Translations under genes and position numbers: made by a program
Notes under the pieces: generated by a model
What the model saw: only the letters and a program-made list of their open reading frames with translations
Told to the model about the DNA's origin: nothing
The model's database searches: none
Source: Laetmonice hystrix
Taxonomy: Eukaryota
Length of the DNA: 64,000 bases
NCBI GenBank assembly: GCA_965235115.1
Contig: OZ249436.1
Coordinates: 20,400,001 to 20,464,000 of the forward strand
Direction of reading: 5' to 3'
Shown: positions 1 through 64,000 of the stretch, in pieces
How positions within the stretch are numbered: the first letter of the stretch is position 1
How the letters are laid out: every line of letters begins with the position of its first letter

Positions 1-1387
1 CAAGATTTGACAACTATAGGCCGTTACATACATCCAATGCCTACCTATGAACACTTTTTGTCGAGCACTTTGTCGAACTTGTCTGACAGGCACTTGGTTC
101 TGAGATCACTTTAAACATCCGCGGCGCCATCTATGGAGAAAAACATTGACCAAAAGAACGTGATGTTTTGCAGATTAAGCCTGGAAATAGAGGGTGAATT
201 TATATACCATTCGGTGGGGTTGTAATTTATGACGTAGTTGATATTTTCTTTGGTTGGTGACTATTTCAATGACGACTACGACCATCGCTACACAGATTCG
301 ATCTGCAACATCACGCTGTAGTCTTTTTACATTTTGCGATGTGTCATTGATTTCATCTCCACCGCTTTTGGAATAGGCCTAATCTAATTCAACCGGCTTT
401 TAAAAACTCTACATGTGTCCATATAAAGATCTTTCACACTCGTGAGCTTGTACGTACCTTTCCTGAAACAAATATAGACAATGCTCAACGTAATTGTGAG
501 AAAGATCGATATTGATGGCCACGAGTTCTACGGTTACACCAAGCCATTAACAGTGTTTCACAGGCTAGAGATCCGAAAAGGCCTGTTTCGTGAAACATGA
601 CTCGGTAATTTGCAAACATTGCATTCTAAAATTCACTTAAATCCCGAAGTGTCAAAATCCGAGCTTATCCTCAGTCCAAATTTTGAAGGAGGGAGTTGGT
701 TGACAGTCTTAGTGCTCAAACTCGCTGTCCAAATTAGATCTAGGCAATGTCATCAGTATACACACTTGATTCCAAAATAAACCACCTGCACTTGGCAAAA
801 AGTCACAGTACGCCACATAACTGGCTAAATGTGGGCAAAGAGCAAATAATCCATCCAGTCGGGGGTAAAGATTAGATAATTTGACAGCCTTGGATGTATT
901 TAACCACGTGTGCATACGTAAAGATCGGTCGACAGTTTTGTTTATATTACAAGACCACACATTTTGACAGTCTAAGTAAACCACATCGCTAAAATCAGCT
1001 TATACATGTATTTGGCAACCTTGGTTGCGCTGGAGAATCACCTGTGTCTAGGGCAAAGATCAATTATCACCAATACATGTATGTGCATGTCCCGTTACGC
1101 CTGTCTGACGCAACTGGGAGATATTAGGGATCTTTGATTATCCCAAAACTGTATCATATATGCAACATTTGTAAAAACATTCAAAAGTTCCGCACGTTTC
1201 ACGAAATGAAATGGTCGGAAAATGTACGCGATGGAGGAAAATACCCGCACGCGAAATGGCACATAAAATTAACGGTGTTCGGTATTATACCCGTTACTTG
1301 CCTAAAGTTAAGGAATGCACCATTTGAACTACTCGTACATGGGGCAAATATCAGACACTTGAGGCTGAATCACCTGTATCGGGACAA

Positions 1388-1657
1388 GGGTGGGGGGTGG
1401 GTATTTGGGGTTTTACGCCTTGCAACAGCCAGGGTCATATCACGGCGGTGAAGATGAGATGAAAGTCAGTTTTTCTTGGTGGAGGAAACCGGAGTACCCG
1501 GAGGAAACCACCGACCTTCGGGAAGGAACTGACTGACAAACCTTTCACACATGCAGCCCAGGCCGGGAATCGAACCCGGGTCGCAGCGGTGTGAGGCGAT
1601 GGTCCGAGGTGTCATGATGGAGCCGACACCTTAGACCACTCGGCCACCCGAGGCCCC
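1388..1657 (-). mobile_element. tRNA-derived SINE (~270 bp) with 12-bp target-site duplication
   Basis: Minus strand starts GGGGCCTCGGGTGGCCGAGTGGTCTAAGG (A box), then GGTTCGATTCCC (B box), then the core GGTTTCCTCCGGGTACTCCGGTTTCCTCC typical of V/Meta-type SINEs. TSD GTATCGGGACAA at 1376-1387 and 1658-1669. The paralogous site at ~4536 is empty. Confidence 0.93.
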
Positions 1658-1767
1658 GTATCGGGACAAAGATTGACATTTGACAGTTGTATCAGAGAAC
1701 CTCATGTGCATGAAGCCATAAGAAAACATTGTGGCAGCCTGGGCTGTCTCAGTCAAGTTTTCTTAAA

Positions 1768-3558
1768 AACAGCCTTGGCTGTTTTAGTAAACCACCTGTT
1801 TGTGGGTAAAAAATTAATATCACACAGCTTTGGCCGTGTTTCCAAACCACCTGTGTATGGGTAAAGATTAAATATTACACAGCTTTGGCCGTGTTTTCAA
1901 ACCACCTGTGTGTGGGTAAAGATTAAATATTACACAGCCTTGGCCGTGTTTTCAAACCACCTGTTTATGGGTAAAGATGTGGGCAAAGAGTCAGTTGAAC
2001 ATTAGAATACTATACCTTTTTTATAACTTTGAATCACCTGTATCGGGGCAAGGATAAGATATACACGGCCTGGTGGTGTTTTAGTAAACCACCTGTTTGT
2101 GGGTAGAAAAATAATATCACACAGCTTTGGCCGTGTTTTCAAACCACCTGTGTGTGGGTAAAGATTAAATATTACACAGCCTTGGCCGTGTTTTCAAACC
2201 ACCTGTGTGTGGGTAAAGATTAAATATTATACAGCCTTGGCCGTGTTTTCAAACCACCTGTGTATGGGTAAAGATTAAATATTACACAGCCTTGGCCGTG
2301 TTTTCAAACCACCTGTTTATGGGTAAAGATTAAATATTACACAGCCTTGGCCGTGTTTTCAAACCACCTGTGTGTGGGTAAAGATTAAATATTACACAGC
2401 CTTGGCCGTGTTTTCAAACCACCTGTGTATGGGTAAAGATTAAATATTACACAGCCTTGGCCGTGTTTTCAAACCACCTGTTTATGGGTGAAGATGTGGG
2501 GCAAAGAGTCAGTTGAACATTAGAATATTATACCTTTTTTATAACTTTGAATCACCTGTATCGGGGCAAGGATAAGATATACACGGCCTGGTGGTGTTTT
2601 CAAACCACCTGTGTGTGGGTAAATATTTAATATTACACAGCCTTGGCTGTGTTTTCAAACCACCTGTGTACATGGGTAAATACCTAATATAACACAGCTT
2701 TGGCCGTGTTTTCAAGCCACCTGTGTGTGGGTAAAGATTAAATATTACACAGCCTTGGCCGTGTTTTCAAACCACCTGTGTGTGGGTAAAGATTAAATAT
2801 TACACAGCCTTGGCTGTGTTTTCAAACCACCTGTGTATGGGTAAAGATTAAATATTACACAGCCTTGGCCGTGTTTTCAAACCACCCGTGTATGGGTAAA
2901 GATTAAATATTACACAGCCTTGGCCGTGTTTTCAAACCACCTGTGTGTGGGTAAAGATTAAATATTACACAGCCTTGGCCGTGTTTTCAAACCACCTGTG
3001 TATGGGTAAAGATTAAATATTATACATCCTTGGCCGTGTTTTCAAACCACCTGTTTATGGGTGAAGATGTGGGCAAAGAGTCGGTTAAACATTAGAATAT
3101 TATACCTTTTTTATAACTTTGAATCACCTGTATCGGGGCAAGGATAAGATATACACGGCCTGGTGGTGTTTTCAAACCACCTGTGTGTGGGTAAATATTT
3201 AATATTACACAGCCTTGGCTGTGTTTTCAAACCACCTGTGTACATGGGTAAATACCTAATATAACACAGCTTTGGCCGTGTTTTCAAGCCACCTGTGTGT
3301 GGGTAAAGATTAAATATTACACAGCCTTGGCCGTGTTTTCAAACCACCTGTGTGTGGGTAAAGATTAAATATTACACAGCCTTGGCTGTGTTTTCAAACC
3401 ACCTGTGTATGGGTAAAGATTAAATATTACACAGCCTTGGCCGTGTTTTCAAACCACCCGTGTATGGGTAAAGATTAAATATTACACAGCATTGGCCGTG
3501 TTTTCAAACCACCTGTGTATGGGTAAAGATTTAATATCACAGTCTTGGCTGTGTTCTA
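1768..3558. repeat. 55-bp tandem satellite array, periodically interrupted by a ~110-bp variant block
   Basis: Unit CAGCCTTGGCCGTGTTTTCAAACCACCTGTGTRTGGGTAAAGATTAAATATTACA; period 55 measured 2161->2216. Interrupting block AAGATGTGGGCAAAGAGTCAGTTGAAC... at ~1974, 2491, 3064. Confidence 0.95.
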
Positions 3559-4647
3559 AAGATGTGGGCAAAGAGCAACTAATCCAGTCAGTTGAATATT
3601 AGAATATCTCAGAGTCATACTTGATCTATATCATAATGTGTAGGAGCACTTGTAAAAATAATGATCGCACATTTAAGTGTAAGATAAATTAATCACCTGT
3701 GTCTGGGGAAAAGAATCAACAATACATTGGAGGGAAATACGCAGACGCGAATTGGTCTAAAATCTGGAATACATGTCCCAGAAAGTGACCCACGTTTGTA
3801 CGACGTAACTAGATATAAGCCGCAACCTTTTGTTATCAGGAGAACCCCCATATAATGACGGTCAAATTTCTGTTACAGCCTTGGCTGTTTTAGCAAATCA
3901 CCTGTGCAGGGGTAAAGATACATTAGCCAACCTTGGATGTATTATTCAAACCACCTGTCAATTGCAGGTGGGTAAAACCACAACTATCAAACTACCTGTG
4001 AATGGGGTAGCACACCACCTGTGAATGGGGTAAATTGTAGATATATTTGACAGCCTTGCATGTATTTAAACCACGTAAAGCTCGGTCGATAGTTTTGTTC
4101 ATATTACAAGACCACACATTTTGACAGCCTTGGCTTTTAAGTAAACCACATCGGTAAAATCAAATTATATTTGGCAACCTTGGTTGCACTTTGTGAATCA
4201 GCTGTGTCAGAGCAAAGATCAATGTTCGCCAATAAATGCATGTGCACGTCATGTTACGCCTGTCTGACGCAACTGAGAGATATTAGGGATCTTTGATTAT
4301 CTCAAAATTGTATCAAATATGCAACATTTGTAAAACATTCAAACGTTCCGCACGTTTCACGAAATGAAATAGTCGGAAAATGCACGCGATGGAGGAAAAT
4401 ACCCATACGCGAAATGGCACATAAAATTAACGGTTTTCACTATTATACCCGTTACTTGCCTAAAAGTAAGAAATGCAAGATTTGAACCATTTGTGTATGG
4501 GGCAAATATCAGACACTTTCGACTGTGAATCACCTGTATCGGGGTAAAGAATGGACATTTGAAATTGTATCAGAGAACCCCATGTATATGAGGCCAAAAG
4601 TAAACATTGTGGCAGCCTGGGCTGTCTCAGTCAAGATTTCTTTAAAA

Positions 4648-5342
4648 CAGCCTTGGCTGCATCTTAGTAAACCACCTGTGTATGGGTACAGCCTTGGCCG
4701 TGTTTTCAAATCACCTGTGTGTGAAACTGTTAATTACACAGCCTTGACCGTGTTTTCAAACCACCCGTGTATGGGTAAAGATTAAATATTACACAGCCTT
4801 GGCCGTGTTTTCAAACCACCTGTGTATGGGTAAAGATTAAATATTACACAGCCTTGGCCGTGTTTTCAAACCACCTGTGTGTGGGTAAAGATTAAATATT
4901 ACACAGCCTTGGCCGTGTTTTCAAACCACCCGTTTATGGGTAAAGATGTGGGCAAAGAGTCAGTTGAACATTAGAATACTATACCTTTTTTATAACTTTG
5001 AATCACCTGTATCGGGGCAAGGATAAGATATACACGGCCTGGTGGTGTTTTCAAACCACCTGTGTATGGGTAAATATTACACAGCCTTGGCCGTGTTTTC
5101 AAACCACCTGTGTGTGGTTAAAGATTAAATATTACACAGCCTTTGCCGTGTTTTCAAACCACCTGTGTGTAGGTAAAGATTAAATATTACACAGCTTTGG
5201 CCGTGCTTTCAAACCACCTGTGTGGGGGTAAAGATTAAATATTACACAGCCTTGGCCGTGTTTTCAAACCACCTGTGTATGGGTAAATATTTAATATTAC
5301 AGTCTTTGCTGTGTTCTCAAACAACCTTTGTATGGGTAAAGA
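4648..5342. repeat. Second, shorter array of the same 55-bp satellite
   Basis: Same monomer and the same interrupting block (~4943) as 1768-3558. Degenerate monomers continue to ~5990. Confidence 0.92.
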
Positions 5343-6965
5343 TGTGGGCAAAGAGCAACTAATCCAGTCAGTTGAATATTAAGAGTCATACTTGATCCAT
5401 ATCATAATGTGTAGGAGCACTTGTAAAAATAATGATCGCACCCTTAAGTGTAAGATAACATATTTGGCAAGCTTGGTTGCACTTTCTAATCACCTGTGTC
5501 TGGGGAAAAGAATCAACAATACATGCAGACGCGAATTGGTTTAAAAGCTGGAATACATGTCCCAGAAAATGACCCATGTGTGTATGACGTAACTATAGAT
5601 ATATGCCGCAACCTTTTGTTATCAGGAGAACCCTCATATAATGTCGGTCAAATTTCTGTTACAGCCTTGGCTGTTTTAGCAAATCACCTGAGCAGGGGTA
5701 AAGATACATAGGCCTATACATTCTTGTCACACCAACTGAATGGGGTAGTCCCACCACCTGTGTATTTCGTAAAGTTTAGATATACATGTACAAGACAGCA
5801 TTTGCTGTTGTAAAACCACCTGTGAATATGGTAAAGATTAAATTTATCTATGAGACAGCCTTGGCTGTATGTTGACATTGTGTATGTATGGGTTAAAATG
5901 AACTATATCTCGCAATCTTGGATGTATTATGAAGCCATCTGTATGTGGAAAACAGCCTTGGCTCGTCAGTGAACCAATGTGTATAGGTCAAACCATATAT
6001 TACCAGATTTAACATAGGATGAAGTGACAAAATTAATTCTAGTGAAAGAAACCCATGTACTCCACCTCAGTCATTCTTGACACATATCATATGTGTATGG
6101 ACAATGGCTCATTGCATATATTTGTAGGTACAAATGGTTGATGGATAAGAGGCACTTGTAAAAAAAAATGAGAAAAGAAAAATAATTAATATGCATATAT
6201 TACACAGAACGAGAATCAACGTTACTTTTGCGAGATGGAAACCGAGATACTCTGAAGGGCATGAGAAATCCATCTGTGATCCTCTTATAACTGTACCAAA
6301 TATACAGACATTTTGGCAGCATCCACTAAACCCGTCAAACATTAGTTATATTCGCAAAAAGTACGCGATTGGGGGAAAATACGCAGATGCGAAATGGCCT
6401 AAAATCTGGAATACATGTCCCAGAAAGGTATCGGCCAGAAATGTATTGTAGCGTTATTGTCAGCAGGTAGGCAAGGTAGTCCTGCCACGTTGATCTTTGA
6501 ATTACTGGTGCATGGGACAAAGATGACATTTGAAACTGAATCACATGTCGAGGGTAAAGAATGGGTGAAGATAGCATTACCTTATCAATGAAAACATTTG
6601 TTTGGAAATGGTACTTTGTATAGAAGGAAAGTATGTCCATAATGATCGACCACCTCGCTCCACCTATTCACTCTTGCCGCCTGAACAATATTGTTTTTGT
6701 CTGAAGTTATAGGCCTAGTACCAAGTCAACAATCTGAGAGTTTTTACGCGTGTGCACAATTCGCATCGAGATCTGCGTGACAATTTCTGTATCGCAGTAA
6801 TCATTTAAGCGCATTTAGATCATCATCTTTATGGATTCACCAGGGCTATCACTGTCCCTAATGAATACGTCCGTCATCAAATAGACCAATTTTGGCCTAG
6901 TTTCCTTAAATGAGATATACCTGGACGTCTCCAGATGTATTTCTAGCTAGTACTAGAAACCGGTC

Positions 6966-8083
6966 CTACCTGTCGCTGAGGCATGGCACATACTGTCAAA
7001 CAAAAACAGAAATTTTGCAATTAATAGTTCTGAAATTACTTTATCGATTCGATACTACGTTGTTGGGCGAACCAGGAGCAAAAACTATTGAAGCCAGATG
7101 AACTCGTACTTGAATCGGTGATAACGTTATCTACATTATTAAAATCAAATTAAGTCAAAAATATCAATATAATCCACTTACTGATCCAGTGTCCAGGTGC
7201 CGCTTCTCGTAGCTGATGGGAACCTGGTTGATGGGAGCCTGGTAAATGCCACACGGCATATAAAGTCATGCCACACGGCATATCAGTTCATCAGGCTTAT
7301 CAGTTCATCAGGCTAAAGTCCACCAGGATGCCATACATCCTCGGCTCACAACAAAACACAAATTTCGCAGGTTCATGGGTTCGTATCCATGAGACACCTC
7401 ACACACTCCAGGTAATCCGTGCGGAGAAGGGCAGGAATAACACGCACAGATGGCAGCACATGTTAAGCGCCGTGTCAAGGTTAGGTCATTACCTCAGACA
7501 TGGCGTCCTCAGTGAAACGCTTGCTCGAAAACCTAAGGTTAAAAAAGGAAAAGCATATGGAAAAGTAAAGAGTCTTCCAGTCTCACTAGGTCTAGGGTGA
7601 GTTCAAGAGATATAGAAAGTAGGCTTACAATCACCTTTGTTTAAATGTCGCTGCCCAGAGTAGTTGGGCAATTAAATCTGAGCCTTGGTACATTGACTGG
7701 GCAAGAGTACATAACAGGTCACATGACACCACTGGGCAAAGTATCTAGGTCGTCACATTGAATTTCTGGGCAATAGTATCTAAGATGCCACATTACATGA
7801 CTCCACAACGGATGACGGCATCGTCGTCATCCAACCTACTTTGAATACACTATTTGACAGATTTGAATTCTAAGTAAATTCTTACCTTAATGTACATTTA
7901 TCATCAGGTACATCTTGTGCGATAACCCTGACGCCCTTCTCCAGATTACTGAACGGAGAGCGAGGAGATGATCCAGGAAAAATCCCTGAAAATCCAAAAC
8001 CGAAAGTTAAGCTTTGCCGACTCGCAGAAAAAGAAATATTACGATACAGTAGTTTGTACCTAGAAATGTGTTTGGCCTTGAAA
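6966..8083 (-). CDS. Candidate chain of small coding exons of an unidentified gene or pseudogene: 8083-8060, 7985-7886, 7532-7493, 7223-7182, 6992-6970 (or read-through to stop 6968-6966)
   Basis: Each segment is bounded by pyrimidine-tract-AG and GT donors (GTACAA, GTAAGA, GTAATG, GTAAGT, GTAGGA). Junction phases 1,2,0,0 join into an open frame: xSRPNTFLGIFPGSSPRSPFSNLEKGVRVIAQDVPDDKCTLRFSSKRFTEDAMSEVPISYEKRHLDTGSYVPCLSDR. No family recognised. Confidence 0.35.
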
Positions 8084-8602
8084 CTACAAATAAGACCAAA
8101 ATTAAAATACAACAAAATTACAATTATAACCCGGTTCATACCCCGATGTTACAGGGAATGTTACGCCGAATTCCGGGAGATAATTCCCATCCTTGATTTT
8201 TCCCCTATAATTTACCACTGCAATACCGTAGCTAGCGCCACCGGTACATTAATTTGTCAACACGGAACTTCACTGGACATTTTGAGAGCTGAAGGGCCCC
8301 AAAAACACCCATGTAGCTAGGGGCACATTAATTTACGAACAGCTTCCCGAGAGTTGTACAGGGCTGTAAAACTGTATTTTGAATTGGTTGGTGGGTATAC
8401 TTCAAGCGCCTCATAATTGTGTATTCTGCAGAACTTACTGTATTGATATATGACTGGAGGCTGGTCGTTTTAGTAGTAATTCGAGTGCATATCACAGCAG
8501 CCAATACACCAGAGTAAGCAAGACCTGAACCGTTCGACTCAGGAAAGTCTGCAATAAAGAGAATAAATAAATTTCAGGCCTATAGTTAAACTGGTACCCT
8601 TA

Positions 8603-9348
8603 GGCCCGGCTCCCACGATCAAGAAATCTTGTCAAGTTTCTTGAGCAAGATCTTGTCGGGTACTTCACACGGCATCAAGAAATTTCTTGAAAACATGCCG
8701 GCAAATATTGCCCAAGTTTCTTGGCAAGGAAACCTGGGCAATTTCTTGCCGCGTGACTCACACGATCAAGGGTATTTACTATTGACTCAATATTTGTGCA
8801 TACAGGAGCAAGTTTTCATTCTTGCCGCAGACATGGTAGGGTCTGTAGAAATTTTCAAATTCAAAAAGGTCAAATCTGAAAGTGTTAACACCAGGTGTTA
8901 AGAAAGTGTTTCATATACAAGAATTGTTTCGTAAATACAAGAATTCACCTCCTGCTGGGTGTTTCATTAACACCGTTTTAACACCTACTTAATGCCAGAG
9001 TAACACCTGACTAACACCTAGGAAACATTCCGACCCAGTTTCACTATCTCAAATTGGAGGAATAGGCCTGAGATCTCACCTCACCTCGTGTTTCCAGTGT
9101 ACTCTGGGGTCCTTCAAGTCCAGCAATATATTGCTGAATTTAGAACACGGTTCTATTACGTCAATATTGCGCAATTTATTGTCGACTAACCTTCACACGG
9201 GATTCCCACGGCACAACAAGAATATTGGTCAATATTGCTCAATATTCGTTGTCAATATTGAGCAAGAACCTTGACGGGCATATCACACACAACAAGTTCC
9301 TTGAGTCAAGAAAACTTGACAAGATTTCTTGATCGTGGGAGCCGGGCC
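8603..9348. mobile_element. Non-autonomous TIR DNA transposon (MITE), probably PIF/Harbinger-like
   Basis: Perfect 37-bp TIR GGCCCGGCTCCCACGATCAAGAAATCTTGTCAAGTTT at both ends. Flanked by TA on each side (TTA left, TAA right). No transposase ORF. Superfamily assignment is inference. Confidence 0.9.
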
Positions 9349-10627
9349 TAACTCAGAATAAACTAGGAACTCGAAAAGAATTGGGCCGTTCAAATTTTTA
9401 CAGTAGTGTACGCAGTCGTGCAGAATCAACTAAATCCAGTGGAATTCTCCAAGACCAAACCCCATAATGTAGATACGTTGATTTCTAAATTTGCAAATCT
9501 TGATTCATTTGAACTTTTGACACGGTTGCACAAACATTTTCAATTGTTTAAGATAAGAACCGAAATTTACACAAGCATGTTTTCGCACGTTCCTCTTCTA
9601 CCTATCGAATAACCGAGGAAATTACTATACATGTATTTCCTTTTTATCCAATCAACATTTTTACGTACCATGCGGATTATTCTCTGTCGCAATTCCTTGA
9701 TGTTAACATTTCATTACCACACGTGTACAGTCGTCTCTCGAATGAGCACAGCTGAACTTAAAATAACTCTTTTATACCACACAGCGTTCTCAAGAGCCAA
9801 TCTGATTGGACTGCTTGTCCAAGGGATGTAAACACACCTCGTGCCACGATACGCCTTGATGTCCGTACCACATCGCAAGTTCAAGGTTGCCAGCCATCAG
9901 CATATTATATTGCACGGATACATGCGTAATTTCAGCCCGCCTTTTTGATTATAATTTGTGATGAAATGTCACCATTTTGCGTAAAGAAAAAGTACGAGAG
10001 TGTAAACAATGACTATCTCTAATTTAAAAAAACGAAAATCCTGAAATTGTCGGGGCTGAATATTCCATGTTTTACTTTGAAAAGTCTGCAATGCTGTCGA
10101 ACCCCGACTGCCCGGTTGATCCACGATCGAGTCCCTGAATTGAGATGCTAAAAATGAGGTCCCCTATTATTATATAATTGGTGCATACTAAGCTCACGTA
10201 CATAGGTCAAATGCATAGACCTATTTCCAACCCCCTGCCCCTGACTAAAGCGATTCTGTTCTCAAAACAGTTCTGGAGCCAATTACATCTTATGTTAGAA
10301 ACATTCCAATTATTTCCGCTATATGGCTATCTGCATGTGTGCAAATTCATCTCCAGATGCCAATCATATTTGGTAGAATATCGCCTTGTGGCCTGTCGTA
10401 TAAACACCGGTTTCAATATATCGGGGTCATGTATGGTATCGGTTTTGGCAGCAGTAGTCGTGACTAAACACTGAAACCGAGCGAATTTACCTAAACCTAC
10501 CTTGGCATATACCGAAACCGACCTATTTTTGACCACGATTGGCCACGATTGGCTATGATTCTTGGAAGACAGAGAGAGACAGAGAGATACAGAAAGAGAC
10601 ATGGACAGACAGGGAGACAGAACAGGC

Positions 10628-10824
10628 TAAGGGTGTAGCCAGGGGGGTTTCCGGGTTGCTCGGACCCCCCCCCCCCCCAAAAAAAAGATAATTAATAACT
10701 AATTAAATAACTAAATATAACTAAATGAATTACTAATATTACGGTTGGGAACCTCCCCCCCCCCCTCGCCATCTCAGTCGAACCCCCCCCCCCCCCCTTA
10801 TCTTAGTTCTGCCTACACCCCCTG
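10628..10824. mobile_element. Short MITE with imperfect TIRs and 5-bp TSD CAGGC
   Basis: Left TAAGGGTGTAGCCAG, right CTGCCTACACCCCCTG. CAGGC at 10623-10627 and 10825-10829. Poly-C tracts inside; inserted next to a GA-rich tract. Confidence 0.65.
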
Positions 10825-11356
10825 CAGGCGGACGGACTGAGATATAAAAAAAGGATAAAAGCAAAGTCGACTGCAGTATACTTGTATCGTATAACATAAT
10901 AGTGCATAGGCATATTGGTTAGAGAGTGCACATCTTACGTACTTCACATTTGGAAATAATTTATTCTAGACGAATAAAGGGATATACAAAGATATGAGAT
11001 CAACATATACCACCTCTCAAGGCGACCTCTATCGTGGAGTTGCCACCTAGCGGCACATAGCTGACACACAGCTGGCTGTCGACGGACTGACGGGAGGCCA
11101 TTTGTACGAAGGATACACACAGATATAATAACGAATAGCCTTACTAGTAAAATCATGTCACAACAGAAATTGAGGGAGGGAGGTAATTTCATCAAGATAT
11201 CTCAAAAACTCACGGAGTTATGAGTATTGCCTTACAACTACCTAAATGACACACAACCGTGCAAGATGTTGAAAAAAGCAGAAGAAAAAATAGATTCCCA
11301 TTCCACATGAAAGAGAAGAGGGGCAATCTATTGGATCGTTGTATTAAACTGAAAAT

Positions 11357-11414
11357 CCGACATTTCAGAATTCCGCTCCTCCATAAAGGGAGGAGCGGAA
11401 TTCAGAAATGTCGG
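11357..11414. repeat. 26-bp-stem hairpin (1 mismatch, 6-nt loop)
   Basis: CCGACATTTCAGAATTCCGCTCCTCC-ATAAAG-GGAGGAGCGGAATTCAGAAATGTCGG. Probably the terminus of a Helitron/HINE-like remnant (inference). Confidence 0.85.
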
Positions 11415-11697
11415 GTTTCCCAAGGTATCAGAATAATAGTCTAGAACAAAAACAATTGCAAGATTCATATTTGATTGATCTGCTCTTCTAAGCTTTTCTA
11501 TTTGTGGATGGCCCGGTTACTCAAGGTTTCTGGACACCACGAATGGTGTCTTCTTACACAGAGGCACACTTCGAGACAGGATATCTAAATAGGCCTATTA
11601 TGTCTGTGTTGGGAGGACGCTTTTTAGAGGTGTGTATGATATAGGAGTTCTTTTACGCACTGATCTTCCGTACTTGAGATTTGGAATTAACTTTTAT

Positions 11698-13167
11698 AGA
11701 CAAAAGATACGTTGTGGTGATACCACAATGGATCCCATCCCCGGGGTGTCCCGTTCAACATGTTAAGAGAAGCGATAACAATGGTGCTATCATGCACCCG
11801 TGACGACTTATAAGCCTTAGAAAATGGAAATTGTGTCATTATGACAAATGAAAGAGCATATGTAACTTCCAATTAGTGTTTAATAGTAACTCTGGTTCTA
11901 ACCTGAACCATTAACAAGTTATATCCCTGAAAAAATATGGATGACATCGTTATGACGTCATAGGTCACGTGACCTAAAAAATAATGGCCCCCAAATGAAG
12001 GAGCATAATATATGACTTCCCATTAGTGTCTAATAGTAACCATGGCTCTAACTTCAACCAATTACAAGTTATATCCCTGAGAAAATATGGTTGACATCGT
12101 TATGACGTCATAGATCACATGACCTGAAAAATAATGGCGCCAAATGAAAGAGCATACTAATGATTTCCTATTCGTCGTCAATAGTAACTATGGCCCTATC
12201 TGGCACTGTTAGAAGTTGTAGCCATATATAACTAAACTGACCACTGTTGAAAACTTCAAGGTCACGTGATTCAGTGAACATAGGTGAAATCGCTTTTCCC
12301 TGGATGATTCTACTAAAGCACTTGTTAAAGAGTGTTCCTGCCCAATATTGTTAAATTTTACCAGAAAATAAAGAAGAAGAAGAAGAAGAAGAAGAAGAAG
12401 AAGAAGAAGAAGAAGAAGAAGAAGAAGAAGAAGAAGAAGGAGGAGAATTATGGCTCCGTCTTAAATTTTTCAAGAGTTACAGCCGGGAATCTTCCAAATG
12501 ACCTAACTTTAAAACTTGCAGGTCACGTGGTTTAGCAACAATAGGTCAAATCCTTAAAAATAATGCTGCAAAACGAAAGATCATATCACTTCCTATTTGT
12601 GTACAATAATAAAGATGGCCCTCTATGAGAAGCGCCTTCGAGTTATAGTCATAGATATCTAAACTGGGCACTCTTCAAAAGTTCAATGTCACGTGACTTC
12701 GCGAAAATAGGTCAAATCCCTTATCCTTGGATACCTATTGAGATGCTCTTGTCAGAGAGTCCTTCTGCTAAATATTGTCACGTTTTATCAAAAAATGAAG
12801 AAGAAGTAGGGATTTAACCGATTTACTATCTAGGACCCAGTTCTCCCTAAGGTCAAAGATCAAAGGTCAAACGAAGGGTCAGTCCTTGGCAAGAGCCTTG
12901 AACTCCTTGATAGATATTGTAAATTCCCAATACGAACTTTAAAAATGGTCCCCAATGTCCCAAAAATTTGACGTCATGACACTACGTCACGTGACGTCAA
13001 GACTCATTGTCTGACCAGACTTCGTCATGGTCAACATGCCTACCAAGTCTGGTTGAGATATCTTGAAAACTGATTGAGATAGACGTACTGTTTACTACTA
13101 CTACTACACTGCAAAGACCATATAATTTCAAGATCCCATCCCCCTGTAGGGGGATGGGATAATAATA
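11698..13167 (-). mobile_element. Helentron-associated / DINE-1-like non-autonomous rolling-circle element (HINE)
   Basis: One end has a perfect 12-bp-stem hairpin ATCCCATCCCCC-TGTA-GGGGGATGGGAT (13133-13160) near a (CTA)n tract. The other end has a copy of the subterminal motif GATCCCATCCCC (11731-11742) plus a small hairpin TTGTGGT-GAT-ACCACAA (11712-11728) and an A/T-rich end. Internal diverged tandem blocks carry GGTCACGTGAC, plus (AAG)n. Confidence 0.75.
12371..12439. repeat. (AAG)23 microsatellite inside the HINE
   Basis: Perfect AAG run of 69 nt. Confidence 0.98.
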
Positions 13168-13330
13168 CAGAAGACGAAACCACACAATTTCAAAATCCCA
13201 TCCCCTCCGCAGGGGATGGGATAATTAGGCATGGGTGGACTGCTCGCCAACCCAAACTTCCAACTCGCACAGTCAGCAGTGACAAAAATGGCTCAGGGCA
13301 AACTATAAGGATTTATATAACGACCACAGA

Positions 13331-14076
13331 ATGAATGATGACGGAAACAAGCTAAGAAGCTACCGGAAATGTAAGCGAAATATTTATCACTTATACATAA
13401 CATAGAAACAAGGAAAAACCTGACAAAACATCAGTGCGCACAACCTCTCCATTGAAACAGGTCGACACAAGCAGGTCGACACCAGCGATCCCATATAAAA
13501 CCCCTGTGAGGGAGAGGTTATGGGAACATTGTGAAGAGCAAGAAATCGGGGACGAATATCATCTAATAATGACATGCAATAAATTTTATAGCTCGAGAAA
13601 CATATTTCTCCAAGAAGTGGTCCAAATATTCCCAATGTTCCAGCAAATGGAGAATATGGAGAGATTCATAATTATTCATAATGCGGTGAAATATGATACA
13701 ATCTGGCACGGATACTCTCTACAATAAGTATTACTCATATCAGGGGGAACTTTTAATAACATAGATATCCCTAGAGCCATTATATAATACCCCCTCCCCC
13801 CGGTTAGGATTCCAAGAAACCAAGACAAACCAGGAGCCCAAACTTGAAAACCCTGAAAACATCAACTAGTCCCCAGAGGTCACCATTGAGGGCGCAACAA
13901 AATCCAAGTCGAAATGCGTCGTGGGTAAACTAAGATCTTCTCTATAATTTATAGTTTGTAGATAATTGGTGATTTAATATAACTTTACGTTGTTATGTCC
14001 TGTTGTATTGTCTGCTTTGAACAAAACTTGAAAAGCATGTAAAACAAGTGACGTTCAATAAAGCTTCATTCATTCA
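13331..14076 (+). mobile_element. Degenerate 3' end of a non-LTR retrotransposon (ORF2 C-terminal Cys/His region, 3'UTR, tail)
   Basis: Translates NKLRSYRKCK...ISAHNLSIETGRH, then in a shifted frame TPVRERLWEHCEEQEIGDEYHLIMTCNKFY. This is the S.H.L.IE.GR...ER.C..C...DE.H...C motif of LINE ORF2 C-termini. In-frame stops and a frameshift; ends AATAAA plus (TTCA)n at ~14057-14075. Confidence 0.8.
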
Positions 14077-15471
14077 AGAATCGAAGCGCCTGTGTAAGTA
14101 AGCATCCTACCATTTCCTACCAGGTGGCGCTGTGTAATACATTAGTGCAAGCAGAAACCGGAAGATGGCACCTCTGCCGCACCACCATCATCATCACCAT
14201 CTCCCTCTCTCCCTGTTCTATTTTTTTCAAACGTTCTCCCTTTTTTTCATATTTTCAGTTTTCTTTTAATTCAAAGATAAACTTATTATAAATAAATCAT
14301 TACAGACAACTGAATGGGAAAGGTTAGGTTGCTGAGATGTTGAGTTAGACCACAAATCCTTAAACATAAATCCGTTTGTAGCAGTGCATTGACACCTTCC
14401 CTTTATGTATGCCCACTCGAAACGTTCAGGTGAGCGATGCTATGATGAACAGTGTACAGTGTGATGGATGAAAGGCGAGTGGCGACATAATGCCGGTGTC
14501 GCCAGGTGCCAACAGGAAGACACCCAGTGAGGATGAGAAGTTGATCAGTTCACCCTGGCAAGTCGCCCGCGCCCATGGCTCGCAGTGTGATCCACGCGCA
14601 GTCTCATCGCATCAACGGATTGCTTTTAGGAACCTTTGAGAATGATTTTAGGAACCTCTGTTACAGACTCTTTCGTTAAGCTCTACCGCATGCGAGTGTT
14701 TTCTACGTGTGAACGCAATCCGTTATTTTAAATACAATGTAGGCCTACTATTAATCGAGGTTTCTATGCCAGTCTGACAGAGCCTATTCCGTGTGATCAC
14801 AGGATATTTCTCTATAATAGGGCGATGAAGTTGATGATGAGTGAGAAATGAAGAATGCCTCAATGTAAATCAACAACTGCAGGACCTAGTGTTTCCTAGG
14901 CCGGACAGGGGGGATTTTTTAAACCAGTCGCCTCACGCGACATGCTTTTAAAATCACTTGTTGGCGAAGCGCAAAGCACAACCTAAAAATTCCAAACCGG
15001 TTAAAGAAAACACATTTTTATGTACGTCGTCGTATATCGTCCTAGGGCCTGTATCAACTTTTAAAAAGCATGAGAAATCGTAGTTTTACCATGCATCATT
15101 TTTCTAGCGTGTTTTAGTGGAATTTTAGCTCGAAATCGTTATGGTTTCCTTTCTCACGCACACATCGTTTGGGGTATTGGCGTGCAAACAATAGACGCCC
15201 GTCGCCCCGTCGTGACAAGTTGGACCTGCCATCTGTGACAAGTGAATCCTATTGTTCCTTATTCATCTGACAAAGTTAATTCTGTAGTTAGCACATGGTC
15301 GGCACAAAGCCTGTCGCTCGGAGCAGGTGGTCGTGCATTCTGAGTGCGAGCGAAGGTCACTTATGTTTGCGTTATGATCCTCCAACTTGAGTGTTGGCGG
15401 GGGGGGGGGTTCTCCGGCAGTGTATGCGGCGGTATGCTTACGTGTAATATGTATAGGTTTCCGTGTATAGG

Positions 15472-15748
15472 CAGTGGCGGATCCAGGGCCCCACCCCCCC
15501 CCCCCCCACCCCACGCCCATCCCCCCTATTTTCCAAACTCTTGCCTATTTTCTACGTTTCATGCTTAAAAATAATGGAATTTCGTTGAAAGATTTTGGGA
15601 GGAATTTCTACTCTACATGTTCAGAAAACACGTCTCCGATGTTCCTAAAAAAAAATCGGGGGGGGGGGGCCCAGCCCCCTAAAAATGGGCCACTGATTAT
15701 CCACCACAAGGTGGGCCCTCCTTTTCTGAAATCCTGGATCCGCCACTG
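15472..15748. mobile_element. MITE with perfect 16-bp TIR
   Basis: CAGTGGCGGATCCAGG ... CCTGGATCCGCCACTG. Flanks ATAGG/GTAGG form a near 5-bp TSD. Related degenerate copies at ~44225-44482 and ~57440-57503. Confidence 0.88.
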
Positions 15749-16297
15749 GTAGGGGTGTGTATAAGTGTTTCTATAAAACAGAAGTTGGTGGCTATGACGT
15801 AATCGTTAAACAACTTATAACCTGCCATATTGCGGTCATGGCTTAAATGTGGAGATTACGGTTAAAAGACGATCGAGGTAAAATCAGTGAAGCTCGAAAT
15901 ATGACGACCAACTTGCCAGTACAACTGTTATAATCTAGTCAGTGGATTCAGCTATATCGTACCGGTCGGCCATTTGTTCTGTGCAGCAATGATCCATCAT
16001 CGCATCGCGGGGAAAAACAACGGTCCAACAATGCACTTTAGTGGATCTAGGCCCTACCAGGGACTATAGGGGCCTTGTCCCATAGATCGACTAGCTTTGC
16101 AATGCCCATCCGATTTTGGATTTGGAGAACTGTAAAAATATTTGCGTGCTGGTCACCCCTAATTCTGAAAAGGATCATTACTCGAAATTGAAGTATGAAT
16201 ACGCAATAAGGCAGAAAATCATCTCAATAGACAAGGCCCGTCCTTTTACATTGTTCCTTTCAGGCCAGCAGGCGTCCATCCTCTGTGAGGGGACATT

Positions 16298-16701
16298 GGG
16301 TAAGGTCAAATCTAAGGTCACTGTCTCAACAACGTGTTAACACCTAAAACACACCTTGGAAACACCTAGATAACTCAGGTGTCCCCTTGATCTCAGTAAG
16401 CTCCCAGGTGTCTTTGAAATACCATAGAAAACCTATACCTAAAGTGTTAACCGCCTGTGGGTTAACACCTGAGACAGGTCAAAACTCAAGTCAAGCTTAT
16501 TCCTTATTCCACTGGTAGGAGTGGCGACCAGGTGTGATTGATGTGTCAGGTAAGTGTTACCTGAGTTTCATCAAAGTGTTAACTGGGTGTTGTCAAAATG
16601 TTAACTGGAGCCTGGTGTTAAAGGTCCAAGTTAACACTTTTCCTTGAGATAACACCTGGATAATTCAGGCGTATAGATAACTCTCATATTTGACCTCACC
16701 C
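16298..16701. mobile_element. MITE (PIF/Harbinger-like) with 14-bp TIR and 3-bp TSD ATT
   Basis: GGGTAAGGTCAAAT ... ATTTGACCTCACCC (1 mismatch). ATT at 16295-16297 and 16702-16704. Internal GTTAACAC motifs. It splits the first unit of the 43-bp minisatellite. Confidence 0.85.
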
Positions 16702-17533
16702 ATTGTGTTGGAGGCCAGCAGGCGTTCGTCATCTGTGAGGGGACATTGTGTTGGAGGCCAGCAGGCGTTCATCCTCTGTGAGGGGACATTGTGTTGGAGG
16801 TCAGTAGGCGTTCGTCCTCTGTGAGGGGACATTGTGTTGGAGGTTAGCAGGCGTTCGTCCTCTGTGAGGGGACATTGTGTTGGAGGCCAGCAGGCGTTCG
16901 TCATCTGTGAGGGGACATTGTGTTGGAGGCCAGCAGGCGTTCGTCCTCTGTGAGGGGACATTGTGTTGGAGGCCAGCAGGCGTTCGTCCTCTGTGAGGGG
17001 ACATTGTGTTGGAGGCCAGCAGGCGTTCGTCATCTGTGAGGGGACATTGTGTTGGAGGCCAGCAGGCGTTCGTCCTCTGTGAGGGGACATTGTGTTGGAG
17101 GCCAGCAGGCGTTCGTCCTCTGTGAGGGGACATTGTGTTGGAGGCCAGCAGGCGTTCGTCCCCTGTGAGGGGACATTGTGTTGGAGGCCAGCAGGCGTTC
17201 GTCCTCTGTGAGGGGACATTGTGTTGGAGGCCAGCAGGCGTTCGTCCTCTGTGAGGGGACATTGTGTTGGAGGCCAGCAGGCGTTCGTCCTCTGTGAGGG
17301 GACATTGTGTTGGAGGCCAGCAGGCGTTCGTCCTCTGTGAGGGGACATTGTGTTGGAGGCCAGCAGGCGTTCGTCCTCTGTGAGGGGACATTGTGTTGGA
17401 GGCCAGCAGGCGTTCGTCCTCTGTGAGGGGACATTGTGTTGGAGGCCAGCAGGCGTTCGTCCTCTGTGAGGGGACATTGTGTTGGAGGCCAGCAGGCGTT
17501 CGTCCTCTGTGAGGGGACATCGTGTTGGAGGTC
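16702..17533. repeat. 43-bp minisatellite, ~19 near-identical copies (plus a detached partial unit at 16262-16297)
   Basis: Unit CATTGTGTTGGAGGCCAGCAGGCGTTCGTCCTCTGTGAGGGGA. Confidence 0.97.
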
Positions 17534-18883
17534 CATATGTGTGAAAGGTAGTCTATGTAATGATCGGATGGGATGCTAGGAGCCGTCAGTGGTCTACTCT
17601 TCTCGTTAAATGGTCATACAAACATGGCGGGGCATACCAGATTCGTTGACAGCCCAGTAAAGTAACACTGGGGAAGGTCAGGAAACGTGGTGAACTCGGC
17701 GGGAGTTGAACTCACAATCTAGTCATGGAGACCTAGTCTGGTAGAACGATTGTTCAAAGTACTGTTACTTGGTGGACTGTCTTATCTGTCAAAAAAGAAT
17801 AAAGTATGCCATTGCGCGAAATTTACTGGACTAAATGGCAGGGACGATAAGTTCAATTAACCTTGTACAGTACATTCCTGGTAACCTACAAATTGACATC
17901 ATCCCCTGATATAAATATCTGCGTAGTTTTACAAATGGGCCCAGTTTCTACGTCTGGCGTCTTGGTCAAGGAGTTGACAGGAATCGAACGACCAATCGGC
18001 GAGGTTTAGGGGAAGGGGTATGGAAATATTACCCTGCCTTTCATCAAAGCCATCGATTTTGTGTCCGCGACTGGGCTGGGTCAGCGAGAAAACAGCTGGT
18101 TTGCCGAGGTCTCTGTGATGCCTGGTGATTCAGCGCTCGGTAAGGAATGTACAGTAGCTTTTACGAAATAAAAAATAATAATTTTTTTAAACAAATAAAA
18201 TCACAAAGACAGACATTGTTTTTATCCCGCTAAGGCGATGTTACAATGTTGGATTAATTCCCTACCACCAACAACAGTTCGTGTTTTCCCTTTCCTGATG
18301 AATGGCCAAGAAACAGGCATGGGACTGGGATTTGATATTTAGATTTCTTATTAAAACTTTATGTCTCTGTGAATGCAAACAAAGAGAAAAGGTCTGTCCA
18401 CACAAACAATGAAAATTCTCAAAGAGAAACCATAAAATTAAAAATTGAAACAATAAAGGTATCTTTGTCCCCATGTTCTGTCTTCCGAAATGAATGTTTT
18501 TAATCCAATATTTACGACGATCAGAACGGATGAATTCTTGAAGCAGCAGACTTATAGTACCTCTATAGAACCTGCCCCTGAGCACTATAATATAAGTTTC
18601 TAGTATCGAAGAGTCAGGGGTTCTTGGGCAGACTCAAGTACATGAACCCGCCCAAAACGGCTGTTTGTATTCAGATGTGAGTCTCCCCGACTGGACCACA
18701 TGTGAGCAGGCCTCAGCCAAATTCTGGAAACTTCAGAGGCCCCTGGTGTAAGGGTCAGTAAGGACAGAGTGAGACAATGATGTTTTCCATGCCTGACGAC
18801 ATGACATCTTTGCGACGTCAAGCGGTAGGTCTCTCACAGGTCACGTGACTCTCCCAACACCATTGCCAGGTTCGCTGATGATA

Positions 18884-19968
18884 GCGGTGGAAAGCGGTGG
18901 TGGGAGCGGTGAGGAGCGGTGGTGGGGCCGGTGGGAGCGGTGGTGGGGCCGGTGGTGGGAGCGGTGGGGAGTGGTGGTGGGAGCGGTGGGGAGTGGTGGT
19001 GGGAGCGATGGGGAGCGGTGGTGGGGCCGGTGGGAGCGGTGGTGGGAGCGGTGGTGGGAGCGGTGGGGAGCGGTGGTGGGGCCGGTGGGAGCGGTGGTGG
19101 GAGTGGTGGTGGGAGCGATGGGGAGCGGTGGTGGGGCCGGTGGGAGCGGTGGTGGGAGTGGTGGTGGGAGCGATGGGGAGCGGTGGTGGGGCCGGTGGGA
19201 GCGGTGGTGGGAGTGGTGGTGGGAGCGATAGGGAGCGGTGGTGGGGCCGGTGGGAGCGGTGGTGGGAGTGGTGGTGGGAGCGATGGGGAGCGGTGGTGGG
19301 GCCGGTGGGAGCGGTGGTGGGAGTGGTGGTGGGAGCGATGGGGAGCGGTGGTGGGGCCGGTGGGAGTGGTGGTGGGAGCGATGGGGAGCGGTGGTGGGGC
19401 CGGTGGGGAGTGGTGGTGGGAGCGATGGGGAGCGGTGGTGGGGCCGGTGGGAGTGGTGGTGGGAGCGATGGGGAGCGGTGGTGGGGCCGGTGGGAGCGGT
19501 GGTGGGAGCGATGGGGAGCGGTGGTGGGGCCGGTGGGGAGTGGTGGTGGGAGCGGTGGTGAGCGGTGGTGGGGCCGGTGGGAGCGGTGGTGGGAGCGGTG
19601 GTGGGAGCGATGGGGAGCGGTGGTGGGGCCGGTGGGAGCGGTGGTGGGAGTGGTGGTGGGAGCGATGGGGAGCGGTGGTGGGGCCGGTGGGAGCGGTGGT
19701 GGGAGTGGTGGTGGGAGCGATGGGGAGCGGTGGTGGGGCCGGTGGGAGTGGTGGTGGGAGCGATGGGGAGCGGTGGTGGGGCCGGTGGGGAGTGGTGGTG
19801 GGAGCGGTGGTGGGAGCGGTGGTGGGAGCGGTGGTGGGAGCGGTGGTGGGAGCGGTGGTGGGAGCGGTGGTGGGAGCGGTGGTGGGAGCGGTGGTGGGAG
19901 CGGTGGTGGGAGCGATGAGGAGGGGTGGTGGGAGCGGTGGTGGAAGCGGTGGGGGGAGCGGTGGGGAG
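18884..19968. repeat. G-rich compound minisatellite based on the 12-mer GGGAGCGGTGGT with variants
   Basis: Pure 12-bp run at ~19800-19915. Variant modules GGGGCCGGT and GGGAGCGATG form higher-order blocks. Extreme G skew on +. Confidence 0.95.
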
Positions 19969-19971
19969 TGC

Positions 19972-20257
19972 TGGCCTGCTGACGGTGGCCTGCTGGCGGT
20001 GGCCTGCTGGCGGTGGCCTGCTGGCGGTGGCCTGCTGACGGTGGCCCGCTGACGGTGGCCTGCTGACGGTGGCCTGCTGGCGGTGGCCTGCTGACGGTGG
20101 CCCGCTGACGGTGGCCCTGGCGGTGGCCTGCTGACGGTGGCCCGCTGACGGTGGTCTGCTGACGGTGGCTTGCTGACGGTGGCCCGCTGGCGGTGGCCCG
20201 CTGACGGTGGCTCGCCGACGGTGGCCTGCTGTCGGTGGCCTGCTGACGGTGGCCCGC
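19972..20257. repeat. 14-bp minisatellite G(A/G)CGGTGGCCTGCT, ~20 copies
   Basis: Directly abuts the 12-mer array and shares its CGGTGG core. Confidence 0.93.
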
Positions 20258-23200
20258 CGTGTGTGCCCCTCCCCCGCCCCGTCTATGCGTCCACCCTCCG
20301 TGAATCACTTATAACACACTCACGGGATCGATGTGTTATCTGTGTACCTTTTGATGACGCAAGAAAGTGTGGGAAAACTCTCTCTGTGTGACCCCCGTGT
20401 CTTTGTTTTTTAATTAGACCCGGGGCGTATCTGAAGCAGCTCTAATGCACAGCGCCCTTTGCGTGCTGTGCCTCACAGCCAATGAAACAATGCAAGGGCA
20501 CAACTGGATTCCGCTGTGGTGCCAATGGATGCGACTAACACAAGTAGACGCCGCGCCCTTTTGCATGTATCCATTTCCTTCGTTGTGGCAGCAAGCCACT
20601 TGGAACTAACACGGGGTTGTCTCATTGGAATGGATGCGCTGGTGTGGGTGAATGATGTGGAATCCAGCAGACATAGAATCTATACAACCCAGGCAGTGTT
20701 TATCCTTCCAGCCCATGGAGGTAATGGCAGAAAAAAACCTTAATACTTAGATAACACGTAAGGAAAAAGCTCAGTTGTCTTTATCGGTCGCAGAAACCTT
20801 TGGTTGTTACCACATTGGCTCATGTTCCATGGGCCTGTAAAGGGCATTCCGTTACCACCTCCCCCCCCCCCCGAGTCCGCAGTCGGTGCACTCGATTTGC
20901 TTCTATGAACAAGACTAGGAAACATAAAAGAGTTTAATAACCCAAGGACTGTCTCTTTGTTCTTCAAAGATCTATAGTGATAAGGCCCAGCCATTGACAA
21001 AGAAATGACAACGGTGCTACTGCGACTGAAAAAGCAGCGAGTGTGGAGGAGATTTTGCCTGCAGCAAATCCGCTTCTCGCTATACTACTCTCGCCAGTAC
21101 CATCAGCGCCATCTAGCGACCAAACGACTACCGACACCTGAATCACTTTTAGCGAGTGATTGCACGTCTTTACTCGATCCAAAGTTATCGACTTTTTGCA
21201 GGAAGACAAGGGAATGCCTTCTGATAGTGCTCGGTCATAGCAGCAACGTTAAACGTCTGCATCATAGACAGAGAATGAAGGACAGTCTTACAAACCAAAT
21301 TAATGTACTCTTAGCGGCTTCTGCTATACTTGGTTTTTGCTTATATTTTTTTTTAATTTCTGAATCACGATGGGCAGGTTATATATCGACGAGTAGATCT
21401 AAATATTGATATTAACCTATATGTCGCTAAGAGACTTTATAAGTCATAATTATATTGCGGGTAAATTCTTGGTGCTGAAAGGATGCAGATATGACGTATG
21501 ATGTCATTTGTTTGAATAAAATGAAGAAATGTATAACTGTGATGTTTAATTTGAGGAGCTAAGGTTCAATGAAAATATTGACCGTTGACTGCAGTTATGG
21601 TACTGTATTTTACTGGGTAATATTGGCAGGGTCTGGATGAATAACAATAAAATAGCAGTAACATATGACAGTTCTATCCAGATAAGACTTTACAAATAAT
21701 GCAAATCCAGTTTAAAAATGTGTCGAAGGTGATGTCCTTCAATGTTCAGAGGGAAGGCCCACGCCAATATAACCCCAGGGACCCTCCCTGCAGAGAACGG
21801 GTACGTCACACCTGTGCAGACGTGTGTACATTGTGAAGGCAGAGGTTGTGTGGGCGTACGTGCAGGCAAGGAGGGAGGGAGTCGGGTCGGGTGGCCCCGG
21901 AGTCGGGTGGGCGGTGCCGGGGTGGCCCGGGAGCCGGGTGGGCGGTGCAGGAGTAAGCGGACAAGTTTCACTGCCCGAGCATTGAGTCGACGATCTTATC
22001 GCGCGCCGCTCGGATGTCGAGTGGTGCCGAGTGGTGCCGAGTGGCGACAATCAAACACCACCGACTCGATCCACGACCACCACCGACCCGATCTCCGAGC
22101 TGTGCACACCTGTTCACCGGTAGTCGAGTCCACTCGCCCGGCACCCCTGAAACACCAAGGGGTGGCAGGATACGCCAGATTTCTCGACGTATTAAATAGA
22201 TTTAATACAATGTATCGAGCTTTATAACTCGCATATACATTTGGCGAGATATAGAGCTACGGTCAATGTCCTGGTGTACGTAGTTATAAAGATATACATA
22301 TAGGACACATCTGACACTTATATTATACACGGCTTAATCTCATGTTTGAAACAATTCATAGACAGAACAACAGTTATACGTGTCTCAATGAGATCAATAA
22401 CAAAAATCACGGAGACTGATTCGACCTTTTCATTCACCGTCTCCATGACTGCATTTTTAGGTACAAGCTTCCTTAAAGATTTACTAACTGGCTCCCTCTT
22501 TTCAGGTAAAGTTATCGAAAGGTTCATGATTCTTGATCAAACAAACGTCGTTGCGTTTTCTGTTGTTAACACATTTTAAATGCGTGTGCAGAGGCCATGA
22601 GCGGTCGGCTTTTTGGGTGGCATAAAGCTTCAGACACGCATACATTAACCATGGCTGAGCAAACATCACCCGGCAAGGGGAGCGGTCGATAGCGACCTGA
22701 CGACAGGTGTTCCATGAGTGAATATGTAAAGTTAGTAAAATCACATAGCCAGCCAGAACTAAATCATCCATTACTGCGGTGGGCTATACAGGCCGTGGCG
22801 GCTGTAGTCTGCCGGTCGGCTGGGGCAGGGAGTTGCCACCTCCAGGTACCGTACGCTCAGTGCAGTTTTGCACCTGAGGTCAGCCTGATTTACGAGCAGG
22901 AGATTGCCGCTCACAGACTGGGTGTTGTCGGTGGGGTATATGGCAAAGGGCGTCTTTATCAAACACCATTGTCAGTCCGAGCGGCGACAGGCCCCCTCAA
23001 TAGGTATTGTGCACCTGTAGTGAATGCGCCCGGCGTACACACACACACGTCGGCAGACAGGTATTAGAGGCGCTAGCCTAGCGTGTCGACCGCCTGTTTG
23101 ACATACCTGTTGGACGCCCAGGTGTGCTCCCTCCGTTTTGCCCCCCACCTTGACCCCAACCGGGGAGTCTTTAGTGCGCTCGTGAACCAGATTTTTGTGG

Positions 23201-24635
23201 GACCACGGCGGAACATAAGATTGTGTCAACTTTTTTCTTCGCATCGTGAAGCAAGACAAAGCTGCAATAAATACTAATTATTGCACGCGTTTAGCTTGTT
23301 GCCGGATATACAAAGGAAGTACCCCCTTTAAGTAATTATGTGTTTATCTTATGTAAACAGTAACTCAAACATAATAACGTCTATTTACTATCTCCCATCA
23401 GGGCAAGCTTTAATAACCATTTAACCTATTCATTTACCAAATACAATACGTGGAGATTTTATACTTGAACTTTTTTCCATCTCATGAGTGATCAATCTCA
23501 GTTTGTTGGGAATAGACGGGCGTGACTATACCCGAACGTGTGCTATACGCGCCGGTCGAAGCTCGCAGGATCTGGAGAGTCATAAATATCAGTCCCACTC
23601 TCCGCCAGGGGCCGCCCCACCCCCCCCCCCCCGACCCTCCCCGCCAGGCGCACCTCATTCCCCCATTGACGGGCCACCGCCCGGGCTCAGGTGGGTGAGC
23701 GCCACGATTGACTGCGCCCACAGGTGGCCCACAGGTGGGGAGCGGTCTTTTGACGGCCCACCAGACCTGCGCCACTCACCTGACAATAGCCGTGCTCAAT
23801 TGCGTCCCGCTGACAATGGCTGGGTATTGAAAGTGTCGTCCGTATGGGACTGGGCTGGCTGTCACAGGCTGGCGACCGGCATTTATACCATATGGCCGTC
23901 ATGGGACGCCCTGCCGATGTCAAAGTGGCCCCCGTGGCCACGGGGATACACTCACAAGAATAGGTGGCGATCGCCCGGTCAAATTATAATTCTGTAGTGG
24001 TAGCAGTCATTATGGCACACTGTCAAACGGGTCGGCAGTGGGTGGTTGTAATGACCTTCTCTGGTCTGTACTGTCTGCTTGCGAACCGTCTGGGAACATT
24101 GACTGAGGCAAGGGGCACTTTGATGTGCTGGGTCGTACGACCCCAGACAGACAATCGGCAATTGTGTTTAGGCACAGGGTGAAAATTGTATTTGAAACTG
24201 TTTAGGGGCAAAAGGAATAGCCCGAGGTATAGAATACCTATTGCACAATGATTATTATAGAAAACTTTGGTCAATACTAACATGGATTTTAACAAGCAGT
24301 ACTCCCGAACTAGTTAATGACAATGTCCGTATTGTCGGGGGGTTTTATTTATGTTTGTGTTTAACAAATTCATCAATTATCTGGTTTCATTGATGAAGCC
24401 TTGATGTATTAGCGTATCGGAGTTTTAATCAGGGAGGCGGAGGTGCTAACGGAACGACTAACTTCTATACTCGAACCGTTTACTTTGTGAAAGTTATGCC
24501 GTAACCGTACCGTGACTGTGTGCCATGCCCTTACATGCCTATCCTTTCACCCAACCCCGTCCTTGTTTAAAACGATTATTAAAAGTCTTTGAAACTGAAG
24601 GAAGACATATCAAGATGACAGGTGTCCAGGACATA

Positions 24636-26490
24636 GGATCCATCCACCCACCTGTACGGTGAGTGGATCTATCCATCCACCTGTACGGTGAGTGGATACA
24701 TCCACCCACCTGCACGGTGAGTGGATACATCCACCCACCTGTACGGTGAGTGGATTCACCCACGCACCTGTATATGGTGAGTGGATACATCCACCCACCT
24801 GTACGGTGAGTGGATACACCCACCCACCTGTACGGTGAGTGGATACATCCACCCACCTGTACGGTGAGTGGATACATCCACCCACCTGTACGGTGAGTGG
24901 ATCTATCCATCCACCTGCACGGTGAGTGGATACATCCACCCACCTGTACGGTGAGTGGATACATCCACCCACCTGTACGGTGAGTGGATACACCCACCCA
25001 CCTGTACGGTGAGTGGATACATCCACCCACCTGTACGGTGAGTGGATACATCCACCCACCTGTACGGTGTGTGGATACATCCACCCACCTGTACGGTGAG
25101 TGGATACATCCACCCACCTGTACGGTGAGTGGATACATCCACCCACCTGTAAGGTGAGTGGATACATCCACCCACCTGCACGGTGAGTGGATACATCTAC
25201 CCACCTGCACGGTGAGTGGATACATCTACCCACCTGCACGGTGAGTGGATACATCCACCTGCACGGTGAGTGGATACATCTAACCACCTGCACGGTGAGT
25301 GGATACATCCACCCACCTGCACGGTGAGTGGATACATCCACCCACCTGTACGGTGAGTGGATACATCCACCCACCTGCACGGTGAGTGGATACATCTAAC
25401 CACCTGCACGGTGGGTGGATACATCTACCCACCTGCACGGTGAGTGGATACATCTAACCACCTGCACGGTGGGTGGATACATCCACCCACCTGCACGGTG
25501 AGTGGATACATCCACCCACCTGTACGGTGAGTGGATACACCCACCCACCTGTACGGTGAGTGGATACATCCACCCACCTGCACGGTGAGTGGATACATCC
25601 ACCCACCTGTACGGTGAGTGGATACATCCACCCACCTGTACGGTGAGTGGATACATCCACCCACCTGCACGGTGAGTGGATACATCCACCCACCTGTACG
25701 GTGAGTGGATTCACCCACGCACCTGTATATGGTGAGTGGATACATCCACCCACCTGTACGGTGAGTGGATACACCCACCCACCTGTACGGTGAGTGGATA
25801 CATCCACCCACCTGTACGGTGAGTGGATACATCCACCCACCTGTACGGTGAGTGGATCTATCCATCCACCTGCACGGTGAGTGGATACATCCACCCACCT
25901 GCACGGTGAGTGGATACATCCACCCACCTGTACGGTGAGTGGATACATCCACCCACCTGTACGGTGAGTGGATACACCCACCCACCTGTACGGTGAGTGG
26001 ATACATCCACCCACCTGTACGGTGAGTGGATACATCCACCCACCTGTACGGTGTGTGGATACATCCACCCACCTGTACGGTGAGTGGATACATCCACCCA
26101 CCTGTACGGTGAGTGGATACATCCACCCACCTGTAAGGTGAGTGGATACATCCACCCACCTGCACGGTGAGTGGATACATCTACCCACCTGCACGGTGAG
26201 TGGATACATCTACCCACCTGCACGGTGAGTGGATACATCCACCTGCACGGTGAGTGGATACATCTAACCACCTGCACGGTGAGTGGATACATCCACCCAC
26301 CTGCACGGTGAGTGGATACATCCACCCACCTGTACGGTGAGTGGATACATCCACCCACCTGCACGGTGAGTGGATACATCTAACCACCTGCACGGTGGGT
26401 GGATACATCTACCCACCTGCACGGTGAGTGGATACATCTAACCACCTGCACGGTGGGTGGATACATCCACCCACCTGCACGGTGAGTGGA
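24636..26490. repeat. 29-bp minisatellite, ~64 copies, with a ~0.96-0.98 kb higher-order duplication
   Basis: Unit GGTGAGTGGATACATCCACCCACCTGYAC. A rare variant TTCACCCACGCACC occurs at 24755 and 25710. Confidence 0.97.
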
Positions 26491-27374
26491 TTCTGCTATA
26501 TTATAACCTACAGGGGTGCCGCCTATATACAACTGACCAGCCGCGACGAGTGCCACAATATACCACCGTTTACCTTAAAGCCGACACCGGCCCAGGTGGG
26601 CTGTATGGGTTCGTGCCCGTCCCTCTGATTACCTGGACCGGAATGTTTGGATGCGGGGGGTGAAAGGTCAAGAATTCTTTCACACGCTATGTGCCTCGTC
26701 TAGTGATCGTTGAACGGTCACGGTGAGTGGTCAGCGAAGACAACCCCGTACGGAGGTGTGGCGTGGGGCGATGTGGGCTGCGGGGTGGGGCGGGGGGGGG
26801 TGAGAGGGGATGGGTTGGGCTATTTGAGAAAGAAGACTGCCCAAGCCGATAATAGAATGGATTGTTTACGGGGTCATTCCCATATACACCTGGAATTTAT
26901 CAACTTAACGTGTCTGTGTGCCGACAGTCATTACAGGCCAAAGTCGGAGACGTTCAATGTGCGTACAAAGTTCCCGGTACTGGCAATGGTTAGTGGGCGT
27001 GAGTTTGAGTATATTAATGGTGCGGTTTTTATCGTTTATTTAACAAGCAGTTTGGATAGATGGCTTGGTCAAAGTAAAATTCAGTGCCATAATGATATCT
27101 TAGAGAATGATGGACAAGCGTCTGGTGCAGGCATGATATCCATATCGCTTTTGATCAGCTGGGGAGAGGGGAGAGATATTGTAATTAAAAAACTAGTCCA
27201 CGGTATTAGTCGTGCTAGTTCTATACCTTGGTTTGTTCTGAGTAATTTTCTTGTAATCTCCACTGTTCATCAGTGTGACGATTCATTAGCATCAACATAA
27301 ACTTTTTTAAACTAGTCGTTGAGAGAATTCAAAACATTTAGACTGTAACATGCCTCGGTAGTCCCATAGTAATT

Positions 27375-29562
27375 GGGGGTTCCCAGAGGGGACATGTATT
27401 CAGGGTTCCCAGTGGGGACATGTAAATGGGGGTTCCCAATGGGGACATGTACTCGAGGTTCCCAGTGGGGACATGTACTCGGGGTTCCCGGTGGGGACAT
27501 GTACTCGGGGTTCCAACTGGGGACATGTACTCGAGGTTCCCAGTGGGGACATGTACTTGGGGTTCCCACTGGGGACATATACTCGGGGTTCCCAATGGGG
27601 ACATGCACTCGGGGTTCCCACTGGGGACATGTACTCGGGGTTCCCAGTGGGGACATGTACTTAGGGTTCCCAATGGGGACATGTACTCGGGGTTGCCAGT
27701 GGGGACATGTACTCAGGGTTGCCAGTGGGGACATGTACTCGGGGTTGCCAGTGGGGACATGTACTCGGGGTTGCCAGTGGGGACATGTACTCGGGGTTGC
27801 CAGTGGGGACATGTACTCAGGGTTGCCAGTGGGGACATGTACTCGGGGTTGCCAGTGGGGACATGTACTCGGGGTTGCCAGTGGGGACATGTACTCGGGG
27901 TTGCCAGTGGGGACATGTACTCGGGGTTGCCAGTGGGGACATGTACCCGAGGTTGCCAGTGGGGACATGTACTCGGGGTTGCCAGTGGGGACATGTACTC
28001 AGGGTTGCCAGTGGGGACATGTACTCGGGGTTGCCAGTGGGGACATGTACCCGAGGTTGCCAGTGGGGACATGTACTCGGGGTTGCCAGTGGGGACATGT
28101 ACTCAGGGTTGCCAGTGGGGACATGTACTCGGGGTTGCCAGTGGGGACATGTACTGGGGGTTCCCAGTAGGGACATGTACTCGGGGTTCCCAATGGGGAC
28201 ATGTACTCGGGGTTCCCAATGGGGACATGTACTCCAGGTTGCCAGTGGGGACATGTACTCGGGGTTGCCAGTGGGGACATGTACTCGGGGTTGCCAGTGG
28301 GGACATGTACTCGGGGTTGCCAGTGGGGACATGTACTCAGGGTTGCCAGTGGGGACATGTACTCGGGGTTGCCAGTGGGGACATGTACCCGAGGTTGCCA
28401 GTGGGGACATGTACTCGGGGTTGCCAGTGGGGACATGTACTCAGGGTTGCCAGTGGGGACATGTACTCGGGGTTGCCAGTGGGGACATGTACTCGGGGTT
28501 GCCAGCGGGGACATGTAAATGGGGGTTGCCAGTGGGGACATGTACTCGGGGTTCCCAATGGGGACATGTACTCGGGGTTCCCAATGGGGACATGTACTCG
28601 GGGTTCCCAATGGGGACATGTACTCAGGGTTGCCAGTGGGGACATGTACTCGGGGTTGCCAGTGGGGACATGTACTCGGGGTTGCCAGTGGGGACATGTA
28701 CTCGGGGTTGCCAGTGGGGACATGTACTCGGGGTTGCCAGCGGGGACATGTAAATGGGGGTTGCCAGTGGGGACATGTACTCGGGGTTCCCAATGGGGAC
28801 ATGTACTCGGGGTTCCCAATGGGGACATGTACTCGGGGTTCCCAATGGGGACATGTACTCAGGGTTGCCAGTGGGGACATGTACTCGGGGTTGCCAGTGG
28901 GGACATGTACTCGGGGTTGCCAGTGGGGACATGTACTCGGGGTTGCCAGTGGGGACATGTACTCGGGGTTGCCAGTGGGGGCATGTACCCGAAGTTGCCA
29001 GTGGGGACATGTACTCGGGGTTGCCAGTGGGGACATGTACTCAGGGTTGCCAGTGGGGACATGTACCCGAGGTTGCCAGTGGGGACATGTACCCGAGGTT
29101 GCCAGTGGGGACATGTACTCGGGGTTCCCAATGGGGACATGTACTCGGGGTTCCCAATGGGGACATGTACTCGGGGTTCCCAGTGGGGACATGTACTCGG
29201 GGTTGCCAGTGGGGACATGTACCCGAGGTTGCCAGTGGGGACATGTACTCGGGGTTCCCGGTGGGGACATGTACTCGGGGTTGCCAGTGGGGGCATGTAC
29301 TCGGGGTTCCCAATGGGGACATGTACTCGGGGTTCCCAGTAGGGACATGTACTCGGGGTTCCCAATGGGGACATGTACTCGGGGTTGCCAGTGGGGACAT
29401 GTACTCGGGGTTGCCAGTGGGGACATGTACTGGGGGTTCCCAGTAGGGACATGTACTCGGGGTTCCCACTGGGGACATGTACTCGGGGTTCCCGGTGGGG
29501 ACATGTACTCGGGGTTCCCAGTAGGGACATGTACTCGGGGTTCCCAATGAGGACATGTACTC
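27375..29562. repeat. 26-bp minisatellite, ~84 copies
   Basis: Unit GGGGACATGTACTCGGGGTT(G/C)CCA(G/A)T. A 235-bp internal duplication is marked by variant units at 28501 and 28736. Confidence 0.97.
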
Positions 29563-32201
29563 GCTAAGTGTAACATTGTCCTCTGTACCATTTATTTTAA
29601 AACACGGCTGCACGACGTATAGTGACTGGAATAATTATTTTGTCACACTGAGTTTTCCATTGTTGGAACTGTCCCATAAATTAGGGTAAAGTTATAAAAT
29701 CTGGGACGGCTACATATCGGTTAATAGAGGTCGTGGCTGGCTGGGGGAGTTTGGGGGTAAATTATTAGGTGACAAGGATTAGACTATCGCAGGCATGATT
29801 GTACCAGCGTCCATATTATCATGTCACTATTGTCTAAAAGAGAATCGGATCTGCTGGTAGCGGTGTATAAGTTTCGTTTATATGAGACCGCTATATCCTT
29901 ATCTTTATCATCCTCCCATATTATCATTAATATTCTTATCTACCAGTAGTTTAGACAATTGTGACACAGTGACCATTCCTGAACTTCCAATCCTGGGTAG
30001 GAAACTTCAAGTTACGCTATTAGTTTGATTGCCAGTAGTGGTCACTGATACAGGCAACACAACCACTATCCCGACTTGAAGTCGTTTCTTTTACGGCCAT
30101 TTATTGGAACAGAGCATCGTCTAGTTATAATGTCCAACAGTGTCGATTAAGAAGGGATCTCGCACAGATTTTGAGAACATTAATTATTTTTGAACCTGTT
30201 TTTGTTTTTCATCTGGTCGATGTTATACTGTAGGTGGTCAAGCAGCTAAAGCTGAGGGTTGCATCACTGACCCTGCTGTCCACTTTGACCTCGTCTGACC
30301 CCGAGGTGAACGGCAGCGTCCGTACATTTTCCCTGAGTGACCTGAGAGTGATCCGTGGGAGAGAGCTGTCAAGACCAGCAGCAGATCCTTGGACTGACCA
30401 CTGGTCAGATCGGTCGGGTCGTGTCGGGTCGTGTCACACACAGAGAGCTGCTGCCTCCAGGCTCGAGTTTCCCACTCAGATGTCACCAAAAGGTCTCTGG
30501 TGACGAATTGTATGAACAGTAGCCTATTAATATCATATGCCGTTTTCACCGGTACATGAATCTGGCAAATCATACATCTACTTTTCAATGCTAACTACAG
30601 CGGCAAGTCAATCACGACCCGGGGTTAAGTTGTTACTATTGAATGTGTTCAGATTGATCGTCTTCTCTGTTCTCAACAAAGGTGACAAGATATCACTTCA
30701 CTTGATTAACTAATGATTCAATATAATATTACGACATGAAGGTCTGAAGTTCATAATTGTGCTGTGCATTCATTAACAGCAAATTGATTTCGTAGCCGAA
30801 TTAGAATATAATTTGTACTTTCTCCATACGAAGCTGTCATGGCTAAATTAATAAATTCCATACGGTCTCGTCGTAAATGATGACCGGTTTGTGTGGAATA
30901 ATGAGACAGTGTCCTATATGACGTTGGGTGTAATACTCCTGCTATAGGCCGTCACATGACGTGATACGGGCACCCAAACATTCCCCTAGATTCGTGTACA
31001 TTGGGAGGCCATCAGTGGCCTTTATGTTTTTTGTGACGTCCAATAGATGGCGTTGTTAACATTCTTGCAGCGCTGCCCATGTTGAGCGGCGCGCTCTCCC
31101 CTCGCTGTAGTCTCTAGGGCTGGGTGCCAGGTGTCTATAGGGCAGGCGGTCGGGCGTTTGGAGTCGGCGGTGTAGTCTCTCAGGCAGCCATCCATTCAAT
31201 CCACCTTGCCGTTGATCTCTCGCCTACTGTTCCCTCTCACAGCAAGAATGGTGCTCACAGGATTGCTCAAACATCTGCATGATGACAGCCGCTGGCGGGC
31301 AGAGTCGCCAGCTGCGCCCGGTTAGATGTTGGTGATCTGACGGCGACGCCACTGCCGCCTGGGGTGCGGGGGGGGGGGGGTACGGGGGTACTGGGGTGAG
31401 AGGGTGGAGAAAGATCAGCGACTAACATCAGCCAGCCACCCTGATCAGGATCGCCAGGGCGGGTGTTTGGGGGGAGGGGGTACACTCTCGCCTGCGCTAT
31501 GCGGTTCCAATCTGGGTGTCATGTGTTTATTTCGATGCTGTACGGCTGTATCGTAGCCTATTTCACAGGGAATAGATCACCAAGGGTTGGTCGGCCTCAG
31601 TGCGGGGTGTAATTGTCACGCCCAGGGAATGATTCCATAAGTACATCTGCTGAGTGTCGTTCACTGACGGTTAATAGAAGCATGTGTCACGATCCGTTAT
31701 TTAATTAGCCTGGGGTACCGAACAGATGTTTTAATGAAGCTCCGTATCTCGGCGGCGGTACCAGCAGCCAGGCCAGCAGAGCGGCTCGACTTGACATGGG
31801 TGCGGGGTGACAAGTGGCAGACTCGACCCCGTTATCTGACAGGCGAGCTAGGCCCGCTCCGGTCTGTCACAGGCTTCGATAGGCTCGGCCAGGCCTTGTG
31901 ATAGCGCAGCCGCTCAGCATTTCTAATTCACACAAGCGAAAGTCAACAGTCGGCCACTATCAGGCGAAGCGGTTTGTAACCGTGCCAGAAACTGTGCTCT
32001 CAAGGAACATGTTTGGAATGCTTGGTGATGATGACAGAGATCAGGCGGAGACCACCCCCGTACAATATTGAGTGGCGACCACCCCTCGCTACACAGTGAG
32101 CATGGTCCTTCACCCGGCCATTCGATCACATATTGAGTTTACAGAAGAACATGTAAACCGCTTGTAGTGTAGACACCTGGTGCGCCTATTATTGTGGGCT
32201 C

Positions 32202-32208
32202 TATAAAA
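32202..32208 (+). promoter_or_regulatory. Possible TATA box ~0.7 kb upstream of the bHLH start codon
   Basis: CTATAAAAG precedes a GC-rich putative 5'UTR. Motif match only. Confidence 0.25.
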
Positions 32209-32918
32209 GTCGAATAAAAAAAGGCTCGCTACGTTAAGGCCTACCAATTTTCATATTCTAATCACTGTTAGCTGTTGGATGGAGCATGTGCGATATGCAA
32301 AGCGAGGACAGGGGACTGGCCGCCCGTCAGTCGTGGCTGATCGAAGGATGCGGCGGGTTGGAGTTGGTCACTTCCTTCAATGATAGCGGACATTGACTGG
32401 TGATTCCCACTGACCCGACACCCAGCACCTCTCCGGCGACTCGCTGACCCCTGAGCACTGGCAGTGGCGTATTCTTATGCCGCTTGAATGACTTTCTTGA
32501 AAGATATCCCTCTGAATGGGGAGTAGTCAATATATAACACGCATCTGAGGAATTCACTAACAGTTAACATCTGGCCACTGGCTGGTGGCGACGTGTGTGC
32601 GTGGAGTGTGCATGCAGTGTGAGTGGGGGTGCGTGCGTGCGTGCGGGAGGGTGTCGGCGCGGCGGTGGGTGGGCCAGGAGTCGGGAGGGTGTAGTCGTAG
32701 ACAGCCGTCGACTGGTGGCGGTGATCGCGGGGAGGAGGCAGTCGTGGCGGCGCGCGGCGTGCCCAGCTGGCAGGAGAAGCCGGGACAGGACGCCGGGTAG
32801 TTGTGAGGCAGCGTCTGACCAAGCCACACGTACAGGCGGACGGTGTGTGTGTGTGTGGAGGACAGCCGTTCACTGAGCCAAGGTCGGGCTGACTGACGGT
32901 GCATGGTGAGCAGTTACC

Positions 32919-33854
32919 ATGACAGGAGCCATGGAGGGGTCGTCCCCGGACAGCCCTGCCACCCGCCGGTCCCGGACCGACTCCGGTACGGGCGGTGACA
33001 ACACCTCCGACCCGTCCTCAACCCCCACCAGGCGCAACAAACGCAAAATGACGGCCCCCAAGCGGCGCACAGACTTCAGCATCAAGCGATTTTGTCCGGA
33101 GATCTCGGATTCTGTTTCGGACGTCGAGTTGGAGGAGTACGATGACATGGGACCACGAGAGTACGTACCGGACACCCCAACCCCGAGCACACCGTCCCCC
33201 GGCGGTACCTCATCCTCTCCTGATCCCGACGACAGGCTGGCCGCCGCTAGAGGGACACCACTCGCCACGCTTGGCAGGGCACGGGCCACTCCCCTGGGAC
33301 GACACCTGGGCACGGAGGGAAGTGCTGCCACGCCCTTCGGCATGGCACGTATGGACCTACTCGGGGTAAATACCCCGGGACCACACAGTGGTAACATGTT
33401 GCACGGACACACCCCTCATTTGACAGGACATAACCTGAGCTTAGGGCAAATTCCAGAGCACTGCCACCTTGGGGGCCTCCCCCTCCCCAGCCCACCTTCC
33501 CCGGCAGACTCCACATCCAGCATGGCTGATAGCTCTGGAGGGGGTAAGAAAACACGAAAAAATTACAAGAACATGACTCGTGAACGTCGTGTGGAGGCGA
33601 ACGCTCGCGAGCGGAGCCGAGTTCACACGATCTCGGCGGCGTTTGAGTCCCTGCGGCGAGCTGTGCCGTCCTACTCCTACAACCAGAAACTCTCCAAACT
33701 GGCCATCCTACGGATAGCATGTTCTTACATTCTCTCTCTGGCCCGACTTGCAGACCTTGACTATAGCTCTGGTGAGAACTACTCGTTCGCTGATTGCGTT
33801 GACATGTGCACGCGGGTGATACAGACAGAGGGCCGTGCCCGTCGCCGTCACTGA
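32919..33854 (+). CDS. ATOH8: Net/ATOH8 (Math6) family bHLH transcription factor, 311 aa, single uninterrupted ORF
   Basis: KNYKNMTRERRVEANARERSRVHTISAAFESLRRAVPSYSYNQKLSKLAILRIACSYILSLARLADLDYS...FADCVDMCTRVIQTEGRARRRH. The RVHTISAAF helix 1, the LADLDYS motif and the C-terminal C..C...Q.EGR tail are diagnostic of vertebrate ATOH8 and Drosophila Net. N-terminus is Pro/Ser-rich. An alternative start at 32931 has better Kozak context (GCCATGG). Confidence 0.96.
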   Translation: MTGAMEGSSPDSPATRRSRTDSGTGGDNTSDPSSTPTRRNKRKMTAPKRRTDFSIKRFCPEISDSVSDVELEEYDDMGPREYVPDTPTPSTPSPGGTSSSPDPDDRLAAARGTPLATLGRARATPLGRHLGTEGSAATPFGMARMDLLGVNTPGPHSGNMLHGHTPHLTGHNLSLGQIPEHCHLGGLPLPSPPSPADSTSSMADSSGGGKKTRKNYKNMTRERRVEANARERSRVHTISAAFESLRRAVPSYSYNQKLSKLAILRIACSYILSLARLADLDYSSGENYSFADCVDMCTRVIQTEGRARRRH

Positions 33855-34570
33855 GCCGTCCGCCCCGCCCCTGGCCCCCACATACCCCCACACAACCCCC
33901 GCCCTCACAGAGGTCAAGGGGTGGGGCGGCGGCAGCAGCAGCAGCAGCAGCCCTGCTGTGGCTCTCAGGAACAGGTGGGTTTACTTGTCTCTACTCTCCC
34001 AGATCTATGTTGTAGAAGGTGTACACCGGAAGGTGGCGACCCTTGATACACGAGTTGGTATTATGAGATGATACCATCTTGATTTCACGGTTCGCTGCGT
34101 CCCTTGTCATCTTCTTCATCGTCATGGTTACTAAATGGTTTAATCTGTTTTATCCTGTACAACATAACCTTTTAACATGGATAAATACACTTATCAATAG
34201 ATTAGTTCCGCCTCGTTGCATAGTGTAAAGAACGTTAACATGCATATAATTTTTATCAATATCTGTCAAAATACAAATGTAATAGTATTGCAATTTCTTA
34301 TAGCAATATAGATAGAACGCCATGCAGTATAGTATAGAGCTTGCTATGGTTAGTTACAGTTTAACCCCACATCAACCCATTATCAACCAGCTGATAATGT
34401 CAGCTCTACCCTGGAGCTTATCATCGCACATTCTGGTCTGTGGTTCAGGAAGAGTTAAAAAAAACTGCTCGTGAAATATATTATTTATATCAAACCATGC
34501 AGTCAGTGGTCAGCAGTGGACAGGACAACCCCAGAGGGTATGAAGTTTGTCGGACAGTCATCGTCTCACG

Positions 34571-35558
34571 AGTGTTTCTATACATAAGCATCCATGGCGT
34601 TTATAACTAGGACGAGTAACTGTCATAGTGTTTCTATACATGAGCATCCATGGCGTTTATAACTAGGACGAGTAACTGTCATAGTGTTTCTATACATGAG
34701 CATCCATGGCGTTTATAACTAGGACGAGTAACTGTCATAGTGTTTCTATACATGAGCATCCATGGCGTTTATAACTAGGACGAGTAACTGTCATAGTGTT
34801 TCTATACATGAGCATCCATGGCGTTTATAACTAGGACGAGTAACTGTCATAGTGTTTCTATACATGAGCATCCATGGCGTTTATATCTAGGACGAGTAAC
34901 TGTCATAGTGTTTCTATGAGTATCCATGGCATTTATAACTAGGACGAGTAACTGTCATAGTGTTTCTATACATGAGCGTCCATGGCGTTTATAACTAGGA
35001 CATGTAACTGTCATAGTGTTTCTATACATGAGCATCCATGGCGTTTATATCTAGGACGAGTAACTGTCATAGTGTTTCTATACATGAGTATCCATGGCGT
35101 TTATATCTAGGACGAGTAACTGTCATAGTGTTTCTATGAGCGTCCATGGCGTTTATAACTAGGACATGTAACTGTCATAGTGTTTCTATACATGAGCATC
35201 CATGGCGTTTATATCTAGGACGAGTAACTGTCATAGTGTTTCTATACATGAGTATCCATGGCGTTTATATCTAGGACGAGTAACTGTCATAGTGTTTCTA
35301 TACATGAGCATCCATGGCGTTTATAACTAGGACGAGTAACTGTCATAGTGTTTCTATGAGTATCCATGGCGTTTATAACTAGGACGAGTAACTGTCATTA
35401 TGTTTCTATACATGAGTATCCATGGCGTTTATATCTAGGACGAGTAACTGTCATAGTGTTTCTATGAGTATCCATGGCGTTTATAACTAGGACGAGTAAC
35501 TGTCATAGTGTTTCTATGAGCGTCCATGGTGTTTATAACTAGGACGAGTAACTGTCAT
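34571..35558. repeat. 56-bp minisatellite (with 52-bp deletion variants), ~18 copies
   Basis: Unit AGTGTTTCTATACATGAGCATCCATGGCGTTTATAACTAGGACGAGTAACTGTCAT; period measured 34571->34627. Confidence 0.97.
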
Positions 35559-36160
35559 TTTGCCTTTCAATCACGTATTCCAAACCTGCGTCCAATCCAA
35601 TTACAACACCACACTCAATTCGACTCAATCAATGGTGGTCGGCAGACGCGGTCGCTCCCGACGCCGCGAATCCATATTGTATAATTACAAGTCAATTCTA
35701 TCATAATTCAATTTTATCGGCGACGCGCACTTTGAGAGTGAATTCTGGCATCTGGCAGAGTTTGGCAATCGATTGAGAAGATGTTTCGGGAATAATGACA
35801 TGACTGGAGACTCGAGGAGCGGCGGCCGTTGGTTGGTTGTAGGCCCTAGAGTGGTCGGGTGGGTGGGACTGGGGGGTGACACGTACGGGCACTTGTCAGC
35901 GACAGACGTAAGCCACGAGTGCACCTGAATGATCTGTAAAAGAGCACCCCTGGGGGTTTGGGGGTACAGATTGTCAGGGGGTGCGATAAGGGGGTAAAAC
36001 GAGGGTGGGGAAGATAACTGAGAGTGAGAGTCACTGAGTGTCTTCAGCAAGGGCGTCTCACTAGTTGTGTTTCAATTCCGAGATTTAGACATTCCTCATA
36101 ATATGAAAGATTGTTCAACATTTTATTGTTCATCTGCTTTTGCTATTTTCACAGTTTTGC

Positions 36161-36341
36161 AGCCACACTCGCTGTTTCAAGTATGTACATACTGTATATG
36201 CAAGTATTATGATCGTACAAGCCACACTCGCTGTTTCAAGTATGTACATACTGTATACCCAAGTATTATGATCGTACAAGCCACACTCGCTGTTTCAAGT
36301 ATGTACATACTGTATACCCAAGTATTATGATCGTACAAGCA
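36161..36341. repeat. 59-bp tandem triplication
   Basis: AGCCACACTCGCTGTTTCAAGTATGTACATACTGTATA... at 36161, 36220 and 36279. Confidence 0.95.
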
Positions 36342-36486
36342 TGCATGGACATGCGACCCGCACGGAACCTGACCGGTCAGTATATCCTTGCCGAGTGGTC
36401 ATTGAAACCGTGTGGTTATATACTGCAGCACGCACGGCCAGGTGTTCGTTCACTTCACAGAGATGACAGGTGCTCATGTTGGATAC

Positions 36487-38744
36487 AATACACCGAGCCC
36501 ATCCCTGGCCGTGTATAGACACATCAAACAGTGTAACGGGGCCGGAATACACCGATCCCATCCCTGGCCGTGTAGACACATCAAACAGTGTAACGGGGCC
36601 GCAATACACCGAGCCCATCCCTGGCCGTGTATAGACACATCAAACAGTGTAACGGGGCTGGAATACACCGAGCCCATCCCTGGCCGTGTAGAGACAGATC
36701 AAACAGTGTAACGGGGCCGGAATACACCGAGCCCATCCCTGGCCGTGTAGACACATCAAACAGTGTAACGGGGACGGAATACACCGAGCCCATCCCTGGC
36801 CGTGTAGGCACATCAAACAGTGTAACGGGGCCGGAATACACCGAGCCCGTCCCTGGCCGTGTATAGACACATCAAACAGTGTAACGGGGCCGGAATACAC
36901 CGAGCCCATCCCTGGCCGTGTAGGCACATCAAACAGTGTAACGGGGACGGAATACACCGAGCCCATCCCTGGCCGTGTAGAGACACATCAAACAGTGTAA
37001 CGGGGCCGGAATACACCGAGCCCATCCCTGGTGGTGTAGACACATCAAACAGTGTAACGGGGACGGAATACACCGAGCCCATCCCTGGCCGTGTAGGCAC
37101 ATCAAACAGTGTAACGGGGCCGGAATACACCGAGCCCGTCCCTGGCCGTGTAGGCACATCAAACAGTGTAACGGGGACGGAATACACCGAGCCCATCCCT
37201 GGCCGTGTATAGACACATCAAACAGTGTAACGGGGACGGAATACACCGAGCCCATCCCTGGTCGTGTAGACACATCAAACAGTGTAACGGGGCCGGAATA
37301 CACCGAGCCCATCCCTGGCCGTGTAGAGACAGATCAAACAGTGTAACGGGGCCGGAATACACCGAGCCCATCCCTGGCCGTGTAGGCACATCAAACAGTG
37401 TAACGGGGCCGGAATACACCGAGCCCATCCCTGGCCGTGTAGACACATCAAACAGTGTAACGGGGCCGGAATACACCGAGCCCATCCCTGGCCGTGTATA
37501 GACACATCAAACAGTGTAACAGGGCCGGAATACACCGAGCCCATCCCTGGCCGTGTAGAGACACATCAAACAGTGTAACGGGGCCGGAATACACCGAGCC
37601 CATCCCTGGTCGTGTAGACACATCAAACAGTGTAACGGGGCCGGAATACACCGAGCCCATCCCTGGCCGTGTAGGCACATCAAACAGTGTAACGGGGCCG
37701 GAATACACCGATCCCATCCCTGGCCGTGTAGACACATCAAACAGTGTAACGGGGCCGCAATACACCGAGCCCATCCCTGGCCGTGTATAGACACATCAAA
37801 CAGTGTAACGGGGCTGGAATACACCGAGCCCATCCCTGGCCGTGTAGAGACAGATCAAACAGTGTAACGGGGTCGGAATACACCGAGCCCATCCCTGGCC
37901 GTGTAGACACATCAAACAGTGTAACGGGGCCGGAATACACCGAGCCCATCCCTGGCCGTGTAGGCACATCAAACAGTGTAACGGGGCCGGAATACACCGA
38001 GCCCGTCCCTGGCCGTGTATAGACACATCAAACAGTGTAACGGGGCCGGAATACACCGAGCCCATCCCTGGCCGTGTAGGCACATCAAACAGTGTAACGG
38101 GGACGGAATACACCGAGCCCATCCCTGGCCGTGTAGAGACACATCAAACAGTGTAACGGGGCCGGAATACACCGAGCCCATCCCTGGTGGTGTAGACACA
38201 TCAAACAGTGTAACGGGGACGGAATACACCGAGCCCATCCCTGGCCGTGTAGGCACATCAAACAGTGTAACGGGGCCGGAATACACCGAGCCCGTCCCTG
38301 GCCGTGTAGGCACATCAAACAGTGTAACGGGGACGGAATACACCGAGCCCATCCCTGGCCGTGTATAGACACATCAAACAGTGTAACGGGGACGGAATAC
38401 ACCGAGCCCATCCCTGGTCGTGTAGACACATCAAACAGTGTAACGGGGCCGGAATACACCGAGCCCATCCCTGGCCGTGTAGAGACAGATCAAACAGTGT
38501 AACGGGGCCGGAATACACCGAGCCCATCCCTGGCCGTGTAGGCACATCAAACAGTGTAACGGGGCCGGAATACACCGAGCCCATCCCTGGCCGTGTAGAG
38601 ACACATCAAACAGTGTAACGGGGCCGGAATACACCGATCCCATCCCTGGCCGTGTAGAGACACATCAAACAGTGTAACGGGGCCGGAATACACCGAGCCC
38701 ATCCCTGGCCGTGTAGACACATCAAACAGTGTAACGGGGCCGGA
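36487..38744. repeat. 57/59-bp minisatellite, ~39 copies, with a 1156-bp higher-order duplication
   Basis: Unit AATACACCGAGCCCATCCCTGGCCGTGTAGACACATCAAACAGTGTAACGGGGCCGG. The variant pattern recurs at +1156 (ORF starts 36627/37783 and 36859/38015). Confidence 0.97.
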
Positions 38745-40162
38745 AACCACTCACATATTATTGCCGTCAGATTTATGCCTCTGACATTTTGTCTACAAAT
38801 TCGATCAATCCTACGAGGGTTTCCTGACTATGCAGGATTTCGTCACAAGGAATAATGACATTTACCCGTGAAGTCGGGAATACAGGTTGGGTTCAAACTC
38901 TACACTGAAGAGAATATGAGTGTAACGGTAAAGCTGTAATGTCCTGTGCAGGTGGCGGTTATAGGTGTAGATGGGTGGTCGTTACGATGTCTGGGTATGG
39001 GAGATCCAGGCCTCATCATGTGATCCCTCACACAGTGACAACCATCCATTGAAGGTTACTCATGCTGGTCGGACCGGGCCCAGCACGGGGGTCGGTGGTC
39101 TCTGTGTAGACAACCCGGCAATCTGACCGTGCCTCCAGATGTTCACCGACCGGACGGGAGGAGGGGCCGGGGAAGGGGCAGGCAGGGGGTAGGAGCGGGG
39201 ATACCTGGGGATGTTGGGCTGCACTGGGTGAACGGGGATTAGGTTGTCCGTCAAGAAGTGGTGAAAGCAGCTGGGAATGCTGGCCCCGCGTTGCCCCCGC
39301 CTTCCCCAGACTCGACTATTGGGCGTGGGTAAACTAAACTCGACACCATAGACTCGGGCATACATACATACATACTACATGTGGAGCGGGGGGTCGGGTT
39401 AGTGGTGGCGTGAGGGTTGGCGGCGTCAAGGGGTGGGGTGGTACGTGGCGGGTTGGGAGGCCGGGGTAGACAGGATCCCCCCCCCCCCGATCATACCCGC
39501 TGTGTCCCGCCAGCCCACCCGTACTTTGATCTGATCTCAGTCAGGCTTACCGCCGCCCAGATGGCCAACCTGCGCTATCTGCGGTTAGCAAACAAATCCC
39601 CTCAAACCGCTGACATTTGCCACGCTACGGGAGTATACGCTACTCTCCACTACTCGGAACAGGTCCTGACTGTCTGACTGCCTGACTGGCCGCTAATATA
39701 CACACGGTGGGGGAGACACCCTGCCCACGTCGTCAGGTAGAGACAGGTGACTACGTGTAATTAGGCGTCCCCAGGTGCAGGACGCCAGTGTTGTCACGCA
39801 TCCTCCCTGATGGAGTTGTCGATGATGTAAAAAAAGAGAGAGAGAAAACCGTCCATTCTTCTGCAAAGTTCGCCCACCACCACGCGCGTCTGACGTAAAC
39901 CGGGAGTGCTCGTGGACAGAAGGTTCGGGCATGCGTGATTCCGAACACGGCCCGCCACAATTCTCCCTCAGGGGACAACCATGTCATCAGGAACTCTTTG
40001 CGTGCCATCTCTTCTGATCTCTGATTCTACCCCAACCCCACACCCCACACCCCACACCCTCCACTCGAAATTAACAAATCCTAACCAAGAAAAATATTAC
40101 TTAAGTGTCAGAAGGCAGGTAGGCCCATTATTGTGATATTGTTTCAGAGAAATGAAATTAAA

Positions 40163-40164
<2 letters not shown>

Positions 40165-40228
<64 letters not shown>

Positions 40229-40324
40229 GTCTGTCTCTCCCTCTCTCTCTATCTCTATATATCTATCTATCTCTATATCTCTCTATCTCTATATCTCTAT
40301 ATATCTCTATCTATCTATCTCTAT
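40165..40324. repeat. Compound (CT)n/(CTAT)n microsatellite
   Basis: Direct reading. Confidence 0.95.
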
Positions 40325-42354
40325 CTTTTTCTGAGATCATGCAGCGAGACTAGACAGAAGAGATATAGCCCTGAACGCATGAACAAGTACCTACAAACAC
40401 GAATAAATTTTGTTATCCTTATATTTATTTTCCTACTTATATTCAAACCGTCTCACATACAGATTCCAGTCCTAGTAATGCTCCAAGGGGTACAATGTCT
40501 GCCGATCAAACCTGACTTTGATGGGCGGGGAGACGGGAGTAACGGTGTACTGTATCTAATATCGGCTGTCAGACCTAAGGCAAGCGTATAAAGCCAAGCA
40601 AAGCTGTTCTGACAGCAGTATTACACATTGTTGAAAACCCCGTCTTAAGTCGACTTATTTCACACGTGGAACGAACGCCGGCACTTGGCAGATGTACTTG
40701 GCGGCCTATCTGCCCCCTCGGGAGGCAAAACGTCCCAGTCATTCCACCGGTGACCCGTGTCTCCCAACTCGACGCTTACCCCCTCCGTCATAGCCGACAG
40801 CGTGTCCCGTTTTTACCCCCAAACACCCCACAACACTTTCACCCCATTTTCATACGCAGCACTGCCAAGCATCACATGCCTCATCTGGGCACTGGCGTAT
40901 GTGTACTCTTGTTGTTTGGACAAAAAGGTGATTGTCTTGGTAGAAAAACAGGCGACGTGAAAGGCAATGACAAGTTGTTTGGTTGGAAGTGTCGCTGGCG
41001 CAGGTTGAGCTGGGGCGGCAAGTCGTGGTGTGTGTGCAAATTACGGCTGTGGCCAGGTGTGCGCCGGTGGGCCGCCGGGCCGGGTACGGCGGCGGTTGGG
41101 GGGGGGGGGTTCAGTGGCGGCGGAGGGAGGTTGTCGGAACAGCTGGCCGGCACAGACCAGCCGGGTGTGGGGTTGGGATTTGGCGGTGGCCACTATTTTG
41201 TTTGTAACTCGATCACTTTACGAGATCTTAAGAAAATACACGAACGCAGGTCGAAAGGAATCCGAGCGAGGTCAAAGATGCGGCACACACAGATCTACAT
41301 GTACAACAAGTGCAATTTTTTTCACCCTTTTTTATAGGAAAAAAACATTCTTTATATTTTTAATGGCTTATTTTGTATAAGTTCACGTGGGTCTAGAATG
41401 AGTTGTGCGTTCGGTACCACCCCCCCCCCCCACCCCCTACCGTCTCATCCCACCCCACCTGCACACCGACAGGAGTCCACCTGTCAACCTGCCCCCGGCC
41501 CCCTTTTTTAAAAGCCTGTTTTCGCCTTCCTTTCACAAGGGTGCCACCGAATGAACATAACTTCTCTTCCGACCACCTCCGGTATATATAGTGGAATACT
41601 TTTATTTATTTCACTTTTCCATTGTCGATTGCTATTTAGGTGCTTTACCAGTTTATGATTATTTTACCACAGCTATATTTTATGTTTTATGGTCTTCTAT
41701 ATTTAACAACGTTTATAATGATGAAAGTAATCAGTTCTTTTATGTCAGGAAAAGGAAACACAATCAGTGCCGAGAGAATTGGCACCTATTCACCCCACTA
41801 TACCTTGTATTATAGATAGCCTAGTCTGATACTAAGAACCCTCTATACGTACAGGTGTATGGGCATAGTTTGTGATCGTAAAGCTCTGTCGATGAGAAGA
41901 TAGCCATATCCGCAATAATAACTTTAACAGTATATGAAGATGCGGGGTCTTACTGTTCATGTTTGTTTGAGAGAGTTTAAGGCTTGAGAACCTTGGATGT
42001 ATGTTTGGGAGGGTAGGGTGAGCACAACGTCCTAGGGGGTTTCCCGTTCGTTCTTTATGGGGGATGACCCCAAGGGTCACGGGTGACTGAGAGGGTGGCG
42101 GCCGGGTTGCCCAAGGTGTTAGCCGGTCGACGAGCCCGCCCCTGGCGGCTGGAGAATGCCGTATAGCGTATCATCTGGCTGAAGTGGCCGGTAGAAGGCC
42201 AATCCCAACTCTCCCCGGTCGTGTCAGGCTCGACTGGTGCGGCAAACTGCCAGACGTCCGCCAGCTGTTCAACCCGCGCGAGGTGAAAGTGTTGCGCACC
42301 CTCCTTCTGATGAACTCCTTCCCTACCTCCCCCCGCCCCCGCCTCAACAGACGA

Positions 42355-42741
42355 TCTCTCTCTCCGCCTCTCTGTCTCTCTCTATCTATGTCTCTGTCTG
42401 TCTCTCTCTGTCTCTATCTGTCCCTGTCTCTCTCTGTCCCTCTCTGTCTCTCTCTCTCTGTCTCTCTCTGTCTCTCGCTCTCGCTTTCTCCTGTCTGTCT
42501 CCCTTTCTGTCTCTCCGCCTCTAGCTGTCTCTCTCTGTCTCTCTCACTCCCGCTCTCGCTCTCTCTCTCTCTCTCTGCCTCTGTCTTTCTCTGTCTTTGT
42601 CTCGCTCTCTCTGTCTCCGTCTTTCTGTCTCTGTCTGTCTCTATCTCTGTCTCTTTCTATCTCTCGCTCTCTCGCTCTCTGTCTCTTTATCTCTCTGTCT
42701 CTGCCTCTCTGTCTCCGTCTCTCTTTCTCTGTCTCTCTCTC
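42355..42741. repeat. Degenerate (CT)n/(CTGT)n polypyrimidine tract
   Basis: Direct reading; source of the Leu/Ser-rich spurious ORFs. Confidence 0.95.
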
Positions 42742-43966
42742 CTCCTGAAGCGTATAACTCGAGCGATAAACCTCCCAAGGTCACAATCCTAATTGCCACA
42801 ATACACTCTTTAAATGTACTGAGTAGGCGTACTACCTGTCTGGAAGTTGCCGCGGTTCGTCGCCAGAAAGTGTTCTGATCTTGGGCGTGGGGGCAGCGAG
42901 GGGCGCTGTGCATGCCCTCAGGGTCTGACAGAGGCTGACGTCACTGCTGGACAACGATGGGTATGTTGTCTGTTAGGATAGGGGCGGTATATCTCACCCT
43001 ATGCGCCCACCCTCGACAGCTGAGCAGCGCGGGCATGGCGAGCCAGCCCCACCCTATATACCAGACGGTGGGCTAGTTAAAATACAACCCCAGCCAGTGC
43101 AGAACAGGTGTTGTACGTTCTGCACCTAATGCCAACCACACCCACCTGGCCAACGCGTGTGAAGTGAAGGGGCGAGGAAGATGCTCGGGGGCAAAGGGCC
43201 GCAAATATCTGCCGTCGCTTATCGGTCGGAGCCAAAGTGAAGCACAGTTACCAGTATACCAAACGTCGGAATCTCACAGTCGTATGGGTCCCATTAAGGA
43301 GATGTAGGCTTGCCATTGTGTATCTTCTCTTTTTATACGCAGGCCTTTGATTATGGTCCGGGTATTTGTAAAGAGATTACATTGCCTGGTACATGTGTAA
43401 GGGGTGTTGTGTTTTAACGAAGGAATTTTACAGGCCATGCTATACTTCGGGTCGCTGAATCGCTAAATCCCCACCATCTTCATTATGCTTTACCCGAGCA
43501 ACGAGACTATAGAATTATCTAAAGGGTCAGACTAGGGTTTGCCATGCAGTGTTTATCCAGTGGAATCTGTCAACTCCCATCCATGCAGGAACCCTGTTTC
43601 CCTAACGAGATCCTTCAACATCAAACGATTGAGTTGTAGGATTAATCTACTTTTTTCCTGACTGGCCATCCCTGTTTCTGGAAATGGGTTCCATCCTTTA
43701 ATCTCAAAGTCACAGTAAAAAAATTCTAGATATTTCAACGGTTGCCAATTGCTAGTAGCTAATACTGTTCGGAGGTTACTGTATGGGAATGGGTATGGAA
43801 ATGGGGTGAGGGTGGAGTGGGTATGGCAGTGGGGTGAGGGTGGGAGTGGGGGTCATGAGTACATTGGACTTAATGCAGTGTCAATGCCTCGTCTAGGTCC
43901 AGCACTAACCTGACACAATGTTAATGACGTTCGCCTCTCATTAACGTCATATTACTGGTCCCTGCT

Positions 43967-44155
43967 GAAAAATTGTCAGCTGTAATCTGACAAACTGGGA
44001 CGAGGGGTTGAGATGTCGTCAGGGGGAGGGGGAGGGGTGAGTCCCATGGTGTCATGTCACTCGGCAGAAATTGTCAGCTGTAATCTGACAAACTGGGACT
44101 ACGGGTTGAGATGTCGTCAGGGGGAGGGGGAAGGGTGAATCCCATGGTGTCACTC
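43967..44155. repeat. 98-bp direct tandem duplication
   Basis: AATTGTCAGCTGTAATCTGACAAACTGGGAC... at 43971 and 44069. Confidence 0.9.
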
Positions 44156-44224
44156 GGAAGTCACGGCGGAGACTGTCTGTGCTGCCTGCATACATATTAA
44201 CGGTACAGAAAGGTACCTTTGTAA

Positions 44225-44482
44225 CAGTTGGAGGATCCAGGATTTCACTGAAGGGGGGAGGGCACAGGAAAACAATTTATGATTGTTTGCATTACTCTTT
44301 AAAATTTGTTCTATGTAGGACTTCTGTGTCAAAAGTTACAACCATTTGCTTCAATATATCCATTCATGATGTGATATGTCTAATCTAAACATGGCATTAT
44401 TTTAAAATGAGTACGTATATAGGAATTAAGGAAGCTAAAAGGGGCACGTGCCCCGTCTGCCCCCCCCCCCAATCCGCATATG
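44225..44482. mobile_element. Degenerate MITE related to the 15472 element
   Basis: Left end CAGTTGGAGGATCCAGGATTT; right end poly-C plus AATCCGCATATG. TIRs eroded, no TSD visible. Confidence 0.45.
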
Positions 44483-44642
44483 CCTTATGTATATCATCCA
44501 TATCTGTACTGTGGTCCGGAGTGGCAGCCCCTCCCCACCCTCCGATATGAACGGTCCACAGGTGGAGTTGATCTGTTGATCTGTTCTGTCAGGCCAGTGG
44601 CATGTATCAGGAGGTTGTATCAGCTAGGTTTTACACGGGTCG

Positions 44643-45861
44643 AGGGTGTTCGCCCCATCACCCAGCCCAACATAATGGTGTAGGTATGTGAGGTTGTATC
44701 GGAGGGGGTGTTCGCCCCATCGCCCAGCCCAACATAATGGTGTAGGTATGTGAGGTTGTATCGCCCCATCGCCCAGCCCAACATAATGGTGTAGGTATGT
44801 GAGGTTGTATCGGGGAGGGTGTTCGCCCCATCGCCCAGCCCAACATAATGGTGTAGGTATGTGAGGTTGTATCGGGGAGGGTGTTCGCCCCATCGCCCAG
44901 CCCAACATAATGGTGTAGGTATGTGAGGTTGTATCGGGGAGGGTGTTCACCCCATCGCCCAGCCCAACATAATGGTGTAGGTATGTGAGGTTGTATCGGA
45001 GGGGGTGTTCGCCCCATCGCCCAGCCCAACATAATGGTGTAGGTATGTGAGGTTGTATCGGGGAGGGTGTTCACCCCATCGCCCAGCCCAACATAATGGT
45101 GTAGGTATGTGAGGTTGTATCGGAGGGGGTGTTCGCCCCATCGCCCAGCCCAACATAATGGTGTAGGTATGTGAGGTTGTATCGGAGGGGGTGTTCGCCC
45201 CATCGCCCAGCCCAACATAATGGTGTAGGTATGTGAGGTTGTATCGGGGAGGGTGTTCGCCACATCGCCCAGCCCAACATAATGGTGTAGGTATGTGAGG
45301 TTGTATCGGGGAGGGTGTTCGCCCCATCGCCCAGCCCAACATAATGGTGTAGGTATGTGAGGTTGTATCGGGGAGGGTGTTCGCCCCATCGCCCAGCCCA
45401 ACATAATGGTGTAGGTATGTGAGGTTGTATCGGGGAGGGTGTTCGCCCCATCGCCCAGCCCAACATAATGGTGTAGGTATGTGAGGTTGTATCGGGGAGG
45501 GTGTTCGCCCCATCGCCCAGCCCAACATAATGGTGTAGGTATGTGAGGTTGTATCGGGGAGGGTGTTCGCCCCATCGCCCAGCCCAACATAATGGTGTAG
45601 GTATATGAGGTTGTATCGGGGAGGGTGTTCGCCCCATCGCCCAGCCCAACATAATGGTGTAGGTATGTGAGGTTGTATCGGGGAGGGTGTTCGCCCCATC
45701 GCCCAGCCCAACATAATGCTGTAGGTATGTGAGGTTGTATCGGGGGGGGGGAGGGTGTTCGCCCCATCGCCCAGCCCAACATAATGGTGTAGGTATGTGA
45801 GGTTGTATCGGGGAGGGTGTTCACCCCATCGCCCAGCCCAACATAATGGTGTAGGTATGTG
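44643..45861. repeat. 62-bp minisatellite, ~20 copies
   Basis: Unit GGGTGTTCGCCCCATCGCCCAGCCCAACATAATGGTGTAGGTATGTGAGGTTGTATCGGGGA. Confidence 0.97.
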
Positions 45862-46387
45862 AACCCTTGGCCAGGCCATTATCAGGTTAGCTGTTCCGAT
45901 CACGTGCTTGGTGTAAAGTTACAGGGGACCGGAATCCGGAGACCAGGCACCGTCGTCTTCCGTCCCCACGTCTCTGAGACAGGATTCGGAACATCTGGTG
46001 CGAAACGCTATCGGGCAAAGCCCCCGGACTGCCGGGACCCGCAGACCATTACCCCTATCATATGTCTGTGCGGTCGGAGAGGCTGGCACCGACTGCGGCA
46101 TGCAGGGAGCAAGGGTCCGCCGCGACCACCGGCCGACCGATGGCTGTACGAACAGCTGTATCTGCCATACACGGGACCTGATACCGAGCTGACCGTGGCC
46201 GCCGGTCAGACGTCGTCTTCGGCCCGGCAACCATAGCCATACCCTGAAACATACACACTCTAAACATCCAATCACTCATTCCCACGGTTCACACCACGCT
46301 TCCGCCGAGAGGTTTCTACCCTATAAAAAACCCCAACCCGAGTTCAATTTCAACCACATCCGACACAGCCATGCTACGGCGATTTAA

Positions 46388-47105
46388 TCACCCCAGCCGG
46401 TCCTGATCGGTCTCCTGATCGCCCCAGCCGGTCCTGATCGGTCTGATCGTCCCGGCCGGTCCTGATCGGTCTGATCGCCCCGGCCGGCTCTGATCGGTCT
46501 CCTGATCGCCCCGGCCGGTCCTGATCGGTCTGATCGCCCCAGCTGGTCCTGATCGGTCTGATCGTCCCGGCCGGTCCTGATCGGTCTGATCGTCCCGGCC
46601 GGTCCTGATCGGTCTGATCGTCCCGGCCGGCCCTGATCGGTCTGATCGTCCCGGCCGGCCCTGATCGGTCTGATGGTCCCGGCCGGCCCTGATCGGTCTG
46701 ATCGCCCCGGCCGGCCCTGATCGGTCTGATCGCCCCGGCCGGCTCTGATCGGTCTCCTGATCGCCCCGGCCGGTCCTGATCGGTCTGATCGTCCCGGCCG
46801 GCCCTGATCGGTCTGATCGCCCCGGCCGGCCCTGATCGGTCTGATCGTCCCGGCCGGCCCTGATCGGTCTGATCGCCCCGGCCGGCCCTGATCGGTCTGA
46901 TCGCCCCGGCCGGCTCTGATCGGTCTCCTGATCGCCCGGCCGGTCCTGATCGGTCTGATCGTCCCGGCCGGCCCTGATCGGTCTGATCGCCCCGGCCGGC
47001 CCTGATCGGTCTGATCGTCCCGGCCGGCCCTGATCGGTCTCCTGATCGTCCCAGCCGGCCCTGATCGGTCTGATCGCCCCGGCCGGCCCTGATCGGTCTC
47101 CTGAT
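46388..47105. repeat. 28-bp (with 31-bp variants) CpG-rich minisatellite, ~25 copies
   Basis: Unit GATCG(C/T)CCCGGCCGG(C/T)CCTGATCGGTCT. Confidence 0.96.
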
Positions 47106-50100
47106 GATGGTTCACAGATTGTATTTGCCTGTTCACGTGAAGAGATAGGCACCAATCAATACGCTGTGAGAAGTAGGCCCATCGTCTCGTGCTCTCCTTT
47201 GATCTTCATTAATTCTATTCTTACATTAATTAAGGTTACGCATCCGAACTCTTCCAATCAGGTCTCTCAGGCTGAGATAGAAAGCAGTCACTCCTCATGT
47301 ACCACAATTATTTTTGTATAGAAATCTCCGGATTGTATGTAGGGTCTACATTAGATAATCCCACGGGCATAGAACAAACTCACATATCAATGAACATAAT
47401 GTATCCCATAGATCTCTAATGATTCTTCACCAACAAAAAAACGAAGACTTAATCCTGCCCTAATATTAAAGCCAGGCGATAGCAAGAATTCGACAGCTGC
47501 ATGTTTAACAACTGACTTGTGATCGGGTGGGTGTGCGTCGTCAGCACCGACAGGCACCAGCAGACAGGGGGTAGAATGCCGGGCATTCCAGTCCGACCCC
47601 CGGGGAGGGGCTGGCCGGCCGGCCGCCGCCACCTTACGACCGCCACGTCAGGCGTTAATGGCCGTGACCAGATGCACCCAGTGCCGTCATGAGATAGAAG
47701 GCGCGGGCCGGGCCCAGCTCGCTGACGGGGAACAGGTGTCTCCAATGCTGCACACCCCCTCCCACCGCCACCACCACCGCCGAGCCCGCTCCTCGCCAGG
47801 GTAGGCAGGCACAGACGGGCCTGGATGTGGTCCAGTATAATGGCACTCCACCATCTCACCCTCAACTTGGTCACAAGGCTTCCTGTAAAACAGATGTGAA
47901 CACTTCTAAATCAACCAAGGGCTGAGATATCAAATTAATGACGTTTTATATCGGAATTATGGTACGAGTCCCAAATGTAGTTTACAGTATGTGGATGGCT
48001 ACGACTCATAACGTACCCATGCATGTATTGATTTCACTATAGCCGTGGCGGTAAATGTATTAAATGTTTTTCGACACTCAGTTCGAAACAACATTGAAGC
48101 AAGTGGTGGGTAGTCTATATTTACAAGACTCCAAGATCGTGCTCACCACGCCCTTTCCCCCCATACCTTTTTCAATTTTTAAAGTGGATCGTATCGCGTT
48201 CAAGACCGTACCGTCTCCGGCAAGCTACTGCCTAGTCCATCACCCCTTGTATTCCTGATGCATCTGGAAACAGGACATGCAACTGCAAGCCAGACTTTGC
48301 TCCCCTTCCACCCACCCATCTCCGTGGGAACCCCGGTCCATGCAGGCTGTGACGACCTCTTGCATTCCGAGCCGGTTGTGATCTGTTCTCGTAGAGTGTC
48401 GAACATTCGGACGGCTGTTCGTTGTGCACGCTGCTTTATGTTGACGCCTCAGTAAGTGGTGTTTACAGGGAGAGTAGGATGCTTCCGTCAGCCTCCTGCA
48501 CCCACCGGCTGCTGCAGGCAGTCAGACAGGCCGGGGGGAGGGGGAGGGGGAATGGAGACCTCCAGGGGCCGGTCGAGGTGTCGGGCGCACGTTCTCCAGA
48601 TGGTCGCGATGATACGCCTTGTCACGCCCACCAACCCCGTCACTTGTTGGGGCGACACTCCCGGACATGGAATTAGTTTATAGGCTTTCTTTCTTTCTTG
48701 CTTTCTTTCTTTGTTTGCTTTTCAATCACAGGCGTGTACTTCTAAACCACATGTATGTGTTTTGGCTCTCCAATAGTGATACCGTAATAATTATAGCTGA
48801 TAGAAAATGTGGTAAACAATCCAAATGTTGTATTTTCATTATGTCTCCCCACAGAAATGGAAACATGATCCTTGTGAAGGTATCTGGTGGGGAAACCAAT
48901 GATTAACATCAGTATACTTCAGGTGGAGTGATAAAAGCGACCCAGCTAAGGCCGCATACCGACACAGGCATGGTTTAGTGAATGTTTACAGGAACATATA
49001 ATCTATCTGTTTCAAGTGTTTGTCGACTGTTTTCAGTGCCTCAAGTATTATTTTTTTTGTACAGGATCGCTCATGCAGCAATGAAAACCCTGTTTACATA
49101 ATTATAGACATAAGAGCCTTGAGGTGGCTTCCGGTTCAGCATTGACCTAAAATCATTGGTCATAGAATAATGCCAAAAGAGGGACCGGGTATTTAAAGTT
49201 AAGATACGACGAATATCGCTCGCTTAAAATTGCAACAGTTCTTTTTTTCTAGAAAATCGTCTTATACTTTCTTCCTTGTGACTTATCTGTTTCAAAATCA
49301 GAAAGGTATTGGATTCCCAGCTTTATCGAATGTTAATCTGTTGATTCAAATTGCCCATTGAAGACGGGTGGTTTAGGTCGTGCTGGTCAATAAAAACGGT
49401 CGATAATCGTCACCTTCGTGCTCAGTTAAGTGTATGGGATCCTTGACCTGCCCCTGCATAACTCGTACAGACTCGTACAGATGTAGACGTAATCTAACCG
49501 ATCGTGATCATGTTTCGACTTGAACTGATCATGTTAAAGTTGGAGTAGGTCGACACTGCTCACGGAGACCACGGAGGGGGGATTGTAACGAAGCATAATG
49601 TTGGCTGACCCCCAGGAGAGGTTGGGGTCAACGACGCCGATAAGATGACAGGTGTTTGCCGGGATAGTAATGGAGTGTGTGTGATAGCAGCGGCTCAGTC
49701 CCGTGTACACACCTGCGGTTTGCCTGCCCCCTCCACACCTGCAAACCGCCTCAGTTTGAGTATCCAGGACATGACGTCGTCTGCGTCGGTCATGACGGAA
49801 CATGTCGTCTGCGGTGACGCGCGTCCTATGACGTAGCGTACTTTACGACGAGCGTTCTCACGCACCTGTCCGTGTAGGAGTGGGAGGGTGGACCCGTTCG
49901 TCCTCATATCGTACCATCCACTCTATGCCGACACTTATCGTGACAACCAGCTCCTTGTCGCCGATAACCTTATACTGGGGCACTGTCTGGGCAGACTCTG
50001 AGTGGCCCAGGTGTAGATCTACACCACCAAAATGTCCCAAGTGTAGCTCCGTCCGCCACGTTTCCGTCTAGGAAAGGGACAACTTTTGACTAAGGGTCAG

Positions 50101-51265
50101 AAGACTAAAATAATTGTAGTTTATCGCGAATACGGGTGGTTCTAACCTTGATTTGCGAGAGTCGGGATTCTTATCCTGGTTATAGATGGGTAAAAAGAAA
50201 ACTGCTTCCGCATCGTTTAGCACAGCTAGGGATGAAAATGCCCAGAAGAATGTCAAACTGGATCATTTTACGGAGGTAATCTCCACCTAACAGAACTCTA
50301 AGAAAATATTTGGGTCGGTTGACGGTCTGTCGATCCCTTCCCTGCTACCCTGACCCTAGACCAACGGGAGTGACTGGAGACTTGGAATATAAACCATATA
50401 AAATGTTCCAGCCCTTGTATGAGCTTGAATGAGGCAGAGGCCGTGGCTGTGTAAGAGATGACAGAGTAGTTTGATCAAGCGGCGGGTGTCACTGTGAAAG
50501 GGCACTATTAAACTCGGTCGGGCCAAGCTGGCGACCTGTAGTTGATCCATCCTAATGACCATCTGCCGCTCCAAGATAATACGTCTATTAGCATGCCAGG
50601 CCCACTGCCCTCTTCTGCATGCCCACCGGGCCAGCTGCTGTCATTTCCACAAACGCCCCCCCCCCCCCACCAAAATACATCGGGGTGGGTGGGGAGGAGT
50701 GAAATGTCGACTTTATACTTATGGATATCGAAGGATCATAATACCGATCATTTATTCCATGGTTACCGTGTCAGGTATCCGGAATCTGATGATAAACAAT
50801 GTTGACCAAACACAAACAAATCTGACGTTGGGTTCCGTCAGTCCTGAGAGAGTTAACCAACATTGGTGTTTTAATGAGGGTAACAGACGCAAGGGTTATT
50901 TAATATAAAGTCTTGGTATCTGGTCCCCAGCTCTATAATTGACTACGTATAGAGTCAATGGAGCCTGGTATGGACGCAAACGTTGAAAGTAGTTCCGTAC
51001 CTTCCGTATTTCTCAAACGAGATACAGATATTTTAGTCAATCCTTTTAAAATACAAGTGTTAAATGTCCTCGCTTTTCTGCTGGAGTAGAAATAGTGTCA
51101 TCGGTCCCTACGCGGGGCTACGGTCTGCATCAGGCATGGCCATGTTGGCCATTCTCCATGCAGAGATTGGTCACTCCGTTGACGCTGACCCACGCAACGG
51201 AAGCGGAAGTGCTTGGAGATTAAGCAACTTCCTTCCGCTTGTCGTTTTTCTGACAAGTAAAATTT

Positions 51266-51399
51266 CCCGGTTCCTAAAATCATAAGATCTTACTTAAGTT
51301 TAAGTTTAACGCTTCTGATTGGCTGGTGAGCTTCAAGACCAGCCAATCAGAAGCTTTAAGCCTAAACTTAAGCAAGATATTAAGATTTTAGGAACGGGG
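51266..51399. mobile_element. Fold-back (almost wholly palindromic) MITE-like element, ~134 bp
   Basis: Left arm CCGGTTCCTAAAATCATAAGATCTTACTTAAGTTTAAGTTTAACGCTTCTGATTGGCTGGT pairs with right arm ACCAGCCAATCAGAAGCTTTAAGCCTAAACTTAAGCAAGATATTAAGATTTTAGGAACGGGG. Confidence 0.8.
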
Positions 51400-54300
51400 C
51401 CCTGGCCTAACATAGCGGACGCGTCTGTTAGACAGGGGACCAGGCTACTGCTATCTTCAGGTATAGATGTTTAGGATAGTCGTATGCCGCTAACAATATG
51501 AGACAACGGCTGCATGGTCGATCAGGTAAAAACAACAAAGGGATGACAAAGTGATCTCAACATTCCTCGAGATTGACATCTTAGCGGTGTGCTGAGGTGT
51601 CAAACGCGAGGTGCTTGTCTCTTCCAGCGATGGCCGAAAATTGATTGCTACTTTTGTGAAGGTTGGCTTGGCTGCCGGTGGCATACAATACTGAAGACTA
51701 TTTTTGCTATGATCGCAGACAGTTTGTGGTTTAATCAATGCCCTCGAATCCTACAAAATGGTCCGTTCGCACCTGTTAACTTGGAGGTCCTATTCCGGAA
51801 TCCTACTTGGCGACAAGAGAGGCACGACGAAATCAGTCTCTGCTGAGAGATGTTTCGAGTCCATTAAATGTTTCCCCCGTCATACAAATATAACAGACCC
51901 CTAACACCTAAAAAAAACATTGAAGGGGCCATTTATAGCCAGCTCACTCAGTCTGGACAAACACCTGCAGACACAGGCTGTACACCCCTAATATATGTGT
52001 ATCCTAACCGGGATAGACCCTGCGAGCATATGCTCACACTTATTAATATTTCAACCTTCGTTCGGAGACTGGTGCCAAACTGACAAAACAGATGCGTGGC
52101 AGGGGTCGTCAATATAGGAGCCGTCGGTGTCCCACTACCTAATGCCCGATAATCATTCTCCACGTCGGGCACAGCAATCGGCGGGGCGTGCGGCGCGCCA
52201 CACCGCGGCAGTCGGCAGAACCTCGCGTGTGGCGGTAAACACACCGACATGTTACGATGGCGTGTCGTCTGCTGGGAGATGCCGTCATAGTGGGCGCCAT
52301 GTGGACGGATCCCAACCCTCCATAGACCTGTCACTTTACTGGAACGACTCTTGAATAAACTTGCCGCGGTCCTGCCCAACGTGAGCATCAACAAATACCA
52401 CCTGGAGACGAAAGGAGTAATTAGTACGGATTTGTTACCATAGCAACGGGGCATCCGACTTGGTTTGAGTCGATGGAGGACGTCGCTCCAATAGAGCACG
52501 CTCGGTAACATCTGGCGACGGGCGTCCGAGAAAATGAATGTCTGCAGCAGCTAACGGCAATTATGTTTTTCTCCCCCAAACACAATATGCTCCCATGTGT
52601 GCCTAGTTGTTATGGATTGAAACGCACATTACTGCATGAGGCAGACGACAGCCAGCGTTCCCCGCCAGCCCCACCACGCGAGCATTCTCCCAGAATCTGT
52701 TTCTATAGAAGTGGATGACCTCTATAGGCCTACCTTCTATAGAAAGTGTTCTCCGTTCGTCAATAGTATCACATGAGGCATTCGCTTGTGAGTGTTCCTT
52801 ACCTTTTAAGAAGCAGTGACCTACGGTCTGGAGAAAATTGTAGGAAGAAAAGCTCACGTAGCAAAAATAATATAATAGAGATCTGTAGAGACTCATCCCT
52901 TTACAGCAAAGATAATGAAGTAATAAATAACACCGAACGTCCTTATCAGTCTAGTCACATGAACATGAAACCATGCTAGTTGTTTCAATTTAAGAAAGGA
53001 CGATTGAAAAATCAATATCTCAACAAATCACACCAAACGGTTCCGTTTGCTTATACACGTATGCACTGTCATGGGCGATGTAATATAAACAATGATTGGC
53101 CAAACGTTGTTTTAGTCAGACAGTCACGAAGTCAGACAGTCAGACAGACAGTCAGTCAGACAATCAATCAATCAGTCAATCACAGACAGTCAGAGAATTA
53201 TACTGACTATAGGACCTTTAAATAACGTTATCCCGAGCGTCCATTCTATACCAAAGTATCCGCAAACGTTCCAGATGTTCAGGGCAGGCCGAGATCCTTT
53301 GACATTCAAACTGACTTGGATCGTGACGACACAGAAGGCAGACGTTGGTTTGCCGCCCTTGATCCACCGATCGATGCTGAACGGAGCCGAACCAAGCGAA
53401 CATATACGTGTTAGCACCATCGCCGTCCAGCCAGCCACCCGCAGTTTTATCGAGAATAACGCGGGTTGATCTGCGCAACAGGGCTAGCACGATTCTAACG
53501 TAACCCGCGCTCTAACGTATACCTCATCAAATACCTGCTCGTTTTCTCCAAACATTATGATTTGTCGGTACCCACAAGCGACGATACGTGGTATTCTAGG
53601 ATGTGTGAGATGTGTTCACCCTTGGAACGCGCTGGGAACAGTTGAATCATGAACAAATATTTTGTTTCAGATTGATCCCTTTTTTATTCTCCTTGTTTTC
53701 AATTGATGCACTTTTCCATGATTTACATATAGTTTGGTGTGTTATCACTATTCAATCTCGTTTACTTTGTTTGTCATATTGTCACGGTGGGAATCCCACT
53801 TCTATTAAATTTTTCTGTACATTGACCACGTCATCAATCATCAAATCACATGACAGCCGCCTGTCCTCCAGCCATTCATAATACTCGCTATTCTCCACGT
53901 TACCATCATAGAATATAGTCTACCGCTTGTAACTCATAACACATCAAGAGAATAAGCAAGAAAATGTGGGCCAGAAGGCATCTGATTTGCCCGGCTGGAG
54001 CCTCACCCATCACATGGTTGTGGTAGCGCTGGTCGGTTGATAATGCCTGGGGGCCGTGGCCAGTCCACTCCATCTTGCATGCCAGTAGCAAACCTAAAGT
54101 GGGGTGGCCAGGTAGTGACGGCACGCCGGCATGCATGGGGCCCTAACCCCCACCGACCTCGCCCAGTAGCCTCCTCACCCTCGATCAATACCCATAATTA
54201 CAGCCAGCCATAACTTGGGCGGCGATCGATGGCCGTTTTGACGGCTCGCACCAGCTGCCGCCATATGCTGGCATCTGGCCCTGGGCGCAAATTTAATTTG

Positions 54301-54499
54301 GGTAACAGCAGTAATGTGCAAAAGGCTTTTTAAAGTGCCTTCTGTTCTGAGTAGGTTTGGCGGGTGTGCTTGCTGTCGCTCTGGTTGCAGCCGGTTAATG
54401 GTGTCTACGAGAGACAGAAAGCAGACGCGGCCCATTCAATATGGGCCGGGGCAGGTGTGGGTCGCTCGGCCGCCGGTAGTCCCGACCCGACGCTGCCAG

Positions 54500-54630
54500 C
54501 CTGACTTCCGACCGCACGGTCTCCGGCTTCCTCGGCCAACCGAGGTGAACCGGAAGTGTGGTGGTCCCTAACCGGAAGTCGAGCAGCGCACTCTGACAGG
54601 ATACGCTCCAGTCTCGTGGGCGAGATCTTA
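54500..54630 (+). promoter_or_regulatory. ETS-motif cluster, promoter-like GC-rich element
   Basis: ACCGGAAGT at 54549 and 54571, ACTTCCG at 54504, and a YY1-like GCCGCCAT at 54257, all in a CpG-rich patch. Confidence 0.4.
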
Positions 54631-55205
54631 CCGAACAATAATATATCATCTTCGATCACAGTTAGTTTAGAGAGTTGCTAATGGCCACAGACACGGTCTA
54701 AATGTTTCTCATGGCAGAGGCATGCCACTTCAATCCGTAGTATGTAGCCTAGATCTATAGGCCTCGAGTATGAAGTCGGTGGAGTCATTAATCCAGGTCT
54801 ATAGGCCTATATCCGAACAACATTAATGGATTAATTACATCTGAACTTCTGACCTTTCTTTCACTTGATCCTTTAAAAAAATGTGGAATTATGGTTACCT
54901 CTGTTGGCCTAATATGATGTACAACTATAGGCCTACATAATAAACCCACCTTGACAGATATAGGTCTAGACTGTCTAGATTCTATAGTTGTAGCACTGAT
55001 GTCTGACTTAATATGTGTACATGATCTATTTCATTATTCTGTGTTTCAGGTTGGGTCCGAGTCCAGTAAAACGAAATGTCTGATTGAAGGACGCCACCTT
55101 GGCCGACGTTTGGGTCCGGAGTGGCGACGACGAGGGACGTGCCCCATGACGTTACGTCGTGTAGACTGTGATTCGTGGTTTTGACGTCAAGACGGGTCTG
55201 AGTGC

Positions 55206-55347
55206 CTGCCGCTGGACGTCTGCCGCAGGACGCCTGCCGCTGGACGTCTGCTGCAGGACGTCTGCCGCAGGACGTCTGCCGCAGGACGTCTGCCGCAGGA
55301 CGTCTGCCGCGGGACGTCTGCCGCAGGACGTCTGCCGCGGGACGCCT
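55206..55347. repeat. 14-bp minisatellite GACGTCTGCCGCAG, ~10 copies
   Basis: Direct reading. Confidence 0.94.
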
Positions 55348-58300
55348 GAAGAAACGTCTAGAGTACTGCTATACCCCGTGGACACCGTTGAGGGCTGACG
55401 GAATAGATACGATAGACTATAATACTTGAACGTCATATAATAATAAGACATCACATCGTTCGACTGCAGCCGGCCTTCGTTTTACTTCATCGAGCGACGT
55501 CTCACGAGATTGACGACTGGGCTCAAATGTCAACTGTATACGCTAATATCTTTGATGTCAGATCGCTCACACACTTCATGCAGCGTATATCTCATCGTAC
55601 ATTAGTTTGATTTTTTTTATTTCAACACGCCCTGCGTGACATAGACCTGCGCCAGAATTTAATTGTGGCTTCTATAGTCATAGACATATAGGCCTATAAC
55701 ACTGAACACAATTGATACCTTAAATAAAGCAGTTATATAATACAGCAGCTTTAACAAGCCGGCAACAGTCGTTTACCTTACAATAATATTAATTTCTGAT
55801 GCCATGTAGCTACCGAAACTCAAAGTATTCCGGGACTGTTTGTGAATTACAATGAACCATATAGATCTATACGTCTTTTACGTAGCATTTGTTTTGAATG
55901 TTAAATGGCATACTTATCAGGAACCATTATAGGTCTATAATATGGCCTATGGCAAACGTCAGGATTCATGGGTGTAAAGTTTAACCATTATTGTATGGCT
56001 CGAAAATTTAGCTAGAATCTCAGTTTGCAAAATGCCAGTATTGTCGCTTCGTCTTGGTGCTGAAGGAAAAGTAACATCCATTCGAGGGAGGCGTGTTACT
56101 GTAAGAGTTTGAGTGGAACATCCCTACATTGAGTCTTTGTGAATGGGCCTTGGAATGGAAATGTTAATCATCTAATTACTAATCGCGTGGCTTAAAATAA
56201 AATAATAATGTGCACAGACTCTTGATATAAAGGCCAATTAAGAACAGGGAAAATCCGAATCATATTCATGCGTGGGACCATTTCTTTCTCTAGAAATATC
56301 AAGACTTTTACCAAGCACTGCTTTATATATTCCAACGGCTAGCTGGCCTGGCTGGAATATTTTGGTGGAAAACAATTGTATCCGGCACAATCTTCATCAG
56401 TCACTATAGATCTACATCGAACGGTAACTGTTCATTATTATTCTGATGCAACTTTATTCATGTACTTAAGATGTTATTTTCTTCTTTCCTTATATGTATA
56501 CCGGCTTCTTCGTCCACGCCATACATTGAAAGAAGCATGCTGTAGAATTGAAGATTAGCTACATGTATATATAGAGAGTATAAGGATGCTATCTTACCGA
56601 TATAATTCGGTGTATAATTATTCATGACTTCATGCAGATGACTGCCGTCCAGCAGGATATAGAACTGTTTAATTCCCACGATTGACAGATCAATCTACTA
56701 TAATAGTGTCGTATATCTGTCTATGTGAAATGTATATGGGGCGAAGCCAAAGAGCAACCACGGATAACAACATTCAATGTAAGTGTCGACCATCTTGGCG
56801 TGTAAAGGTGAAAATATAAAATTAGGGGCCAAAACGTTATAGTATATATAGTAGGCCTAAAGTAGGCTGACGCAGGAAAATCCATCGTGGGCTCATGAAT
56901 TACGTAGTATTTTCGGAAGTCCCAGAATCTGTTTGACTTGTCTATGATACTGAGAGGAAGAAAGTAGAATGTTTATTTTACAGGTAGTCCTCTCGTAATG
57001 ATTATATACAGAGGTGCTTTGTAGATTGCCAAACCATTAGAAGCGTGTAGCAAGCATACCATTCACTCTCGTTGTAAACAGTGTTTACCTTGAGAGACTT
57101 GAATAAAACATCCGCATTAACTGTGAGGTAGGAAAGATTCATGATAAGCTGTTAATGAACGAATGTTTAATTAATATTCAGTAATTGTAAATATGACCTA
57201 GACTACTTGAAGTAGGCGAGTGTATAAATAAAAACAGCTTTATTAAAGTAACTAATCATGTTAGGAATGAAACGGACCGACAGTGTTGTCAACAGTGACC
57301 CACGAATAACACCTTCAACTTAGTGTTTGTCAGTAATACAGGGTGGCCCATAAAAAACGCAACGGCGTACTTCAGCAAAGTAAAGGCCATCTTCATCTTG
57401 GATGAATGAAATAGACATGACCATTATCCAGAAACACTGGGGGATCCAAATCCATTTTTTAGGTGCCCCCCCCCCCCTTATCAAAATCCTGGATCCCCCA
57501 CTGCATGCCATGCCTAATTCATTGTTCAATGACACCAAAGGGATTCAGTATGGCGTCCTGGAGAAAGAGGTATTCTGGGATTGTGCTAGCATGATTAGGG
57601 AGATAGTTGGGTCAGAGGAAAGCTGGCTAAGCCTCAGTACACCACGGAGGAGACCTTGACAGAGACCGTAGAGCGTCCAGACTTTGCTTCACAAAAATGT
57701 CTTATCAAAACCACCCCACCGAATCCATAGTTCTTGATGTCATTCTCCTTCACACAAAAGTCCCCAACCATTCAAATCAATGGTTTAAGTCCTCATCTTG
57801 CAGACGTATACTGTTACGTTTCGGGGGGGGCACCCTGTATAATAATGCCGAAACTTTACACTTTTATCTTTAGAATTTTTACGCTGTACGTGCTAAGTGT
57901 GTTAAAATGTCACAGGTACATGCATAGTTTTGTGTACATATGCTTCAAAGTGATAGTTTATGAATGAATCGGTCCCTAACGTTGTAGAGATCACCATACA
58001 GTGTAGTAATACATATACTAATAGGTATATTATAGAGTCCGCAGGCCATTGTTTTATAGGGCTATTATGTTGTTCCAGCTCCGTTGACAAAGCTATAGTA
58101 AGATGACTATTTTTATACAGATCTTATATCATTGTTTCAAGAATTCCTGTTATCTATGTTGTTGTTGTTCTCGTTCCTGTGATGTTTCCATGAAGACAAA
58201 TGCTATATATAGTAAAAATATTAACGGTCAACAGTTTGAAAGATAAGGCAAATGGTGAGATCTACTTAAGAGAATTTTATAGTTTGTTCAATATACTGTG

Positions 58301-58522
58301 CGAAATAAAGGTGACGAGTGTATGAAAATATAATTCGTGACATTCTTTGGCTTCAGAACATTCCGCTGTCCGCACCTGTCCTCAAGTTTGAGGGTAACCG
58401 TAACAAATAAAGACCATATCCTAACTATGAGAAACATGTAGGGATTAGGTTCTTAACCCCCAGGGGGATCTAGATCGGAACCTACCAAATGGGTCGATGG
58501 GACACCCTTCCATGGATTACGA

Positions 58523-58843
58523 GGCCCTGTTCCGGCTAGTTATGTACAATAGGAAATTATGTCCGCAAACATCAGCTAGATGTGCCCGGAGAAATTGACA
58601 TGTCCGCAAATATCAGCCAGATGTGTCCGACACTGGACTGCTACATCAAGCTGATATTTGCGGACATATCCGGTTTACCGGACACAGCTAGCTGATATTT
58701 GCGGATATATCCGGATTACCGGACACAGCTAGCTGATATTTGCGGACATACCCGGATAACCGGACACAGCTAGCTCATGTTTGCGGACATATCTCCTATC
58801 GGACATAACTAGCCGTTCGGACGTATCTAGCCGGAACAGGTCC
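58523..58843. mobile_element. MITE with 17-bp TIR and internal ~41-bp subterminal repeats
   Basis: GGCCCTGTTCCGGCTAG ... CTAGCCGGAACAGGTCC (1 mismatch). Internal GCTGATATTTGCGGACATATCCGG...GGACACAGCTA repeats occur in both orientations. No clear TSD. Confidence 0.8.
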
Positions 58844-59025
58844 TGTAACTGCAGTTCATTTTCCAACATTTGATCGATCGTTGCTTTGTTTATTTTCTAT
58901 GTGGGGGTGACCTTTGTAAAAAGGCGATTCGGGGAGAGGGTTGCAAATGAAACTGTGTGTAATTGACTGGAAAATTAAACAACAGGTCTCTCTTTTTTCA
59001 CTGAGTTGACGAAGGAAGATGCCCG

Positions 59026-59117
59026 TCCCCACCCCCACCCCTGCCCCCGCCCCGCCCCGCCCCGCCCCGCCCCGCCCCGCCCCGCCCCGCCCCGCCCCGC
59101 CCCACCCCCACCCCCGC
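59026..59117. repeat. (CCCCG)n pentanucleotide run (tandem GC boxes)
   Basis: Direct reading. Confidence 0.93.
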
Positions 59118-62100
59118 TCCCTCTCCTCTAAGATCCACGGTTGGTCCTCCGACTGGCCACCTTTATCCCAGCAATTGCAGCGTAAACTGCAAACTACGCC
59201 CACAGTATAACTGTTGTACGTGATGAGGTATTGCTTTGGTTCAGTCAATCAAAGGTCTGTTTCAAGAGACGAGTCTCGGAACGGTTGTTCTCCTTGTAGA
59301 CCATAGGTCCTGTCTATCGTAATTTACCCAACTTTATGATCCCCCAGATGTGACATTTGTCTGATATCGGAAGTAGATTAGAGCCCAATACATCACGTAT
59401 CTACCGGGACCCAGGATATACTCGTAGAGCTAATTGATAAGAAGTACGCAACAGTACGGTTCAGCCCCGCTAAGATGTCGAGTGGGTATACAGGGCCAGC
59501 GACAGGCTGTCCCCACCCACGACGTGTGATCCTTGGCTTGAACTAGTACGGGAGGCAATTCGATCCACGGCTTTCTCCGTCAGATTAGAGACTAACTAGA
59601 GCAGGTGCGATCTGAGCGATGGACGGGCTCTGTGAATGTCTCCCGCCCAATTACTGTGAAGGCAGACGTCTGGCGAGCAGGCGTCAGGCTTTGTGGGCGG
59701 TGGCGCCCGCCAGTTCTCCGAGCGCGCCTCACATCTGGGTACAGCCTCTGCACGGCGAACGTCGGCGTCATCACTTGCAGCAAACAGCACACGCTCGTCG
59801 ATGTGCCACGCACATGTGGCATTGTTAAAGCACCTGCAATAATTCGACACAAAAATACCATTCCCTTTCAGAGTGCCGAATGGTACGGATTTTGTCTCTG
59901 CATCAGAAGCGTCATTCCCATCTGGAGATTTTTGACTGAATTGAGATTACATCGTTGACTAACAAATGATGAACGGAGCGTTGGTTTGACTTTTTGCGGT
60001 TGAGAGAAAGTGTGCGTATGTCAGGCCTTCTTTTTCTTCTTCTTTCTTCTTCTTATCTTTATTTTTGTGTATTTCAGACATGTGTTTCAGAAGTGTTTTT
60101 GAGTTTAGAAGGCGGGGGGCATTTGACTTCTGCAGCGCGAGCTTCAATTTATAGATTTAGATAGAGATCTGGTTTTGGCAGACATGGTTTGAATGCTCCC
60201 GTGCCGGTGCGAAACTTCTCTGCTCCATGCAAAATGACAGCTATTATCAGACATACTAATGGTCCACATGATCAAGGTCCATTCGGTCCGCCGGTGAAAG
60301 CCGACAAAGAACACAATCGTTGACGGAAGCTACAGGAGCGCTTGGCATGACGGGTCGGGTCAGTGGGATTCGACTCGGCCATTAGCCCTTCACATAGCCT
60401 TCACATTGAGCATGCACGCGCTGAAAGCCGCATGGCTCTCTGCCCACAGCTTCTATAGTCTGTCCTCTCTCTCTGCCCAGGGGACATTCAGTACACCACT
60501 GTCTGATCTGAACTCATTTGCACTGTGGTGATCAGAGGGTCATCAGAGGCAGGTCGCTCGCAGTGGCTAGTAAAATTGGATATCATGGGATCAGAATAGT
60601 TGGCAACCAGTAAACTCTAAATGTCATTATTTATCATATATATTTTGCACACCTGACATCGATGAAACGATCTCTCAAGGAACTCGTTTAAAACCAGAAA
60701 ACAATCAGCGATTAATTCTGATTCAGAACCTTGTTAACGATTAAAATTATCCCGCTGTTGTGGCCCGTTAGGCAAGTCGTATGATGTCAAATAGAAATGA
60801 CAAAATATTTAATTCTGTAGTCAGCATCGCCTACAAAATCTTCTAGACCGTAAAGAATAAAATTTCATTTTCACGTCCAGCCATTTTTCGGATTAAAGCC
60901 ACTGGATGCATTTTTACTTACTCCTAATGACTGGACTTGTGTAAAAAGACAGGTCGCAGGTATATGTTTCTCACTGATCTTCACCAACATGAACGTTTGA
61001 TTACCAATGGTGAGTTCAATAAGTAGCAAGAAAATGTCGCATGCATGATTCTAGCAAAATGTAAATACTGTAAACCTCACACATCTGCCCAAAGACACAA
61101 AAAGGAGACACTCAGTCGTGCTCAGGCATGCATCTAATAAAATGAAATAACGCAGGTGTATGAAGTAAAACGTATTGATATGTTCTCGGCTAGGTTAGAC
61201 GAACACTGTCACTGTTTGAGCGCCAATTACCGCGTGTGTATGCGAGGCGTACTCTAGAGGGGGGGGGGGTCGATCAATGGTGTTACCCTTGGCAGCAATG
61301 GCCCTCTGGCTGGCTGGATCGTGGGGCCAGCCTCCCATAAAGACATGTATAACGATATGCCAGATGGTTACAGACATCGATCGGGATCGTTGATCGATGG
61401 ACTCGTTTACACAGATCAATGATAGTTTGCCTGGTGGCTATGTGGGGACACGACCATTGTGACGTTATCACTGACACTTCCCTGTCAGCTTTACCTGGGT
61501 ACCACTCCGGTCAGGCAATGTGAACATGCTGGCAAATAGAACGTGGTAATTTGTAGTCCAAATACAGAGATGCCCTTGGCCCTTTTCAAGGAATGTCACA
61601 TTTTTAATCTTTCCGATCATGCCTTAGAGATCTAATTACTATACGCTTCTTGCGATAATTTTTTTTAAAATCTTATTGCAACTCCCCCGCCGATGCTAGA
61701 CTCTAGAGGTCTATAAACACCAGGATGACCGTGTCTTCTGATCATTAAATTATCAAACCAATCCTGCCTCCATCCTGATCTCCTACCTCTCGGTGGGGTA
61801 GGCCGATCTGGAATGTTGGTCCGAGTACGGCACGCAATGCATACCTTCATATTATTCTTCCCCTTGACCCCCGGGTTCACGATCATTGGTTTACAAAGCA
61901 TGAAGGCCCATGTCCCCATATAGGCCATTGTCCTTTTATTTTACTGTGATTTCGAGATTGAAGAATCGGACCCATTTCCAGATACAGGGAAGGTCAACCA
62001 GTAAAGAGTGAAATTCCGCCATTAAATCTAAAATCGTATGTCAGTCGCAATGATAATCGCCTTAGAGGAGGCCACGAGAAAGGGGACCATTTCGTTATAC

Positions 62101-62250
62101 TACTAACAGCGACAACGCGCTGATATTTCAAACGCCAGAGCTCAAGATGTCATCGTAAATTTAAAGAGCGAATATCGCGTTCTTTCACGCCCATTCGCAA
62201 GCAAATTTATTATCTCATTTTTACTGTCTTTGTGTACACGAGTTACTCAG

Positions 62251-62256
62251 TTTATT
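62251..62256 (-). terminator. Candidate polyadenylation signal of PBLD (second at 62206-62211)
   Basis: AATAAA on the minus strand ~135 nt after the TGA. Confidence 0.45.
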
Positions 62257-62391
62257 TGGTCATTACGGTTTTTCTTAACTAGGAAGTTTTTTAAGATATA
62301 CTTTCAAGAACATGAAGATGTAGTCAGTCTAGTTGAGTACATTCACATACAGAGTACACAGCCGACGTCCTCTCCATGGATTCAGAAAGCC

Positions 62392-62513
62392 TCAGTTGAC
62401 GGGTAAGGTTATAGTCCCCCGGAGAACGATGACCGCCTGCCCACTCACGTCCACCCTGCCATCATTGGTCAGTCGGACTCGGAGGTCTCCACCCCGCGCC
62501 GAACACTGGCGGC
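62392..62513 (-). CDS. PBLD: PBLD/PhzF-like protein, last coding exon
   Basis: Acceptor ...CCCTTTGAAG|GC. Encodes (G)RQCSARGGDLRVRLTNDGRVDVSGQAVIVLRGTITLPVN*, matching the Q.S.RGG.L...GRV.I.G.A..V..G C-terminus of PBLD/PhzF. Not in the ORF track. Confidence 0.95.
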
Positions 62514-62731
62514 CTTCAAAGGGAGTCAAAGCAAACACACGTCCATCACTTGGTCAGCGAGTAAACTCCACCAAGCGGGGCGACCGGGAAAGACGAAGAC
62601 AAGAAAGAGAGGAGAAAGAAAACTAAAGGTCTTCTTAGAACTGCAATAACAGGCACTGAACTGTTTTTATGTGAAGTCGTTTTAGTGATTTATTTAGAAA
62701 AGATGGGGGCCTTTCGTAAGATAGAACTTAC

Positions 62732-62794
62732 CATATAATTTATTCTTGTTCAGCTCTTTTGACCAATATCCACCAAGGACTGTATGTGCCGAAC
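62732..62794 (-). CDS. PBLD: PBLD/PhzF-like protein, penultimate coding exon (63 nt, phase 1-1)
   Basis: TTGTTAG|GT TCG GCA CAT ... TAT G|GTAAGT. Encodes (G)SAHTVLGGYWSKELNKNKLY(G), completing the EDPVTGSAH active-site motif. Confidence 0.95.
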
Positions 62795-63115
62795 CTAACA
62801 ACCAACGTTAGATGATACAACACATTCATAGAGTGACATTCCTAAATCTATTGGCGTTGTAATACTAATCTATCATTACTAGTCAATATGTTCTCAAATA
62901 TTTCTTCATTCATTATTTGTACACCTAAAGTTATTTTTCTTTCTTCTCGACAACTAAGCTGAACTAGTCTACTTTAGGATATTTTGCACTCTGTAAAGTT
63001 AAGGTTCGTTCTTGCAAGAAGATTATCCTTGGGCTAACTTGCGTCAAGAGTGGTGCATGGAGGAGTAGGAAAAGCAGGTCTATAGCAAGTTTGTTGTTCA
63101 TAGAGTGACACCTAC

Positions 63116-63309
63116 CGGTGACGGGATCCTCAGCTATGCCGACCCAGGGCCCAAAGTAACGCGACAGGAAGTCATACTGCTCGCCATTGTGGTCCGTACC
63201 TCCAGTTTCCTCCTCAGCCTTCACAGTCACTATAACCCCTTTCACTTGACCAGTGTGAGAACACGTAACAAACTTGTCGATCTCTGGTCTCATTGACTCA
63301 AGGTCCTTT
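63116..63309 (-). CDS. PBLD: PBLD/PhzF-like protein, internal exon (194 nt, phase 2-1)
   Basis: TTTCCCTTTGGCAG|A AAG GAC ... GTC ACC G|GTAGGT. Encodes KDLESMRPEIDKFVTCSHTGQVKGVIVTVKAEEETGGTDHNGEQYDFLSRYFGPWVGIAEDPVT(G); DF.SRYF.PW.G..EDPVTG is the PhzF/PBLD signature. Confidence 0.96.
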
Positions 63310-63774
63310 CTGCCAAAGGGAAAACAGTATAAAAAAGAAAGGTATAGTCTTGTCTAACCTGACGCTCGGCACACAGGGTGTGTATCATGCCTCGATAAAG
63401 ACGATGTACTGTCCCCACAGGGAACTAGGGGAGACCCCCTATATCCCAATCTAATGCTATATGCTTGGTAGACGCACATAGATGCTATTCAGTGACGTTT
63501 TCTCTATAAGGTACTTCCGATTGATCAAAACATGGAATAATTAATAGGCCTATACTACAAGTAATTAGGCCTAATATAGGCCTACTAACCCTAACCTTAT
63601 AAACTTACTATAAAAGGCTTTAATTTTGATTGGTACCACCCTGTAGTTGTTAACTGCCTGAAGTATTCCGACATTGATCATTTCCCAGATATATAGGCCT
63701 ACACCCTCGGGAATACCTGTTCTGTAATATCATGAATGATTATCATGGCGGGTTTTAGTTTGTCCTTGTCCTAC

Positions 63775-63863
63775 CTGTGTGTCCCATCCGTCAGTCTGAC
63801 CAACAGTTTGCCGGTAGATGGCGACAATTGGACATCCTGAATGGTTCGGTCGCCAGCCACAGC
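63775..63863 (-). CDS. PBLD: PBLD/PhzF-like protein, internal exon (89 nt, phase 0-2); upstream exons lie beyond the window
   Basis: TTTTATTGGCAG|GCT GTG ... CAC AG|GTAGGA. Encodes AVAGDRTIQDVQLSPSTGKLLVRLTDGTH(R), matching the PBLD ..VQD...SP.T.KLLVRL segment; phase joins the next exon. Confidence 0.93.
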
Positions 63864-64000
63864 CTGCCAATAAAACATGAAGAAAGATGGAATTTAAAAC
63901 ATATTTATAAGCACCGACTGCAATAAACTTTGCCTATATTTCAAATGGGACACTTCAAAAACGTCAGGCCTATACTCCACATATGTAATTAAGCACAACA

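Follow-up and report, generated by a model that had tools for sequence, protein, structure and literature searches.

An old neighbourhood of the Net/ATOH8 and PBLD genes in Laetmonice hystrix and bivalves

The Net and PBLD genes and their surroundings

The window analysed here is a stretch of 64,000 nucleotides from Laetmonice hystrix (assembly GCA_965235115.1, contig OZ249436.1, positions 20,400,001 to 20,464,000 of the forward strand). A single coding exon on its plus strand (32919..33854; ATG 32919, TGA 33854), recognised from its open reading frame and Pfam, encodes a predicted protein of 311 aa. The Pfam HLH match covers residues 223-274 (E 1.6e-17) within a bHLH of residues 223-277, and a conserved N-terminal basic motif and an FSIKR motif are also present. 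This bHLH is identical at 45-47 of 55 residues to named vertebrate ATOH8 proteins, at 44-47/55 to arthropod net/atoh8, and at 44-53/55 to the Net/ATOH8 sequences that carry the conserved C-terminal extension. Manual counts on sequences of the Bao 2017 supplement gave 52/57 identities with Capitella Net, versus 25/55 with Capitella Atonal and 27/55 with oyster Atonal2, and NeuroD1 scored 54 bits. Judged by these identity counts and scores, which carry the distinction from Atonal and NeuroD (the trees built contain Net sequences only), the gene appears to be Net/ATOH8, much nearer to this family than to Atonal or NeuroD. The initial annotation had named it so, and the bHLH identities and the C-terminal extension bear it out. 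That annotation had also seen no second bHLH frame in the window, where a bHLH profile run in six frames indeed has Net as its sole match. The same profile gave no convincing second bHLH in the 56 loci compared; L016 and L021 each show a weak bHLH-like frame of 25 aa (E 0.04), which was set aside as noise.

At the far end of the window, the minus strand carries the 3′ half of an enzyme gene with its last four exons, the 5′ half and its introns falling outside the window. These are the fourth from last (63775..63863, 89 nt), the third from last (63116..63309, 194 nt), which gave the Pfam PhzC-PhzF match, the second from last (62732..62794, 63 nt), and the last coding exon with its stop (62392..62513). 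Apart from the one located by Pfam, they were placed by a spliced contig and splice sites. They are separated by introns of 465, 321 and 218 bp, show AG at four of four acceptors and GT at three of three donors, and join into a frame of 156 codons with no internal stop and a stop at its end. A contig from run X4, which comes without a library record, joins the exons across the identical three introns and extends to about 62290, with poly(A)-type signals at 62256 and 62211, while its loose end has no match in the window. The PhzC-PhzF domain (PF02567), the EDPVTG motif and the spliced open frame point to PBLD, by its sequence an ordinary orthologue of the PhzF family.

The two genes are convergent, with a stop-to-stop gap of 28,537 bp (33855..62391) that holds several interspersed repeats and about 5.9 kb of tandem arrays, including four of 0.7-2.3 kb. 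Stop-to-stop frames of at least 55 aa outside the tandem arrays were scanned in this interval (150 of 170), and none reached the Pfam cut-off, four giving sub-threshold matches; upstream of Net (148 of 152 frames scanned), only Net itself passed. These frame scans, which miss small exons (the last exon of PBLD itself gave no Pfam match), found no recognisable gene over 33 kb upstream and 28.5 kb downstream of Net, and Rfam gave no match. The earlier observation of Net as the first recognisable gene past the 3′ end of PBLD, convergent and about 28.5 kb away, was thereby reproduced.

The DNA upstream of Net seems to be conserved across phyla. Element B (32468..32576, plus strand) contains a TAGTCAATA core at 32524-32532, two CATCTG E-boxes (32542-32547 and 32568-32573) and GAATTC at 32550. 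It was matched by blastn at L001, L002, L004, L006, L012 and L018, and by profile at L022, L032, the L016 group and L034. The conserved element just upstream of Net also finds a partial match at a brittle-star-like locus, which makes it a candidate member of the small set of non-coding sequences that can still be recognised between phyla. Element A (32119..32271, plus strand), recognised by sequence comparison and carrying a CACCTG E-box, is shared between the window and the L002 clade, weakly with L004, and not with the bivalve loci. A motif at 11849-12201 matching the L016 group and L007 was rejected as a conserved element and taken as a repeat, since it occurs in four copies in L016 and three in tandem in the window, and lies upstream of Net in L016 and downstream of it in L007. 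Downstream of Net (33855-64000), the best blastn score was 35.6 bits versus 33.7 in a reversed control (83 kb, 23 loci), the loci compared ending no more than 8.7 kb beyond Net, without a complete PBLD intron in any of them.

Linkage of Net and PBLD in other animals

In all eight bivalves with both proteins listed, Net and PBLD lie on one sequence. For five of them (Mytilus californianus, Mercenaria, Mactra, Mya and Pecten) this sequence is a whole chromosome, and for Mizuhopecten (2,561,261 bp), Ylistrum (2,363,085 bp) and Potamilus (1,404,798 bp) it is a scaffold. Linkage was read from the equal size of the sequences bearing both proteins, which proves co-location and not distance, and the three scallops are non-independent cases. 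The Potamilus locus tags CHS0354_019056 and CHS0354_019061 place the two genes five tags apart; if gene order were mixed along a chromosome of 1000-3000 genes, two genes would fall at most five gene models apart with a chance of 0.3-1%. A further case comes from L002, a distant lophotrochozoan locus whose Net (8552-9472) forms its own clade (100/100) in the tree of Net only, separate from the window and the named molluscs. There, the first exon of PBLD, with a GT donor, is found downstream of Net at a distance of 4.8 kb and on the same strand, an orientation relative to Net opposite to that of the window. The match (E 7.6e-8) is the sole PBLD match among the 56 loci, and the 40 longest other frames scanned contained no gene between Net and PBLD. 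The hemichordate Glandiceps has two PBLD paralogues, one of which lies with Net on a single 18.5 Mb sequence.

Net and PBLD lie on different sequences in four of four gastropods (Patella at chromosome level), five of five echinoderms, Lingula and two fishes, several of these assemblies being fragmentary, and also in two of three hemichordates. The Ptychodera comparison is uninformative because its listed PBLD is the other hemichordate paralogue, and Lingula has two Net copies, its comparison concerning the longest sequence only. Haliotis, Biomphalaria and Elysia were left out of the count, their Net and PBLD coming from different species. Among the matches listed, Owenia, Liolophura, Tubulanus, Ostrea, Pomacea, Littorina, Babylonia and Nucella had Net only, and amphioxus, cnidarians, chelicerates and Lineus had PBLD only. 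The initial annotation had looked to other invertebrates for repeated linkage: it recurs in bivalves, L002 and Glandiceps, and was not seen in the gastropods, echinoderms, two of the three hemichordates and the longest Lingula sequence compared.

Net and PBLD are linked also in bivalves and in another lophotrochozoan lineage, and the pairing is therefore of great age. The two genes were already close neighbours, at the latest, in the common ancestor of Laetmonice hystrix and bivalves, and the Glandiceps chromosome, together with the eight bivalves and L002, speaks for the earlier view of an ancient neighbourhood that is not private to one lineage. In the bilaterian ancestor, a single chromosome probably carried both. 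Whatever its cause, we hold the great age of the pair itself to be very probable.

Explanations for the retained neighbourhood

For the retention of the pair we lean, with slightly more doubt than confidence, towards a joint account in which an old pair under a soft cis-regulatory constraint from Net was lost repeatedly, and a distinct ATOH7-PBLD neighbourhood formed in tetrapods. Such a constraint would be the most likely cause of retention: Net encodes a developmental transcription factor and has few genes around it, breaks in its flanks may be costly, and PBLD would be merely the first gene at the edge of this flank. The link would have been lost several times, and the tetrapod neighbourhood would stem from shuffling within the same ancestral chromosome. 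Since PBLD flips in place in L002, neither a shared promoter nor read-through is required, and since the genes lie on different sequences in several lineages, any constraint must be weak; with no distal element above control downstream of Net in the loci compared, it remains a proposal. The intergenic distance of just 4.8 kb in L002 makes a small flank, an observation that counts against a constraint exerted through it.

A neutral reading, in which the pair is ancient and unconstrained, some old neighbours survive by chance in bivalve and annelid genomes that rearrange slowly, and single genes are turned around by small inversions, strikes us as conceivable and on the whole unlikely. It would accommodate the repeated loss in gastropods, echinoderms and vertebrates, the unlike orientation in the window and L002, and the lack of a distal conserved element in the sequences compared. 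Close linkage in three lophotrochozoan lineages, with linkage at chromosome level only in Glandiceps, also falls short, so far, of the four-lineage threshold by which Irimia et al. 2012 (PMC3514665), in the part of that paper available, tell constraint from chance. However, one partner is a developmental regulator, a class enriched in their conserved pairs (29.4% vs 19.5%), which speaks for more than chance.

We consider it doubtful that the bilaterian ancestor had a block of Net, Atonal and PBLD, from which lophotrochozoans kept Net-PBLD and moved Atonal, and of which, after the vertebrate duplications, one copy kept ATOH7 with PBLD and another kept ATOH8. Net is a developmental regulator and PBLD a non-developmental gene; together they have the composition of a genomic regulatory block, a developmental regulator with a non-developmental bystander, and PBLD may, on this reading, carry bHLH enhancers. 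Besides the age of Net-PBLD, it is favoured by the improbability that two different atonal-superfamily genes came to lie beside one enzyme gene by chance alone, and by the bHLH gene lying past the 3′ end of PBLD in the window as, presumably, on the human strands. Human ATOH7 and PBLD are neighbours at 10q21.3 (MYPN-ATOH7-PBLD), about 50 kb apart, and a shadow enhancer is intergenic, 19-26 kb upstream of ATOH7 (PMC2883339, PMC7474671), so the earlier claim of a human adjacency with a remote enhancer between the genes agrees with published descriptions of the locus. A published table assigns both human 2p11 and 10q21 to paralogon 14, so an ancestral three-gene block is conceivable; this paralogon also includes NEUROG3, within 0.5-1.5 Mb of MYPN in three of the four species listed. 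There are also known precedents for old clusters that bring together different bHLH families (Bao et al. 2017, PMC5381572, as far as the available part shows).

Against the three-gene block, Atonal is on none of the five Net scaffolds (Biomphalaria, Crassostrea, Capitella, Lottia and Lingula Net1) looked up in the table of Bao et al. 2017 (PMC5381572). On four of these, Net is the sole bHLH gene in the table, and they may be short, and the Lottia scaffold (>4.4 Mb) bears ASC genes and Mist. Net with Atonal is not among the bHLH clusters in the available part of that paper and, with a single bHLH in the window and no convincing second one in the 56 loci, the Atonal+Net cluster of the initial annotation is so far unsupported. 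Nor does its view of PBLD as an enhancer-bearing bystander find support yet: the visible introns are short (218-465 bp), the interval gave no conserved non-coding match above control in the loci compared, the ATOH7 enhancer lies outside PBLD, and the Atoh7 neighbours are separated in teleosts (PMC2883339, PMC7474671). Moreover, the 5′ end of PBLD faces Net in L002, and gar lacks the intact human block: MYPN and HNRNPH3, the flanking genes of ATOH7-PBLD in human, lie 10.6 Mb from each other there (3.1 Mb in a second fish column), the table leaving the position of the gar break relative to ATOH7 and PBLD unstated.

An extension of the block, with Neurogenin perhaps loosely included, as the remnant of the duplication that split these bHLH families, appears to us equally doubtful. 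If it were true, the origin of the human optic-nerve risk interval would lie in a regulatory domain more than 550 million years old. On this reading, Net would still carry an upstream element with an atonal-class E-box common to protostomes and echinoderms.

Finally, it is very improbable that the assembly was misjoined at a minisatellite or that the adjacency is private to the lineage. The interval does hold four tandem arrays of 0.7-2.3 kb and is bridged by no contig, and the read check spans 46000-64000. However, Net and PBLD are linked in independent genomes, which disfavours both objections foreseen in the initial annotation, and three runs from one sample (possibly the assembly source) cover 30 of 30 bins of that segment at ~30-70x outside repeats.

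The pair marks where to seek Net enhancers in annelids and bivalves, in which Net regulation has been little studied, and through it the layout of the atonal superfamily prior to the vertebrate duplications could be tested at little cost. If Atonal is unlinked, Net-PBLD is one more among several hundred known conserved pairs. In the literature, we found no synteny treatment of PBLD with ATOH7 (the supplements of Irimia 2012 and Lamb 2026 may include the pair) and no link of atonal genes to a genomic regulatory block with a bystander. The Lin 2024 supplements and a part of the Lamb 2021 supplement contain no PBLD or ATOH rows, and Chen et al. 2011 (PMC3150394) do not mention synteny. Judged by their listings, papers naming PBLD and ATOH7 are mostly association studies, and those with PBLD and ATOH8 are unrelated to synteny.

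Comparison with known systems

Within the Net/ATOH8 family, as described in the available part of Chen et al. 2011 (PMC3150394), the gene of the window appears to be an ordinary orthologue by its sequence, with one coding exon in contrast to the three exons of vertebrate ATOH8. The arrangement resembles human MYPN-ATOH7-PBLD in that an atonal-superfamily bHLH gene neighbours PBLD over tens of kb. It differs in that the gene is Net/ATOH8 and not Atonal, and in that the 3′ end of Net faces PBLD, whereas in human the described enhancer is found on the upstream side of ATOH7 and not within PBLD (PMC2883339, PMC7474671); the human neighbourhood is, in addition, broken in ray-finned fishes.

The lophotrochozoan bHLH clusters Amber-Neurogenin, NeuroD-PTFa and ASCa-ASCc (Bao et al. 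2017, PMC5381572) are likewise old linkages with Group A bHLH genes in molluscs and annelids, but they pair two bHLH families, non-bHLH neighbours being unlisted in the part of the paper available. Set beside ancient genomic regulatory blocks (PMC3514665, as far as the available text describes them), PBLD has short introns among the three visible, and no conserved element showed up in it among the loci compared.

The closest likeness is with the ancestral microsyntenic pairs of Irimia et al. 2012 (PMC3514665), defined in the available part of that work by at most four intervening genes in at least four major lineages. No intervening gene was recognised in the window or in L002, and the Potamilus tags are five apart, although close linkage concerns three lophotrochozoan lineages and not four major ones. 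As in those pairs, a developmental transcription factor adjoins an unrelated non-developmental gene in distant lineages, and orientation varies, as it does in most of those that are not head-to-head. Net-PBLD is a case of conserved microsynteny, a known phenomenon.

The Net and PBLD genes of the window

On sequence comparison, the bHLH gene of the window is Net/ATOH8, as the initial annotation had proposed. Its open frame (32919-33854, + strand) gives a protein of 311 aa, in which Pfam places an HLH domain at residues 223-274. The bHLH region, 55 positions long, has 45-47 of them in common with vertebrate ATOH8 and 44-47 with arthropod net/atoh8. By our own count on the sequences printed in the supplement of PMC5381572, it matches Capitella Net at 52 of 57 positions and Atonal proteins at only 25-27 of 55. 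Among the best 120 of 1475 Net matches, those with names are all lophotrochozoan, several annotated as ATOH8-like, and Owenia fusiformis is the top one (48%). The source is a lophotrochozoan and probably an annelid. A bHLH search found no second gene of this class in the window, as previously claimed. Residues 40-59 (33036-33095) hold a basic motif followed by FSIKR, kept across lophotrochozoan Net proteins; the basic part is kept also in ambulacrarians and Strigamia, and FSIKR, which resembles an eh1 motif, is a putative Groucho-binding site.

The last four exons of PBLD, a PhzF-family enzyme gene, lie on the minus strand (63863-63775, 63309-63116, 62794-62732 and 62513-62392); their ends are AG/GT, they form a joint open frame, and the three introns between them measure 465, 321 and 218 bp. 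All four are spliced at identical introns in one contig of sequencing run X4, which carries a 55-base loose end past 62290 without a match anywhere in the window, a candidate allele, further exon or artefact. Net and PBLD are convergent and 28,537 bp apart, in agreement with the earlier estimate of about 28.5 kb. Of the 170 interval frames of at least 55 aa, 150 were scanned without a Pfam match at cut-off, and of the 152 frames on the upstream side of Net, 148 were scanned with Net as the sole match, scans that small exons would escape; no Rfam match was found in this DNA.

Tandem repeats make up about 5.9 kb of the interval. Three sequencing runs of a single sample yield contigs whose coverage of 46000-64000 is even except at repeats, with nothing long bridged. 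High-copy interspersed repeats occupy 50808-51408, 57419-59221 and 61626-62226 (their summed depth reaches 40,000, compared with about 50). An AT-rich 2 kb stretch, 55985-57918, partially overlapping a repeat, shows low X4 depth (about 10-45), with none on adjoining unique DNA, and could belong to a non-coding RNA or to a remote UTR. Another interspersed repeat (11845-12201, three tandem copies) recurs in several copies in four Net loci from metagenome contigs (L016, L019, L021, L007).

Net-PBLD linkage in other animals

Among 56 metagenomic Net loci, one of 14.4 kb (L002) contains the first PBLD exon with its GT donor; this exon shares the strand of Net and follows it at a distance of 4.8 kb (profile E 7.6e-8, also a Pfam match). 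PBLD was not found in the other 55, most of which extend just a few kb past Net. The L002 Net forms a separate clade (100/100), apart from the window Net and named molluscs, whereas a quick tree had weakly joined it to the window's clade. In a further locus, L048, the Net gene has an intron and is closely preceded, in the same orientation, by a 674-aa open frame without Pfam match (7166-9187).

Linkage was surveyed among the best 120 rows each for Net and PBLD, with each cluster represented by its longest sequence alone, and was called when both proteins lay on sequences of equal length, which shows a shared sequence rather than a distance. Nine of the 23 species having both genes share such a sequence, including all eight bivalves (Mizuhopecten 2.56 Mb, Ylistrum 2.36 Mb, Potamilus 1.40 Mb) and one of three hemichordates (Glandiceps, 18.5 Mb). 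The Potamilus locus tags are CHS0354_019056 and CHS0354_019061, and on a mixed chromosome the computed chance of such a spacing, five gene models, is 0.3-1%. Saccoglossus Net lies on a 128 kb scaffold, not with its listed PBLD, and for Ptychodera the listed PBLD is the other hemichordate paralogue. Hemichordate PBLD comprises two old paralogues (P0326, P0335 versus P0334, P0333, P0344), the copy on the Glandiceps Net chromosome grouping with the Saccoglossus copy of a 1.3 Mb scaffold; amphioxus has PBLD duplicates of its own, spread over several chromosomes. In this survey no shared sequence was found in four gastropods (the chromosome-level Patella and the scaffold assemblies of Lymnaea, Physella and Aplysia), five echinoderms, Lingula or two fishes, several of these assemblies being fragmentary. 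The Lottia Net scaffold exceeds 4.4 Mb and bears Mist and ASC genes but no Atonal (PMC5381572); limpets, though, may have lost the pair, judging from Patella.

Together with the window and the bivalves, L002 with its own Net clade thus places Net and PBLD close to each other in three lophotrochozoan lineages, with two different relative orientations. The ancient linkage suspected initially is borne out by the bivalves, L002 and Glandiceps; in the gastropods and echinoderms surveyed the two genes lie on different sequences.

Conserved elements upstream of Net

Element B (32468-32576), upstream of Net, is 84% identical over 73 bp to a Mytilus-like locus and recurs in five further loci; a profile of six protostome rows places it upstream of Net also in the L016 group and in a pair of loci resembling Mya. 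It contains CATCTG, an E-box favoured by Atonal, NeuroD and Neurogenin proteins. In L034, the profile matches at 3328-3355, in a stretch of 25 bases of which 21 agree with L002 and which lies 325 bp ahead of the start codon; the Net protein of this locus shares 94% identity with that of Amphiura in the region searched. When this 1 kb was resampled 1000 times, no copy attained the score (E 0.0099 across all loci). Element B was not found in arthropod-like loci. It may be a core promoter or 5′ UTR and, with the brittle-star-like L034 added to the bivalve-like and further lophotrochozoan loci, is a candidate cross-phylum non-coding element. Element A (32119-32271), likewise upstream of Net, is common to the window and the L002 clade. 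Against loci that extend at most 8.7 kb past Net, neither PBLD nor the DNA on the 3′ side of Net gave a conserved non-coding match above control.

Origin of the pair and comparison with known systems

Human ATOH8 lies between TCF7L1 and REEP1. These two 2p11 genes (85.1 and 86.2 Mb) and KDM3A (86.4 Mb) belong to paralogon 14, which likewise holds 10q21 genes (PMC8040251), so that Atonal, Net and PBLD were probably on one chromosome before the vertebrate duplications. In build 36, ATOH7 maps at 69.66 Mb, rs3858145 at 69.68 Mb and PBLD at 69.71 Mb (PMC2883339), and the ATOH7 enhancer deletion, 19.2-25.7 kb upstream of ATOH7, includes rs3858145 (PMC7474671). From the positions in these two sources, the remote enhancer falls between the neighbouring genes, as stated initially, and outside PBLD; this and the control-level result in PBLD do not support a bystander PBLD carrying enhancers. 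In teleosts, the neighbours are split from the Atoh7 block (PMC7474671). MYPN and HNRNPH3 lie at most 0.25 Mb apart in the five tetrapod columns of the PMC8040251 supplement, whereas their gar positions on LG5 are 28.7 and 18.1 Mb, with species assigned by the labels of their chromosomes; that table shows no ATOH or PBLD rows. Also in paralogon 14, a distance of 0.5-1.5 Mb separates NEUROG3 from MYPN in three of the four species given there, which hints that Atonal and Neurogenin were loose neighbours.

The Net-PBLD pair is old; its orientation and spacing vary, and it has been lost several times. We tentatively favor a joint reading where the regulatory flank of Net would discourage chromosome breaks, PBLD would be carried along at its edge, and the tetrapod ATOH7-PBLD adjacency would have a separate origin on the same ancestral chromosome. 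A close rival, though in itself unlikely, is a neutral relic, an ancient pair without any constraint keeping it. Equally close, and a shade more doubtful, is the ancestral Net-Atonal-PBLD block of the initial annotation: the age of the pair and the shared paralogon agree with it, but Atonal is absent from each of five Net scaffolds looked up in the table of PMC5381572, and the window has a single bHLH gene. Closeness in three lineages makes a mis-assembly, a local accident or a lineage-specific adjacency very unlikely.

Our literature search found no prior paper on Net-PBLD linkage, supplementary lists possibly naming the pair being outside its reach. The pair acts like a conserved ancestral microsyntenic pair, a known kind which, as described in PMC3514665, requires four major lineages, a number not yet reached here, and four or fewer intervening genes, as is the case for Net-PBLD. 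Of four features predicted for a regulatory block, one is seen in this pair, a developmental regulator, Net, beside a non-developmental bystander, PBLD.
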